Shown: positions 1-64,000 of the stretch, one piece after another
Layout of the letters: every line of letters begins with the position of its first letter
Numbering within the stretch: position 1 is the first letter of the stretch
Assembly: GCA_046292385.1 (NCBI GenBank)
Contig: JBKBRF010000013.1
Span: 1-64,000 of the forward strand
Reading direction: 5' to 3'
DNA from: Armatimonadota bacterium
GTDB taxonomy: Bacteria; Armatimonadota; SYMT01
Length of the DNA stretch: 64,000 nucleotides
Position numbers and translations under genes: made by a program
Notes under the pieces: generated by a model
The model's database searches: none
What the model saw: the letters and a program-made list of their open reading frames with translations, nothing else
Told to the model about the DNA's origin: nothing

Positions 1-138
1 AGTCTCCCTTTCGACGAGAGGGAATCTCATCCGGGCTAGCCTGTGGAGTGCGAATGCTTGCTTTCGCGCCCCGCGCCAGCGGGGCACCGGAGAAGCTTCC
101 CGATTTCGCCAACAGTATCCTGTAGCGTCTCACTCCGT

Positions 139-1221
139 CTACCGCTGCGGCGTGCCGGGCAGCGCGGCGGCGTTGAAGCTCCCCTCGAACATCAGCAGGT
201 AGATCGTGGTGGAGGCAGGGCGCGGCACCGGGGTCGGGGTGGTGCTTCGGGCGGTCGGCTCCGCGCGGACCATCAGGAGCCCGTCGTTGTGCGGCTGCTG
301 GAAGAGCAGCACGGGGCGGCCCGCCTGGCTGCGGTCCTGGAACAGCGGCGCGCCCCACCCCCGCGTCTCCCCCGCGCGCGTGTAGAAGACGGTCAGCTGC
401 TCGTCCGAGAGCACGCCGCGCGTGCGCCACACGCTGAGCCGCACGGAGGTGGCCTGCGGGATCACGCTGCGCGCCATCTGCTTGACCCGCGCCGGGATCT
501 CCGGATCGCGCTCGATCGCCTCCAGGGAGCGGCGCAGGTCGGCCGGTCCCAGCGTCGCCTGCTGCGCCAGCATCGCCCCGGTGGGCGCGGGCGGCGTGAA
601 GAGGAGGGTGGTGAGGCGGTTGACGGTGTCCCGCGCCTGGGCCGTCGCCTGGGGGCCGTCCAGCGTGCCGGTGAAGAGCACCGCGTACACCTGCTGCTTC
701 CGCGTCTGGGTGTCGATGATCATCCCGAGCACCAGCCGCTCGTCCTTCTGCGGCGTCTGGTAGACCCGGGTCTCCTCCCGTCCGGTCGGCCGCGTGCTGG
801 TGGCGGCGAACGGCTCCCGCACTGCTTCCGGCTCCGGCGAGATCAGCTCCGGAGCGGTGTAGGCTCGCACCAGCTCCGACCAGGAGAGGGCATCGCCCTT
901 GGGGCGGAAGACCAGGATGCGCGCGTTGCGGATCGCGTTGCGGGTCAGGCCGGCGACGGTCGGCGCGAGCGGTCCCTGCGCGTCGACCCACACCGCCGCG
1001 CCGGGTAGAACCGGGAGACGCGTGTTCGGCGCCAGCGGCAAGGCGGCTCCGGCGGGGGGCGCCGCCGGCTCCAGCCCGGCTGAAGGCTGCGCGGGAGTCG
1101 CCTGCGACGGCTCGACCGGCTGCGCCGCCCCCTGCGAAAGGTAGAGCGCGTCGGCGGAGGCGGCGACTCCCGTCACCGCCGCGAGCAGCAGCGCCAGTCC
1201 CGCGCACCGAAAAACTCTCAT
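139..1221 (-). CDS. Secreted hypothetical protein, third gene of the ECF sigma/anti-sigma operon
   Basis: ORF with a signal-peptide-like N-terminus (MRVFRCAGLALLLAAV...ASADA). The ATG at 1221 lies just after the anti-sigma stop; an alternative start is 1233. Confidence 0.7.
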   Translation of the reverse strand: MRVFRCAGLALLLAAVTGVAASADALYLSQGAAQPVEPSQATPAQPSAGLEPAAPPAGAALPLAPNTRLPVLPGAAVWVDAQGPLAPTVAGLTRNAIRNARILVFRPKGDALSWSELVRAYTAPELISPEPEAVREPFAATSTRPTGREETRVYQTPQKDERLVLGMIIDTQTRKQQVYAVLFTGTLDGPQATAQARDTVNRLTTLLFTPPAPTGAMLAQQATLGPADLRRSLEAIERDPEIPARVKQMARSVIPQATSVRLSVWRTRGVLSDEQLTVFYTRAGETRGWGAPLFQDRSQAGRPVLLFQQPHNDGLLMVRAEPTARSTTPTPVPRPASTTIYLLMFEGSFNAAALPGTPQR

Positions 1222-1222
1222 C

Positions 1223-2341
1223 CTACTCGCCATACGTCTCCTGTCCGAACAAGCTGGCCGCGGCGTCTTCCCGGCGCGTCATCAACCCAAAGGCCCGGAC
1301 CATCTCGTCCCGCACCACCCGCTCCGCGGGCGCCTGGGCCGCGGCTGCCTGGGAGACGCCGGCGCCCATTGCCGGCACCGGGTTGCGGACTTCCTCCGGC
1401 AGCGTCGTCAGCACGGCGCCGCCTCCGTCGGTAATCGTCAACCCGCCCGGCGCGGGGCCGCCCTGGGCCATCAGCACCTTCGGAGCGGTCTCCGCGCTCG
1501 GCTTCGGCGGCCGGACCGCCGGCCGCTCCTGTCGGGCCACCTGGAACGGGCGCGCGGCGCTCCGCCGCGGCTTCCGCACCGGCCGCTGCACGGCGACCGC
1601 CACCGGCCGCTGCACCCGCCGTGCCGGCTTCACCTTCCGGCGGGCTCCGCGGGAGGCGACCTGTTCCGCGTCGAGCTTCGGCGTCTCGGCTCGGCTCGGG
1701 GTCGCCACCGGAATTCTTACCTCACGGGACGCAATGGCGGCCGGTGGCGCGACCGGAGCGGCCGTACCGCCGCTCTTCAGCAGTTGGCTCCCGCTCCAGA
1801 CTGCCAGGGCCAGCGCGGCGAGCTGGAGCGCCGGGCGGAGCGCCGCGGGGCGCCGCAGGCTCTCCCACAGGCCGGACCAGAGCCCCGCGCGGGCGGTGCG
1901 GGCCGCTTCCTCCTGCGCCAGCCGCTCGGAGAAGGCGGGCCAGAGGTCGACCGCCGGCGCTTCGGCCGCCGCCTGGAGCGCGGAGAAGGCGCCCTGGTAG
2001 GCGGTCAGCTCCGCGGCACAGGCCTGGCAGCGCGCCAGGTGCTCCGAAAGGGAGAGCGCGCGCTCGTCCCGCAGCTCGCTCGCGGCGTACGCCGGTGCCA
2101 GCTCTCGAGACTCCGCGCAGGAGATCGAGTCGCCGAGGCGGGTGGAGAAGCGCGCCCAGAGATCCGGCACGGCGGGCTCCGACGCCGTGGACAGCGCTCG
2201 CAGGGCTCGCCGCAGCCGCACCCGCTCCTCGGCGCAGCCGGCGCAGGCCTCCAGGTGCCGTTCCAGCCGCTCCGCCTCTGCCGGGGCCAGCTCCGCCTCC
2301 AGCAGCTCCGGAAGGCGCTCGCGGAAGTCGCTACACCGCAT
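1223..2341 (-). CDS. Anti-sigma factor with two zf-HC2 (ZAS) domains and one TM helix
   Basis: Two C-x25-HLxxCxxC motifs (HLEACAGC, HLARCQAC), a hydrophobic helix, and overlap with the ECF sigma gene end. Confidence 0.85.
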   Translation of the reverse strand: MRCSDFRERLPELLEAELAPAEAERLERHLEACAGCAEERVRLRRALRALSTASEPAVPDLWARFSTRLGDSISCAESRELAPAYAASELRDERALSLSEHLARCQACAAELTAYQGAFSALQAAAEAPAVDLWPAFSERLAQEEAARTARAGLWSGLWESLRRPAALRPALQLAALALAVWSGSQLLKSGGTAAPVAPPAAIASREVRIPVATPSRAETPKLDAEQVASRGARRKVKPARRVQRPVAVAVQRPVRKPRRSAARPFQVARQERPAVRPPKPSAETAPKVLMAQGGPAPGGLTITDGGGAVLTTLPEEVRNPVPAMGAGVSQAAAAQAPAERVVRDEMVRAFGLMTRREDAAASLFGQETYGE

Positions 2342-2945
2342 GGGGGTCCCTCACCATCGCCTCGAAGCGCTCCTTGAACATCTTGCGCGCCCGGAAGAGC
2401 CGCGTCTTTACCTGGCTCAGCGAGAGGTTGAGCACCTCCGCGATCTCTTCGTAGGCAAGCTGCTGGAAGTGCCGCAGCACCATCACCGCCCGGTAGTCCG
2501 GCGGCAGCGTCCGCAGCACCCGGTGCACCACCTGGTGGTCTTCCTGCTGCTGCATCAGCTCTTCCGGATCCGGCTCCGGCTCCTCGAGCAGGCGGCTCTC
2601 GTCCTCGTGCCGGACGTCGTCCAGGAACTCGAAGCGGCTCTTTCCCCGGCGCCGGATCTCCGTGATGCAGAGATTCACCGCCACGCGGTAGAGCCAGGTA
2701 CTGAAGGTCGAATCCCCCCGGAAGCTGCCGAGGCTGCGGTGGAGGCGCAGGAACGTCTCCTGCGTCACGTCGGCCGCGTCCTCCCCATTGGAGAGCATCC
2801 CGAGGCTCACGTTGTAGACGTAGCCCTGGTACTTCCGGAACAGCGACTCGAACGCCTGCCGGTCCCCCTGCCGCGCGCGCTCCAGGAGGCGCAGGTCGGG
2901 ATCAGCGGCGTTGAGCAGGCCGTCGTGTGAGTGGCTGCGGATCAT
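2331..2945 (-). CDS. ECF (sigma-70 group 4) RNA polymerase sigma factor
   Basis: GDRQAFESL, DAADVTQETF, FSTWLYRVAVN and YEEIAEVLNLSLSQVKTRLFRAR. The ORF extension to 3782 overlaps fabD on the other strand and is rejected. Confidence 0.92.
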   Translation of the reverse strand: MIRSHSHDGLLNAADPDLRLLERARQGDRQAFESLFRKYQGYVYNVSLGMLSNGEDAADVTQETFLRLHRSLGSFRGDSTFSTWLYRVAVNLCITEIRRRGKSRFEFLDDVRHEDESRLLEEPEPDPEELMQQQEDHQVVHRVLRTLPPDYRAVMVLRHFQQLAYEEIAEVLNLSLSQVKTRLFRARKMFKERFEAMVRDPHAV

Positions 2946-3182
2946 CTGGGCTGGAAGCGTGGCGCCCACGGCTGGTACTCCTCCCCAGTAGGACTCGCCC
3001 CCCAGGAGAGAAGTTGCCCGGATTTCCCCGCCGGGCCGATGTAGGCTTAGAAGAGGGCGCTTACCGGACCCTGAGACGCCGGCGCGGGCGGCGGCGTTCA
3101 CTCCGGGGCGCAGGAGCGGCCGGGGCGGCGAGAGAAGCATGCGGCGAGGGGCGCGGAGAACCGCGCCGGGAGAGGGACCACT

Positions 3183-4103
3183 TTGGGCAAGACAGCGTTC
3201 GTGTTTCCGGGTCAGGGCTCGCAGAAGGTCGGGATGGGGCGCAGCCTGGTGGAGGAGAGCGAGACGGCGCGGGAGCTCTTCGCGCGGGCCGACACGATCC
3301 TCGGATTCGAGCTGAGCCGGCTCTGCTTCGAGGGGCCGGAGAGCGAGCTGGTGCGGACCGAGATTACGCAGCCGGCGATCTTCACCGTGAGCGTGGCGGC
3401 CGGGCGGATGCTGGAGGAGCGGGGATGCACCGCCGAGGTCGTGGCGGGACACAGCCTGGGCGAGTACTCCGCGCTGGTGCACGCGGGGGTGATGAGTTTT
3501 GAGGACGGTCTCCGCGTGGTGCGGCGCCGCGGCGAGCTGATGGCGGAGGTGGGTGACCGGGTCTCCGGCGGCATGGCGGCGATCCTGAGCCTGCCGGCGG
3601 AGACGGTGGCGGAGGTCTGCGCCGCCGCGGCGGAGGCCGGAGTGGTGGAAGTGGCCAACTTCAACTCCCCGAACCAGACCGTCATCTCCGGCGAGCTGCC
3701 GGCGGTGGAGCGCGCGATGGCGCTGGCGAAGGAACGCGGCGCGCGCCGGGCCGTGGCGCTGAATGTCTCCGCGCCGTTCCACAGCAGCCTGATGGCGCCG
3801 CTCGCCGCGGAGATGGAAGAGGTCCTCGCGCGGGTCGAGATGCGGGAGCCGCGCATGCCGGTGGTCGCCAACGTCACCGCCCGGTACGTGCGGACCCCGG
3901 ACGAGATTCGCGAGGCGCTGGTGCGGCAGCTCGCGGGCAGCGTGCGCTGGACCGAGACGGTGCGCCTACTGGACGCGGACGGGGTGGAGACGCTGGTCGA
4001 GGCCGGTCCCGGCCGGGTGCTCTGCGGCCTCGGCCCCCGCATCGTGCCCGGACTGGCCGTGGTCGACACCGCCGAGGCGCTGCAGCGCGCGGGCGGCGCT
4101 TGA
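3183..4103 (+). CDS. fabD: Malonyl-CoA:ACP transacylase
   Basis: FPGQGSQ, catalytic GHSLGEY and SAPFHS motifs. TTG start after a GAGGGA RBS. Confidence 0.95.
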   Translation: MGKTAFVFPGQGSQKVGMGRSLVEESETARELFARADTILGFELSRLCFEGPESELVRTEITQPAIFTVSVAAGRMLEERGCTAEVVAGHSLGEYSALVHAGVMSFEDGLRVVRRRGELMAEVGDRVSGGMAAILSLPAETVAEVCAAAAEAGVVEVANFNSPNQTVISGELPAVERAMALAKERGARRAVALNVSAPFHSSLMAPLAAEMEEVLARVEMREPRMPVVANVTARYVRTPDEIREALVRQLAGSVRWTETVRLLDADGVETLVEAGPGRVLCGLGPRIVPGLAVVDTAEALQRAGGA

Positions 4104-4134
4104 TCTACACCACGCGGGGGAAAAAGGACCGGGA

Positions 4135-5262
4135 ATGAACGCGCCGGAGCTCCATCACCAGGCATCTGACCTCGATCTCCAGCAGGCGCAGCTCGAGTGG
4201 CTGCGCTCGCTGCCGGAGCGGGTGCGGGAGACGGTGCTGCGCCCGCGGGACATCACCCGGATCCTGGACCGCTCGGCGCAGGTGGTGCGGGGCGCCGGTC
4301 ACCAGGCGCTGGCGGAGCTCGACGCCGAGGCCTACCGGGTGGCGACCGAGATGGAGCCGGCGGTCGGCCTGGAGGCGACGCTCCGCTACCTGCGGGACAG
4401 CCTGGGCCGCGCCCTGCGAGGCGCGTACGCGGGACGTGAGTCGGAGGCGTCGGTGGCGATCGACCGGATCATCACCTGTGTTACCGACGCCGTCTGGCGT
4501 GCCCATACCGACTCGCTGGAGGAGACGATCCGCCGCCAGCAAGAGGATCGCCTCTCGCAGGAGCTGATGCTCGCCAAGCGCATCCAGGAGCGCCTCCTGC
4601 CCCGCACCATTCCCCAGGTCCCCGGCTTCGACATCGCGGGAAAGGTGCTGGCGGCGGCGGAGGTGGGCGGCGACTACTGGAGCTGCAAGAGCTATCCGGA
4701 AGACGGGATCGTCACCCTCAAGCTGGCCGACGTGACGGGACACGGCATCGCCGCGGCGACCCTGGTCGCGGCGGTCAAGTTCATCAGCGGCGGCTACTAC
4801 CGGGGCGCCAAAACGGCGGCGCAGGTGATGGAGCGGACCAACCACGTGCTGGTGAAGGAGACCCCACACGAGATCCTGGTGCCGATGGTCTACGCATGGC
4901 TCTATCCCTACAGCGGCGCCATGAGCGTGGTGAATGCCGGCCACTCTCCGGTGCTCCACTTCCAGGACGGCTCCGTGCGGCGCATCGAGACCACGGGACT
5001 GGCCCTCGGGCTGATGGAGACGCGCTACCGGGAAGTGCGCCTGGAGCTGGCGCCGGGCGATCTCTTCTTCACCTGCTCGGACGGCGTCACCGCCCCCTCG
5101 GCCGAGAAGGCGGTCGGCGAAGACTGGGTGATCGAGCAGGTGCAGCGGGGGCGCGACCTGCCCGCGGCCGAGTTGGTGGAGCAGATCCTCACCAACGCCC
5201 TGGAAGCCTACGGCACGCCGCAGGACGACATGTCGGTGCTGGTGGTGCGGCGGGTCTCGTAG
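4135..5262 (+). CDS. PP2C-type (SpoIIE/RsbU-like) Ser/Thr phosphatase with helical N-terminal domain
   Basis: AKRIQERLLP, EVGGDY, ADVTGHGIAAA, VNAGH, SDGVT and DDMSVLVV motifs. Confidence 0.9.
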   Translation: MNAPELHHQASDLDLQQAQLEWLRSLPERVRETVLRPRDITRILDRSAQVVRGAGHQALAELDAEAYRVATEMEPAVGLEATLRYLRDSLGRALRGAYAGRESEASVAIDRIITCVTDAVWRAHTDSLEETIRRQQEDRLSQELMLAKRIQERLLPRTIPQVPGFDIAGKVLAAAEVGGDYWSCKSYPEDGIVTLKLADVTGHGIAAATLVAAVKFISGGYYRGAKTAAQVMERTNHVLVKETPHEILVPMVYAWLYPYSGAMSVVNAGHSPVLHFQDGSVRRIETTGLALGLMETRYREVRLELAPGDLFFTCSDGVTAPSAEKAVGEDWVIEQVQRGRDLPAAELVEQILTNALEAYGTPQDDMSVLVVRRVS

Positions 5263-5263
5263 G

Positions 5264-5313
5264 GAAAGGCTAAAGCCCCTTAAAGGCTAAAGGCTAAAGG
5301 CTAAAGTCCGAAC
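5264..5313. repeat. AAAGGCT heptamer tandem repeat ending in TCCGAAC
   Basis: gaaaggctaaagccccttaaaggctaaaggctaaaggctaaagtccgaac directly after the stop codon. Confidence 0.85.
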
Positions 5314-5426
5314 CCTCCGTGAACGGTAGATCCTGCTCCTGCTCTTGCTCGCTGGCGACCCTCGTTGCTTCCGCACGTCCTCGCCGGCTCGGGCCGCGGG
5401 GCGTAGCAGTACGACGGCGGCGGCAG

Positions 5427-5623
5427 CTACCTGCCGCCGCCGTCGGGCCGGCTTGCCGACGGCATGCTGTTCAGCTTGTCCGGGTTGGCGGGCGCCGGTC
5501 GGGCGTCGGCGGCGGCCGGCGGCGCCGCGTCGCGGGTCGGGTCCTCGGCACAGCCGGAGAGCGTCGCAGCCGGGACCCAGACGACCGCGAGCCAGCCGGT
5601 GAGCGCTGCCAGGCGAAGCGACT

Positions 5624-5627
<4 letters not shown>
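5427..5627 (-). CDS. Small Pro/Ala-rich lipoprotein (66 aa)
   Basis: [26 protein letters not shown] lipobox. ATGA overlap with the DUF1559 stop at 5624-5627. Confidence 0.7.
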
Positions 5628-6499
<872 letters not shown>

Positions 6500-6710
6500 G
6501 GAGCTTCGCCTTTCCTGTTGAAGTTGCTCGCAGCTACTACCGGCACGGAGCCCGGCCCCGGCGCAGGGCGACCCCGCATGGAAAACGGGCGGGCGCCTGG
6601 CTTCGGTCTAAGGAATATCTAAGTAGACTCCCCCGTGCGGCGAAGCGGGGTGTGGAGCGGCTCCGAGGCGCTGGAGCCGGCTTTCGAGGCTCGTAACAGG
6701 TCTGGAGTCG

Positions 6711-6743
6711 AAAAGACCGCCGCCCGGTGGCCGGGCGGCGGTC
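6711..6743 (-). terminator. Intrinsic terminator after DUF1559 copy 2
   Basis: gaccgccgcccgg/ccgggcggcggtc stem followed by TTTT on the minus strand. Confidence 0.75.
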
Positions 6744-6769
6744 CAAAGAGCGATCCTTTGCCGGAGAGC

Positions 6770-7540
6770 CTACGGGCCTACGCGCATGTGGGGGCTCTGC
6801 GGGTAGCCCGCGTAGCTGCCGCTGGTCCGGGCGCTGTTGTCCTTCATGAAGCGCTCGTACTTGGCCCACTTCACGTGACCGTCGCAGTAGGCGATGTTCA
6901 TGCCCTCGCTGTGGCGGAAGAACTTGTTGTCCTTCGTGGTGCCGATACCGGTGGTGCAGGCGCTGCCGAACTGCGCCACCGCCGGGTTGGTGGTGTAGCT
7001 GATGACGTAGGCTTCCACCAGGAACGCCGCCTCGGCGGGATTCGACACGAACTCACTGCCGACACAGGAGTCCCAGGCGTTGGTGCAGAGGCTCGTCTGC
7101 GGCGTGGGGAAGCCCGCGAACATCACCGTGCCCCACCAGTCGTAGTAGCTGTAGCGGAGCCAGGAGGGCCACGCATAGCTGGAGGAGACCACGGCCGGTG
7201 CCGCCGTGCAGCCGGTGGTGAAGGCGGCCTTATCCTTCGGCGCGCTGGGGCAGAGGAAGACGCCCGTGTTCTTGACGTACGGGTTGATCATCTCCATCCA
7301 GGTGTGGTTCGCGCCCGGAGCCGCGGCCCACCAGTTGTACATGGACTGCTCGTCGTAGTCCTGCGTGTACATCTTCACGCCGGTCATGATCTGCTTCAGG
7401 TTCGACGTGCAGCTCGCCGCCCGGGCCTTCTCACGGGCCTGCGCAAAGACCGGGAAGAGGATCGCGGCGAGAATCGCGATGATGGCGATCACCACGAGGA
7501 GCTCGATGAGCGTAAACCCTCGTCGTACCAAACGTTGCAT
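6770..7540 (-). CDS. DUF1559 prepilin-type / H-X9-DG protein (copy 2)
   Basis: [17 protein letters not shown] and [27 protein letters not shown] precedes the ATG at 7540. Confidence 0.93.
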
Positions 7541-7700
7541 GAGCACCCTCCCGCCTCGTGCGAGGCGATGATTACTGCGGATGTGCGCAGAAACTTTCTT
7601 TGGCCGGCGCAGCGATCGCCGCATTCGAAAAGGCAAGTTTGCCGCCGTACCGGAGCGGGTATCTTCTACAATTGCCGCCGCGCCAAATGAATTACAGAGA

Positions 7701-7729
7701 ACTGTAGCAGTTCCACCTCCGGAACGAAA
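7701..7729 (-). promoter_or_regulatory. Putative sigma70-type promoter TTTCGT-N17-TACAGT for DUF1559 copy 2
   Basis: The same hexamers with the same 17-nt spacing recur at 9179-9207 although the spacer sequence has diverged. Confidence 0.6.
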
Positions 7730-7816
7730 GCTTTGCCGTATAGCAGGCGGACAGAGTCTACCTAATCGCAACACGAGCGCCTGCTCTCTCGTAAGACGAG
7801 AGACCACCGCAGACCC

Positions 7817-7853
7817 AACGGGCCGGCCTCTTGGCGTAAGAGGCCGGCCCGTT
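7817..7853. terminator. Hairpin/terminator after the small lipoprotein
   Basis: aacgggccggcctctt / aagaggccggcccgtt inverted repeat. Confidence 0.65.
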
Positions 7854-7896
7854 CTGATCTACCGCGCGGCAGCGTGCCGCGCCAGCCGCCAGGCGG

Positions 7897-8109
7897 TTAC
7901 TGCGTCGGCGGAGGAGGCAGCTCGCCCGGGTTCGTCTGCGGGGCGGTGCCCGTGGTGCTGCCGGCGCCACCCGGGGGGGTGGGAGGCGCGGGGGTGGTGT
8001 TCACCGGAGGCATGTCCTCAGCCGACTCTCCGCCCCCGGTGCACCCTACCAGGAGGGAGGCCGTGAGGATGGCGCCCAGCGCCAGGACCGCAACAGGTCG
8101 CATTCGCAT
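7897..8109 (-). CDS. Small Pro-rich lipoprotein
   Basis: MRMRPVAVLALGAILTASLLVGC lipobox, GAGGA RBS, and position downstream of DUF1559 copy 3. Confidence 0.7.
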   Translation of the reverse strand: MRMRPVAVLALGAILTASLLVGCTGGGESAEDMPPVNTTPAPPTPPGGAGSTTGTAPQTNPGELPPPPTQ

Positions 8110-8242
8110 GTTTTTCCTCATTCCGGATACCGGGATCACAATCGCAGCGTCCAACGGGTAACCGTATCAGCTTTGGCTGCCGACCGCGAACTACCGCCGC
8201 CCGCGCTGGGCGGCGGTAGCTGGAGCGTTGGACGGCCGGCAT

Positions 8243-9016
8243 TTACGGGCCGACGCGCATCACCGGGCTCTGCGGGTAATTGGCGTAGGCGCCGCTGGTG
8301 CGGGCACTGCTGTCCTTCATGAAGCGCTCGTACTTCGTCCACTTCACGTGCCCGTCGCAGAAGGCGATGTTCATGCCGCCGTTGTGGCGGTAGAACTTCG
8401 GGTCGTTGTTCCCGCTGTAGCCGGTAGTGCAGGCGCTCCCGAACTGGGCCACCGTGGGGTTGGTGTTGTAGGAGATGAAGTAGCCCTCGATCAGGAACGC
8501 CGATTCCGCCGGATGCTCCACGAACTCCGCCCCAACACACTTCTCCCAGTCAGCCACGCACAGTGAGGCGCGCGGCGTGGGGAAGCCGGCGAACATGACA
8601 GTGCCGGACCAGTTGTAGTAGGTGTACCGCGCCCAGCCCGGCCACACGTACGTCGACGGCACGCTCGCGGGCGCGTCGGCGCACGAGGTTACATACGCGC
8701 TCCGGTCCTTCGGCGCGCTGGGACACATGAAGACGCCCGTGTTCTTGACGTACGGGTTGACCATCTCCATCCAGGTGTGCCAGACACCGCCCGGCACCTG
8801 GTACCACAGGTACTCCATGGACTGCTCGTCGTAGTCCTGCGAGTACATCTTCACGCCGGTCATGATCTGCTTCAGGTTCGACGTGCAGCTCGCCGCCCGT
8901 GCCTTTTCGCGGGCCTGGGCGAAGACCGGGAAGAGAATCGCCGCGAGGATAGCGATGATGGCGATCACCACGAGAAGCTCGATGAGTGTGAACCCTCGTC
9001 GGACCAAACGTTGCAT
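8243..9016 (-). CDS. DUF1559 prepilin-type / H-X9-DG protein (copy 3)
   Basis: [13 protein letters not shown] and [16 protein letters not shown], with an AGGAGGG RBS. Confidence 0.93.
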
Positions 9017-9178
9017 GTGCACCCTCCTGCCTCCGTCGTACGGAGGCACTTGATTACTGCGGATAATCGCAGAGGATTCCGGCCGGCACGCAACTATTCG
9101 CCCCGGGTACCCGGCGAAGGATACCGGGCCTGCGGGATGGCACGAACAGCGGAGCCGCGCCTAATGAAGGAACATGGA

Positions 9179-9207
9179 ACTGTAGCGACTCGCCTGAGTG
9201 GACGAAA
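9179..9207 (-). promoter_or_regulatory. Putative sigma70-type promoter TTTCGT-N17-TACAGT for DUF1559 copy 3
   Basis: Conserved with 7701-7729. Confidence 0.6.
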
Positions 9208-9530
9208 ACCGCGATGGATGACGTGCGGTTCAAGTCCATTCAATTGCAACGCAAGCGCCTCATTCCGTGGAGCCCGGCCAACCGGGGGCAGAGGTAGCCC
9301 TCTGCCGCGGTGGCGATCTGGCTGAAGGTGGCTTCCCGACGCGCCGGTGGGCCGCTCCACAACCAGCTACCGTCGAAGTTCGCCTGCTCCGCCTAACTTT
9401 CCTCTAAAAAATGCCGGTTCGCCCAAAGGATTACCGGCGTCCAACCTTTCCCTCGGCTCCTAAGACAGGAAGACCGCCGCTCCCTAAGACGGAACGGCGG
9501 TCTTCCCAGCGCCTGGTTGCCTGCTGGAGA

Positions 9531-10292
9531 TCAGGGGCCGACGCGCATGTGGGGGCTCTGCGGGTAGTTGGCGTAGGCACCGGTAGTCCGGGCGCTGCTG
9601 TCCTTCATGAAGCGCTCGAACTTGGCCCACTTCACGTGCCCGTCACAGTAGGCGATGTTCATGCCGTCGTTGTGACGGAAGAACTTGATGTCCTTCGAGA
9701 TGCCGATGCCGGTGGTGCAGGCGCTGCCGAACTGGAGCGCGGCATACGGATACGAAACGAAGTAGCCCTCCACCAGGAACGCTGCCTCCGCCGGGTTCTC
9801 AGTGAACTCCGCACTCCGGCAATGGTCCCATGGGTTGGTACAGAGGCTCTGGCGCGGTGCCGGGAAGCCGGCAAACATGATCGTACCCCACCAATCGTAG
9901 TAGGTGTAACGGATCCAACCGGGCCATGTGTAGGTAGAACTCAGGTACCCGCCGTCACACCCGGTCGTGAAAGCGTTCTTGGCCTTCGGCGCGCTCGGGC
10001 ACTGGAAGATGCCCGTGTTCTTCACGTATGGGTTGACCATCTCCATCCAGGAAGTCCAAGAATTGGGATCGTAGCGGTACCAGAGATACTCCATCGACTG
10101 CTCGTCGTAGTCCTGGGAGTACATCTTCACGCCGGTCATGATCTGCTTCAGGTTCGAAGCGCAGCTTGCGGACCGGGCCTTCTCGCGGGCCTGGGCGAAG
10201 ACCGGGAACAGGATCGCCGCCAGGATCGCGATGATTGCGATGACTACGAGCAGCTCGATCAGGGTGAATCCACGCTTGGTGAGCCGTTGCAT
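9531..10292 (-). CDS. DUF1559 prepilin-type / H-X9-DG protein (copy 4)
   Basis: [13 protein letters not shown] and [16 protein letters not shown], with an AGGAGGG RBS. Confidence 0.93.
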
Positions 10293-10541
10293 TCGCACCC
10301 TCCTGCCCCCACGCCTGGGGGCGAGTGAGAAGTTGGGGCACTTCTGCCCAATTAGTTGGCGCGCCGCCTGCAGGTACTGAGCTTTTACGGCGCTTTGTTG
10401 ATGAACACCAGAGTCCTTCGGCAGTGGGCCAGGGCACTCCTTCCCCGAAGTGACGTTTCATGTCCGGTATAGTTGCGGCCGGTTGCAACACAAACGGCAA
10501 GAATCTCGTCTCCGCTGCTCCCGCGCCGCTGGCCGATCCCC

Positions 10542-11222
10542 TCAGGAGCCGGCCAGCCACCTGGCGAGTCGCCGCTGCAGCAGCTCCGGGAAGGCCGCCA
10601 GCCAGCGCTGGTTGAGCGGAGAGGGATGCGGAAGGGGACACACGGTAAGGCGCCGGGTGACCCGCTCCCCCTCGTACTCGGCCGAGATCTCACAGGTTAG
10701 CTCCGCCTCGTAGCGGTCCTCGCGCGCCCAGAGCTCGTCGAGCGCCCCCTCTGGCGCGAAAGGGCCGAACCACCTGAACGCTTCCGTTCCCAGGGTCAGC
10801 ACCACGTCGCCCTGCCAGTGGCAGGTCAGCAGCCGCGCCACCAAGGGGCGGAACCGCTCCTTCACCCGGTCCGGATAGGCCTTGTTTCCCGGCGGCTTGT
10901 AGGGGACGGTGTTGGAGAGGAAGACGTGCCGCAGCGCGCTCTCCAGGTAGCGGTCGTCCGGGGGCGGCGTCTCCCCCACCGCCTGGAGCACGCCTTCCCG
11001 CACGCGGCGTCCGGCCGCGCCGACCTGCGGCTGCGCCAGCCGCACCTCATCCCGGCCGGGGTCCCGCCCAAAGGAGCAGACCCGGGCTTCCAGGGCGCCG
11101 GCATAGGCGACCGGCACGTACGGGTCGCGGCCGGCCCGCTCGTAGACCGGCACGTCGATCGGAAAGCCGCCGCGCCGCGCTTCCGCTTCCATCTCGGCCA
11201 GCAGCTGTTGCAGGTTACTCAT
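10542..11222 (-). CDS. Uracil-DNA glycosylase superfamily protein
   Basis: GRDPGRDE...PQVGAAG, SNTVPYKPPGN, TLG and C-terminal PHPSP motifs. Confidence 0.8.
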   Translation of the reverse strand: MSNLQQLLAEMEAEARRGGFPIDVPVYERAGRDPYVPVAYAGALEARVCSFGRDPGRDEVRLAQPQVGAAGRRVREGVLQAVGETPPPDDRYLESALRHVFLSNTVPYKPPGNKAYPDRVKERFRPLVARLLTCHWQGDVVLTLGTEAFRWFGPFAPEGALDELWAREDRYEAELTCEISAEYEGERVTRRLTVCPLPHPSPLNQRWLAAFPELLQRRLARWLAGS

Positions 11223-11422
11223 TCGTCGTTAGAATCTCTGGCTATACGGCGCGCCCGCCGGAGACCGAAGTGCGGGCGTACCGCGAATCTCTTCCGCGCC
11301 GGAGCGCCGGTCCCTTCCCCTGGATCCGTAAGGGAGCGAGGGGGCGGCGGCTGGAACGCCGCAGGAAGGCGGCGGCGCGGGGGCGAACCTGATCCTGGGC
11401 GAAGGCCCCGGGGAGAGACGGA

Positions 11423-11929
11423 ATGGCCGCACAACCCTGCGTCCGCCATCCGGACCGCACCACGCTGGTGCGCTGCGGGCGCTGTGAAAAGCCGATCTGT
11501 ATCGACTGCATGGTCGACTCGCCGGTCGGCAAGAAGTGCCGGGACTGCGCGCGGAACCGCACCCACGTGGAGGAATCGAACGCGGTGCAGGTGGTCCGCG
11601 CCTTCACGGCGGCCACGGCGCTGGCGATCCCGATGGGCTGGGTGATGCACCAGATTACCCTGCTGCTGCTGCCGTTCGTCTACGGCTACGTAGTGGCGGA
11701 GGTCGGGCTCCGGGCGGGCCAACGCCGCCGGACGCTCGCCATGCAGGTCTCGGTGGGGGTCGCGGCCCTGATCGGAAGTGTGGCCGGCTTTCTTCTGCGC
11801 TGGCAGGGCGACCTGGAGCTGATCCGGGCGCTGGCGGACTCGCCTACGCTGCTGTGGGCGCTGGGAATGCCGCTTTTGGCAACGGGAATTGGCGTGGCGT
11901 GTGCCGTGGCGCGGGTGCGCTTCTGGTAA
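11423..11929 (+). CDS. B-box-like zinc-finger membrane protein
   Basis: CxxHP...CxxCxxPICxxC...CxxC followed by about 4 hydrophobic helices. Confidence 0.75.
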   Translation: MAAQPCVRHPDRTTLVRCGRCEKPICIDCMVDSPVGKKCRDCARNRTHVEESNAVQVVRAFTAATALAIPMGWVMHQITLLLLPFVYGYVVAEVGLRAGQRRRTLAMQVSVGVAALIGSVAGFLLRWQGDLELIRALADSPTLLWALGMPLLATGIGVACAVARVRFW

Positions 11930-11953
11930 GTCGCGACGGCGGAAAGTAGAAGC

Positions 11954-12664
11954 ATGGCGTTACAGATCGAGGAAATCCTGGCGCTGCAGGCGCTGGACAT
12001 CGAGATCGGCAAGCTGGAAGCGGAGCTGGCGGCGCTCGATCGCGGCGAGCGGGTAGAGCGAGCGCTGGCGGCGCGGCAGGCGCGGCTGGAGAACGCGGAC
12101 CGCCGCCTGCGCGGCCTGGAGGCGGAGCAGCGCCACACCGAGCTGGAGCTGAAGGCGCTGGAGGAGAAGAAGCACGCGGAGTCGCGCAAGCTCTACGAGG
12201 GCCGCATCACCGCGCCCCGGGAGCTGCAGGCACTCCAGGCGGAAGTCGACGCCCTGGAGCGGCAGCGCCAGAGGCTGGACGAGTCGATCCTACGGCGCAT
12301 CGACGAGGTGGAGGCCGCGCGGCAGACGCGCGATACCGCGCAGGCCTCCGTCGACGAAGCCGAGAAGGCGCTGGCCGTGCTGCAAAAGCGGTACGAGAAG
12401 GCGCGGCAGCGGATCGAGGGCCAGGTCGCGAAGCTGACGCCGGAGCGGGAGCGGCTGGCGAGCGTGATCAAGCCGGACGTGCTCCGCCGGTACAATGACA
12501 TCCGCCGCCGCAACCACAACATCGGCGCGGCGCGGGTGGAGAACGGCGCCTGCGGTGGCTGCCGCATGAAGGTCGGCGCCGCGCTGCTCCGCCGCTTGCT
12601 GGCGAGCGACAGCTACGTCTACTGCGAAAGCTGCACGCGCTTCCTGTTCCCGGAAGCCGAGTAG
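11954..12664 (+). CDS. Coiled-coil protein with C4 zinc ribbon (DUF164/CT398-like)
   Basis: LQALDIEI N-terminus, long coiled coil, and CGGC...CESC at the C-terminus. Confidence 0.88.
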   Translation: MALQIEEILALQALDIEIGKLEAELAALDRGERVERALAARQARLENADRRLRGLEAEQRHTELELKALEEKKHAESRKLYEGRITAPRELQALQAEVDALERQRQRLDESILRRIDEVEAARQTRDTAQASVDEAEKALAVLQKRYEKARQRIEGQVAKLTPERERLASVIKPDVLRRYNDIRRRNHNIGAARVENGACGGCRMKVGAALLRRLLASDSYVYCESCTRFLFPEAE

Positions 12665-13836
12665 CTCCGCGCCCAGCGCACCACCTGACGGTACAGTCGC
12701 TCCTCCGCCCCGGTGAGGAGGAGCGACGCCTTCCCCCGCACCCCGGGCCGCGCCCGCAACAGGCGGTAGCTGAAGCGGTCCCGCGCCCCCCACCGGTACT
12801 TGTAGCTCTCGTCGCCGCGGAGGAAGTCGAGCTCTCTCGCTCCTTCCCGGACCGCCTCCCGCGCGGCGTGCGCGATCAGGAGATTGCCGGGACCGTGCTT
12901 TCCCAGCTCCGGCTCCAGGCCGCCGGCGTAGTAGTAGAGCCGGTCGCCGGACTGAAACCCGTAGAAGGCGGCCGCGTCCCGCCCGCCGATCCGCAGCAGG
13001 TAGAGCCGCAGCAGTCCGCGCGCTTCCAGGGCCTCCGCGGCCTCCCGGTGGAACCGGCGGACCCGCTCCCCTGCAAAGCTCCCCGGCAGACCGCGGGACC
13101 GCCAGCGCCGGGCGTGCAGTTGAAAGAAGCGCTCCAGGCAGGGCTGCAGCCCCACCTCGCGAACGGAGAGTAGTTCAAGACCGCTCTCCCGCGCCAGCCG
13201 GCGGCGACTGTAGCGCAGTCCTTCCCGCAGCCCCCGCGGGAGGGTGTCTTCCCAGCTCTCGTCGCACGGCGGCAGCGGTAGGTAGGGGCAGGTCTCCTGC
13301 ACGGAGCCGCTCCCCAGCTCCGGCCGCAGGAGCAGGGGTGATTCCGGCCGGAGGTGGCGGAAGTCGCAGCAGTCCCACCCCTCGCCCTGGTCGAGCCATT
13401 CCGCCAGGGAGGCGAGGACCGGTGCCTCCCAGCCCGGCGCGACCAGGAGATCGAGGTAGTCCGAGTGACCGCAGCCGAGCAGCCGCAGCCGCCGCAGCGG
13501 CAGCCGCCGCAGCGGCAGCCCTGGGGAGGCGCTGAGGGTGAACGCCGCCAGACCGACGAGCCGCCCCTCCGCGCGCCAGGCGAGGGTGAGAAGCCGTCCC
13601 CGCCCGAGGTGCCGCCACCACGGCAGCAGCCAGGCCGGACTCTGGAACGGAGTCGCTCCGGGAGTGCGCCCCCACAGCTCCCACCACTCCGCCTCCAGAT
13701 CCGCCAGGGCCGGCTCGCCTTCCCGGAGATCGCGCTGCAGCAGACCCGCAGGAAACCGGAGGTCCGTTATCGGTATCAAAGAAGCTGGCTGCTCCCGGAG
13801 GCCCGCTCCGGCCCGCGCGGATCGATCGGATTCCAC
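12619..13836 (-). CDS. GNAT family acetyltransferase (CelD/BcsL-like); start uncertain
   Basis: TPFQSPAWLLPWW, SDYLDLL, GPGNLL and LDFLRGDESYKYRW motifs. Confidence 0.85.
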   Translation of the reverse strand: MESDRSARAGAGLREQPASLIPITDLRFPAGLLQRDLREGEPALADLEAEWWELWGRTPGATPFQSPAWLLPWWRHLGRGRLLTLAWRAEGRLVGLAAFTLSASPGLPLRRLPLRRLRLLGCGHSDYLDLLVAPGWEAPVLASLAEWLDQGEGWDCCDFRHLRPESPLLLRPELGSGSVQETCPYLPLPPCDESWEDTLPRGLREGLRYSRRRLARESGLELLSVREVGLQPCLERFFQLHARRWRSRGLPGSFAGERVRRFHREAAEALEARGLLRLYLLRIGGRDAAAFYGFQSGDRLYYYAGGLEPELGKHGPGNLLIAHAAREAVREGARELDFLRGDESYKYRWGARDRFSYRLLRARPGVRGKASLLLTGAEERLYRQVVRWARSYSASGNRKRVQLSQ

Positions 13837-13839
13837 GGC

Positions 13840-16800
13840 ATGATTCCTGCCCGTCTACTCTGGCCCCTGGCCGCCCTGCTCGGTGTCGCCCCCGCTTTCG
13901 CGGCCCTCGCGCCCGCCCCGCCGCCGCCGGCGCGTGGGACGGCTCCCACCGCGGAGACGGAGAAGCTCTTCGAAGAGAAGGTACGCCCTCTCCTCTTCGA
14001 GAAGTGCTTCTCCTGCCACGGAGACACGAAGCAGTTCGGCGACCTGCGCCTCGATTCCCGCGCGGCGCTGCTGAAAGGCGGCACCACCGGTCCGGCAGTG
14101 GTTCCCGGAGACCCGGAGAAGAGCCTGCTGATCCAGGCGGTGCATCAGAGCGGCGCGCTCAAGATGCCGCCGGCCGGTAAGCTGACCCCGGCGCAGGTTG
14201 CCGACCTGGAGCGGTGGGTCCGGCTCGGCGCCTACTGGCCGGAGCCCCGCGGTGGGAAGCCGAAAGCAGCCGAAGCCCCGCACTGGGCGTTCCTGCCGGT
14301 GCGCCCGCAGCGGCCGCCCGCGGTGAAGGACTCCGCCTGGGCCCGGAACCCGATCGACGCCTTCCTCCGCGCCCGGCTCGAGGCCGCCGGCCTGCCTCCC
14401 GCGGCTCCGGCCGATCGCCGCACGCTGATCCGGCGCGTCACCTTCGACCTGATCGGGCTGCCGCCCACGCCCGCGGAGGTGCAGGCGTTCGTCTCGGACC
14501 GGTCGCCGGACGCCTTCGAGAAGGTGGTCGACCGCCTCCTCGCCTCCCCGCACTTCGGGGAGCGCTGGGGCCGGCACTGGCTCGACCTGGTCCGCTACTG
14601 CGACTCGTTCGACGCGCGCCTGCTGGGGGAGAACAACGGCGGCAACGTGATGGACGTCCGGGACGCCTGGCGCTACCGCGATTGGGTGGTCTCCGCCCTG
14701 AACCGCGACCTCCCCTACGACCGGTTCCTGACGCACCAGGTGGCGGGCGACCTCCTCACCGCCCGCGGTGAGGCCGGAGTGGACGGCATCATCGCCACCG
14801 GCATGCTCGCGATCGGCAACTGGGGCGGCGGGGACGCGGACAAGGAGAAGCTGCTCACCGACATCGCGGACGACCAGCTCGACGTCGTGAGCCGCACCTT
14901 TATGGGGGTTACCCTCTCCTGCGCCCGCTGCCACGACCACAAGTTCGACCCGTTCACCACGCAGGACTACTACGCGCTCGCGGGGATCTTCTTCAGCACC
15001 CACATTCTGGAGAACGTCGGGCCCAAGACGAACGGCCCTCCGATGCTCCGGATTCCGCTGCTCACGCCCGCGGAGAAGCAGGCGCGCGAGCGGTACGCGG
15101 CGCGCGCGGCGGAGCTGGAGGGCGAGCTGAAGCGCGAGACGGAGGCGGCCTACACCGCCCACGCCCAGAAGATGCTGCCCGAGACGGCGCGCTACCTCAC
15201 CGCCGCCTGGGAGGCCACCCGGGGCGGCGGCACAGCAGGCCTGGAGCGGCTGGCCGCCGAGCGCGGCCTGCAGCCGGCGGCCCTCTCCCGCTGGATCGAC
15301 TACCTCGGCCTGAGCGACTACCCGCTGATGACGGTGCCGGTCAGCGCCCATCTCGGCGTCGAGCAGATCTTCGCGTGGAAGGGAGCGGCCGACACGCCCT
15401 CGCTGACGGTGAACGCCACCGACCGTGAGCAGACCCTGTTCACGTTCAAGCTGCCGCCGCGCTCCGTCTCCGTCCACCCGGGACCGAGCAACGGGGTCGC
15501 CGTGAACTGGACCAGCCCGCTCAGCGGGGAGGTGGAGGTGACACTCGCGGCGGCGGATGCCGACCCGGTCTCGGGGGACGGGGTGGCGTGGGCGCTCGAC
15601 CACCGGGGCACCGGCGGCGTGCGCGAGCTGGCCGCGGGCAACCTCCCGAACGGCGGCGCCGGTGGAACCGCCTCGCCGGTCACCGTCCGCGTGGCTCGCG
15701 GCGAGACGCTGCAGCTCCTGATCCTGCCGAAGAACGGGCACGGCTGGGACACCACCACCGTCCGCTTCACCCTCCGGGAGAAGGACGGCGCCCGCGCGTG
15801 GGACCTGGCAGAGGATGTCATTCCGGATCCGCTGCTCGGAGGGCGCGGCAACCCGCGGCCGGACCGCTACGGCAACGCGGGGGTCTGGAGCTTCCGGGAC
15901 ATGGCAGACCGCAGCCGCGGCGGCGGGATCCGGTCGGACGACCCCGCCCTGGCCGCCTGGAGTGAAGCCCTGCGGACCGCGCCCGCCGGCGACGCCGCGC
16001 GGCCCCGGATCGAAGCCGCAGCCGCGGCGTTCGCGCGCTCGTTCCAGCTCGTCGATGCCCGCAGCCCGTTCTGGCCCGCCGCCGGCGGGGAAAGTGCCCT
16101 GGAGGCACCGGCCCGAGAGCGCCTGGCACGGCTCCGCGCGGCCCTGGAGGAGCACCGCCGCCAGGCCCCGCCTCCCGTGCAGTACGCCAACGGCGCGCAG
16201 GAGGGCGGCGTGCCCGGCAGCCCGCACGCCGGCGTGCACGACGTGCCGGTCCACATCCGCGGCAGCTACTCACGCCTCGGGGAGGTGGTCCCCCGCCGCT
16301 TCCCGGTGGTGCTCGCCGGGGAGCAGCAGCCGCCGCTGCGAGAGGGCAGCGGCCGCCTGGAGCTGGCCCGGTGGCTCGCTTCCCCGGAGAACCCGCTGAC
16401 GGCGCGGGTGATGGTGAACCGCGTCTGGCAGCACCTCTTCGGCGAAGGCCTGGTGCGAACTCCCAGTAACTTCGGCAAGCTCGGCGAGCCGCCGACCCAT
16501 CCCGAATTGCTGGATTATCTCGCCTCGGTCTTTACTTCCCCCGCCAGCGGCGACACTTCGGTGGCAGGCGCCGGGACAGAGAGACGGAGCGACGGAGAGA
16601 CAGAGCGAGTCCGAACCGCCGCTTTGCGTGGGCCAGCCGTCGCATCTGGAAGTAAGGGTTCGAAATTCATCCCTCATCCCTCATCCTTCATCCCTCAAGA
16701 GGGGCTCGGATGGAGCGTGAAGCGGTTAATCCGGCTGATGGTGCTCTCCTCCGCCTACCAGCAGAGCAGCGCGGGCGATCCGCGGACCGAGGCACGGGAT

Positions 16801-17316
16801 CCGGACAACCGGCTCTTCGGGCGGCAGAACCGCCGCCGGCTGGAAGCGGAGCTGCTGCGGGACAGCCTGCTGGCGGTCACCGGCACGCTCGACCGGCGCC
16901 AGGAAGGACCGGCGACGCGCGACTTCAACGATCCGCGGCGCACTCTCTACCAGATGACGGTCCGCTCCGACCGCTCCGGCTACGGGCCGCTCTTCGACGT
17001 CGCGGACCCGACCGCGCACGTGGACAGGCGAACCGTCTCCACGGTCGCCCCGCAGGCGCTGTTCATGCTGAACCACCCGTTCGTGCTCGCCCGCGCGAAG
17101 ACCCTGGCGGAGCGGGTCCGGCGGGAGGCGCCCGAGAGCCTCTCCCGCATCCGGCTGGCCTACCTGCTGCTCTACGGACGGCCCCCGCGCAGCGCGGAGC
17201 TGGCGCTGGGCCAGCAGTTCCTCCGCGAGGCGGAGGCGGCGGGGCAGGGCGAGCGGGCGTGGGAGGAGTACGCCCTCGTGCTGCTCTGTGCGAACGAGTT
17301 TACGTACGTGGATTAG
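13840..17316 (+). CDS. Planctomycete cytochrome c / DUF1549 / DUF1553 (PSD1) protein with in-frame repeat insert
   Basis: Signal peptide, CFSCH and CARCHDHKFDP heme motifs, GERWGRHWLD, ARVMVNRVWQHLFG and PQALFMLN. Confidence 0.92.
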   Translation: MIPARLLWPLAALLGVAPAFAALAPAPPPPARGTAPTAETEKLFEEKVRPLLFEKCFSCHGDTKQFGDLRLDSRAALLKGGTTGPAVVPGDPEKSLLIQAVHQSGALKMPPAGKLTPAQVADLERWVRLGAYWPEPRGGKPKAAEAPHWAFLPVRPQRPPAVKDSAWARNPIDAFLRARLEAAGLPPAAPADRRTLIRRVTFDLIGLPPTPAEVQAFVSDRSPDAFEKVVDRLLASPHFGERWGRHWLDLVRYCDSFDARLLGENNGGNVMDVRDAWRYRDWVVSALNRDLPYDRFLTHQVAGDLLTARGEAGVDGIIATGMLAIGNWGGGDADKEKLLTDIADDQLDVVSRTFMGVTLSCARCHDHKFDPFTTQDYYALAGIFFSTHILENVGPKTNGPPMLRIPLLTPAEKQARERYAARAAELEGELKRETEAAYTAHAQKMLPETARYLTAAWEATRGGGTAGLERLAAERGLQPAALSRWIDYLGLSDYPLMTVPVSAHLGVEQIFAWKGAADTPSLTVNATDREQTLFTFKLPPRSVSVHPGPSNGVAVNWTSPLSGEVEVTLAAADADPVSGDGVAWALDHRGTGGVRELAAGNLPNGGAGGTASPVTVRVARGETLQLLILPKNGHGWDTTTVRFTLREKDGARAWDLAEDVIPDPLLGGRGNPRPDRYGNAGVWSFRDMADRSRGGGIRSDDPALAAWSEALRTAPAGDAARPRIEAAAAAFARSFQLVDARSPFWPAAGGESALEAPARERLARLRAALEEHRRQAPPPVQYANGAQEGGVPGSPHAGVHDVPVHIRGSYSRLGEVVPRRFPVVLAGEQQPPLREGSGRLELARWLASPENPLTARVMVNRVWQHLFGEGLVRTPSNFGKLGEPPTHPELLDYLASVFTSPASGDTSVAGAGTERRSDGETERVRTAALRGPAVASGSKGSKFIPHPSSFIPQEGLGWSVKRLIRLMVLSSAYQQSSAGDPRTEARDPDNRLFGRQNRRRLEAELLRDSLLAVTGTLDRRQEGPATRDFNDPRRTLYQMTVRSDRSGYGPLFDVADPTAHVDRRTVSTVAPQALFMLNHPFVLARAKTLAERVRREAPESLSRIRLAYLLLYGRPPRSAELALGQQFLREAEAAGQGERAWEEYALVLLCANEFTYVD
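16534..16707 (+). mobile_element. In-frame 58-codon repeat-containing insert in the DUF1553 domain
   Basis: Separates HPELLDYLASVF from GWSVKRL. Contains GACAGAGA-type octamers and TCATCC(C/T) heptamers. The core is 91/97 identical to 36715-36811. Confidence 0.6.
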
Positions 17317-17325
17317 AGGCTCCCG

Positions 17326-18741
<1,416 letters not shown>

Positions 18742-18745
18742 GGAT

Positions 18746-19059
18746 TCCGAACCTGATTTCACCACAGAGCGCACAGAGGACACAGAGGCGGCACGGAGAG
18801 GGGAACAGAGGGTTGGGGCCGGATCCGCTTCCCGAGTCATTCAGCGGCCCCGGTCCGAGCCGGAATTCACCGCAGAGGACGCGGAGAGCGCAGAGGGAAC
18901 GCAGAGGAAGAGCACCGCAGGGATGGCCTGGCTCGCCTGTCGAACCGTTCAGCGGCCCCGCAGTTTCTCCTCCTGGTTCCCCTCTCTGCGTCCTCTGCGC
19001 TCTCTGCGGTGAATTCCCGTTCCGGTTCCTCTCGGTGTGCTCGGTGCGCTCTGTGGTGA
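18746..19059. repeat. Nested inverted-repeat element built from C(A/G)CAGAG nonamer-type repeats (MITE-like)
   Basis: Perfect 16-bp IRs at 18759-18774/19044-19059 and 18862-18877/19002-19017. TTCAGCGGCCCC occurs twice inside. Confidence 0.85.
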
Positions 19060-19069
19060 GTGAACGCGT

Positions 19070-19816
19070 CTACCGCCCGCGCTTCTGCTGGAAGAGCCAG
19101 GTAGCGAATTCCGGATCGTTGTAGGCCGGGTCCCAGCTGTTGTGACCGACGCCCGGGTACTCCGTGTACTTCACGCGGGTGCCGCCGGCCGCCTTGATCG
19201 CCTCCACCATCTCGCGGGAGTGTTGGACCGGAACGGCCTCGTCCTTGTCGCCGTGGAAGACCCAGATCGGGAGCTTGGTGAGCTTCGGCCCCATCTCGGC
19301 GGGGTTGCCGCGGCCGCAGATCGGCGCGACCGCCGCCCACCGCTCCGGGTGCTGCGAAGCGAGCGCCCAGCTTCCGAAGCCGCCCATGGAGAGGCCGGTC
19401 AGATACTGCCGGTCCCGGTCGATGCGGTACTCCTTCAGCGTCTGGTCGAGCGCTCCGAGCGCGACCGGCTTCATGCTCTCCCGGTCCCACCACTCGTTCG
19501 GCAGGCACTGCGGCATCACCACGATGCCCGGGAAGCGGTCCGCGTGCATCCGGATGGCGCCGCCGATGCCGACCTGGCTCTGCGCCAGGCCGTCGGTGCC
19601 GCGCTCGCCCGCGCCGTGGAGGAAGAGCACCACCGGCCACGCTTTGTCCGGGGTGTAGTTGCGCGGCACGTAGACCACGTAAGGATGCTCTCTGCCGTTG
19701 ATCTGGATCGTCTTGTTCAGGAAGCCGGTAGGCGTCATACGCGTCTGTGCGGTCAGTGGCTGCGCCGCCAGGAGGGCCCCTCCGATCAGCAGCAGCGTGA
19801 AGTGTCGTCTGTCCAT
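19070..19816 (-). CDS. Secreted alpha/beta hydrolase (phospholipase/carboxylesterase or predicted peptidase)
   Basis: LFLHGAGERG, GLSMGG nucleophile elbow, WVFHGDKD and GHNSW. Confidence 0.9.
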   Translation of the reverse strand: MDRRHFTLLLIGGALLAAQPLTAQTRMTPTGFLNKTIQINGREHPYVVYVPRNYTPDKAWPVVLFLHGAGERGTDGLAQSQVGIGGAIRMHADRFPGIVVMPQCLPNEWWDRESMKPVALGALDQTLKEYRIDRDRQYLTGLSMGGFGSWALASQHPERWAAVAPICGRGNPAEMGPKLTKLPIWVFHGDKDEAVPVQHSREMVEAIKAAGGTRVKYTEYPGVGHNSWDPAYNDPEFATWLFQQKRGR

Positions 19817-19898
19817 CGTCGGTCCGCTGGCATCAATCGGAGGAGTCTGAACCGGAGAAGAGCTTCGCCGGGGGGCGGGGTCGCACCTCTTCGCGGAG

Positions 19899-20063
19899 CC
19901 AGGGTGTAGTATAGGGGATAGGGTGTAGATCGGTGGCGGCGGGGTGCGCCACTCGAGTACGACCGCTCCTGCTCCACGCCTGCCGAATGGAGCGATGCGT
20001 CTCGGTTTGGGTCAGCCCCGCCAGCCGAGCGTCTACACCCTGGACCCTAAACCCTATCCCCTA
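19899..20063. repeat. Inverted element of TAGGG-type heptamers overlapping the sbcC stop
   Basis: taggggatagggt (19912-19924) pairs with accctatccccta (20051-20063), and ccagggtgtag pairs with ctacaccctgg. Confidence 0.75.
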
Positions 20064-22616
20064 GTAAATAGCGACCTGGCTGCCGGCCGGACCCTTGCTC
20101 ACCTCGATGCGCGTGGGGAAGGCGTCCTTCAGCTCTTCCAGGTGGGTGATCACCAGGATGCGCGCGAAGTCGTCCTGCACGGCGTGGATCGCCTCGACCA
20201 TCCGCTGGCGCCCTTCCTGGTCCTGGGAGCCGAAGCCTTCGTCGATCACCAGCGTCTCCAGGCGGGCGCCGGCGCGGCGGGCGAGAACCTTGGAGAGCGC
20301 CACCCGGATGGCGAAGTTGACCCGGAACGCCTCCCCGCCGCTGTAGAGCTCGTAGCGGCGCGGGCCGAGGCCGTCGCTGATCTCGATGTCGAGCGTCTCC
20401 GCCTGCCCGCCGCTGCGCAGCTCCTTCTGGGTGACGAGCCGCACGGCGAGCTGGCTCTCGCTCATCCGGGCGAGGATGGCGTTCGCCTCCTCCTCGATCT
20501 CCGGCAGCGCGTTCTCGATAATCAGCGCCTGGATCCCATTGCGGCCGAACGCCTTCGCCAGCTCTTCGTAGCAGCCCTCGTCCCGCGCGGCCGCGTCCCG
20601 CGCCTCCCGCCGGCTCTTCAGCTCGCCTTCCAGCGCCTCGCAGCGCGCCAGCGCCTGCTCCGAGGCACCGAGCCGCTGCGTCACGCTCGCCTCGGCCGTC
20701 TGCGCCTCGCGGCAGACCCGCTCCAGGTCGCGCACCTGCGCCTCCACGCCGCCGAGCGCCCCCAGGTCGCGCTCCGTCTCCAGCCGCGCCTCCCGGTCGG
20801 CCGCCATCGCCTCTTCACGCAGCCGGATCGCCTCGGCGAGCGCCGCGGCCTGTTCCAGTGCCCCCGGGAGCTCTGCTTCCGCCGCCTCGAGCGACTGCAG
20901 GTCGCGCTCCGCCGTGCCCAGTTCCGCGAGGCGCTTCGCCAGGGCGCGGCCGCGGCTCTCGTCATATCCCAGCGCGCGGATGCTCTCCTCCACCGCCGCC
21001 AGCTCCCGCCGCTCCTCCTCCGCGAACTGCCCCGCCTGGATGCGCGCCCCCAGCTCTTCCGTGGCGCGCAGCTCCTCCTCCAGCGTCTGGGTCACCGTCC
21101 GGATCCGCTGGCACTCCTGCTTCACCTGCGCGAAGCGGTCCCGCATCGCCTGGCCGGTCCGGAGCTTCGTCTCCAGCTCCTGCAGCTTCCGGCGGACCTC
21201 CGCCTCTTCCCGCTTCGCGTCGGCTTCCTTCTGGATCGCCTGGCCCTGGCGCAGCTTGAGCGCCTGCTTGTCGTCCCGCAGCTTCCGTCCGAGCTCGAGC
21301 CGCTTCTCCTCCGGAAGCGCGCCCTCGCAGGTGGGGCAGACCGCCCGGGCCGACTTGAGGATGGTGAACCGCTCGTCCGACTGCTCCAGCTCCTCCGCGC
21401 AGCGGCGCTGGTCGGCCGCCGCCTCCGCCCGCAGGCCCGCCAGCTCCGGCAGTCGCGCCTGCAGTACGGATCGCTCCTCCTGGAGGCGGTCGAGGGCGGC
21501 GATCTGCCGTTCCAGGTCCTGCAGGTCCCGCTCCATCTCCGGCAGCTTCTGCGCCAGCGCGCTCATCTCCCGCACCCGCTGCCGGGCGAGCTGGAGCTTC
21601 ATGTTCAGGTCGTGCTCCGCCTGCTGCAGCTTGCGCCCCAGGGTGTTCCGCGCGCCCTCCAGGCGCCGCAGCTCCGCCAGCCGCTCCGCCAGCTCTTCCT
21701 GCTCCCGGCGCAGCGCCCGGTACTCCTCCGCGCGGGCGCGGATCGCGTCCGCCCGGCCCTGCAGCGCCTGCGCCGCCTCCACGCGCCGCCGGGCGGCTGC
21801 GAGGAGCCCCTGTTGCGTGCGGAGGTCCGCCTCGGCGGCCTGGAGCCGGCGGACAAGGTCGTCGCGGCGGCGGCGGATCTCATCCAGGCGGGTCTTCTCC
21901 GCGGCGGCCGCCTGCAGCTTCGCGCGAGCCGTCTCCAGCTCCAGCGCGGCCCGCTCCCGCTCCGCCCGCAGCCGCTCCACCTCCGCGCGCAGCTCCGGCT
22001 CCCGGGCGCGCTCCGTCTCCATCCGCTCGATCTCGAGCTCCAGCGACTTCCGCCGCGTCTGCGCCTCCGCCCGCTGGGCACGTGCGTCTTCCGCCAGCTC
22101 GTCGTAGACCCCCAGGCTCAGGATCTCGCCCAGGATCCGCTTCCGATCACCGGGGTTCTTGCGCGCGAACTCGTCCGACCGCCCCTGCAGGATGAACGCG
22201 GAGTTGATGAAGGTGTCGTAGTCCATCCGCAGCGCCTGGATGATCCGCGCCTGCGTGTCCCGCACCCCCTGCCCCGTCAGCGCGCGCCACTGGCCGTCTT
22301 CCTGCCGGGTCTGGAACTGGAGGTCGCTCTGGCCCGACTTCCCCTTCGAGCGCTTCCGCAGCACCCGGAAGTCCTGGCCGTCCAGGCGGAAGTCGAGCTC
22401 CACCTGCATCTGCGTCTGCCCCAGGCGGACCAGGTCGTCCGCCGTGTTGCTGCGCGCCTGTCCCCAGAGCGCCCAGGTGATGGCGTCCAGCAGCGCGCTC
22501 TTCCCGTGGCCGTTCGGCCCGCAGAGGCACGCCACGTGGATGCCTTCCAGGTCGATCGGCTGGAGGTCCTCGCCGTAGGAGAGGAAGTTGGAAAGACGGA
22601 GACGGAGGGGGATCAT
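20061..22616 (-). CDS. sbcC: SbcC/Rad50 family SMC ATPase
   Basis: NFLSY, Walker A GPNGHGKS, coiled coil with CPTC zinc hook, YSGGE signature, IDEGFGSQD and ITH. Confidence 0.9.
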   Translation of the reverse strand: MIPLRLRLSNFLSYGEDLQPIDLEGIHVACLCGPNGHGKSALLDAITWALWGQARSNTADDLVRLGQTQMQVELDFRLDGQDFRVLRKRSKGKSGQSDLQFQTRQEDGQWRALTGQGVRDTQARIIQALRMDYDTFINSAFILQGRSDEFARKNPGDRKRILGEILSLGVYDELAEDARAQRAEAQTRRKSLELEIERMETERAREPELRAEVERLRAERERAALELETARAKLQAAAAEKTRLDEIRRRRDDLVRRLQAAEADLRTQQGLLAAARRRVEAAQALQGRADAIRARAEEYRALRREQEELAERLAELRRLEGARNTLGRKLQQAEHDLNMKLQLARQRVREMSALAQKLPEMERDLQDLERQIAALDRLQEERSVLQARLPELAGLRAEAAADQRRCAEELEQSDERFTILKSARAVCPTCEGALPEEKRLELGRKLRDDKQALKLRQGQAIQKEADAKREEAEVRRKLQELETKLRTGQAMRDRFAQVKQECQRIRTVTQTLEEELRATEELGARIQAGQFAEEERRELAAVEESIRALGYDESRGRALAKRLAELGTAERDLQSLEAAEAELPGALEQAAALAEAIRLREEAMAADREARLETERDLGALGGVEAQVRDLERVCREAQTAEASVTQRLGASEQALARCEALEGELKSRREARDAAARDEGCYEELAKAFGRNGIQALIIENALPEIEEEANAILARMSESQLAVRLVTQKELRSGGQAETLDIEISDGLGPRRYELYSGGEAFRVNFAIRVALSKVLARRAGARLETLVIDEGFGSQDQEGRQRMVEAIHAVQDDFARILVITHLEELKDAFPTRIEVSKGPAGSQVAIY

Positions 22617-22625
22617 AGCGCTCCC

Positions 22626-22631
22626 ATTATA
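22626..22631 (-). promoter_or_regulatory. -10 element TATAAT for sbcC (very short leader)
   Basis: Perfect TATAAT about 10 nt upstream of the ATG in a GC-rich context. Confidence 0.55.
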
Positions 22632-22733
22632 CAGACTGGCGGGCGCGGAAGCTCGAAAAAGCGTTTGCGGTTCGGCGCTTCAGAGTGGAATAGCGGGCGG
22701 ACATGCCCGATCCGTGCGGAGCGGCGGCAACGA

Positions 22734-23741
22734 TCAGGATTCCGGCTGGTGTCTCCGCATCTGCCGGGCCACCGCCCAGAGGATCGCGCAGAGAATCAGG
22801 TCGGTCACCACGAACACGCCGGTCAGTGCCAGCGCGAAACGGTACCAGATCTGATCGGTCGGGCCGTAGAGCATACCGCCGACCGTGAAGATGGACAAGA
22901 ATGCCGGCTCCAGGTTTGGTGTGAGCCAGGTGCCGACCCACTGACGCCAGTGCTGATCCTGCAGATGGTCCATCAGCCCCCGGATCATCATCACGACACT
23001 ACTGGGCAGGAGAACGACAAGCAGCGCTCCGACTATCGCTGCTGCCGCCGCAATCGATGGGGAGCACGGGCGATTGACGGCGCTCGCGGAGCGAATCGCC
23101 ACGACGTAGATCGAGATCGTCACCGCGGTCAGAGCTCCGCCAAGCGGAAGGGGCATGAAGCTGGCTCCGATGATCACCGCAGTCGCCGCGACCGCAGTCC
23201 GCCGCGGCCGCTGGAACAGACTGCCGAGCAGGGCGCTGATTACCGCAAGCGGAAACGCCGCGGTGGGGAGTAGACCCACCAGTCCGAGCGGATACGAGGC
23301 GTCGGCGTCCATCGGAATGTGGGGCATCCCCAGGTATGCACCCCAGCCCGTCAGGCCGGAGTGCCAACCGAAGGAGAGCGCTGCGAAGCCCGCGAGCACC
23401 ACCGCGTAGAGCGGCAGGATCCGGCCGGCGATCCGCGCCAGCAGCCCCTCCCCGCCGCGTCCCCGGGGGATCAGATCCGCTCCCAGCCACGCTCCGCCCC
23501 AGCAGAGCAATCCGTTGAGGCCCCAGAAGCAGGCGGCGTCGAGCCAGGAGAGCGCCGGCAGCCGCGCCCCGGCGTAACCGCAGAACCCCGAGCCGGCTAC
23601 GAGCAGCACCGCGGCCGTGAGCCGGAGATGCCCGAACCGCCCGCCCCAGGTGCGGCGGGCCTCCGCGGCCGTGATCGACAGCACGCTCCTGCGGGACGCG
23701 GCGCGGGGACCTGCGACCGAATTGGACACGTGCTCCCCCAT
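22734..23741 (-). CDS. Multi-pass membrane protein, EARRTWG family (unit 1, gene 2)
   Basis: AAEARRTWGG, CWGGAWLGAD, GRILP and multiple TM segments. Confidence 0.75.
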   Translation of the reverse strand: MGEHVSNSVAGPRAASRRSVLSITAAEARRTWGGRFGHLRLTAAVLLVAGSGFCGYAGARLPALSWLDAACFWGLNGLLCWGGAWLGADLIPRGRGGEGLLARIAGRILPLYAVVLAGFAALSFGWHSGLTGWGAYLGMPHIPMDADASYPLGLVGLLPTAAFPLAVISALLGSLFQRPRRTAVAATAVIIGASFMPLPLGGALTAVTISIYVVAIRSASAVNRPCSPSIAAAAAIVGALLVVLLPSSVVMMIRGLMDHLQDQHWRQWVGTWLTPNLEPAFLSIFTVGGMLYGPTDQIWYRFALALTGVFVVTDLILCAILWAVARQMRRHQPES

Positions 23742-23773
23742 TCCGCTGGGATCCCTCCGGCAGTAAGGTGGGC

Positions 23774-24676
23774 CTATCTCGCGCGGCGGCGCTGGATCGA
23801 CACCAGCCAGAGCGCCTGGATCGCCGAGAGACCCAGGAAGATCAGCGCCGCATTCGCGCAGTAGAGCAGGTATCCGAAGTCACTCTCGGGTGGACTTCCA
23901 AAGCGCTTCTCGATGAAGGCTGCCCCCAGAACTCCGACGCAGAAGTTCGGCACCAGCACCGCCCTGTCCCACCGCCGCAGCAGCATCTCCCCGGAGACGT
24001 AGACGTCGAAGGGAGGGAATTCCCAGATCGAGTGAGCGTGCCAGCTCAAGGCAACGCCCAGCGCCGCGCTGCCGACGAGGACGGTAAACGGAGCGACCAC
24101 CCAGCGCCGCCGCCGCCGCGAGAGGGCGCTCAAGAGGGCGGCTCCGAGTGCATAGGGAAGCCCGCTGAGTGGGATGATGAGCGCCCAGCCGATCCAGGTC
24201 GCGGCGGCGGCGCCGGTAAGCGGAGCCGGCTCGCCCAGGATCGGCTCGTAAAGGGGACCATACCAGAACTCGATCGGGTCTCCGGCAAGCTGGCGCAGGT
24301 GGTATCCGCCGGTCAGTACGGCGGCAGCCAGGAATAGAACCAAGCCAAACGGAAGCACGCGGCCGAGCAGCCGTGCTCCGGGACGGTCCTGCCCCCGGGG
24401 CCCCGCGGAATTGAAGAGATCCGCTCCAAGCCACGCCGGGACCCAGCAGGCCAGCGCGCAGAGGGTCCAGAACGCCTCCCGGAAGCCTGCGTTTCCGGTC
24501 CAGCCGAAGCCGGTTCCCAGAGGCCCGCGCGGTGCTCCCGGCGTAAGCCAGACTACCACCGCTGCCGCGATCACGCTCAGCACCGCCAGCGCGAGCCACG
24601 CTCGACCATACCGCCCGCCCCAGGTGCGGCGGGCCTCGGCGGCGGCGGCAACGAATCCCGGCTTGGCGGCGTCCAT
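23774..24676 (-). CDS. Multi-pass membrane protein, EARRTWG family (unit 1, gene 1)
   Basis: MDAAKPGF, AAEARRTWGG, CWVPAWLGAD and GRVLP. Confidence 0.8.
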   Translation of the reverse strand: MDAAKPGFVAAAAEARRTWGGRYGRAWLALAVLSVIAAAVVVWLTPGAPRGPLGTGFGWTGNAGFREAFWTLCALACWVPAWLGADLFNSAGPRGQDRPGARLLGRVLPFGLVLFLAAAVLTGGYHLRQLAGDPIEFWYGPLYEPILGEPAPLTGAAAATWIGWALIIPLSGLPYALGAALLSALSRRRRRWVVAPFTVLVGSAALGVALSWHAHSIWEFPPFDVYVSGEMLLRRWDRAVLVPNFCVGVLGAAFIEKRFGSPPESDFGYLLYCANAALIFLGLSAIQALWLVSIQRRRAR

Positions 24677-24685
24677 GGTCGGTGG

Positions 24686-24715
24686 GAAGTGAGCTGCCTT
24701 ACCGTTCCACGGGAG
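24686..24715 (-). promoter_or_regulatory. Conserved 30-bp upstream motif CTCCCGTGGAACGGTAAGGCAGCTCACTTC
   Basis: Identical to 28500-28529, and 9 nt from the start codon in both. Confidence 0.7.
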
Positions 24716-24872
24716 AGATGCGACCTCCTGTGGTGCCTGCCACTCTGAAGAAACGCCGCTGGCTGGCGCCCGTCAGCACGGATCCTGATCGGCGCGTGTT
24801 CTCTGAGCTCTCCCATGCAGGCGACGAGCGGGGGGACTGGTGGAGGGGGCTCGGCGGTATACTTTCACTGCT

Positions 24873-25121
24873 ATGCCACCCACCGCATGGAAGCCCGAAT
24901 ACACCAGCCGCGCTGAAGAGATCTGGGAGGAGTACCAGCGACAGCACGATCTGTCCGCGCGGACCGGTCAGGTGGCCGCCATCGATCCCCTTACCGGGCG
25001 GGTGTGGGTGGCCGAATCAGGCATCGACGTCGCGGCGATGGTGGAAGCGGAGGGCGTCGACACCCCGGTTTACCTCGTACGCGTCGGCTCATCCGCGTAT
25101 GTGCGGAAAGGCCGTCGATGA
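24873..25121 (+). CDS. Small protein coupled to a clan AA protease (DUF5678-like)
   Basis: 82 aa with GQVAAID...GRVWVA. TATACT upstream and an ATGA overlap with the next gene. Confidence 0.7.
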   Translation: MPPTAWKPEYTSRAEEIWEEYQRQHDLSARTGQVAAIDPLTGRVWVAESGIDVAAMVEAEGVDTPVYLVRVGSSAYVRKGRR

Positions 25122-25474
25122 TTACCGGGGCCGTCGACGCGGACGGCGCGCCCGTCATCAGCCTCTCCGTAGCCGGACGAACGTGGAAGGCGATCATCGA
25201 TACTGGCTTCAACGGTGATCTGGAGTTGCCCCAAGCGCTGGGGCCGAGTGTCAACGCCCGCTTCTTCGGTCGCGGCCGGGCCAATCTGGCCGGCGGTCAG
25301 GCTATAGAAGAGGAGTACTACCTGGTCGACTTCCCATTCGACGGAAGCACGGTGCGGGCACTGGCCTCCTTCGTCACGGGCTCGGAGATCCTGATCGGAA
25401 CCCGTCTCCTCCAGGACCACCGGCTGGAGATCGACTTTCCCGCGCGGAAGGTGAGCTTGAGTCGAACCCTCTGA
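25118..25474 (+). CDS. Clan AA (retropepsin-like) aspartic protease
   Basis: IIDTGFNGDL catalytic motif and LIGTRLL...LEIDF C-terminal motif. Confidence 0.88.
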   Translation: MITGAVDADGAPVISLSVAGRTWKAIIDTGFNGDLELPQALGPSVNARFFGRGRANLAGGQAIEEEYYLVDFPFDGSTVRALASFVTGSEILIGTRLLQDHRLEIDFPARKVSLSRTL

Positions 25475-25479
25475 GAGCG

Positions 25480-25649
25480 CCCAGCCATCCTCTCGAAAGT
25501 GCCCGCGAAGGCACCTCGGGGGCTCCGCGGGGGAGCAGGTCCGCGCCCAGCCACGCCCCGCCCCTGACGGAGCGACACTCGGCGCCGGCCGTCGCGTGAA
25601 AGCCCTCACGCGAGTCACCAATAGCTGCGGCAGCGCAATGGGCGGTCAT
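25480..25649 (-). pseudogene. Decayed EARRTWG-family gene (unit 2, gene 2)
   Basis: ATGA overlap with the 25646 stop. Retains GGAWLGADLLPRG but lacks the rest and runs into the convergent protease gene. Confidence 0.6.
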
Positions 25650-26593
25650 CGCGAAGTACCCTCCGGGAAACTGTGGCGGCGGAAATTGCGCCGATGCCGG
25701 CAGTACAAGATCAGCCGGATGAGTCCCAGCTCACCCACTGAGAGCATCAGGAAGAACAGGGTGGTGGAGGCGCAGAAGAAGAGGAACCGTACCTCGTCGC
25801 TCCCCGGCAAGACGCTGCCGAGGAACCGCGGGTCGGTGACCTGGACTGCGCCCATGGCCCCAATCGCGTAGCTCGGCACCAGAACCGCCCAGATCCAGTG
25901 GTCGAAAAGGCCCGGCGCGGAGGCGTAGATCCCCAGCGGGAGACCCCCACTCTCCACCGCCCGGTTTGCCAGGCTCAGCGGCAGGCCGAGCAGGGCGCTT
26001 CCGCAGATCACCACGAACGGCGCGATGATCCACCGGCGAGGGTGGCGAGCCAGCGCGCTGGCGATCACTCCGCCCAGCGCGTAGGGAGCGGCACAGCTCA
26101 CGATCGCCAGCGTCCAGACCGGCCAGGTCCAAACCGCCGCCAGCACGCTGGGCTCCGTGCGGTCCTCGAAAGCGTAGGCGAAATCGATGGGGCTCTCCGC
26201 GAGCCAGCTCCGGAGAAACCCACCAGTCAAAATCGCCGCCAGGAGCGATAGAACGGTGCAGAACGGCACCAGGCGGCCGGTCAGCCGCGCGGCCCATTTG
26301 GATGGCGAGTAGGAGGGATCGGCGGAAGCGAGCAGATCCGATCCCAGCCACGCCGGAATCCAGCAGCCCATCGCCCAGACCGCGAAATACGCCGTGTGGA
26401 ACAGCGGCTCCCCACTCCAGGCGTTCGCTCCGAGCCAGGTGAACGGGTCCCAGGGAGCGAGCAGAACGCTGCCGACGGCCAACGCCAGTAGCGCGGAGGC
26501 AATTCCGAGCCACCCTCGCAGACACCGCCCGCCCCAGGTGCGTCGGGCTTCGGCGGCAGCGACGGACAGGCGGCGGGGCTTCCGTAGATCCAT
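25646..26593 (-). CDS. Multi-pass membrane protein, EARRTWG family (unit 2, gene 1)
   Basis: MDLRKP, AAAEARRTWGG, CWIPAWLGSD and GRLVP. Confidence 0.8.
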   Translation of the reverse strand: MDLRKPRRLSVAAAEARRTWGGRCLRGWLGIASALLALAVGSVLLAPWDPFTWLGANAWSGEPLFHTAYFAVWAMGCWIPAWLGSDLLASADPSYSPSKWAARLTGRLVPFCTVLSLLAAILTGGFLRSWLAESPIDFAYAFEDRTEPSVLAAVWTWPVWTLAIVSCAAPYALGGVIASALARHPRRWIIAPFVVICGSALLGLPLSLANRAVESGGLPLGIYASAPGLFDHWIWAVLVPSYAIGAMGAVQVTDPRFLGSVLPGSDEVRFLFFCASTTLFFLMLSVGELGLIRLILYCRHRRNFRRHSFPEGTSR

Positions 26594-26603
26594 GTCATCT
26601 TGC

Positions 26604-26628
26604 AGTGAGATCTCTTACCGTTCCGCGG
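26604..26628 (-). promoter_or_regulatory. Diverged copy of the upstream motif
   Basis: agtgagatctcttaccgttccgcgg, 21/25 identical to the other copies and at the same position (within 1 nt) relative to the ATG. Confidence 0.65.
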
Positions 26629-26739
26629 ATCACAGCGCGGCTCCTATTCCGTTTCCGGCACCCCAACCAGCCACCGGCGATAGCGGTCGCGGGAGCACGC
26701 CTCACGAGACTCGCTCACTGATGGGGAAGCGCAAGCTGA

Positions 26740-27624
26740 TCACGACCCGCCGCGGCGACCGCCTGACCCGTTCGCGGCCAGGCGCACGATCCCGAGTAGC
26801 ACCAGATCCAGCGCCAGTAGGGCCAGCGCCGGAAGCTGATGGTGCCAGCGTGGGATCTCGTGCTGGCTCGTATAGCCGAGGCCCAGCGTGTAGTCGAACA
26901 GGACCAGCACCTCACCGATCAGGTAGTAGCTCGGCCCTGCGAAGTTGAACGCCACCGCCTCGGGCTCCAGCGACACCAGATAGGCCATCCAGGAGCTGAG
27001 GTGCCCTAGCCGCATCGCCATCGCGGACACCAGGCTCACGCTCAAGCCTACGACTGTCGCCGGGGTAATCACCTGGCGGGGAGGGCGTCGGAACCTCGAC
27101 CCGATGACCGCCGCGCAAGCGAAGAACGGAAAGGCGCCGGCGAACAGCTCGGCCACACGGTGCAGCGGATGGTACGCGCTGCCGTACATCGGGATGTCCA
27201 CCACGTGGAGATTGGCGCGCGAGCCTTCGCTCAGCGAGACATACCAGCCGAAGGAGAGCGCGCTGAATCCAAGTAGCACGACGGCGTAAAGCGGCAGCAG
27301 CCGACCCACAGCGCGAGCGAACAGCCCTTTCGCGCCGTACCCCTGCGGAACGAAATCCGCGCCCAGCCAGGCGCCGCCCCAGCAGAGGAGTGCCTGCAAG
27401 GCCCAGAAGGTCACATCGTCCAACCACGTGGGGCCGCCGGGGTGCTCCGCCAGCGGAGTGGCGAAGGCTGCGATCAGAACCATCACCATCGCGTTCGCCA
27501 GTTGGAGAGGCAGGTAGGGGCCACCCCACGTGTTTCGAGCCTCGGCAACAACCGTAGCCAGTAAGCCCTGCGAGGGCGGCTCCCCGGCTCGCGCCGTTTC
27601 ACGATCCGAGCTGGCCGCGTTCAA
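26740..27624 (-). CDS. Multi-pass membrane protein, EARRTWG family (unit 3, gene 2)
   Basis: AEARNTWGG, CWGGAWLGAD and GRLLP. Start overlaps the upstream stop by 4 nt. Confidence 0.75.
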   Translation of the reverse strand: MNAASSDRETARAGEPPSQGLLATVVAEARNTWGGPYLPLQLANAMVMVLIAAFATPLAEHPGGPTWLDDVTFWALQALLCWGGAWLGADFVPQGYGAKGLFARAVGRLLPLYAVVLLGFSALSFGWYVSLSEGSRANLHVVDIPMYGSAYHPLHRVAELFAGAFPFFACAAVIGSRFRRPPRQVITPATVVGLSVSLVSAMAMRLGHLSSWMAYLVSLEPEAVAFNFAGPSYYLIGEVLVLFDYTLGLGYTSQHEIPRWHHQLPALALLALDLVLLGIVRLAANGSGGRRGGS

Positions 27625-28490
27625 TCGCGGGACCCCGCGGGAGACTCACCGGGCACTCCATTTCGCCTGGTGAGGCAGAGAAGGCCGTAGAGCGACGCGT
27701 TCGTCAGCATCACCTCTGCAATGATCGGAAAGACCCCTCGCTCCTGGCCGAGCTTCTCCATCACTGGCAAATGCAAGGGAATCAGTGTGCCGATGAGATC
27801 TCCTAAACAGCCCACCAGACTCAGTACCAGGAAGTTGGGCGCGCCGAGAGCGACGAACGCCTGCGTCGGGTCGCCATTCCCAAGCGTACCGATGATGTCT
27901 TTCTCCCACGCAGCTTCGTTGGATGAAGCGAGGAGAAGGACCATCACCGTCACCGAGGTCATCATCACCGCCGGAGTGATCAGGAGACGCCTCGGCCGAC
28001 GAAAGCTGGAGCCGACGAGCGCCGCGAGGATGAAGAACGGGAACGCGCTCGCCAGGAAAATGCCGAATGACGACAGCGGCCATGAGAAGCCAAGAGCGAT
28101 CGGCACCTCCAGGATCGGAATCGGGCCGATCCAGCGAATCTCACGCTGACTGTGCCAGGCCGCGGAAACAGCAAAGAGTACCGCCCGCACGGCTGCGATC
28201 AGGGGACAGAGCCGCCCGAGTGCTCGTGCCCCGAGCCGGCCTCCTTCCGTTCCGCGCGGGATGAAGTCCGCACCGAGCCAGGCAGCCGCCCAGCAGAGCA
28301 GCGCGTTGGCAGCCCACACAGGCGCCGTCTCGATCCGGGCCAGCCCTCCGCCCCAATAGGTGTGCGGACCGACGATCACCACCAGGCAGATCGAGAGCAC
28401 GACGCTGATCAGCCGCGCAGCGGGGCAGCCCCACGTGCGGCGGGCCTCGGCGGCGGCGACGGCAAAGAATCCCGGCTTGGGGGCGTCCAT
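27621..28490 (-). CDS. Multi-pass membrane protein, EARRTWG family (unit 3, gene 1)
   Basis: MDAPKPGF, AAAEARRTWG, CWAAAWLGAD and GRLCP. Confidence 0.8.
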   Translation of the reverse strand: MDAPKPGFFAVAAAEARRTWGCPAARLISVVLSICLVVIVGPHTYWGGGLARIETAPVWAANALLCWAAAWLGADFIPRGTEGGRLGARALGRLCPLIAAVRAVLFAVSAAWHSQREIRWIGPIPILEVPIALGFSWPLSSFGIFLASAFPFFILAALVGSSFRRPRRLLITPAVMMTSVTVMVLLLASSNEAAWEKDIIGTLGNGDPTQAFVALGAPNFLVLSLVGCLGDLIGTLIPLHLPVMEKLGQERGVFPIIAEVMLTNASLYGLLCLTRRNGVPGESPAGSRD

Positions 28491-28499
28491 GACGAGTCA

Positions 28500-28529
28500 G
28501 AAGTGAGCTGCCTTACCGTTCCACGGGAG
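28500..28529 (-). promoter_or_regulatory. Conserved 30-bp upstream motif
   Basis: Identical to 24686-24715. Confidence 0.7.
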
Positions 28530-28721
28530 GATAGGAGGCTCCTGTGAGACGAAGGCAGCTCCTCGGAGGCTCCACTGGAAGCGCCCGCTGCCTCATCGGA
28601 CCCCGACAGTCGGACCTCTTCCGCACCGCGAGACGCCGCGCGCACCTTTCGTGCCTACCTGCGGCGGAAGCGGGGGTAGAATAAGTGGCTGTAGACACGC
28701 GAAGTTTTTTCCGCCCAGAGA

Positions 28722-29438
28722 TTGGAGACCCAATTCATGAACCGCTACTACTGGGGATTGCTGGAGAAGGCGAACCAGAACCCGGAGCTGTGGACGCCTC
28801 CGTCCGGCCATCTCATCCCCTACGTGGTGGAGCAGACGCCTCGCGGCGAGCGGGGATACGACATCTTCTCCCGCCTGCTCCGCAGCCGCATCGTCTTCCT
28901 GAGCGGCGAGGTCCAGGACGCGATGGCGGACCTGATCATCGCCCAGCTCCTCTACCTGGAGTACGAGGACCCGGACGGCGACATCATGCTCTACGTCCAC
29001 TCTCCCGGCGGCAGCGTGGAAGCCGGCCTGGCGATCTACGACACGATGAACTTCATCAAGCCGGACGTCTCCACCATCTGCATGGGCATGGCCGCCTCCA
29101 TGGGCGCCCTGCTCCTCTCCGCCGGCGCGAAGGGCAAGCGGTACGCCCTGCCGCACGCGCGGGTGATGATCCACCAGGTGAGCGCCGGCGTGCCGTTCTC
29201 GCAGGGGACCGACGTGGAGATCCGCGCGCGGGAGATCCTGCGCTATAAGGCGCTGCTGAACGAGATCCTGGCCAAGCACACCGGTAAGACGGTGGAGCAG
29301 GTGGCCCAGGATACGGAGCGCGACTACTTCATGTCGGCCCAGGCCGCGCAGGAGTACGGCTTGATCGACCGAGTGATGAGCCGGGAAGAGCACGAGCAGC
29401 AGACCGAAGAGGCCCGGGAGCACACCGCCAATCCGTAA
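28722..29438 (+). CDS. clpP: ATP-dependent Clp protease proteolytic subunit
   Basis: [21 protein letters not shown] (Ser), IHQ (His) and ERD. Start is 28722 (TTG) or 28737 (ATG). Confidence 0.95.
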
Positions 29439-29592
29439 TTCAGACTGAGTGGAACGCTTTATGGGCCGGCCGTTAGCAGGTTAACAGGTTAACAGGTTGC
29501 AGGTTCCGAACCGCCCCCGCGCGGAGGCAACCTGCAACCTGCCAACCTGCAACTTGTAACAGAGCGCCTCAATCTTCCACTCAGTTCTGAAT
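29438..29592. repeat. MITE-like element: terminal IR enclosing inverted CAGGTT(G/AA) repeats
   Basis: attcagactgagtggaa ... ttccactcagttctgaat. Internal caggttaacaggttgcaggttccgaac is shared exactly with the 51.5 kb element. Confidence 0.8.
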
Positions 29593-29793
29593 CGGGGCAC
29601 GGCCTGCGATTCGGCTCCCGTTTCGGCCGACGATGCGTATGAATCGAGAAGTTGCGGCGCTCCAGCGGTAGGGAGCGGCCTTTTCGGCGGCTAATGTCTC
29701 AGCAGCCGCCGCCGCGCTGCCGAAGAGCGTTCGTCCGAGTGGGAGTTTGGACCGGCGGAAAAGAGCCCGCCCGGTCGCTAGGAGCTAACCAGG

Positions 29794-31062
<1,269 letters not shown>

Positions 31063-31328
31063 GGCTCCAGGCTGCAGGTGGGGAGGTTCCAGGTCGGCAG
31101 CCGGTGCCCAGGCAGCGGAGCTGGAGACCCGGCAGCCTTCCCACCGGAAGCGTCGGGAACGTGGCAAACTGGACAGCGGGCGACCCGTAGGGTATACGGG
31201 CTAGCAACAACTCCGGAACGGCCCCTCTTCCGCGGGGAGAGGGGTCACGAAAAACAGAGCGCCATCCGGGGCGCGGGCCGGCGCCCGGCGGCAGGACGGC
31301 CGCAGCGCGTTGGGTGGGAGAACACTTG

Positions 31329-33734
31329 GTGTCGGCACTGAACGAAGAACTGCTCATCCCCGAAGAGACCGCTATTCCGGAGATCCTGCCGCTGCTGCCG
31401 ATCCGGGAGCCGGTCTACTTCCCCCACAACATCTTCCCGCTGTTCGTAGGGCGGGATAAGTCGATCCGCGCGCTGGAAGAGGCGCGGTCCCAGGACCGGT
31501 ACATCTTCCTGGTCGCCCAGAAGCAGATGGCGATCGACGACCCGGCGCCGGAAGATATCTACCAGGTGGGCACCATCGCCGAGGTGATGCAGGTGCTCAA
31601 CCTGCCGGACGGCACCGTCCGCGTGATGCTGGAAGGGCAGGCCCGGGCCCGCATCGGCGACTACCTCCAGACCGACCCGTTCTTCCGCGTCCGGGTAGAG
31701 CTGCTGCCGGAGCCGGAGGAGCGCACCGCGGAGGTCGAGGCGTTGATGCGCAGCGTCATCGCGCAGTTCCAGCAGGTGGTGGAGCTCGGTAAGGAGATCC
31801 CGCCGGAGGCGCTGGTGCAGGTGGTGAACATCGACGAGCCGGGCCGGCTCGCGGACACCATCATCCCCTACCTCAACCTGCGCCCCAAGGTCGAGCGCCT
31901 GCAGGAGCTGCTGGAGACCGTCTCCGTCCGCGACCGGCTGGAGAAGCTCAACTTCGTCCTCAAGAAAGAGACCGAGGTCCTGGAGATCCAGCGGAACATC
32001 CGGAACAAGGTCGAGAAGGAGATGGGCGATACCCAGCGGGAGTTCATCCTGCGGGAGCAGCTCAAGGCGATCCAGCAGGAGCTGGGCGAGCGGGACGAGC
32101 GCGGCTCCGAGATCGAAGAGTACCGGGAGAAGATCCAGAACGCCAAGATGCCAGAAGAGGTGGAAGAGCGCGCCCTGAAGGAGCTCGACCGCCTGGAGAA
32201 GATGCCGTTCCAGGCGCCGGAAGGCGTGGTGGTGCGGACCTATCTCGACTGGCTCACCGCCCTGCCGTGGTCCGTCTGCTCCGAAGAGACGCTGGAGATG
32301 GACAAGGCGCAGGAGACGCTGGACGAGGACCACTACGGCCTGGCGAAGGTGAAGGAGCGGATCCTGGAGTTCCTGGCGGTCCGCAAGCTCTCCAAGGAGA
32401 TGCGCGGCCCCATCCTCTGCTTCGTGGGTCCTCCCGGGGTCGGCAAGACCTCCATCGGCAAGAGCATCGCCCGGGCGCTGGGACGCAAGTTCATCCGCGT
32501 CTCTCTCGGCGGCGTGCGGGACGAGGCGGAGATCCGCGGCCACCGGCGCACCTACATCGGCGCGCTCCCCGGCCGCATCATCCAGGGGATCAAGACGACC
32601 GCCACCAAGAATCCGGTCTTCATGCTGGACGAGATCGACAAGCTCGGGATGGACTTCCGCGGCGACCCGTCGTCCGCGCTCCTGGAAGCGCTCGATCCGG
32701 AGCAGAACAACGCCTTCAGCGATCACTACCTGGAGGTGCCGTTCGACCTCTCCGACGTGATGTTCATCACCACGGCGAACCTGCTCGACCCGATCCCGGC
32801 GGCGCTGAAGGACCGCATGGAGGTGATCCAGTTCCCCGGCTACACGGAGGAAGAGAAGCTCGCCATCGCGCGGGACTTCCTGCTCCCCAAGCAGCGCAAG
32901 GAGAACGGCATCACCGAAGAGCACCTGCAGGCGACCGAGGCCGCCCTAATGCAGGTGATCCGCGAGTACACGCGCGAGGCGGGCGTCCGGAACCTGGAGC
33001 GGGAGATCGGCACCCTTTGCCGCAAGATCGCCAAGAACGTCGCCAGCGGGCAGGACGAGCTGGTGAAGCTGGACGAGGGCGACCTGAAGCCGTACCTCGG
33101 CCCGCGCCGCTTCCACTACGGACGCGCGGAGGAGAAGGACGAGATCGGCGCGGCGACCGGCCTGGTCTACACTGAGTTCGGAGGCGACGTGGTGGCGGTC
33201 GAGGCGAGCGTCCTCGCCTTCCACGAGCTGAAGCTCACCCTCACCGGGCAGCTGGGCGAGGTGATGAAGGAGAGCGGCATGGCGGCGATGAGCTACGTCC
33301 GCTCCCGCGCGCGCCTGCTCGGCTTCGACGAATCGCTCTTCGAACGGAGCGAAGTCCACATCCACGTGCCCGCCGGCGCGGTGCCGAAAGACGGCCCGAG
33401 CGCCGGCATCACCCTCGCCACCGCCCTCACGAGCGCCGTGACCAAGCGCCCCGTGAAGAAGGATGTCGCCATGACCGGCGAGATCACCCTCCGGGGCAAG
33501 GTGCTGCCGATCGGCGGGGTGAAGGAGAAGGTGCTGGCCGCCCACCGCGCCGGCATCCGCACCGTGATCCTTCCCGCGGAGAACGAGCGCGACCTGGAGG
33601 AGCTTCCGGAGAAGGTGCGCGCGGAGCTGAAGTTCCACCTGGTCGACCACATGGACCAGGTAATCCCGCTCGCCCTCCAGGACGCCCCCCGGCCCAGCCC
33701 CGCCTACGTAGGAGCGAAACCGGCTACCGCTTGA
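31329..33734 (+). CDS. lon: Lon protease
   Basis: Lon N domain, GPPGVGKT, DEIDK, PKDGPSAG and catalytic Lys in GGVKEK. Confidence 0.96.
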   Translation: MSALNEELLIPEETAIPEILPLLPIREPVYFPHNIFPLFVGRDKSIRALEEARSQDRYIFLVAQKQMAIDDPAPEDIYQVGTIAEVMQVLNLPDGTVRVMLEGQARARIGDYLQTDPFFRVRVELLPEPEERTAEVEALMRSVIAQFQQVVELGKEIPPEALVQVVNIDEPGRLADTIIPYLNLRPKVERLQELLETVSVRDRLEKLNFVLKKETEVLEIQRNIRNKVEKEMGDTQREFILREQLKAIQQELGERDERGSEIEEYREKIQNAKMPEEVEERALKELDRLEKMPFQAPEGVVVRTYLDWLTALPWSVCSEETLEMDKAQETLDEDHYGLAKVKERILEFLAVRKLSKEMRGPILCFVGPPGVGKTSIGKSIARALGRKFIRVSLGGVRDEAEIRGHRRTYIGALPGRIIQGIKTTATKNPVFMLDEIDKLGMDFRGDPSSALLEALDPEQNNAFSDHYLEVPFDLSDVMFITTANLLDPIPAALKDRMEVIQFPGYTEEEKLAIARDFLLPKQRKENGITEEHLQATEAALMQVIREYTREAGVRNLEREIGTLCRKIAKNVASGQDELVKLDEGDLKPYLGPRRFHYGRAEEKDEIGAATGLVYTEFGGDVVAVEASVLAFHELKLTLTGQLGEVMKESGMAAMSYVRSRARLLGFDESLFERSEVHIHVPAGAVPKDGPSAGITLATALTSAVTKRPVKKDVAMTGEITLRGKVLPIGGVKEKVLAAHRAGIRTVILPAENERDLEELPEKVRAELKFHLVDHMDQVIPLALQDAPRPSPAYVGAKPATA

Positions 33735-33737
33735 GGA

Positions 33738-34027
33738 AGGGTCTAGGGTTTAGGGGGATAGGGTATCTGGGACGGCTGCTCCGCGGCCGTCCCTCTGCAT
33801 TCGTGGAGCGAGGTGGAGCTTGCAGGTTATGCCGGAGTGACGCGCTTGCGCGGCCTCCCTACCAGTGAGCGGCTACTCTCGCCGAATGGCAGGCGGTCGG
33901 CGTCTCGCTGACTCCCGGACCAGAGTAGGATTCCGAGTAGGAGTAAGAGTAGGAGTCCGGGCTCGGGAGGCTGCCCATCCCCCTCATCCCCGTCCCCCAT
34001 CCCCTTATCTCCTGAAAAAGGTTCGGA
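33738..34027. repeat. Cluster of degenerate short tandem repeats (TAGGG heptamers, GAGTAG hexamers, CATCCCC heptamers)
   Basis: agggtctagggtttagggggatagggt; gagtaggattccgagtaggagtaagagtaggagt; catcccctcatccccgtcccccatcccc; GTTCGGA at 34021. Confidence 0.7.
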
Positions 34028-34034
34028 GATTCCC

Positions 34035-34487
34035 ATGGCAAAGGTCCCGCGTCCCATCATTACGGTTCATGGCGAGGACGTGAACCTGGAGGTGCCCGGC
34101 ATCCTCACGCTGCGTGCCAACTTCCTCTCGGAAGGGCTCTTCGACGAGGCGGCGCAGGGGGACCCGGACGAGGAGGACCTGTATGAGATCGAGCTGACCG
34201 ACGAGTCAGATGACGCGCCGATCCCGATCTCGTTCACCCGGCTGGCGCAGTCGGCCCCCGACGCCTGGCTGGCGGAAGTCGACGAAGACGAGCCGGAGGC
34301 GCCGCGCAGCCTGCCGATCGAGGGGTTTCTACTGGCGCTGGCGTGGCAGCTCGCGCACACCGACCCGTCGGAGTGGTACCCGCTCTGTGAGAGCGCCCGC
34401 CGGTGGGACGGCTGGACAATCGACGACCAGCTCGAGCGCCTCCCCGCCGACTGGACCCCCGCCTCCCTGCCGCCCACGGACGATTAA
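34035..34487 (+). CDS. Acidic hypothetical protein
   Basis: GGAG RBS, host-like codon usage, 150 aa. Confidence 0.7.
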   Translation: MAKVPRPIITVHGEDVNLEVPGILTLRANFLSEGLFDEAAQGDPDEEDLYEIELTDESDDAPIPISFTRLAQSAPDAWLAEVDEDEPEAPRSLPIEGFLLALAWQLAHTDPSEWYPLCESARRWDGWTIDDQLERLPADWTPASLPPTDD

Positions 34488-34586
34488 GAGCGCTGTCGCC
34501 GGCCCGCGCAAGTAAACTCGGCGCTGGCGGTTCCAGCCTTCGCGCTCTTCCCTCCCTTCGCGCCTTCGCGTCCGTTCGGAAGGGAT

Positions 34587-36053
34587 TCACGCCAGCAGGC
34601 CGGGTACCACCTCTCCGTGGACGTCGGTGAGGCGCCGCTGGATGCCGTTGTGGTAGTAGGTGAGCCGCTTGTGATCGAGGCCCAGCAGGTGCAGGATCGT
34701 GGCATGAAGGTCGTGGACCGTTACCGGGTCGCGCCCCACGGCGTAGCCCACCTCGTCGCTCTCGCCGTGGGTGTAGCCGGGCTTCAGGCCGGCGCCGGCC
34801 ATCCAGCAGGTGAAGGCGTGCTGGTGGTGGTCGCGGCCGCGGGCGCCGACGCCCTGCGTAAACGGCGTGCGGCCGAACTCGGTGGTCCAGACCAGCAGCG
34901 TGTCGTCGAGTAGCCCGCGCTGCTTCAGGTCGCGCAGGAGACCGGCGACCGGCTGATCCATGCTCCCCGCTTCCTGGGTGTGGTTCTGGACCAGGTCTTC
35001 GTGGGCGTCCCAGTTGATGCGCGGCGAGGCGAAGGCGCCGCCGTGGTAGAGCTGCACGAAGCGGACCCCTCGCTCCACCAGCCGCCGGGCGAGCAGGCAG
35101 TTCCGGCCGAAGCCGGCGGTCGGCGCATCGTCCAGCCCGTACAGCGCGCGGGTCTGCGGCGTCTCGTCATCCAGGCGGGTCACTTCCGGGATGCTGAGCT
35201 GCATCCGCGCCGCCAGCTCGTAGCTCCGGATCCGCGCGGCGACGCTCCCCTCCCCCTCCACCTCGCGCTGGAACTCCCGGTCGATCTCCGCCAGCAGCCG
35301 CCGGCTGGCGCGCTCGGTGGCGTCCGGAACCGCGCGCGCAGGGAAGAGGTTCGGGATCGGGTCCCCCTGGGTGCGGAACGCCACGCCCTGGTAGGCCGCG
35401 GGGAGAAACCCGGCGGTCCAGTTGGTGGCGGCGCCGGCCGGGAGCTGCCGCGGGTCCGGAAGGACCACGAAGGCGGGGAGGTCTCGCGACTCGCTGCCGA
35501 GGCCGTAAGTCACCCAGGAGCCCATGCTCGGAAAGCCGTTCAGGGTGAACCCGGAGTTCATCATGAAGGTGGCGGGCGTGTGGTTGTTGCTCTTGGAGAC
35601 CATCGAGTTGACGATCGTCATCTCGTCCACGCAGCCGGCCAGGTGCGGGAGCAGGTCGCTCACCGCGTGCCCGCACTGGCCGCGCTTCGCAAACTTCCAC
35701 GGGCTCTTCATCAGGTTGCCCGGCTGCGCGAAGAAGGTGTCGACCTTCCCCTTCCCGGTCAGCGGCTTTCCGTGGAGGCGCTCCAGCTCCGGCTTGTAGT
35801 CGAGCGTGTCGACGTGGCTCACCCCGCCGCACAGGAAGATCTGGATCACCCGCTTCACCTTCGGGGCGAAGTGCGGGGGGCGCGGGGCAAACGGGTCGGG
35901 GGACGCCGCCGGCGCGGCCAGGGCGGCCGACTGCGACTCCAGCCAGGCCAGGGCGATGCCGCCCAGCCCGCCGCCGGCCCGCCAGAGCAGCTCCCGGCGG
36001 CTCAAGCCGGCCCGCTCCATTCCCGAGCAGGGAGTGGTTCGACGCGGCCTCAT
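34587..36053 (-). CDS. DUF1501 domain protein
   Basis: SRRELL Tat-like motif, GGVSHVDTLDYKP, ARRLVERGVRFVQ, EFGRTP and GRDHH. Confidence 0.93.
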   Translation of the reverse strand: MRPRRTTPCSGMERAGLSRRELLWRAGGGLGGIALAWLESQSAALAAPAASPDPFAPRPPHFAPKVKRVIQIFLCGGVSHVDTLDYKPELERLHGKPLTGKGKVDTFFAQPGNLMKSPWKFAKRGQCGHAVSDLLPHLAGCVDEMTIVNSMVSKSNNHTPATFMMNSGFTLNGFPSMGSWVTYGLGSESRDLPAFVVLPDPRQLPAGAATNWTAGFLPAAYQGVAFRTQGDPIPNLFPARAVPDATERASRRLLAEIDREFQREVEGEGSVAARIRSYELAARMQLSIPEVTRLDDETPQTRALYGLDDAPTAGFGRNCLLARRLVERGVRFVQLYHGGAFASPRINWDAHEDLVQNHTQEAGSMDQPVAGLLRDLKQRGLLDDTLLVWTTEFGRTPFTQGVGARGRDHHQHAFTCWMAGAGLKPGYTHGESDEVGYAVGRDPVTVHDLHATILHLLGLDHKRLTYYHNGIQRRLTDVHGEVVPGLLA

Positions 36054-36068
36054 GGGAGTCTCCCGGGA

Positions 36069-39000
36069 TCAGCGGACATAGACGAGCTCGCTGGCGTTGA
36101 AGAGCACGCGGCAGAGGGCCGGGAGGCCTTGTTCGCGCGCGAACGCGACCGCTCGCCCGGTCTCCGCGGCCGTGGGCGCGCGCGCGAAGAGGAGCTGGTA
36201 GGCGCGCTCCACCTGCCGCGCCGGGTGCGGGCCCGCCTCCCGCTCCAGCCGCGCCGCCAGCGCCTCCGACTGGCGCAGCACGAACGAGTCGTTCAACAGC
36301 GTCAGCGCCTGCAGCGGCGTGGTGGTGGAGCTCCGGCGCGGGGTCTTCACGCTCGGGTCCGGACAGTCGAATGCCTCCAGCAGCGGCACGCCGGTTCCGT
36401 TCAATACCGTCCGGTAGATGCTGCGGCGCTGGTACTCCGGCCCGGTGCGGTCCTCGTAGTTGTAAAAGTGGCTGTTGCTGATCGTGATGCTGAACGGCCG
36501 GAAGCCGGGCCCCTCCGCTTCCAGGTTGAGCTGGCCGCTCACCGCCAGCATCGCGTCCCGCAGCTCTTCCGCCTGGAGGCGCCGCGGCGCCTGCCGCCAG
36601 AGCAGCCGGTTCTCCGCATCGACCGCCGACGCGCGCGGATCGAGCCGCCCCGCCTGCTTGTAGGTGTTCGAGGTGACGATCAACCGATGCAACCGCTTCA
36701 CCCGCCATCCGAAACCCTCTTGAGGGATGAAGGATGAGGGAAGAGGGATGAATCTCGAACCCTTACTCCCGGAGGCGACGGCTGGCCCACGCAAAGCGGC
36801 GGCTCGGACTCCCGCTGTCCCTCTGTCTCTCTGTCTCTCCGTCCCTCTGTGGTCTCTCCGTCTCTCTGTCGCGTCCGCACCAGCGGCAGCTGGCGTCGCG
36901 AAAACAGAGGCGAGGAAGTCGAGGAGCTCCGGGTGCGAGGGCAAATCGCCGGAACGGCCGAGATCGCTGGGGCTGGGGGCGAGCGGGGCGCCGAAGTGGT
37001 GCTGCCAGACACGATTCACCAGCGTCCGGGGCGTGAGAGGATTCTTCGGGTGCGTGAGCCACTCCGCCAGCTTGCGGCGGCGCTCCGCGTCCGGGGCATC
37101 GGGCGAAAGGCCGAAGTCGGCGGAGAGGCCCGGAATGGCGGAGAGCCCGCCGGGCGAGAGCAGCTCTCCCCGGGCCTCGACGTCGCCGCGGTGGAGCAGG
37201 TAGACCTTCGGCGCGGTCTGCGCCACGGCGGCGTAGACGAGCGGCGGAGCCTGCAGGCCCTTTAGCTCCGCCATCAGGCGGTCCCGCTCGGCCTGATGCC
37301 GGGCGCGCTCCGCCCGCTCCGCAGGGTTCAGCGCGCCGAGCAGCTCTGCCCCGGGAATCTCCTCGATTCCCTCGCGGAAGGAGGCGGCGACTTCCTCCGC
37401 CGTAAGGGCCCGGGTGTAGACGCGCGCTTCTTCGATCTCGCCCGAGAGTCGGTCCCTCGCGCCGGTGTGCCGCAGGCCGAAGAGGACGCGGCTGCTGCCT
37501 GCAGGATAGGTGTGGAGCCGCGCCTCCGGCACGTAGCTCTCGCCGTAGGGCTGCCCGTTTCGATAGAGCGAAATGCGACCGTCCGCCGCGTAGGTGATCG
37601 CCAGGTGGACTCGCTCGCCCGCGCGGGTCTCCGGCGCCACGCTCCGATCCTGCGTCCGCCGGAAGTTCTCGCTGCCCGCCATCCACCGTCTGGGCTGGCG
37701 CTCCCCGAAGACGATCGCGTCGAACGCACCGCCCTCCGGGGTCTCCACCGTCAGCGCGCTGCCGCCCTTCTGATCCAGGTCGGCCAGGCGGACCCACGCC
37801 TCCAGCGTCTTCGCGCCGAGCTCGAACGGCAGCGGCGGCGACTCCGCGGCCGCGGTGCCGCTCAGCACCAGGCGCCCGCCGCTCACCGCCGCGCCGCCGG
37901 AGAGGCGAAGCTCCACGCCCGCGGCTTCGTCGCGGGTGCTCGACTCGAAGCTCCAGCGCAGCGCGGGGCGGACCGTCGCCTCCGCCGGGGCCGGTTCGCC
38001 GCGGGCGGCGCGGACCCGCTTTCGGGCCTCACGATCGAACCGGTCGACCGCCGCCTCCGCGTCGGCCACGCGCTCCCGCACGCCCTGCGCTTCCCGCTCC
38101 CGCGCCGCCTGCTCGGAGCCGGAGAGCGCGGGACGGTTCCCCGCGGTCACGCCGGCGAGGGCCGCCTGCAGGCGGAAGTAGTCTGCCTGGGGGATCGGGT
38201 CGAACTTGTGGTCGTGGCAGCGGGCGCAGTTGACCGTCATGCCGAGGAAGGTCTGGCCGACCGCCGCAACGATCTCCTCCAGCTCGTCCTCTCGCGCTCG
38301 GGCTCGCATTACCGGGCTCGCCTGGGAGAGGCCCACCTCATCCCGCGGACCCGCCACCAGGAACCCCGTGGCGACCACGCTCTCCCCGGTGGCGTCCGGC
38401 AGCACGTCGCCCGCCACCTGCTCCCGCACGAAGCGGTCGTACGGTTTGTCCGCATTGAACGCCCGGATCACGTAGTCGCGGTACCGCCAGGCATGGTCGC
38501 GCAGCTTGTCCCGCTCGAAGCCGTCACTCTCCGCGAACCGCGCCAGGTCGAGCCAGTGGCGCGCCCACCGTTCACCGTAGCGGGGCGAGGCGAGGAGCCG
38601 ATCGACGAGCCGATCGTAGGCATCGGGCCGGCGGTCCGAGACGAACGCCTCCACTTCCTCCGGAGTCGGGGGCAGCCCAATCAGGTCGAACGAGAGCCGC
38701 CGGATCAATGTGCGGCGGTCCGCCGTGGGGGCCGGGGAGAGGCCCTGCGCCTCCAGCCGCGCCAGCACGAAGGCGTCGATCGGGCTGCGGACCCATGCCG
38801 CGCGGCGGACCCGCGGCATGGCCGGACGCCGGAGGGGCCGCAGCGACCACCACGAGCTCTCCTCACTCCCCGGCCACTGCGCCCCGGCCGCGATCCATCG
38901 CCGCAGCACCTCCTGCTCCGCGGCGGGCAGCGGGCTGCCGGGCGGCATCCGCAGTCCCTCGGTGGCGGCGACCAGGCGATAGAGCGGGCTCTCCGCCGGC

Positions 39001-39284
39001 TTCCCCGGCACGACCGCCGGCCCGCCCTTTCCGCCCTTCAGCGCTCCCTCCCGGGTCCGGAGATCGAGCGGAGAGCTGGAGCCGCCGCTGTGGCACTGGA
39101 AGCAGCGGCGAGCCAGGATCCCGTGCGCCTGCTGGACCAGCGAGCCCGCAGCCCGCCTGGCCGGCTCGGAGGGTGCGGCGTAGGAGACGGCGACGAGAGG
39201 ACAGAGAGCGGCCATGGCGGCTGCCGTGGTGAGGCAGCTTCGCAAACGCGAGGACCGGCTCCGGCAATGGCCGCGGCGTTGCAT
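36069..39284 (-). CDS. Cytochrome c / DUF1549 / LamG-like / DUF1553 protein with in-frame repeat insert
   Basis: CFQCH, CARCHDHKFDP, GERWARHWLD, LamG-like TLEAWV...HLAITY...GEIEEARVY and TTPLQAL. Start may be 39215. Confidence 0.92.
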   Translation of the reverse strand: MQRRGHCRSRSSRLRSCLTTAAAMAALCPLVAVSYAAPSEPARRAAGSLVQQAHGILARRCFQCHSGGSSSPLDLRTREGALKGGKGGPAVVPGKPAESPLYRLVAATEGLRMPPGSPLPAAEQEVLRRWIAAGAQWPGSEESSWWSLRPLRRPAMPRVRRAAWVRSPIDAFVLARLEAQGLSPAPTADRRTLIRRLSFDLIGLPPTPEEVEAFVSDRRPDAYDRLVDRLLASPRYGERWARHWLDLARFAESDGFERDKLRDHAWRYRDYVIRAFNADKPYDRFVREQVAGDVLPDATGESVVATGFLVAGPRDEVGLSQASPVMRARAREDELEEIVAAVGQTFLGMTVNCARCHDHKFDPIPQADYFRLQAALAGVTAGNRPALSGSEQAAREREAQGVRERVADAEAAVDRFDREARKRVRAARGEPAPAEATVRPALRWSFESSTRDEAAGVELRLSGGAAVSGGRLVLSGTAAAESPPLPFELGAKTLEAWVRLADLDQKGGSALTVETPEGGAFDAIVFGERQPRRWMAGSENFRRTQDRSVAPETRAGERVHLAITYAADGRISLYRNGQPYGESYVPEARLHTYPAGSSRVLFGLRHTGARDRLSGEIEEARVYTRALTAEEVAASFREGIEEIPGAELLGALNPAERAERARHQAERDRLMAELKGLQAPPLVYAAVAQTAPKVYLLHRGDVEARGELLSPGGLSAIPGLSADFGLSPDAPDAERRRKLAEWLTHPKNPLTPRTLVNRVWQHHFGAPLAPSPSDLGRSGDLPSHPELLDFLASVFATPAAAGADATERRRDHRGTERQRDRGTAGVRAAALRGPAVASGSKGSRFIPLPSSFIPQEGFGWRVKRLHRLIVTSNTYKQAGRLDPRASAVDAENRLLWRQAPRRLQAEELRDAMLAVSGQLNLEAEGPGFRPFSITISNSHFYNYEDRTGPEYQRRSIYRTVLNGTGVPLLEAFDCPDPSVKTPRRSSTTTPLQALTLLNDSFVLRQSEALAARLEREAGPHPARQVERAYQLLFARAPTAAETGRAVAFAREQGLPALCRVLFNASELVYVR
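36711..36899 (-). mobile_element. In-frame 63-codon repeat-containing insert in the DUF1553 domain
   Basis: Separates HPELLDFLASVF from GWRVKRL and is homologous to 16534-16707. Confidence 0.6.
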
Positions 39285-39369
39285 GCGAGTGGGTATCTCC
39301 GGCCCCGGTGCTGGGCCCGCGGGGGCGGGCTCAGCTCTTCGCAGCCTCAGGCGCCAGCCCGAGGAGAAG

Positions 39370-40707
39370 CTACCCCACCAGCTCGCGGATCGGCTCGTGG
39401 CCCGGCATCAGGTAGTGCGGACGGCCGACGCTGTCGATCACCTCGGTACTGGCGATGTCGATCCCCAGGTTGTGGTAGAGCGTGGCGAAGACGTCCCGGA
39501 AATGCAGGGGTCGCTCGTCCGCGTAGCCGCCGTCCGGCGTGGTGGAGCCGATCACCTGTCCGTTCTTCATCCCACCGCACGCCAGCAGCGCGGCGCCCAC
39601 CGGCGGCCAGTGGTCGCGTCCCGCGTCTTTGTTGATGCGCGGCGTGCGGCCGAACTCGCCCCAGACGATGACGCTGACGTCCTTGTCCATGCCGCGGTCG
39701 TGCAGGTCGGTCACCAGGCCGGTTACCGCCTGGTCGAGGGTCGGCAGGTGCGTCTTGAGCTGGCCGAAGTTGTTGCCGTGGTAGTCCCAGCGGCCGTAGC
39801 CGAGCGTCACGCAGCGCACGCCGGCTTCCACCAGGCGGCGCGCCACCACGACCTGGTCGTTCCAGCAGGGGCCGCCGTCGTCCACGTTCTTCGGGCTGCC
39901 GCGGCCGTACAGCTCGCGGATCTTCTGCGGCTCCCGCTCCACGTCGAGCGCCTCCTGCAGCTTGCGGGAGGTGAGCATGTCGAAGACCTGCTGCTGCACC
40001 TCGCCGACGCCTTCGAGCACCGGCTCGCTCTCGCGCTTGAAGCGGTCGACCGCCGCCAGGAGCCGGCGCCGGTCGCGCAGGCGCTCCAGGGAGACGCCCT
40101 TCAGCGTCATGTCTTCCATCACCGGCCCGTTCGGCTGGAACGGGTTGTACGGCAGACCCAGAAAGCCCCCGTCACCCGGGTGCGCCCACGGGGAGTGACC
40201 CATCTTTACGGAAAGGCCGACGAACGGCGGCACGGTCGGATCGACCGGTCCCTTGAGCCGCGCCACCACGGAGCCGAGCGCCGGCACCGGGTTGTTGCGC
40301 AGCTCCGCCAGCGTGAAGCCGTGGTTGCAGATCTGGGAGGCGTGCTCGTCCCGGGCGCCGACCAGCGAGCGGATGATGGTGAACTTGTCCATCATCTTCG
40401 CCAGCCGCGGCATGTGCTCGGTGACCTGGATCCCGTCGACGTTGGTCCCGATCGGCTTGAACTCACCCCGGATCTCGGACGGCGCATCCGGCTTGAGGTC
40501 CCACATGTCCTGGTGCGGCGGGCCGCCGCACAGGAAGATCATGATGACCGCCTTGTGCGAGTTGCGGGTGCCGGCGCGCGCCTCCGCCGCCAGGATGTCG
40601 GCCATCGTCATCCCGCCGAGCGCCAGGCCGCCGATCTTCAGAAACTCGCGCCGGTTGATACCGTCGCAGAACTGCCCGCCTCTTCCGCCCGCTGTGATCG
40701 TCAACAT
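39370..40707 (-). CDS. DUF1501 domain protein
   Basis: CDGINRREFL, GGPPHQDMWDLKP, ARRLVEAGV, WDYH, GEFGRTP and GRDHW. Confidence 0.92.
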   Translation of the reverse strand: MLTITAGGRGGQFCDGINRREFLKIGGLALGGMTMADILAAEARAGTRNSHKAVIMIFLCGGPPHQDMWDLKPDAPSEIRGEFKPIGTNVDGIQVTEHMPRLAKMMDKFTIIRSLVGARDEHASQICNHGFTLAELRNNPVPALGSVVARLKGPVDPTVPPFVGLSVKMGHSPWAHPGDGGFLGLPYNPFQPNGPVMEDMTLKGVSLERLRDRRRLLAAVDRFKRESEPVLEGVGEVQQQVFDMLTSRKLQEALDVEREPQKIRELYGRGSPKNVDDGGPCWNDQVVVARRLVEAGVRCVTLGYGRWDYHGNNFGQLKTHLPTLDQAVTGLVTDLHDRGMDKDVSVIVWGEFGRTPRINKDAGRDHWPPVGAALLACGGMKNGQVIGSTTPDGGYADERPLHFRDVFATLYHNLGIDIASTEVIDSVGRPHYLMPGHEPIRELVG

Positions 40708-40967
40708 CGCCGGAGCCTTCCCCGCTGCTCACCGCCGGCCCCGGAGCAAACCGCTCGAGCCAGCGCTGTCCCCCATCGATCCAGAGCCTGTGACACCCGC
40801 GCCGGTGAGTAAGTTACACCCGCCTTCCGAAGACGGAGCGCCCCTGGGCAGCCTCATTCTGCAGCGCCGTAGCCCGGGCGGCCATCGCCGGAGGTAGCTC
40901 GAGCTCGCGACGACGTGCCGGAATGGCGTAGATCGCCAGCGCGCAAGAGCAGGACCTCCCGGTTACG

Positions 40968-41017
40968 GAGGGTTCGAATTCATCCCTCATCGTTCATCCT
41001 TCATCCTTCATCCTTCG
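40968..41017. repeat. TCATCC(T/C) heptamer run related to the intragenic inserts
   Basis: agggttcgaattcatccctcatcgttcatccttcatccttcatccttcg. Confidence 0.8.
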
Positions 41018-41178
41018 AATGCCCTCTGCACGTTCATTGCCGGCCCGGCACGTACCAGTACCGGGTGCGAATCTCGCCGTTCACGCCACGTGTTTGGCCC
41101 GCGCCCGCCGGGTAAACGGATTCTGAGCCGGGCGCCGCCGGGCTCTTGAAGCACTGAAAACTACGAGAGGAACGTCCG

Positions 41179-41442
41179 ATGACTGATACGCGATTGAAGG
41201 AGGAGCGCCGGCACGCAACCGCGGTCACCCCCCACGTGGAGGAGCCGCTGCCGATTACGGTAGTGCCGGACTGGGAGCAGCAGGTGCAGCGCGCCGGCGA
41301 GCTGTGCCGCCTGGTGGACCGCCACCTCGACTACGAGGCCCGGGGCCGGCTGCTCGCAGACCTGCGCGACTTTCGTCCCCAGCACCTCTGCCCGGAGCAG
41401 CGGGTACAGATGGTGAGCGACTGCTACGGCGGCACCCGGTAG
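41179..41442 (+). CDS. Small hypothetical protein, possibly SigB-regulated
   Basis: GAGAGG RBS, host-like codons, and GTTT-N14-GGGTAA at 41092-41115. Confidence 0.6.
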   Translation: MTDTRLKEERRHATAVTPHVEEPLPITVVPDWEQQVQRAGELCRLVDRHLDYEARGRLLADLRDFRPQHLCPEQRVQMVSDCYGGTR

Positions 41443-41540
41443 GCTGCTGCCGCGCCGATGAAGAATCTCACCGCGGCCCGTCCGGTGGCGGGCGGGCCGT
41501 GCCGCAACGGCGAGCCCGTTGCTCATCCGGACCGGTCCGG

Positions 41541-41984
41541 CTACCGCTCGAATTCCGCGCCCAGCTTGCGCGGGTTGAAGAGAAAGGGCCAGCGCGTCTG
41601 CCGCGAGTAGGTGGCGCCGCGGAGACTGATCGCCCGGAGGTCCGCGCCGCGGAAGTCGCTGCCGCGGAGGTCCGCTTCGTCCAGGAGCACCTCGTAGAGG
41701 CTCGCCTGCCGGAGATCGGCCCCCCGGACAGAGGCCATGCGCATGTTCGCTCGCGCGAGCTGCGCGCCCCGCAGGGAGGCGCCGTCGAGCCGGGTGGTAT
41801 AGAGATCGGCCGTGCCCAGGTGGGCACCGTCCAGTAGGGCGTTAGCCAGGTTCGCCCCTCGCAGCGTGGCCTGCCGGAGATAGGCACCCCGCAGATCCTT
41901 ACCGCTCAGGTCCACCCCTTCCAGAGAGTCTGCCTCCACTACCAGCAGAATCTCCTCCGTATCCCGATGCCTGATCTCGATCAC
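41541..41984 (-). CDS. Pentapeptide-repeat protein
   Basis: A(D/N)LxG-type repeats. GTG start VIEIRHR at 41984. Confidence 0.85.
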   Translation of the reverse strand: MIEIRHRDTEEILLVVEADSLEGVDLSGKDLRGAYLRQATLRGANLANALLDGAHLGTADLYTTRLDGASLRGAQLARANMRMASVRGADLRQASLYEVLLDEADLRGSDFRGADLRAISLRGATYSRQTRWPFLFNPRKLGAEFER

Positions 41985-42301
41985 AGGAGGTAGCCGCTCC
42001 GCCCTAAAAGTCAGCTGCTCAGCTCGTCGTTCACTCGTCTTCAATGGCTTACAGGCAGCGTCCGTGCCGGTGACTTGGCCGGAATCTGCCCATAGTCGTG
42101 CGGAGCCCGTGTCGAATCGTCTGCCGCCGCCTAGCTCCTGGCTCGCGGCCGGTGAAGTATACCACGATGCCACCCGGGCCACGCGCCGCGCCCCGCCGCC
42201 GCCCGCCCGGGCGTTTGGCCCCATTTCGGCGAGGGGTACAACCGGGCGACAGGGCGGAACCGGACTCGGGGGAGCCACGAGTTAGAGAAGGGGGAGAGAA
42301 G

Positions 42302-42787
42302 ATGGGTCAGTTTCCGAAGAATCGCCTCCAGGCTTACATGCCGATGGAAGACCTGGAGAAGCAGCGAGACTTCAGCTTTCAGGATATTCGCGGCTTCAAG
42401 ATCATGAACACTACCGGCCACCAGGTGGGCCACGTGAAGAACATCTTCGTCGACCCGAATACCCTGGAGCCGTGCTTCGCGCTGCTCGACTACGAGAAGT
42501 TCATGAACTTCAACGTCAAGAGCCTGCTGGTGCCGTGGGAGGAGCTGCGCATCGGCGACGACTTCGTGCAGACCCGCTGGACCGAGGATCAGCTGCTGCC
42601 GGAGACTCGCGCCGAACAGGAGCGCAACCTGGCCGGGCACGGCGGCCCCGCGCGCCGGATCTCGACGCCGGGCACCTCCAGCAGCTCAATCTTCGATACC
42701 GATGAGGGGAACGACACCGACGAGGTGACGAGCTACGATACCGGAGAAGGGGACGAGGAGCTGGTCACCGGCGCGGGCCGCGCGTAG
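42302..42787 (+). CDS. PRC-barrel domain protein
   Basis: DIRGFKIMNTTGHQVGHVKNIFVD...LVPWEEL, with a GGGGGAG RBS. Confidence 0.8.
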   Translation: MGQFPKNRLQAYMPMEDLEKQRDFSFQDIRGFKIMNTTGHQVGHVKNIFVDPNTLEPCFALLDYEKFMNFNVKSLLVPWEELRIGDDFVQTRWTEDQLLPETRAEQERNLAGHGGPARRISTPGTSSSSIFDTDEGNDTDEVTSYDTGEGDEELVTGAGRA

Positions 42788-43235
42788 AGACGCGTCGCAG
42801 ACGCCTTTCCGTACAAAGAAAGGACCCCGCTGGCTCGCGCCGGCGGGGTTCTCCATCAGGGAGTGAAGCGATGTTGTGATACGCACTTCCTGGGACCCCC
42901 CATAGCAACTGGAGTTTCAGCTATGTTTGCTCGGCGCGGAAATTGGTTGCTTGCTCGCGGGCCGCGCGCCGGGGCCGGAGAACCCCACCGCCGCTGAGCT
43001 CCATCCTGCGTCCAGGCCCCCTCCACGAGTCCGTCATTCTGACCGCAGGGAAGAATCTCGGCAGCCGTCCCGGTCCGGAGCACGCATGCTCCTGACGAGG
43101 ACCCAGCCGGGCGACGCGCTCCCCTGGCCCGCCGACCGATACGCGCTGCGCGGCGGATTCGGGAGTAATTCGGACGCCGGGCGTCGAACAGCGTACAACG
43201 ACTTCTGTTGTGCGAGTTCAGACCACCGGAGATCC

Positions 43236-44771
43236 ATGTCCACCGCCCCCACGATTCACGCCTCGCCGGAGACTCGCGGCCAGGCGCCTCTGCTGCAGAT
43301 GCTCGGGATCAGCAAGCGCTACCCCGGGGTCGTGGCACTCGATGACGTCAGCTTTGAAGTGCGCTCGGGCGAAGTCCACGCCCTCATGGGCGAGAACGGG
43401 GCCGGGAAGTCGACCCTGATGAAGACTCTCGCCGGCGCGGAGCGGGCCGACACGGGCGAGATCCGCCTGGACGGCAAGCCGGTCCAGATCCAGTCCCCGC
43501 ACGACGCGATGGACCTGGGCATCAACATCATCTACCAGGAGTTCAACCTGGTCCCCCACCTCAGCGTCGCGGAGAACATCTACCTGGGCCGCGAGCCCGG
43601 CGCGGCGGTGCCCGGGTTCATCAACTTCAAGAAGCTCTTCGCAGATGCCCAGGCGGTGATGGACTCGCTGGGGGTGCACGTGGACGTGCGCGCGGAAGTG
43701 AGCCGCCTCTCCGTCGCCCAGCAGCAGATGGTCGAGATCGCCAAGGCGACCTCCCGGAACAGCCGCATCATCGCGATGGACGAGCCGTCCGCCACGCTGA
43801 CCGACCACGAGCTGAAGAACCTCTTCGAGCTGATCCGCCGGCTCAGGTCACAGGGCGTAGGGATCATCTACATCAGCCACCGGATGGAAGAGATCACCGA
43901 GATCTGCGACCGGGTGACGGTGCTGCGGGACGGCCGGTTCGTCTCCACGCGCGACATCGCCGAGACCGACCGGGACGAGATCATCCGCATGATGGTGGGC
44001 CGGGAGCTGAAGGAGAGCATCCCCAAGCGGCCGGCGGAGGTGGGCGAGCCGGTGCTGGAAGTCCGGAACCTCACCCGCAAGGGCGTCTTCGAGGACATCA
44101 GCTTCACCGTGCGGCGCGGCGAGATCGTCGGCATCGGCGGGCTGGTCGGCGCCGGCCGCACGGAGGTCGCGCGCGCCATCTTCGGAGCGGATCCGGTCGA
44201 TTCCGGCGAGATCCTGGTCTTCGGCAAGCCGTACCGGCCGAAGTCGCCCCGAGACGCCATCGCCTCCGGCATCGGGCTCGTGCCGGAAGACCGCAAGAGC
44301 CTGGGGCTGGTGCTCAACATGGCGGTGCGCGAGAACACGACGCTCGCCAACCTCGACCTGCTCACCATGCTCGGCTTCGTGAACCGCAAGCGGGAGCGCG
44401 AGGTGGCGGAGGAGTACCGCAAGGACCTCCGCATCCGCACGCCGACGATCGAGCAGGAAGCGAAGAACCTCTCCGGCGGCAACCAGCAGAAGGTGGTCCT
44501 GGCGAAGTGGCTCTTCACCGAATCGCAGCTCCTGATCTTCGACGAGCCGACCCGGGGCATCGACGTCGGCTCCAAGGTCGAGATCTACGAGCTGATGAAC
44601 GAGCTGGCCGCCAAGGGCGCCGCCATGATCATGATCAGCAGCGAGCTCCCGGAGCTGCTCGGTATGAGCGACCGCGTGCTGGTGATGCACGAGGGGCGGC
44701 TGGCGGGCGAGCTCTCCCGGGAGGAGGCGACCCAGGAGAAGGTGATGCAGCTCGCCACCGGCGGTGAGTGA
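43236..44771 (+). CDS. Sugar ABC transporter ATP-binding protein (RbsA/MglA family)
   Basis: GENGAGKST, DEPSATL, LSGGNQQKV and DEPTRGIDVG; two fused NBDs. Confidence 0.93.
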   Translation: MSTAPTIHASPETRGQAPLLQMLGISKRYPGVVALDDVSFEVRSGEVHALMGENGAGKSTLMKTLAGAERADTGEIRLDGKPVQIQSPHDAMDLGINIIYQEFNLVPHLSVAENIYLGREPGAAVPGFINFKKLFADAQAVMDSLGVHVDVRAEVSRLSVAQQQMVEIAKATSRNSRIIAMDEPSATLTDHELKNLFELIRRLRSQGVGIIYISHRMEEITEICDRVTVLRDGRFVSTRDIAETDRDEIIRMMVGRELKESIPKRPAEVGEPVLEVRNLTRKGVFEDISFTVRRGEIVGIGGLVGAGRTEVARAIFGADPVDSGEILVFGKPYRPKSPRDAIASGIGLVPEDRKSLGLVLNMAVRENTTLANLDLLTMLGFVNRKREREVAEEYRKDLRIRTPTIEQEAKNLSGGNQQKVVLAKWLFTESQLLIFDEPTRGIDVGSKVEIYELMNELAAKGAAMIMISSELPELLGMSDRVLVMHEGRLAGELSREEATQEKVMQLATGGE

Positions 44772-44920
44772 CGCCCAATAATCTCACAACAGGACCGGCC
44801 GTCTAAAGGTGAAACTAAGGAGATCTAAAGAACGTCTAAGCAGATGACTACGACAAGCAGCCTCTCTTCGCTAGCGGCGTCATCTGCTTACAGACGTACT
44901 ACCCTCAACGGCCCTAGTTG

Positions 44921-44968
44921 AAGAACCCGCCACACCTTCTCGGGGTGCGGCGGGATTTCTTTTTTTCT
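44921..44968 (+). terminator. Intrinsic terminator
   Basis: cccgccacacc / ggtgcggcggg stem followed by TTTCTTTTTTT. Confidence 0.8.
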
Positions 44969-45011
44969 GACGCGGAGCCTGGACCAGCGGCGAAGAAGGC
45001 GCCGCCTCCCG

Positions 45012-45037
45012 GTTTAGCGTTTTTCTCCGCCGGGTAA
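45012..45037 (+). promoter_or_regulatory. SigB/SigF-type promoter GTTT-N16-GGGTAA upstream of the sigma gene (autoregulation)
   Basis: Matches the B. subtilis SigB / actinobacterial SigF consensus, and the same motif precedes other stress-type genes. Confidence 0.65.
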
Positions 45038-45177
45038 AGTGGAGGGTCTCCGCGCGGTCTCGGCTTGCCGCTAGCAAGCGAGGCCCCGGGGGAGCACCGG
45101 TAAAAGAACAAGAACCGTCCTGGGAACCAGCCCGCCCCGAGCGGCGGGAGGGGATCTCGGGCCTCGGAGAGCCTATA

Positions 45178-45960
45178 ATGCCCACCGTCTTGGCCGAAGA
45201 TCAGCATCGCACTGACGTCAGTACGGAAGCCCTTCTCCGGCAGTACGCCGCCCACCGTGACCCGCGGCTGCGTGACCAGATCATCGAGCGACACGAGGCG
45301 CTCGTCCGTTCCCTCGCCCACAAGTTCGCCCGGCCCGGCGTGCCGGTCGAAGACCTCGTGCAGAGCGCCTGGATCGCGCTGATCGGTGCGCTCGACCGGT
45401 TCGACCCGTCCCACGAGACGAAGTTCAGCACCTACGCCGTCCACTGCATGGTCGGCGAGATCAAGCGCTACTTCCGGGACCGCACCTGGGGAATCAAGGT
45501 GCCGCGCTACCTGCAGGAGATCGCCGCCAACCTGAACCGGATGGAGGACGAGCTCTACCGCAAGCTCCAGCGGGCGCCGACGGTAGCGGAGATGGCGGAG
45601 GCGTTCAACATCACGGAAGAGGACCTGGTCCAGGCGATGGAAATGTACCGCGCCTACCAGACCCAGGGCCTGGAAGACCGCCGCGAGATGGAAGACGGCA
45701 ACGACTCCCTGGCGCTGGGGGAGATCGTCGGCGGCGCCGACCCGGAGATGGAAGGTGTGGTAGAGTACTCGCCCCTGCACGACGCCCTGGCGACCCTGGA
45801 CGAGCGGAAGCAGACGATCCTGCGCCGGCGCTTCTTCGAAGGGTTCAGCCAGCAGGAGGTGGCGGACGAGCTGGGCCTCTCCCAGATGCACATCAGCCGC
45901 CTGGAGCGAGCCGCGCTGCAGCAGCTCCGCAACCAGATGGCGACCGCCCACGCGGCGTAG
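45178..45960 (+). CDS. SigB/SigF/SigG-family RNA polymerase sigma factor
   Basis: LRDQII, EDLVQ, DRFDP...FSTYA...GEIKRYFRD..W.IKVPR and SQMHISRL. Confidence 0.92.
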   Translation: MPTVLAEDQHRTDVSTEALLRQYAAHRDPRLRDQIIERHEALVRSLAHKFARPGVPVEDLVQSAWIALIGALDRFDPSHETKFSTYAVHCMVGEIKRYFRDRTWGIKVPRYLQEIAANLNRMEDELYRKLQRAPTVAEMAEAFNITEEDLVQAMEMYRAYQTQGLEDRREMEDGNDSLALGEIVGGADPEMEGVVEYSPLHDALATLDERKQTILRRRFFEGFSQQEVADELGLSQMHISRLERAALQQLRNQMATAHAA

Positions 45961-46047
45961 CCCGCATCGGTTTCACACAGCCAGAGGGGCCGGGGAGTGG
46001 CAGACCGCCGCACCCCGGCCCCTTTGCCTACGGGACCCGTTTACCGG

Positions 46048-46100
46048 GCGGTTGAAACCGCAGCAACCACGGCGCGAAGTCCCCCTGCGGGGACTCAGAA
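46048..46100. repeat. REP-like double-hairpin repeat
   Basis: gcggttgaaaccgc and agtccccctgcggggact hairpins. Aligns with 56395-56450. Confidence 0.7.
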
Positions 46101-46613
46101 GGCGCTGGCTTGGGCGTCCGGAGGACGCGTGGCCGCAGGCCTTCCAGCAAGCTAGGGACAGTGGGAGGTGGTCTGCAGTCATGGACGGAGCGGAAGCGGT
46201 GGGGAGGTAGTAAGTGCGTCACGCTCTCCCCGCGCCTCTTTCTCCCGTGATCGGGCGCTGGAGAAGTCGGAACTGCTTCCCGGAACCGGGTTTCACGCCG
46301 ACCTGAGTATCAAGCGCCGAAACCCGGTGCATCCGGCCCTTCCGTCGCCTGGGATCGGCTTGGTCGATCGCTGTCCATCTCTCCCCTACGGCGAGCCTTC
46401 ATCGAGAGCACCTCTAGCGCCTGAGGACGAGTTCCTTCTCCACCACACGCCCGACCATGGCGTCGGCTTCGTATGGACCGCAGGATTGACAAGCGACAAA
46501 CCAACGAGGATCTTACGATGGAGGACTTTCTTCGGGTGAAGTGTAATGATCAATCGATAGCTAGCTGTGCAGGCGGCCGCTGGCCTGGCCCAACCCGTGA
46601 GAGGACCCCAATC

Positions 46614-48506
46614 GTGACTGTCTCACCACGAAGAATCGTCTGGCTCGCATTCGTATTGCTCACCCTGGACTGGTTTACAATCCGCCCTGCAAACGCAGAA
46701 ATCAAACTCACCACGTCGCGAGAATCCTTTGAGACCAACGTACTATCGCCGGTCAAGGTGGATTTCGAACTGGTTTCCTCTACCGGCGCCTATCGCGTTC
46801 CGTCTGGAACCTACACCCATTCTAGCGGAGTTACCTTCTCTGGAGCTATTCCGGGATATGGCGACTATCTATTCATAATTGGCTCACGATTCAACAACGA
46901 GTCGACTTTCGATTGGGGCTCGGGCGCTATCCTGCAAGGCCCGTCAGACAAGTGGGGTAGTGGCGGCGGCGGCATAGTAGTGAGCTTACCCGAGAACATC
47001 ACAGCGGTTGGCTCCGACATAATGAGCCGCGCAGTAGACAACTCATCCACTGGAGCCTCGTTTCGCGTGTGGGTGGGCGTGAGAAACAGTTCGGGAGAGC
47101 AAGCAACCCACGGGCCCTTCGAGGTCAGTTCCTTTCGCCAACCCAATCGTGCATTCGTCGGGATTAGCGCATCTGACGAGATGATCGAGAGTCTCCGCTT
47201 TCAGGCGGTAACACCTGGCGCAACACAGCACGTCCCATTGCTAGACAACTTCATAGCCGGGACATTCAGTGGCGAGAAGATAGCTATTGATGCTCCAGCC
47301 GAGATTCGCCCGTCAATCCTCCGGTACAACGGTTGGGGTGTTGATCCAACGCGGGTTTATGGCAGGCGGGGCGCGGAGTTGATGCCTGTTGTCATCAGAA
47401 CCGAGCCCAACAAAGCATTGCGAATCTACATCACTCCCACGAGCAGCTCCGGCGGGCATGCACACGAGGGAACTCGACCCCACGGCTGGCTCCTGTTATC
47501 GGATCGCCGCGGATTGCCGAGACCGGGCAAGAACGCCCGACCGGGCACGAACGACTACAGTACGATCGAGAGAGCCTTTCGTGTTAACAGCGGCAAGTCG
47601 GGAGAAGTGACGATTTACTACGTGGCTCCTGAAATCAGCGGCGAAGAGGTGATTACCGCTACTGTTAGCGATGATGATGGCAATACCGACCAGGCGACGC
47701 ATCAGGTCGCCGTAAAGGTGCCAGACCTGATCTCGCTATGGAGCGATCCACAGGACGGGTTTACGCTCTACGGGGTCACCAATAGTCATCCGGAGAACTG
47801 GTACATCGCGGGCAATGCGAATGTCGCGCTCAGAGCCGCGGCCCTCAAGTATCGCCAGCTCCAGGAGAATGATTCAGGAACTGGGGCACTACCTGCTTTG
47901 CTTTCCGCGCTAGCGGACTACGGCTATGACTTTCCCTTCAACCCTCCCTTCGGAGAGAACCCGGGCGGGTTTCATCTGCCGCTGAGTCCGGAAGACATTT
48001 TCGTCAATGACGTGAGCCTTACCCATGGTGGTCTCTTCGATCTAGACGCCGGTTGGACAGCGCAGGAGGGCCACAAGGGTCATCGAACCGGGCACCATCT
48101 TGATATTCGAAGCGTGCATTTGTACATACCACCTCAACCGAAGAAAGGCGAAGGGCCCAAGGGGCCGTATCGCTTGGTTGGCCGGACCGCGCCTAACCAA
48201 AGGGTGCTTCCGCCTGCAGAAGGGTACAGCCAGGCCGTAGGCGACCCACGGCTCAGCGCCCGGAAAGGCTTGGCGCCCTTCCGAGACAGCGATACGCGGC
48301 GAGACGCATCTGGCAACCCCGTTCTGGGCGGAGACGGGCAGCCGTTGAAATACGATGCGGCGACACGACGAAAGATGAACGACCTAGTAAAAAGGGTTCA
48401 TTTCCGCCGACTGGCATTACTCATCGAATCACTGCGCGTGCCGGCTGACGGAGTCCAGGGCATCTTTGCGATGGAAGGCAACCACATTCACGTGCAGTAC
48501 GACTAG
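46614..48506 (+). CDS. Secreted multidomain protein with C-terminal LAS-type (MepA/M74-like) Zn peptidase motif; atypical composition
   Basis: GAGAGG RBS with GTG start, signal peptide ending ANA, NDVSLTHGGLF...HKGHRTGHHLD...NHIHV, and visibly lower GC than the flanks. Confidence 0.7.
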   Translation: MTVSPRRIVWLAFVLLTLDWFTIRPANAEIKLTTSRESFETNVLSPVKVDFELVSSTGAYRVPSGTYTHSSGVTFSGAIPGYGDYLFIIGSRFNNESTFDWGSGAILQGPSDKWGSGGGGIVVSLPENITAVGSDIMSRAVDNSSTGASFRVWVGVRNSSGEQATHGPFEVSSFRQPNRAFVGISASDEMIESLRFQAVTPGATQHVPLLDNFIAGTFSGEKIAIDAPAEIRPSILRYNGWGVDPTRVYGRRGAELMPVVIRTEPNKALRIYITPTSSSGGHAHEGTRPHGWLLLSDRRGLPRPGKNARPGTNDYSTIERAFRVNSGKSGEVTIYYVAPEISGEEVITATVSDDDGNTDQATHQVAVKVPDLISLWSDPQDGFTLYGVTNSHPENWYIAGNANVALRAAALKYRQLQENDSGTGALPALLSALADYGYDFPFNPPFGENPGGFHLPLSPEDIFVNDVSLTHGGLFDLDAGWTAQEGHKGHRTGHHLDIRSVHLYIPPQPKKGEGPKGPYRLVGRTAPNQRVLPPAEGYSQAVGDPRLSARKGLAPFRDSDTRRDASGNPVLGGDGQPLKYDAATRRKMNDLVKRVHFRRLALLIESLRVPADGVQGIFAMEGNHIHVQYD

Positions 48507-48540
48507 CGCTAAGCCACGGGTAGCACGCAGTTGGTTCGGG

Positions 48541-50787
48541 TTAGTCGCTGCGAACGCAGAAGCGACGTTCGGCGCAGTGGGAGCCGGGCGCCGCTTCGGG
48601 CGGGACGGGGGTGAGGTACTCCACGTCGAACTCCACCTCACGGCAGATCGGATAGAAGACATCCGGCCCGAAGAGCAGGTAGAGCGCGAGGGTGTAGGGC
48701 CGGTCATTGACGTAGGGGAGCGATTCCGCCCGCTGCCAGAGCCGCCGGACCCAGGCGGCGCAGAGGAGCTCCAGCCGGAGGTCCACCGCGGCGACCGCTT
48801 CCTCCAGGGCCGTGTCCTCCGGAAACGAGAGGATGCGCGGGCTCCCCGCTTCCGCCGAGAGCCGCCGCCGCTCCGGCAGCCGCCGGCGACGCCGCTCCAG
48901 CAGCTCCTCACGCTCCGCCAGCAAGCGCTCGATACATTCCACCGCCGCGGCGGGGAGCTCACGGCCCAGGCGCTCCAGCCGTTCTCGCGCCTCCGGGTCG
49001 GCGCCGAGCTGACCGCACAGCTTCTCCAGCCGCGGATCGACGCGGCGCGCGGCGGAGAGATCCCCTCCGCGCGCGTTGAGACACAACAGCCGCGCCAGGT
49101 GGACCTGCTGTCCCGGCTCGCAGCGGGCGAGCAGCTCCAGATCGGCGCGCGCCTCGGCGGCCACCTCTCGCCAGCGGAGGGCGATCTCCCGGCACAAGGC
49201 GGAGGGACCGAGGGCGGAGCGGAGGAACACCGGCAGCCGCAGCGGCAGCTCTCCCAGGGCGGAGAGGCGATCGAGCGCGTTCAGCCCGATCCGGATCAGC
49301 AGCCCGGTCGGGTGGCGGAGCACTCCCCGCGCGCGGAGGCCGCCGAGGAGGTGATCGACCATCGGCGTGTACTTGCTCCCCTGCCGCGGCAGCCCCAACC
49401 CACGCGGAGAGCGCTGCATCTCCGCGGCGAAGGTCGCCGCCTTCCCGACGATCGCCAGCTCCGCCGTGGAGGGGAGGTGGTCCAGGAGCGCCCGCGCGAA
49501 ATCGTAGGCCGAGCGGACCAGCCCGTCGGCCTGCACGGTGTGGCTGCCGGCGCTCGGGTTGGAGAGCGTGATCGTGGTCCGCTCCACGCCGGAGAGCTCG
49601 ATGCCGAAGCGATAGACCGGCGTCCCGTGTCCCCCCGGCGCGAACTCGACGAAGAACGGCGGGGCATACTCGCCCGTCTCCGGCCGGTACTTCATCCGCT
49701 GCAGGCCGTAGCCGACCCGGTTCAGCGCCTCGTTGTACGCGTCGGTGAACTCCCCCGGGTGGCGGAGCGCCAGGTCGAGGAAGAAGTGGAGGGTCTCCTC
49801 CGGCCGGCGGAGGTCGTCCAGCTCCGCGCGGCTGATGCCGTTGAAGTGGCTGGCGCGGTCCAGATCGACCCGGTCCGACGGGAAGACCTGCGCGGTGAGC
49901 CAGCGCCCGAGCGCCGCCTGGAAGTCGGCCAGGCTCGCCGCGGGGTAGTCGCGCAGGAGCTCCTCGCCCCAGGCCGCCAGCGCGCGGGCGCGAGCCTTCA
50001 CCGCGCGCCGGTGGGAGGCGCCGGCCGCCATCCGCATGGCCCCGGCCGCCGCGGCGCGGACCAGCAGCCACGCGCCGGCGGCGCGCAGCTCCGGCTCGCT
50101 CGCGGGGATGCTGGAGAGGATGACGTTTTCGTTCTCCACCGGCACGACGCCGTAGAGCCCGTCGGTCTTGGTGAGCGCGTAATAGAGCGCGGCGTCCGGA
50201 TAGCCGGAGAACGCCTCCCGCATCTCCTCCCGGTTCACGGCGGGACCCAGGCGCGTCACGGCATCCGCGGCCGTGTCCGCCGCCGGCAGCGCCACGCCCA
50301 GCGCCCGCAGGGCCTCGTCCCACCCCGCATCCGGAGTGAGACTGCTGCCGAGACGGACCCACTCCGCCGCGAGCCGGTGCAGCGGCAGACCGGCGGCGGC
50401 GTACTGCTCCGGAGAGACCGCCTCGGTGAAGAAGAGCCCGTGGGAGATGTCCTGGTGCTCCCAGACGGCGCCGGCGCGGCCGCGGTAGTAGTCTTCCGTC
50501 AGCACGTAGCGCCGCCCCTGTTTGCGGAAGTGGCGCGCCAGGCGGGCGTCGCAGGTGCCCAGGCGCTCGTCCTGGATGAAGAAGGTGATCTCGGAGGCGC
50601 TCTCCCCCACCGCCCGCGCGAGACAGTGGTTGGCGAGAACGGCATCCCACGCCTGGTTCTGGTCGCCCTTGAAGACGTGGAGCACTTCCCGCGCGGCAAG
50701 CGCCTCTCGGATCTCGGCGGGCCGGTCGGTGGTAGCGCGGAGGGTGACGAAGTTGTCTCCCTGGTTGATCACCGTCGCGGGCTTCAT
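48541..50787 (-). CDS. Hypothetical protein, possibly distant BshC-like ligase fold
   Basis: 748-aa ORF with host-like codon usage and a C-terminal coiled coil. The function is weak inference only. Confidence 0.7.
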   Translation of the reverse strand: MKPATVINQGDNFVTLRATTDRPAEIREALAAREVLHVFKGDQNQAWDAVLANHCLARAVGESASEITFFIQDERLGTCDARLARHFRKQGRRYVLTEDYYRGRAGAVWEHQDISHGLFFTEAVSPEQYAAAGLPLHRLAAEWVRLGSSLTPDAGWDEALRALGVALPAADTAADAVTRLGPAVNREEMREAFSGYPDAALYYALTKTDGLYGVVPVENENVILSSIPASEPELRAAGAWLLVRAAAAGAMRMAAGASHRRAVKARARALAAWGEELLRDYPAASLADFQAALGRWLTAQVFPSDRVDLDRASHFNGISRAELDDLRRPEETLHFFLDLALRHPGEFTDAYNEALNRVGYGLQRMKYRPETGEYAPPFFVEFAPGGHGTPVYRFGIELSGVERTTITLSNPSAGSHTVQADGLVRSAYDFARALLDHLPSTAELAIVGKAATFAAEMQRSPRGLGLPRQGSKYTPMVDHLLGGLRARGVLRHPTGLLIRIGLNALDRLSALGELPLRLPVFLRSALGPSALCREIALRWREVAAEARADLELLARCEPGQQVHLARLLCLNARGGDLSAARRVDPRLEKLCGQLGADPEARERLERLGRELPAAAVECIERLLAEREELLERRRRRLPERRRLSAEAGSPRILSFPEDTALEEAVAAVDLRLELLCAAWVRRLWQRAESLPYVNDRPYTLALYLLFGPDVFYPICREVEFDVEYLTPVPPEAAPGSHCAERRFCVRSD

Positions 50788-50944
50788 AGCGGTGAGGCTC
50801 TCCAGTGAGCGCGGGGCAGCAAATCGAACTCCAACAGAGCCGCGCGTCGCCGGAGCCGGCGGGGCGAGCCCGGACGAAGTTTACCGGCCTGTTTTTCGGG
50901 AGTAAAGGCGGGCAATCATCCGAGAGCCCTCCACCCTCCTCCGC

Positions 50945-51385
50945 CTACGGCACCTGCGCCGGGGTGCGCGCCGCCTCCACGGCGCGGTCCGCCGCGCTCT
51001 TGACCCGGCCCAGGCGCTTCGCCAGGTCCCCGATCGTCCGCGCCTTGCGCGAGAGATCGACTTTCTGCTCCCCGATCGCTTCCGCGGCCTGCGAGCCCTG
51101 CGGCTTCAGCTCCGCGGCGATGCGGCGAGTGGTCTCCACGCGCTGCTTCACCTTCTGGGTCACCCCCTTCACGCGGCCCGCCATCGCGGTGCCTTCCCGC
51201 GCGGCGGAGATCGCCATTGCCTTCCCGAGCTCGGCGAGCGCCTGGCCTTCCTTCACCGCCGGGGTGACCTGCCGCCGCGCCCGCTTGAAGGTCTGCAGCA
51301 TTAGCCAGCCCGCCACGCCCATGGCGATCAGGGACAGCACCTGCAGCCCCAGCAACACCAGGAACACGATATCGCCCGTGGTCAT
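50945..51385 (-). CDS. Single-TM basic helical protein (general-stress-protein-like)
   Basis: AGGAGG RBS, N-terminal TM, and GTTT-N16-GGGTAT at 51438-51413. Confidence 0.75.
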   Translation of the reverse strand: MTTGDIVFLVLLGLQVLSLIAMGVAGWLMLQTFKRARRQVTPAVKEGQALAELGKAMAISAAREGTAMAGRVKGVTQKVKQRVETTRRIAAELKPQGSQAAEAIGEQKVDLSRKARTIGDLAKRLGRVKSAADRAVEAARTPAQVP

Positions 51386-51480
51386 CGTTGCGCCTCCTGT
51401 CCGAAAGACTGTATACCCGGGCCCGCCCCCCTCGAAACGGCCGCTTGCTTGGCCTGGACGCGCCACCTCACTCCTGGATA

Positions 51481-51622
51481 TGTGGGAGTGGGAGCGAGCG
51501 AGCGTGGGAGAGTGGGAAACCCGCTCCCGTCTGTTTTCAGGTTGCAGGTTAACAGGTTGCAGGTTCCGAACTCCGCCTCCCGTGTTCCCAACCTGAAACC
51601 TGCCAACTTGCTAACCTGCAAC
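51481..51622. repeat. GTGGGAG repeats plus inverted CAGGTTG heptamer element
   Basis: caggttgcaggttaacaggttgcaggttccgaac ... aacctgaaacctgccaacttgctaacctgcaac. Same family as 29438-29592. Confidence 0.8.
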
Positions 51623-51679
51623 CGACATCTCCCACTCCCCCTTGCCAGATCCACGCCTCCATCTCGGCCTGATGGAGTA

Positions 51680-52591
51680 CTAACCTGGTACCGCTTCCGC
51701 CGCGGCCCCTTCCGTGTCGAAGTCGAGCGCCAGCCACCGGGCACCCGCCCCCGCGGCCCGGACGGCCGCCGCCATCGCCTCGCCGACTTCCTCCTCCCGG
51801 CCGGTGGTGAACGCCAGCATGGTGGAGCCGCTCCCGCTGAGGCAGGCGCCCGCCGCGCCGGCCTCCAGCGCGCCCCGCATCGCGGCCTCGAAGCCGGGGA
51901 TCAGCCCCGCCCGGTACGGCTGGTGCAGGCGGTCCTGCATGGCAGCCCGAAGCACCTCCGTCCGCCCCGTCAGCAGCGAGGCGACGAGCAGCGAGACGCG
52001 GCCGACGTTGAAGACGGCGTCGGCGCGGGAGTAGCTTTCCGGGAGCACCCGGCGGGCGGCCGCCGTGCTGACCGCGGCGTCCGGCACGCAGACCACCGCC
52101 CGCAGGCCCGGCGGCGGCGGGATGGAGAGATGCAGCAGCCCCTCCTCCGTGAGGGAGGTGACCTGGAAGCCGCCGAGGAGCGCCGGCGTGACGTTATCCG
52201 GGTGGCCTTCCATCTCCACCGCCAGCGCGAGCACCGCCTCGCGGTCGAGCGGTTCCCCCAGCAGCGCGTTCGCCCCCAACAGCCCCCCAACGATCGCGGT
52301 GGAGCTGCTCCCGAGACCCCGGCTCACCGGGATCGCGTTCCGCAGGTGAATCCGCAGCGCGGGCGCCGCCGCGCCGACCTCTCGACAGAGGCGGCACACC
52401 GCACGGTAGACCAGGTTCTCCTCTCCGCTCTCCAGAAGACCTTCGCCTTCTCCCTCCACGGAGACGCGGGTCGGGCCGTCGACCCGCTCCAGCTCCAGGC
52501 GATTGTAGAGACGCAGCGCCAGGCCGAGCGCGTCGAAGCCCGGCCCCAGGTTGGTGGTGCTCGCAGGCACCCGAACATGAATGCGGTCCAT
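51680..52591 (-). CDS. thrB: Homoserine kinase
   Basis: VPASTTNLGPGFD, IPVSRGLGSSS, EGHPDNV, DRLHQPYR and LSGSG. Confidence 0.95.
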   Translation of the reverse strand: MDRIHVRVPASTTNLGPGFDALGLALRLYNRLELERVDGPTRVSVEGEGEGLLESGEENLVYRAVCRLCREVGAAAPALRIHLRNAIPVSRGLGSSSTAIVGGLLGANALLGEPLDREAVLALAVEMEGHPDNVTPALLGGFQVTSLTEEGLLHLSIPPPPGLRAVVCVPDAAVSTAAARRVLPESYSRADAVFNVGRVSLLVASLLTGRTEVLRAAMQDRLHQPYRAGLIPGFEAAMRGALEAGAAGACLSGSGSTMLAFTTGREEEVGEAMAAAVRAAGAGARWLALDFDTEGAAAEAVPG

Positions 52592-52823
52592 ATCTCGATT
52601 CTCGCCTAAGCGCTGCTCGCTTGTCTCACTTCTTGGGGGGAACGGTCGCTTGCCGGGAGAAGTCCGTTCGCCTGCTTGCCTGTCAACTTTCGGTGGTTTT
52701 CGGCCGCCGGGAGCCGTACCTGCCTTCAACTCGTGTCAATCTGAGCCACCATCAGAATAACCCGGCCGGGAGCCGCGCGAGACGCGGAGCCACCTCGCGG
52801 CCCAGCGTAGAAGTAGACCAGTC

Positions 52824-53168
52824 ATGCAATTTCCCTCCCCGGAGATCCTGATCGTCCAGTTCACCCAGCCTGCCGACGCGGAAAGCCCCGCCGGCCTCAA
52901 GCAGCGCCTGCTCGCCGCCGTGGAGCATCCCGGGCACGTGGTGCTCGACCTCCGCCCCGTGCGGCTCGATGCCGGCCGCCTCGGGGTGATCCTCTCGCTC
53001 CAGCGGCGCCTGGAGCTGCAGGGGCGGCGGCTGGTGGTCGCCGGCTCCGCGGACCTCACCCTGCTGCTGGAGCGCGCCGGCGCGGAACAGGCGCTGACGG
53101 TCTTCCCGGACCCGGCACAGGCGGAAGCGTTCGCGCGGTCGCAGCCCGCCGTATCCCTGGCGGCCTAG
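52824..53168 (+). CDS. STAS domain protein (anti-sigma antagonist-like, degenerate)
   Basis: VVLDL..V.LD...LGVIL...GRRLVV...LLE.AG....TVF. Lacks the canonical DSSG phospho-Ser. Confidence 0.7.
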   Translation: MQFPSPEILIVQFTQPADAESPAGLKQRLLAAVEHPGHVVLDLRPVRLDAGRLGVILSLQRRLELQGRRLVVAGSADLTLLLERAGAEQALTVFPDPAQAEAFARSQPAVSLAA

Positions 53169-53538
53169 CCGAGGGCGGAGTAGAGAGGTCGGAGTGCGGA
53201 ATTCCGGACTCCGCCCTCTCCCGCCGCCAGCAGGAGCGCGAGCACTGCCAATCCTCACTCACCCGTGAGGGCGGGTGCGACACCCTCGCTGTATCGCGGC
53301 AGTGCTGGCCGCGCCGCTGCCAGCACTGCGACGACCGCCCGCCGCGGCATCTTTCCCGCACGAACAGATCACCCTCACCCCTTCACCGCCCTGGGGCGCC
53401 CTCCTCACCCGTGCGTTCTGGCGAGCCGGACCCCGCTCGCTCGAGAAGTGCAGCAGAGGGCTACTCCGGTCTCACTCCGAACGAAGGGAATAGAGAAGCC
53501 TGCTTGAGGAGCAGACGTACCGCAGCGGGAGGTCTACG

Positions 53539-53955
53539 ATGACCGGACGACTCTTGGCGGGTCGAGACAGCTTCGAGGTTACCGCGTGGTCCGCGATCCT
53601 CACAAGCGACCTCGGGTTGGACCTCGACCTCCGTGTCGCGCTGGACGTAAACCTCGCTCCCGGCCAGGAGTTGCCGTCCGGCTATTCCGTGGAGATCCAC
53701 TTCGAGCACGCGACGGACGCCGATTCTGTCGCCAGCCACTTCCCGGCGCCGGAAGAGCCGGGCTTCACCGGAACGGTTCTCGTCGAACCGTTTCTCCCTC
53801 CCCGGGTGGGACCGGCTCGCGTCGAGGTCACTATCCTGGCGCAATCGATGGGTAAGTCACTACCGGAAGCGCAGACCAAGTTGGATCACAAAGGCGACGT
53901 GACGCTGACGGTCACCTATTGCGCGGACCCGCACCCACTGCCCTCGCGTCGCTAA
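53539..53955 (+). CDS. Hypothetical protein
   Basis: GGAGG RBS, 138 aa, no recognised motif. Confidence 0.5.
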   Translation: MTGRLLAGRDSFEVTAWSAILTSDLGLDLDLRVALDVNLAPGQELPSGYSVEIHFEHATDADSVASHFPAPEEPGFTGTVLVEPFLPPRVGPARVEVTILAQSMGKSLPEAQTKLDHKGDVTLTVTYCADPHPLPSRR

Positions 53956-54066
53956 TCCGGCCAGTCAGGTCCGCTGCGACAGCCCGTGGCCGTGACAGAA
54001 AGGGAAGACGCCCGGCCCCTCCGCTGGAGAAGGGTCGGGCGTCTCGAGCTTTCCGGGAGAGCGCGC

Positions 54067-55065
54067 TTACTCTTCGGAGAAGGCGGCGTCGAAGGCGACG
54101 TTGCTCGGCTTGAAGTCGGCCTTCTTCAGGAACGCGGCGGCTTCGGCGGCGCCGAACTCGCGGTCCATGCCCATGTCTTCCCACTCCACGGAGAGCGGGC
54201 CCTGGTAGTTGATCCGGTTGAGGGCGCGGATGATCTCTTCGAAGTCGACCCGCCCGTGCCCGATGCTGCGGAAGTCCCAGCTGCGGCGCACGTCGCCGAA
54301 GTTGGTGTGCCCGCCGAAGACGCCCGCCTCGGTGGGCGTGGGCGACCACCACACGTCCTTCATGTGGCAGTGGTAGATGCGGTCCGCGAAGTGGTGGATG
54401 AACTTCACGTAGTCGACGTTCTGGTACCCCAGGTGGCTCGGATCGTAGTTGAACCCGAACGCTTCCCGGCGGCCGACCGCCTCCAGCGCCATCTCGGCGG
54501 AGGCGATGTCGAACGCGATCTCGGTCGGGTGCACCTCGAGGGCGAAGCGGACCCCGACGCGGTCGAACTCGTCGAGGATCGGGTTCCAGCGGTTCGCGAA
54601 GTCCTGGAAGCCTTCCTGGATCTGGTTCGGAGCGACCGGCGGGAACGAGTAGAGGAGGTGCCAGATGGAGGAGCCGGTGAAGCCGTTCACCACCTTGAGG
54701 CCCATGTTGGCGGCGGCGCGGGCGGTCGCCTTCATCTCCTCCGCGGCGCGCTGGCGCACGCCTTCCGGATCCCCGTCGCCCCAGAGGCGCGGCGGCAGGA
54801 TCGACTTGTGCCGCGGATCGATGTTGTCGCACACGGCCTGGCCGACCAGGTGGTTACTGATGGCGAAGCACTGGAGCCCGTACCGGTTCAGCGTCTCCCA
54901 GCGCTGGTCGCAGTAGGCCTTGTCCTGGGCCTTGTCCACTTCGAAGTGGTCGCCCCAGCAGGCGAGCTCGATGCCGTCGTAGCCGAACTCCTTGGCCTTC
55001 CGGCACATGGTTTCGAACGGCAGGTCGGCCCACTGGCCGGTAAAGAGTGTTACAGGTCGTGCCAA
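54067..55065 (-). CDS. Sugar phosphate isomerase/epimerase (xylose-isomerase-like TIM barrel)
   Basis: [41 protein letters not shown] and SVEWED. Confidence 0.9.
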
Positions 55066-55317
55066 TTCTCATCTCCTCGCGGGCGTCAGCGGAGACGCCC
55101 GTGATCCTTCGTTTCCGCAGGCGCTCTCCTCTGGAGGAAGCACCTGCCTGATCAACCCCCTGAGAGTTGTGGAGCCCGGCCGCAAAATCCTGCCGCGGGC
55201 AAGATGGAAGACGGGAGAAGAAAGATGAAAGACGGTGACTACGGCGCCGCGGCCTCTGTGCCGGCGCCACGCGAGCTTCCCGCGGGGCAGCAGCGCGTGC
55301 CCTCGGGGTCAACTCGG

Positions 55318-56349
55318 TCATTTTCCATCCGCCAGGGCAGCGGCTAGCAAGCGCTCTGCTCCCTCACGCACCACGTCGGCGGCCGGAAGGCCGGTCTCGT
55401 CTTCGGCGCGCGCGATCGCCGCCTCCGCTTGCTCGCGGGTGAGACCGCTCGGGTTGATGGCGAGGGCGGCGACGCGGCCCCGGTGGAGCGGCGCGAGGGC
55501 GTCTTCATAGCGCCGGACCCACTCCGGCAGCGGCGGAATCGCCGTCTCCTGGTAGCGGATCGTCTCCCGGCCGGCATGGTGGACCAGCACCATGGCGTCC
55601 GGCAGGCTCCCGTGCAGCAGCGCCAGGGTGACGCCGGAGTAGGCGGGGTGAAGCAGGCAGCCCTGCCCCTCCACCACCACCAGGTCGGCGTCGCCGCGCT
55701 CCAGCACCAGCCGCTCCGCCCAGCCCGCCATGAAGTCGCCGGGGACGCGGTCGAGCGTCACGCCGCTCCCCGCGATCAGCATCCCCGTCTGCCCGGTCGC
55801 CGCCATCTCCGCCCGCAGCCCGCGCCGGCGGGCGGCGCGGACCAGCTCCACGGTGGCGGCCATCTTGCCGACGTTGCAATCGGTTCCCACCGTCAGGATC
55901 CGCCGCGCCCGCGTGCTCCGCGCCCGTCCACCGGCGATCGGCTGGTCCGCCGGCGGACGGCGGAGGTCGACGATCTCCGTCCCCCGCTCCCGGGCAAGCC
56001 GCGCCAGCTCCGGATCGTCGCCGAGAAAGGTGTGGAGCCCGGAGAGCACCGCCACCCCGGCGTCGAGGCACGCCCGCAGGATCGGCCGCCACGCCTCCGG
56101 CAGCGCTCCCCCCGGCGGCGCGATCCCGATCACCAGCGCGTCCGGCCGCAGCGCCATCCCCTCCGCAATGGTCCCGACCACCGGCACCGCGGCCGGCGTG
56201 CCGAGCACCTCCCGCGTGGTGCGCCCCGCGTGGACACTATCGAGCACCCCCACCACGTGCTCGGGCCGATAGCGGACGAGGCAGGTGGCGGTCTTGGCGG
56301 TAAAGACGCCGAGCTCGCCTTCAGCGAGAATGAGGAGACGCTGGTGCAT
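55318..56349 (-). CDS. DUF1611 family P-loop protein
   Basis: KTATCLVRY, IGIAPPGG, SGLH, VGTDCNVGK, ATGQTG and VEGQG. Confidence 0.88.
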   Translation of the reverse strand: MHQRLLILAEGELGVFTAKTATCLVRYRPEHVVGVLDSVHAGRTTREVLGTPAAVPVVGTIAEGMALRPDALVIGIAPPGGALPEAWRPILRACLDAGVAVLSGLHTFLGDDPELARLARERGTEIVDLRRPPADQPIAGGRARSTRARRILTVGTDCNVGKMAATVELVRAARRRGLRAEMAATGQTGMLIAGSGVTLDRVPGDFMAGWAERLVLERGDADLVVVEGQGCLLHPAYSGVTLALLHGSLPDAMVLVHHAGRETIRYQETAIPPLPEWVRRYEDALAPLHRGRVAALAINPSGLTREQAEAAIARAEDETGLPAADVVREGAERLLAAALADGK

Positions 56350-56394
56350 TGGTGTGGGGCGCTAAGGGGTCCGCTGGAGTGATTGGCCGCTTTC

Positions 56395-56450
56395 GCCTCG
56401 GACTAAAGTCGAGGCTACACGGAGCGAAGCCCGCCTTCGCGGGCTCAGAA
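56395..56450. repeat. REP-like double-hairpin repeat
   Basis: gcctcg...cgaggc and agcccgccttcgcgggct hairpins. Aligns with 46048-46100. Confidence 0.7.
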
Positions 56451-56561
56451 CTCCACTGAAAAACGTGTCAGTGACTTCCCCCAACCCCTTAGGAGAAGAG
56501 GCTTCCGAGATGAGAGTCCAGCGCCATCATTCGTCGTGCGGCAGTCTTCCTACTCCACTGA

Positions 56562-56806
56562 TTCCGCAGCCGCGCTGGGCGACGGCCTAAACCAGGGAGC
56601 CTGGAGGCGCAGCCGGAGGCTGGGCTGGAAGGCTCCCCTTGTGGCCACCCCTGGCGAGGGGTGGCTGCTTGAGCCGGACGGAGTGGCCCGTGAGTCGCCG
56701 TAATGACCGAGCCGAAGCAGCCGGCCGCGGAGCCTAACCGGCTGGAGCGCACGCCCGGAGCAGTCCGCTAGCGGAGGCGCAGCCGGAGCGTGAAAGGGCT
56801 GCGGGA
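56562..56806 (+). ncRNA. Candidate structured non-coding RNA or element of unknown family
   Basis: Closing 10-bp stem with several nested helices in an intergenic gap with no credible CDS. Confidence 0.35.
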
Positions 56807-56910
56807 GGGCCAAACACGCGGGAGGGCCGCTCTGTTCGGTGAGGGCACGGGGTGGAACCTCGGGGAGATGCGGCTCACGACAGGCGAGCGTGCCGCATCT
56901 CCCCAAGACC

Positions 56911-59900
56911 CTACTCCGCGTCCCGGATGGAGAGCCCCATCTCGTCCGAGAGGGTGCGGATGTCCGGGGCGTACATCGCGTATCCGTTGGTCGGCAGGGT
57001 GTGGAACCGGCCCGGCACCTCCGCCCGGAGGCGGTAGGTGAGGGTGCTGGTCCCCTGCCGGATGCGGTCGAGGAAGAACGCCACCTTGGTGTCGCGGAAC
57101 TCCACGTAGGCGCCGACTCCCTTCTCCCAGCGGTAGCCGCTGCGGACCTCCGCCGCCTCGCAGCCGGACGGCTTCAGGTCCTCGAAGACCAGGTAGTCGT
57201 ACTCGTTCTTGCTCTCCAGCTGCAGCTCTACTTCCAGCAGGTCCCCGCTAGTCACGGTGGCGCCGTCTTCCAGCGGCACCCGCTCGTAGCGCGGCCCCAG
57301 GTTCACGTCCCGGTAGCCGGTCCACTCGCCGCCGTCGTCCAGCAGCTCGTACCGGCCGGTGAGGAACGGGTTCGGTCGCTTCGGGTCGAGCGGCTTCGCC
57401 TCCGGCTGGCCGCCGGCGGTGCCGGGGACGAGCCGGAAGTACTGCCGCCGCACTGAGATCTCGTTGCCGGTGGCGCGCAGCGGCTCTTCCAGCGAGAAGT
57501 AGGTGGTGTAGGCGGAGAAGTAGAGCGCTCCCGGCCCGTCCTTCCGGATCGTCAGCGGCTGCTCCCCCGTCTCCAGCAGCTCGTCCGGCACGACGAACTG
57601 GTTGTCGAAGAAGAGCGCGTTCTCCCGGGTGACGGTGTACTCGCGCCGGATCTTGCCGCCGAGGTCGACCGTGACGGTGTACTCCGGCGCCAGCTCCTTG
57701 TTCACCCGGATGTAGTCGGCCAGGGCGTAGACCGCCCACGCCGTCTCCCGGGTGCTGTGCCAGAAGTTCCCGCGGCGGTTGTTGACCAGCCACTTCACCA
57801 TCAGCGGCGGCAGCTCCGCATCCGGACGGACCGCCATGTAGGCCTGCAGCACGGTGGCGTTCGTCTCCACCTGGTTGTGGTACCAGCGCCACCAGTCCCC
57901 ACCCCGGCCCTGGTCCCAGTTGGCGGTCCCGTTCTCGCGGTCGATCTTGGCCGTCGTCTCCAGGTTGCGGAGCATCACCTCCGCCTTCTCCTGCTCTCCC
58001 AGCCCGTGCAGCGCCAGCGCGAGGAGTGCCCGGGAGTACGGAGTCAGCCGCTCGCGGTTCTCCCAGAGCCTGCCGGTGGTGATGGGGCGGATCGCCTCCC
58101 GGTACCGCGGCTCCATCGAGAGGACCCGCGCCTCGTAGGTGAGGAGGTGGAAGTTGTCTTCCTCCGGGAAGCGCTGCGCCAGGAACTGCATCCCGCGCTC
58201 CAGCACGCCGGGATCGACCGGCACGCCCGCGCTCTTCGCCACCTGCAGCCCGTAGAGCACGTAGCTGCTCATATACGGGTCGCTCGTCTGCCCCGGCCAC
58301 CAGCCCCAGCCGCCGTCGTGCTGCTGCGCGCCCTGGATGCGGTCCAGCCCCTCCCCAATCAAGCGCTGCAGCTCCGCGCCGTTGAAGACCGGGCTCCCGG
58401 CGGTGCGGAGGTAACGCGCCATCTCCCGCACCCGGATCGTGCCCGGGCGCCCTTTCGGGTAGGTGTAGGGGCTGTTCTCGACCGTCGCCCCGCCGGGCCG
58501 CGCCGCATCACCGGCCCGCGCCTTCTCTTCCAGCTCCCGGGCCCGCTTCTCCAGCGCCTCCAGGTCGTAGCCCAGGTCGGCCAGCGTCTTGCGGACCAGC
58601 ACCGCGGGAATGAAGCGGGAGACGGTCTGCTCGATGCAGCCGTACGGATACTCCACCAGGTACGGCAGGGCGTCGAGCATCGTCGCGGCGAGCGACGGGT
58701 TGAGCTGCACCACCAGCTCGGAGCTGCCCGGCTTCCGCTCGCGCGGCAGGGCGATCGGCAGCGACGCGGTGCCGCCGCGCTCCCCGCGGAGGACGCCGCT
58801 GCGGGCGAGCTGCCGCTCCACTCCGTGGACCAGCACCGGGAACGCCAGCTCGGTGGCGTCCGCGGCGGTCTGCGTCTGCGCCGTCAGCCGGATCCGCAGG
58901 TTCCCCTCCCGCGCCACGCGGAGCCGCCAGTCGAGCCGCTTCTCCCCGCCGCTCGGCACCTCGATCCAGCTCTCCGGCTCGGCGGAGCCCTGCGGCGCCA
59001 TGCTGGCGGTATCGTCGCGGAGGTCGAGCCGCACCCGCACCCGCTGCGCCTGCGGCAGGTAGTTGTGGATGTTGCCGGAGACGACCACCTCGTCCCGCTC
59101 CACGAAGAAGCGCGGCGCCTGGAGACGGACCAGCAGGTCCTTCTTGGTGCGCACGCTTGTCTCGTCGGTGCCGACCTGCGCCGAGGTGGTGTTGCCGATC
59201 GACTTCAGCCGCCACTGCGTCAGGTTGTCCGGCCACACCACTTCCGCGGTGGCGTTCCCCTGCGCGTCGGTAGTGAGGGTCGGCACCCAGAGCGCCGTGT
59301 CCGCCAGCCGGGTGCGGAGCGAGGCCTCCGCCAGGCCGCCGTCCGGAAGCTCCGGCGCGGGAGAGGCGTTGGGACGGCTCGCCGCCTCGGCCTTCATGGC
59401 CATGCCAGGCGCCGCCGGCGCGCTCATCATCCTACCGGCCGCCATGCCGCCGCCGAAGCCGCCCATGCCGCCGAAGGCTCCGGGCGGGCCGGCGGGTCCT
59501 CTCGCACCGAGCATGCTGTCCCCATCGCGGTAATACGCCATGTTCTGGATCTGACCCAACACGCTGCGCTGGTGCCAGTAGTACCCGGCGCGGTCCGGCC
59601 CCGGCCAGTCGGGGACCTGCCCCATCCCCTCCGGCAGCAGCCACTCGTGCGTGCGGAAGCTGCCGCGCGGCTGCGTGTCCTCCATGCCGGGATAGAAGAC
59701 CGTGCCCGCGGAGCTGCCTTCCGGCACCGCGTCGGAGCGGCGCTCGCCGTAGTGGTAGGTGCGGATATCCGGCGCGTAGTCCTTCTGGATGTAGCTGAGC
59801 GAGGCGTCGGTCACCGCCAGCGCCAGCTCCGCCCGCACCGGCCGCCCCTGCCAGTCGGTCGCCTTCACCTGCAGCCTCGCCTTCTGTCCCGGCTCGTACT

Positions 59901-62900
59901 GCTCCCGGTCGGCCTGCACCGCCACCTTCAGAAGCTCCCGCACCGGCGGGACGAACAGCTCGGTGAGCGACTGGTGCACGCGGCCGTCCCGCACCATCAT
60001 GGCGGTGACGTAGACGTTCGGCACGTCGTTTCGGGTGACCGGCAGCTCCAGCTCCACGGAGCGGCCCTTCACGCGGACCACTCGCTGCTCCGTGATCTGG
60101 TTGTTCGCCTCTCGCGTGAGGAGCACGGTGCAGTCCGGCTCCGGCGTCACCAGCAGCACCTTCGCCGTCTGGCCCTGTTCGTAATAGAGCTCCTTCACCT
60201 GCAGGTAGACGTTCTGCAGCAGGAAGCGGCCGGCGTCCAGCTCCGGCCCGGCGACCCAGACCTGGGTACGACCGGCAACCTGCTGCCCCGCCCGGTCCCG
60301 CGTCTCGAAGCGGATCTCGTAGTGCCCGCCCTCCTCGGCGCGCCACTCCAGGTAGCCGCGGCCTTCTTTGTCGGTCGTCAGCGGCTCCTGGTGGACCAGC
60401 CGCTCTTCGCCCTTCTCCTGCTCCCGCATCCGGAAGACTTTGGCGGTGCCCGCCACCGAGACCGGCGTCTCCGAGGGATCGATCGTCGCCACCTCCACCC
60501 GGAGCAGGTCCCCCTTGCTGGCGTAGCCGTGGGGGAAGTTCAGGAAGGCGTAGACGTCCTGACGGGTCGCCGTCACGGAGCCGCTGCCGGTGATGACGCG
60601 GCGGCTGGCGTCCTGGACCTCCGCCTCGATGGTGTACCGGAAGTCGCTGTTCGCCTGGTTGGCCGGCGCTTCGGTCTTGATGCTGATCTCGGCATTGCCC
60701 TGGGCGTCGGTGCGCGCCTCACCCTGGCTCACCACCTCCCCGTTCCGGTAGTAGAGGTTGTAGTCGCCGTTCCCGTAGTAGGGGTAGAGGAAGTCGAACG
60801 GGCGCGGAAACCGGTAGCTGACCCAGTGCGGGTTCCGGTAGACGCGGTAGGTGACCTTCGCGTTCGGGACCGGCCCGCCGAAGTAGTACTCCGCGTGGAT
60901 CCGCGCCGCGGCGGTCTCTCCCAGCCGCACCCGGTCCGAGGTCGGCTTCACCGTCACCTCGACTTCCGGCTTCTTGTACTCCTCCACGCGGAAGCGGTTC
61001 CCGCCGTAGTTCTGCACCTGCTCGGAGATGTTCGGAATCGTCGCGCCGATGACGTACTCGCCCAGCCGCGCGCTCGCCGGGATCGTGAACGAGCCGCTCA
61101 CGCTGCCGAACTGGTTCATCGTCTCGGAGAGCTCGTGCATCCGGGAGCCGGTGTTGTCTTGCACCACCACCTGGAGCTGCTGACCCGCCGCGGGCCGCCA
61201 CTCGCCGTTCACCCGCCGCATCGCCACCTGGCGGTAGTGGACCGTCTGCCCCGGCCGGTAGACGGCGCGGTCGGTGATGGAGTAGGTGCGGTAGATCTCC
61301 GGGTTGTCGTGGTCCCACCACGACTGGAGCATCTGCGTCACCGCATAGCGCTCACCGGTCCAGGCGAGGGCCTGCACGGAGAAGCCGCGGCGGTTCGGCG
61401 CCCGGCGCAGCGGCATGCTGAACAGGCCGTTCCCGTCGGTCTTGCCCCGGACCGAGTCGGCGTGACGCTCGTTATCGCTCCACCACTGCTTGGCGACGAT
61501 CTCGGCATTGGCGACCGGCTTACCGGTGGCGCGGTTCGTGGCGAAGAAGAGCGCCCGGTCCCGCTCCAGCTTCTCCACCACCACCAGGTCGGTGACCAGG
61601 ACCACGGTCGCCGCGCGGGCACCCGGCACGGTGGCTTCCAGCACGTAAGCGCCGGTGGCCTTCACCGGGAGCGTTACCTTCCGGTTCACCCACCGGTAGT
61701 CGCCCTTGTCGTCCGTCTTCACGTCCCACCGGGCCACCGGCGGACCGTACCACCGGTCGGCCGTCTTCAGCTCGCCGAAGTTGCGGCCGAAGTTCTCGAA
61801 CGTCGTTTCCGGATCGGAGAGCCGCGCGGGCTGCGTGAGCGGCCGCTCCAGCTCCACCTTGAACAGCTCCAGGTGCACCTGCCCGGCATTGCGCGTCCCG
61901 ACGGTGACCACGGGCGCGCTGCCCGGGGCCGGCGGCTCGGCGGTGGTCAGGTTGATGCGGCGCAGCAGCAGCTCCTGGAGCCGGAGCTTCGCGTCCTCGG
62001 TCCACTTGCTCTGCGGAAGCTCCCGGATCAGCTTCCGGTACTCCGCAACCGCCTGCTTGTACTCTCCCTCGGCCTCGCGGAACATCCCCAGGGTGAACTG
62101 CGCCTGGTCTCGGAGGGAGTCCTGCGGGTACTGACGGACCAGCTCTTCCAGCGGAGCGGTCGGCTTGACGTCCTGGTACGGATACGGGATCTGCACCCAC
62201 TTCTTGCCATCGTACCGGCGGGCGTTGCTCTGCATCATTTGGTGGTACTGCTGCAGCCAGACCGCCTCTCCCAGGAGCGCGATGGCGCCGGAGTGGGGGC
62301 GGTCCTGCCGGTCGGCCAGCCACCGGGCGTGCCGGTAAAGGTAGAGGACCTTCTTCGGCGCGAGCCACTCCAAGGAGTAGTCCTGCGCCGGGTCGACCTT
62401 CCACTGTGGGTCGGCGGGCGGGGCCCAGTCCTGGCCCTGGATCCAGGCGTAGTACGACGGGTCCTGCGGAAGCTGCCGGGCCAGGTCGAAGTCGAGCTGG
62501 ATCTCCTCCTCGCCCGTCCGGTGCGCCTCCCGGAAGCGGGGGTAGAGCACCCGCGCCGCCTCCAGGGCGTCGACGGCGTTGCGCGAGTCCTGCTGGTGGA
62601 GGTAGACCTGCTCCGCGGCGGCGCCCCCGCCCCGCGGCACGTCCGCACCGCGGTGGACCGCTTCCCCCACCCGCCAGCCGTGGTGCGGCACGCCGAGGTA
62701 GAGCCGTCCCAGCCAGTAGAGCCCCCGCGGCTCCCACACCGTGCCGCGGCGGGCCTTCACGAATTCGAGGCCGGCTTCCAGCGCCCGGTCCCACTTCTCC
62801 GTTTTCCCGAGGGAGACGACGACCCGGTACTCCACCTCGTCCTGCCGCGCTGCCGGAACGCGCTTCGCCTCCAGCAGCTTCAGGTAGCCCTCCAGCGCCG

Positions 62901-63060
62901 CGGCGTAGCTCTTCTCTACGTACAGCTTGTCCGCTTCCGCCAGCGTGGGGATCGCGTCCTGCGCGTACAGCCCCAGCGCCGGCCACCCGAAGACCAGCAG
63001 CGCCAACCCGAGCGCCGCTAGCAGCCGCGCCGCGAACCCGTGTACCGTCACCGTTCTCAT
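56911..63060 (-). CDS. Bacterial alpha-2-macroglobulin family protein with N-terminal TPR-like region
   Basis: Signal peptide, TDRAVYRPGQ, FRVEEYKKPE, PDNLTQW, thioester PYGCIEQ, QHDGGWGWW and AMYAP. Confidence 0.93.
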   Translation of the reverse strand: MRTVTVHGFAARLLAALGLALLVFGWPALGLYAQDAIPTLAEADKLYVEKSYAAALEGYLKLLEAKRVPAARQDEVEYRVVVSLGKTEKWDRALEAGLEFVKARRGTVWEPRGLYWLGRLYLGVPHHGWRVGEAVHRGADVPRGGGAAAEQVYLHQQDSRNAVDALEAARVLYPRFREAHRTGEEEIQLDFDLARQLPQDPSYYAWIQGQDWAPPADPQWKVDPAQDYSLEWLAPKKVLYLYRHARWLADRQDRPHSGAIALLGEAVWLQQYHQMMQSNARRYDGKKWVQIPYPYQDVKPTAPLEELVRQYPQDSLRDQAQFTLGMFREAEGEYKQAVAEYRKLIRELPQSKWTEDAKLRLQELLLRRINLTTAEPPAPGSAPVVTVGTRNAGQVHLELFKVELERPLTQPARLSDPETTFENFGRNFGELKTADRWYGPPVARWDVKTDDKGDYRWVNRKVTLPVKATGAYVLEATVPGARAATVVLVTDLVVVEKLERDRALFFATNRATGKPVANAEIVAKQWWSDNERHADSVRGKTDGNGLFSMPLRRAPNRRGFSVQALAWTGERYAVTQMLQSWWDHDNPEIYRTYSITDRAVYRPGQTVHYRQVAMRRVNGEWRPAAGQQLQVVVQDNTGSRMHELSETMNQFGSVSGSFTIPASARLGEYVIGATIPNISEQVQNYGGNRFRVEEYKKPEVEVTVKPTSDRVRLGETAAARIHAEYYFGGPVPNAKVTYRVYRNPHWVSYRFPRPFDFLYPYYGNGDYNLYYRNGEVVSQGEARTDAQGNAEISIKTEAPANQANSDFRYTIEAEVQDASRRVITGSGSVTATRQDVYAFLNFPHGYASKGDLLRVEVATIDPSETPVSVAGTAKVFRMREQEKGEERLVHQEPLTTDKEGRGYLEWRAEEGGHYEIRFETRDRAGQQVAGRTQVWVAGPELDAGRFLLQNVYLQVKELYYEQGQTAKVLLVTPEPDCTVLLTREANNQITEQRVVRVKGRSVELELPVTRNDVPNVYVTAMMVRDGRVHQSLTELFVPPVRELLKVAVQADREQYEPGQKARLQVKATDWQGRPVRAELALAVTDASLSYIQKDYAPDIRTYHYGERRSDAVPEGSSAGTVFYPGMEDTQPRGSFRTHEWLLPEGMGQVPDWPGPDRAGYYWHQRSVLGQIQNMAYYRDGDSMLGARGPAGPPGAFGGMGGFGGGMAAGRMMSAPAAPGMAMKAEAASRPNASPAPELPDGGLAEASLRTRLADTALWVPTLTTDAQGNATAEVVWPDNLTQWRLKSIGNTTSAQVGTDETSVRTKKDLLVRLQAPRFFVERDEVVVSGNIHNYLPQAQRVRVRLDLRDDTASMAPQGSAEPESWIEVPSGGEKRLDWRLRVAREGNLRIRLTAQTQTAADATELAFPVLVHGVERQLARSGVLRGERGGTASLPIALPRERKPGSSELVVQLNPSLAATMLDALPYLVEYPYGCIEQTVSRFIPAVLVRKTLADLGYDLEALEKRARELEEKARAGDAARPGGATVENSPYTYPKGRPGTIRVREMARYLRTAGSPVFNGAELQRLIGEGLDRIQGAQQHDGGWGWWPGQTSDPYMSSYVLYGLQVAKSAGVPVDPGVLERGMQFLAQRFPEEDNFHLLTYEARVLSMEPRYREAIRPITTGRLWENRERLTPYSRALLALALHGLGEQEKAEVMLRNLETTAKIDRENGTANWDQGRGGDWWRWYHNQVETNATVLQAYMAVRPDAELPPLMVKWLVNNRRGNFWHSTRETAWAVYALADYIRVNKELAPEYTVTVDLGGKIRREYTVTRENALFFDNQFVVPDELLETGEQPLTIRKDGPGALYFSAYTTYFSLEEPLRATGNEISVRRQYFRLVPGTAGGQPEAKPLDPKRPNPFLTGRYELLDDGGEWTGYRDVNLGPRYERVPLEDGATVTSGDLLEVELQLESKNEYDYLVFEDLKPSGCEAAEVRSGYRWEKGVGAYVEFRDTKVAFFLDRIRQGTSTLTYRLRAEVPGRFHTLPTNGYAMYAPDIRTLSDEMGLSIRDAE

Positions 63061-63205
63061 CGCCCACTCCCCGGCGGCCTCCCCGCCCTGAACGCCAGTA
63101 GGACGCGCGGACGATCACGTGGGTTACAGCTCGAGACGGTGAGACGGAGGGAGGTTCTCGGAAACAGGCAATGCCCCGAGAAGTCGCCTCCGGAGAGCGG
63201 GCCAC

Positions 63206-63586
63206 CTATCGTGAATCTGCGAGCAGCCGCTCGACCATGCCGGGAAGCAACTCCAGCACCTTCTCCGGCCGGAGGTAGGCGTCCACCCCCGCGGCCCACC
63301 CGATGATGTCCTCATCCTTCGGGTCGCGCGGGTCGAGGACCAGCGTCGGCACCGCGGCAAGCGGCCCGGCCATCCGCTGCCGCACCAGCTCCGCGAAGGG
63401 GCCGTTCCGCTCGCCTGGCGCTCCCAGCGCCTCCAGGTTGAGGATCAGCAGCACCGGGAGCAGCTCGGGATCGACCGGGAGCAGATCGGTGAAACGAAGC
63501 GCCAGCCCCCGCGCGTGCAGGCATTCACGCACGCCTTCCGGGAGAGGTCCTGCGACTGGAACGATGAGTGCATAGCCAGCGTCCAT
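63206..63586 (-). CDS. Receiver-like (pseudo-response regulator) protein
   Basis: C-terminal DIIGWAAGVDAYLRP resembles the receiver GAxDYxxKP motif. The acidic pocket is degenerate. Confidence 0.5.
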   Translation of the reverse strand: MDAGYALIVPVAGPLPEGVRECLHARGLALRFTDLLPVDPELLPVLLILNLEALGAPGERNGPFAELVRQRMAGPLAAVPTLVLDPRDPKDEDIIGWAAGVDAYLRPEKVLELLPGMVERLLADSR

Positions 63587-63692
63587 CGATAAGTCCCCCG
63601 GTGGTGCCCTCAGGGTGGAACGGCATGCTGCAGGAACGGAAAAGGGGAGCGGATCGCCCGCTCCCCCTCCAGTGCGCTGTTTCCCGACGGCG

Positions 63693-64000
63693 TCAGTTCC
63701 CGCCGAAAAGCAGGCTCAGGAACCCACCCGGACTCCCGCCGGCCGGCTCCTGCTCGTGGACGAACTCGATAAAGGCGAACGCCATCTCGTCGGTGGTCTG
63801 CTCCCCGAAGCGGACCAGCTTCGGCGGGTCGTTCGGGTTGCGCGGGTTGTCGCTGCTGTTGTCGAAGTAGGCGGTCATCTTGATCTTCGTCCCCTTCGGC
63901 ACCTTCTGCAGCTCGCGGTAGCGGTAGGTGTCCTGCCACCGGTAGTCCCAGTCCTTCACCCAGATCAGCGGCTTGCGGGTGCCGTCCGGGAGCTCCGCGG
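63693..64000 (-). CDS. C-terminal fragment of a copper type II ascorbate-dependent monooxygenase-like protein (runs off the window end)
   Basis: WDYRWQDTY...PKGT...AYFDNS..NP.NP..P...FGEQTTDEM. Confidence 0.8.
   Translation of the reverse strand, partial: AELPDGTRKPLIWVKDWDYRWQDTYRYRELQKVPKGTKIKMTAYFDNSSDNPRNPNDPPKLVRFGEQTTDEMAFAFIEFVHEQEPAGGSPGGFLSLLFGGN

Follow-up and report, generated by a model that had tools for sequence, protein, structure and literature searches.

The loop that follows the HPELLD helix of DUF1553 proteins is occupied by a long insert of some 50-65 codons, in frame and made of repeats, in 19 of the 52 measurable DUF1553 paralogs of one Armatimonadota genome (G000, the source genome; assembly 98% complete). 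It is the same loop each time, and in the other 33 paralogs it is not filled. Family members seem to copy the filling from one another in patches, the copies within a lineage staying alike while the genes diverge. We consider it probable, at roughly 0.6, that intergenic heptamer/octamer mini-elements seeded a tolerant loop, followed by short-patch gene conversion and frame-keeping selection. Only two of the 19 inserts lie in the window, i.e. the stretch of 64,000 nucleotides analysed here.

The two hosts in the window have PSCyt1, DUF1549 and DUF1553 in common. Gene A (13840..17316, forward strand, 1158 aa) contains a beta-sandwich between DUF1549 and DUF1553 according to its predicted structure; gene B (36069..39284, reverse strand) contains at this place a LamG domain, which is found in B only. 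The different central domains had already been recognized in a first reading of the letters (in the following the sequence-only reading). Each host has a DUF1501 partner gene (17326..18741, forward, for A; 34587..36053, reverse, for B). The hosts gave no match above cut-off in NCBIfam, Rfam gave 0 matches within the window, and Foldseek against the PDB yielded none at E 0.001 or better. An account of the host module (PSCyt/DUF1549/DUF1553) is given in PMC3542564; in its accessible parts the words 'insertion' and 'repeat' are absent.

In gene A the conserved left flank HPELLDYLASVF (16498..16533, forward; helix 888-899), whose third positions are T-rich, is followed by 58 inserted codons (16534..16707, forward, 174 nt) and by the conserved right flank GWSVKRL (16708..16728, forward). 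The insert comprises a purine-rich octamer array GACRGAGN as left arm (16575..16606, forward), a non-repeat spacer (16607..16666, forward), to which the spacers in gene B and in the C55 paralog are 92% identical, and a pyrimidine-rich heptamer array TCATCCY as right arm (16667..16694, forward). The insert of gene B (36711..36899, reverse, 189 nt, 63 codons) is likewise in frame and sits at the same place, between HPELLDxLASVF and GWxVKRL. Its octamer array lies at 36820-36870, its heptamer array at about 36721-36753 and its core at 36715-36811, and over an ungapped 97 nt the cores of A and B are identical at 91 positions. Place, frame, core identity and octamer/heptamer build thus stand as first described, as does the right arm that lies free in intergenic DNA (40969..41014, forward; inner motif and heptamer array), one of 34 such copies. 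It was also correctly stated that the linker is normally short, its usual length being three residues (FxxxGW); these are, as a refinement, replaced by the insert. The new peptide loop is disordered in the predicted structure of gene A (pLDDT <50, residues 907-950).

All 19 inserts keep the frame and none has a stop in the host frame, whereas stops occur in 17 of 38 alternative frames; left and right anchors lie in one frame in 42/42 pairs. Units of seven and eight nucleotides are no triplets and would survive in frame only because protein-level selection removes frameshifted products, and the loop is probably translated. Of 781 arrays genome-wide 39 are located inside genes, 36 of them in the DUF1553 family, which accounts for 2.8% of the coding DNA. 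The other approximately 5000 genes contain merely three short doublets (as called by a simple gene caller, 5150 genes, 78% coding, with which further interrupted genes may be missed). Two classes of inserts are present, 12 octamer-octamer inserts and 7 octamer-heptamer hybrids including both window copies.

It is very unlikely that the inserts are cut from the RNA like an intron or an intervening sequence (IVS) and thus escape translation. The intergenic cassettes do resemble the RNase III-excised IVSs of 23S rRNA, as far as described in the accessible part of PMC4990558, but IVS excision fragments the RNA according to the same source, which an mRNA would not survive. The stop-free frame of all inserts argues against removal as well, and the hybrids lack a stem. 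Splicing motifs were not seen in the inserts, nor do these contain an ORF of their own. A filled loop might also be adaptive, as mRNA hairpin, translational pause or binding peptide, and its spread favoured by selection. This would be in line with the 12 octamer-octamer inserts, which fold better than shuffled sequences (z -1.3 to -6.5), with a weak synonymous excess in the core (20/51, p 0.048, from non-independent pairs) and with the recurrence across phyla. We nevertheless regard it as improbable, since the 7 hybrids do not fold better than shuffles (z +1.55 and -1.26 for the window copies), the peptides are unrelated between genomes, and the loop differs among Blastocatellia-cluster proteins which are 88-96% identical elsewhere.

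The last 32 loop codons of A and B are 93% identical in a codon alignment, compared to 66% in DUF1549 and 55-75% in other segments, so that equal identity across the whole genes is absent. Non-repeat spacers reach up to 93% identity although their hosts share less than 50% of their amino acids (41-65% overall among the host proteins of the inserts), and the identity of two spacers shows no correlation with that of their hosts (Mantel rho 0.006, p 0.48). The best partners of the left and the right half of an insert coincide in 2/19 cases and differ in 17/19. On a host tree of 50 rows the insert label changes 12 times, at least 7 of these changes being forced. The hybrids require 7 changes and are rejected as a single clade (AU p 6e-9), and so is a clade of A, B and the C55 paralog (AU p 3e-78); both tests were done on a concatenated tree of 39 rows leaving out a divergent outgroup clade. 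Within the genome 156/171 loop pairs share a 14-mer (repeats included). In some pairs the copied tract reaches host codons (C1/C49 89% left and 86% right, C30/C9 94% left), whereas it does not extend that far in the A/B pair (67%). Inserts and hosts are thus incongruent, and the scattered label, the mosaic halves and the independence of the spacers from their hosts corroborate the sideways spread through the paralog family that had been proposed.

There is next to no likelihood that a recent duplication, a single ancestral insert or a faulty assembly produced this pattern. Synonymous sites of the hosts are near-saturated (23/44 four-fold sites in DUF1549 match between A and B), and no assembly collapse is seen at gene A, where public contigs span both junctions without any difference, X1 and X4 on the left, X1 and X2 on the right; X2 and X4 stem from other studies. 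AU tests, copied tracts and junction-spanning contigs refute inheritance or artefact as the source of the insert content. On the side of inheritance, a modestly extended loop (18-30) and a residue other than Glu in front of Phe are found across the family, so that the repeats may be younger than an old, permissive extension.

The repeats themselves are widespread in G000, with 417 arrays of period 7 and 206 of period 8. They are mostly intergenic, located just 3' of stop codons and often arranged as inverted pairs (162 of 242 neighbouring pairs are convergent), which fits a heptamer/octamer long simple-sequence repeat (LSSR) system of tandem 5-11-nt units. Hundreds of intergenic mini-elements consist of a purine-rich tandem array, a spacer and a pyrimidine-rich array. 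Of the right arm there are 41 genome copies, 34 intergenic and 7 in DUF1553 loops; hairpin-type look-alikes are found in intergenic DNA at C24:14154 and C5:116240, and one insert has an intergenic look-alike of 78% identity. These likenesses in arms and architecture would also be expected from independent insertions of the Rickettsia type, i.e. repeated random landing with survival solely in the tolerant loop and without copying between paralogs. Such an origin is unlikely and largely refuted: the spacers find their best matches (88-93%) in other DUF1553 loops, while the 7 matches outside are short or at most 78% identical over their length, host codons were co-copied in some pairs, and the remaining genes are as good as free of arrays. 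For the spacer of insert A no match beyond DUF1553 loops was obtained at E 0.01. Arrays just 3' of DUF1553 genes do not track the inserts (3/19 filled and 7/33 empty genes; 325/3789 in the genome).

According to the preferred reading, seeding followed by conversion, one or few mini-elements would have entered the loop 3' of the HPELLD helix, a site which seems to tolerate extension. Short-patch ectopic gene conversion would then spread and reshuffle the filling among about 50 old paralogs; the incongruence and mosaicism are those described above, and a RecA-type process is suggested by established knowledge. An empty gene would be filled for the first time by crossovers in the conserved codons for HPELLD and W..K.L, while filled genes may exchange by crossovers within the arrays themselves. 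The loop peptide would be nearly neutral and disordered, and each lineage would overwrite the loop with its own repeats, resulting in concerted evolution of one loop. A pN/pS of about 0.6 in the core (5 non-independent pairs) is in line with this reading. It counts against conversion that the flanking homology for a first filling is short, because the host proteins share no more than 41-65% identity. This is well under the range usually considered for bacterial gene conversion.

As had been suspected, the codons beside the insert are AT-richer: over the 12 codons to the left GC3 is 0.715 in the 19 filled genes and 0.924 in 22 insert-less genes (p 3.5e-7). Of the related genomes, G005 shows a weaker drop (p 0.13 to the left, 0.005 to the right) and G006 none. 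Nor do arrays have a general AT-rich halo at gene 3' ends, since ends adjoining intergenic arrays lack the drop (GC3 0.851 vs 0.844). The drop counts against the conversion reading, which does not account for it.

The same loop is filled in related genera, in Chthonomonadales and in Blastocatellia, each with their own repeats; the Chthonomonadales loops were found by a route other than the insert-profile search. Only 2 of 1530 loop pairs between genomes share a 14-mer (repeats included). Loop state differs between close relatives in other genera, and a long-loop label changes 50 times compared to 50.5 times after shuffling (156 rows). None of the 28 pairs among the 8 long loops of G002 shares a 14-mer, therefore not every long loop is homogenised. 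Searching the phylum with the insert profile (E 1e-33) revealed at least 4 of 251 genomes, all in the family of the source genome; scoring covered at most 15 candidates in each genome and used a profile tuned to G000, so that absence is not implied. In many genomes (38 domains in G005) the filled loop is the reason why DUF1553 profile matches break up at positions 59-65. Chance seeding alone explains the filling of one loop in separate phyla poorly, which is a further point against the preferred reading.

Extreme site specificity and the local GC3 drop would suit a trans-acting cassette protein, either four-helix-bundle/Avd-like or a GxxExxY nuclease, that cuts or primes at the loop and copies a filled allele in; if true, such a loop-rewriting machinery would leave behind codons randomised locally, as observed next to the insert. 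Among the matches listed, 8/8 four-helix-bundle genes and 4/4 genes of the putative GxxExxY nuclease are bracketed by inverted arrays, and 4/8 four-helix-bundle genes are located directly 3' of DUF1553 genes. The four-helix gene counts roughly track loop filling (G000 8, G005 10, G006 9, G002 1, G003 1, G001 0, G004 0), but the seven related genomes are non-independent points and G002 has long loops with its one gene. Furthermore, no reverse transcriptase (PF00078) was found in G000, 33/52 alleles are still empty, the contents are unrelated from genome to genome, and in G005 the same genes have a second linker filled, whose flanks differ. Neither target-site duplications nor terminal repeats exist at the insert borders (direct repeats mean 4.2 nt vs 4.4 across genes, inverted 4.5 vs 4.5). 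Targeted rewriting by such a protein is hence doubtful. Equally doubtful is the wider idea that the array-armed cassettes represent an undescribed machinery without reverse transcriptase which, in several phyla, rewrites defined PSCyt/DUF1549/DUF1553 loops, here those of about 50 old paralogs. In G000 itself the second linker (cytochrome-DUF1549) shows no repeat filling (17 measured, 6-24 residues).

Other candidates fit poorly. A MITE does not agree with borders that have no target-site duplication or terminal inverted repeats, and a diversity-generating retroelement is at odds with the missing PF00078 match and with the 33 bits of the one four-helix-bundle protein scanned, compared to an Avd cut-off of 80. 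The single discrete, non-autonomous homing element assumed in the sequence-only reading is not supported in view of the lack of target duplication, the content as a mosaic of pieces of the intergenic repeat system, the unrelated repeats elsewhere and the second linker filled in a relative; nor do the rarity of 14-mers shared across genomes and the mosaic halves agree with one homing lineage at a cognate site. Gene conversion fits better than homing. A search limited to the Y1 family of transposases gave 5 matches in G000, one with a heptamer array upstream and none with octamer arms by the patterns used.

Concerted evolution would be limited to one loop among genes diverged to 41-65% identity, and non-coding, non-triplet repeats would have a route by which they turn into protein sequence simultaneously in dozens of genes. 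The filled loops may also serve as a countable read-out of the movement of heptamer repeats and of four-helix-bundle cassettes.

A literature search, which covered main texts and few subscription journals, found no paper on repeat-built insertions in DUF1553 genes. Homing introns and inteins spread site-specifically into cognate alleles, and the antigenic cassettes of vlsE and pilE are copied as patchwise mosaics by gene conversion. The DUF1553 inserts share the spread into cognate alleles at one site with the former and the mosaic copying in patches with the latter. In contrast to both, no endonuclease ORF within the insert, no splicing motif and no silent cassette array was seen, and full-length genes, 41-65% identical, act throughout as donors and recipients.

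The IVSs of 23S rRNA, which can carry an S23p/four-helix-bundle ORF (PMC4990558) related to Avd (PMC10053308), are in the parts of these sources available similar in being hairpin-armed (here the octamer-octamer class), fixed in position in a conserved gene and patchily distributed; the same protein family occurs in the array-armed cassettes of G000. Unlike the IVSs, which are excised from rRNA, the DUF1553 inserts are located in a protein gene, lack an ORF and are presumably read in frame. Heptamer LSSR/STRR-type arrays are described from Xanthomonas and Nostoc (PMC4692102) and, with the unit TAACTGA, from Beggiatoaceae (PMC4679880). Abundant 7-8-mer arrays, often as inverted pairs and mostly intergenic just after stop codons, are common to these systems and to G000. 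In-gene cases are under-represented or mostly peripheral there, and the accessible parts of the two papers do not describe a slot that is fixed within the gene and kept uniform among paralogs.

The closest likeness is to the Rickettsia palindromic elements (RPEs; Ogata 2000, 2002), which are, as far as outlined in PMC10969869 and PMC3184786, intergenic-type repeats of ~150 nt found in frame and fold-compatible within protein genes. The DUF1553 inserts are also intergenic-type repeats fused in frame to protein genes. RPEs occur in unrelated genes, while the DUF1553 inserts keep to a single loop in a single paralog family, and palindromic folding is confined to the octamer-octamer class, the copies in the window not being palindromic. 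Where RPEs encode a conserved peptide, the DUF1553 loops contain a mosaic of tandem arrays which varies from genome to genome and seems to be copied between paralogs.

The two insert-bearing genes of the window, gene A (13840-17316, + strand) and gene B (36069-39284, - strand), are both PSCyt1/DUF1549/DUF1553 genes, and a DUF1501 gene comes next after each, a host module described in passages of PMC3542564. A LamG domain is found only in gene B of this pair; the central domain of gene A (residues about 500-690) shows a weak likeness to PA14/CBM sugar-binding folds (best E 2.7e-3). Between the HPELLDxLASVF and GWxVKRL segments, hereafter the loop, gene A carries 174 and gene B 189 inserted nucleotides, both in frame, and their common 97-nt core was recovered with 91/97 identity, as the sequence-only reading had reported. 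That reading also noted that the proteins otherwise differ greatly, and DNA identity agrees: in the codon alignment it is 93% over the final 32 codons of the loop versus 66% in DUF1549 and 67% in the HPELLD..SVF codons, and four-fold sites of DUF1549 match in 23/44. Public contigs of the possible source run and of two other studies cross the junctions of the gene A insert with 0 differences, and the insert is therefore not due to assembly collapse. AlphaFold2 predicts insert A as a disordered stretch joining two confident helices (mean pLDDT 89, <50 at 907-950).

The assembly (G000; 7.0 Mb, 69% GC, with the window on contig C13) contains 54 DUF1553 matches, 52 of which could be anchored. Between the anchors 60-78 residues are found in 19 of the 52 paralogs and 13-19 in the other 33. 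A purine-rich octamer array opens all 19 long loops; the 3' array is built of heptamers in seven (the hybrids, both window copies among them) and of inverted octamers in 12. Hairpin folding is seen in the 12 octamer-octamer inserts (z -1.3 to -6.5) and is absent in the seven hybrids, including both window copies. No frameshifted loops were found (42/42 anchor pairs in frame), despite units of 7 and 8 nt.

Our own pattern scan of G000 covered nine unit types and gave 781 arrays after merging, which are for the most part intergenic, frequently right after stop codons and frequently convergent pairs. DUF1553 genes make up 2.8% of the coding DNA, yet hold 36 of the 39 arrays within called genes, and all 40 itemised arrays of the two relevant unit types fall in the DUF1553 loop. 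For 394 of the 781 arrays a gene ends no more than 60 nt before the array and the purine-rich strand is the sense strand, and the inner ends of many arrays have a TCCGAACC / GGTTCGGA motif common to different unit types. One intergenic inner module occurs in the window at 5281-5394 and 40897-41014 with a different heptamer array at each place, by which the arms look exchangeable. Nested inverted arrays of a 9-mer unit lie directly behind the DUF1501 gene that follows gene A (18735-19075). The window also contains two tandem runs of paralogous genes with conserved blocks (6247-10309 and 23469-28529), a Lon protease gene (31314-33734) and a bacterial alpha-2-macroglobulin gene (56911-63060).

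The sideways spread supposed by the sequence-only reading is supported by host trees, with which the insert distribution is incongruent. With the loop left out of the domain, an IQ-TREE phylogeny of 50 rows requires 12 changes of the insert label, at least 7 of them forced, versus 15 for shuffled labels. On a concatenated tree of 39 rows, which leaves out 11 divergent paralogs and two unanchored ones, the seven hybrids take 7 changes; one clade of hybrids (p-AU 6e-9) and one clade of A, B and C55, a third paralog with a similar spacer (p-AU 3e-78), are both rejected. Identity of the non-repeat spacers rises to 88-93% for host pairs that are 42-50% identical in amino acids, and it is uncorrelated with host identity (Mantel p 0.48). 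The strong spacer matches are other DUF1553 loops; outside them there are seven weak ones, one an intergenic look-alike with 78%. Of the 19 loops, two have the same best partner for the left half as for the right, and the host is tracked by neither half. Some copied tracts include host codons, and in others the array is the end point. The pattern bears the signature of patchwise copying from one paralog to another, with arrays as junctions.

The DUF1553 family is present in all six related genomes (G001-G006). Long loops were measured in 33/48 cases in G005 (a sample enriched for long ones; the full listing has 38 domains split at the loop point), 8/8 in G002 (rows chosen as long), 7/25 in G006, 1/4 in G004, 0/4 in G003 and 0/25 in G001, there with one mis-anchored row and two split domains left out. 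These two DUF1553 domains, at G001:C30:40352-41228 and G001:C89:2448-3269, are split near the loop, the former across two open frames. The loops of G005 and G006 have each their own repeats, and the long loops of G002 a lower repeat content. Within genomes, 14-mers are shared by 156/171 loop pairs in G000, 165/528 in G005, 3/21 in G006 and 0/28 in G002; between genomes they are shared by 2/1530. Loop state differs among close relatives in different genera, and the long label has no tree signal (50 changes vs 50.5 shuffled; FastTree, 156 rows). A GTDB pattern scan gave 8 matches, all in the DUF1553 loop, from Chthonomonadales and Blastocatellia/Acidobacteriota. Two query-biased protein searches gave filled loops in 20 of 115 anchored proteins among the 120 matches listed, seven being G000's own, and in 19 of 132 among the 150 listed; one filled-loop match carries the name Planctomycetota. 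Among 17 proteins from a cluster that contains Blastocatellia, or from close to it, seven could be anchored; apart from the loop these are 88-96% identical to the reference, and six different loops occur among them. In G005 a second slot, the cytochrome-DUF1549 linker, is filled in frame with that genome's repeats (L077, L097, L103, L104, L144, L145), and some of the genes concerned have a short DUF1553 loop.

An architecture in common with intergenic mini-elements, a single slot, the kept frame, incongruence, mosaicism and genome-specific content are established. Intergenic elements may have seeded the loop, whose contents would then be exchanged by recombinational conversion that uses the conserved codons beside the loop as well as the arrays. 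The filled loop would be translated with its host and is probably near-neutral (pN/pS about 0.6). The discrete homing element proposed earlier is not supported: target duplications at the insert borders are absent, no reverse transcriptase was found in G000, contents are unrelated between genomes and a second slot is filled. The AT-rich codon flank noticed in the sequence is real, with a GC3 of 0.715 beside inserts vs 0.924 without insert; this fall is partial in G005, absent in G006, and absent at gene ends next to intergenic arrays. Seeding and conversion leave the GC3 fall and the use of the same loop in several phyla without explanation.

Four-helix-bundle and GxxExxY genes with inverted arrays are a lead for a possible active mechanism. 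The four-helix-bundle genes (PF05635; TIGR02436) are enclosed by inverted arrays in G000 and lie directly behind DUF1553 genes in 4/8 cases there (C49:40795, C25:42113, C47:9258, C7:141205) and, by coordinates, in 3/9 in G006 (C511, C318, C571). All four GxxExxY (PF13366) genes of G000 (C5:117273, C82:6306, C7:173816, C16:81372) lie within inverted tandem arrays of different units.

No published account of a repeat-filled DUF1553 loop was found in the literature searched. The inserts are similar to Rickettsia palindromic elements (RPEs) as in-frame repeats in tolerant loops, a feature treated in parts of PMC10969869 and PMC3184786. However, RPE hosts are unrelated genes, unlike those of the DUF1553 loop inserts, and the border features of MITEs are lacking as well; the insert is therefore filed under neither RPE nor MITE. 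The building units of the inserts are heptamer-type repeats, as sections of PMC4692102 and PMC4679880 present them.
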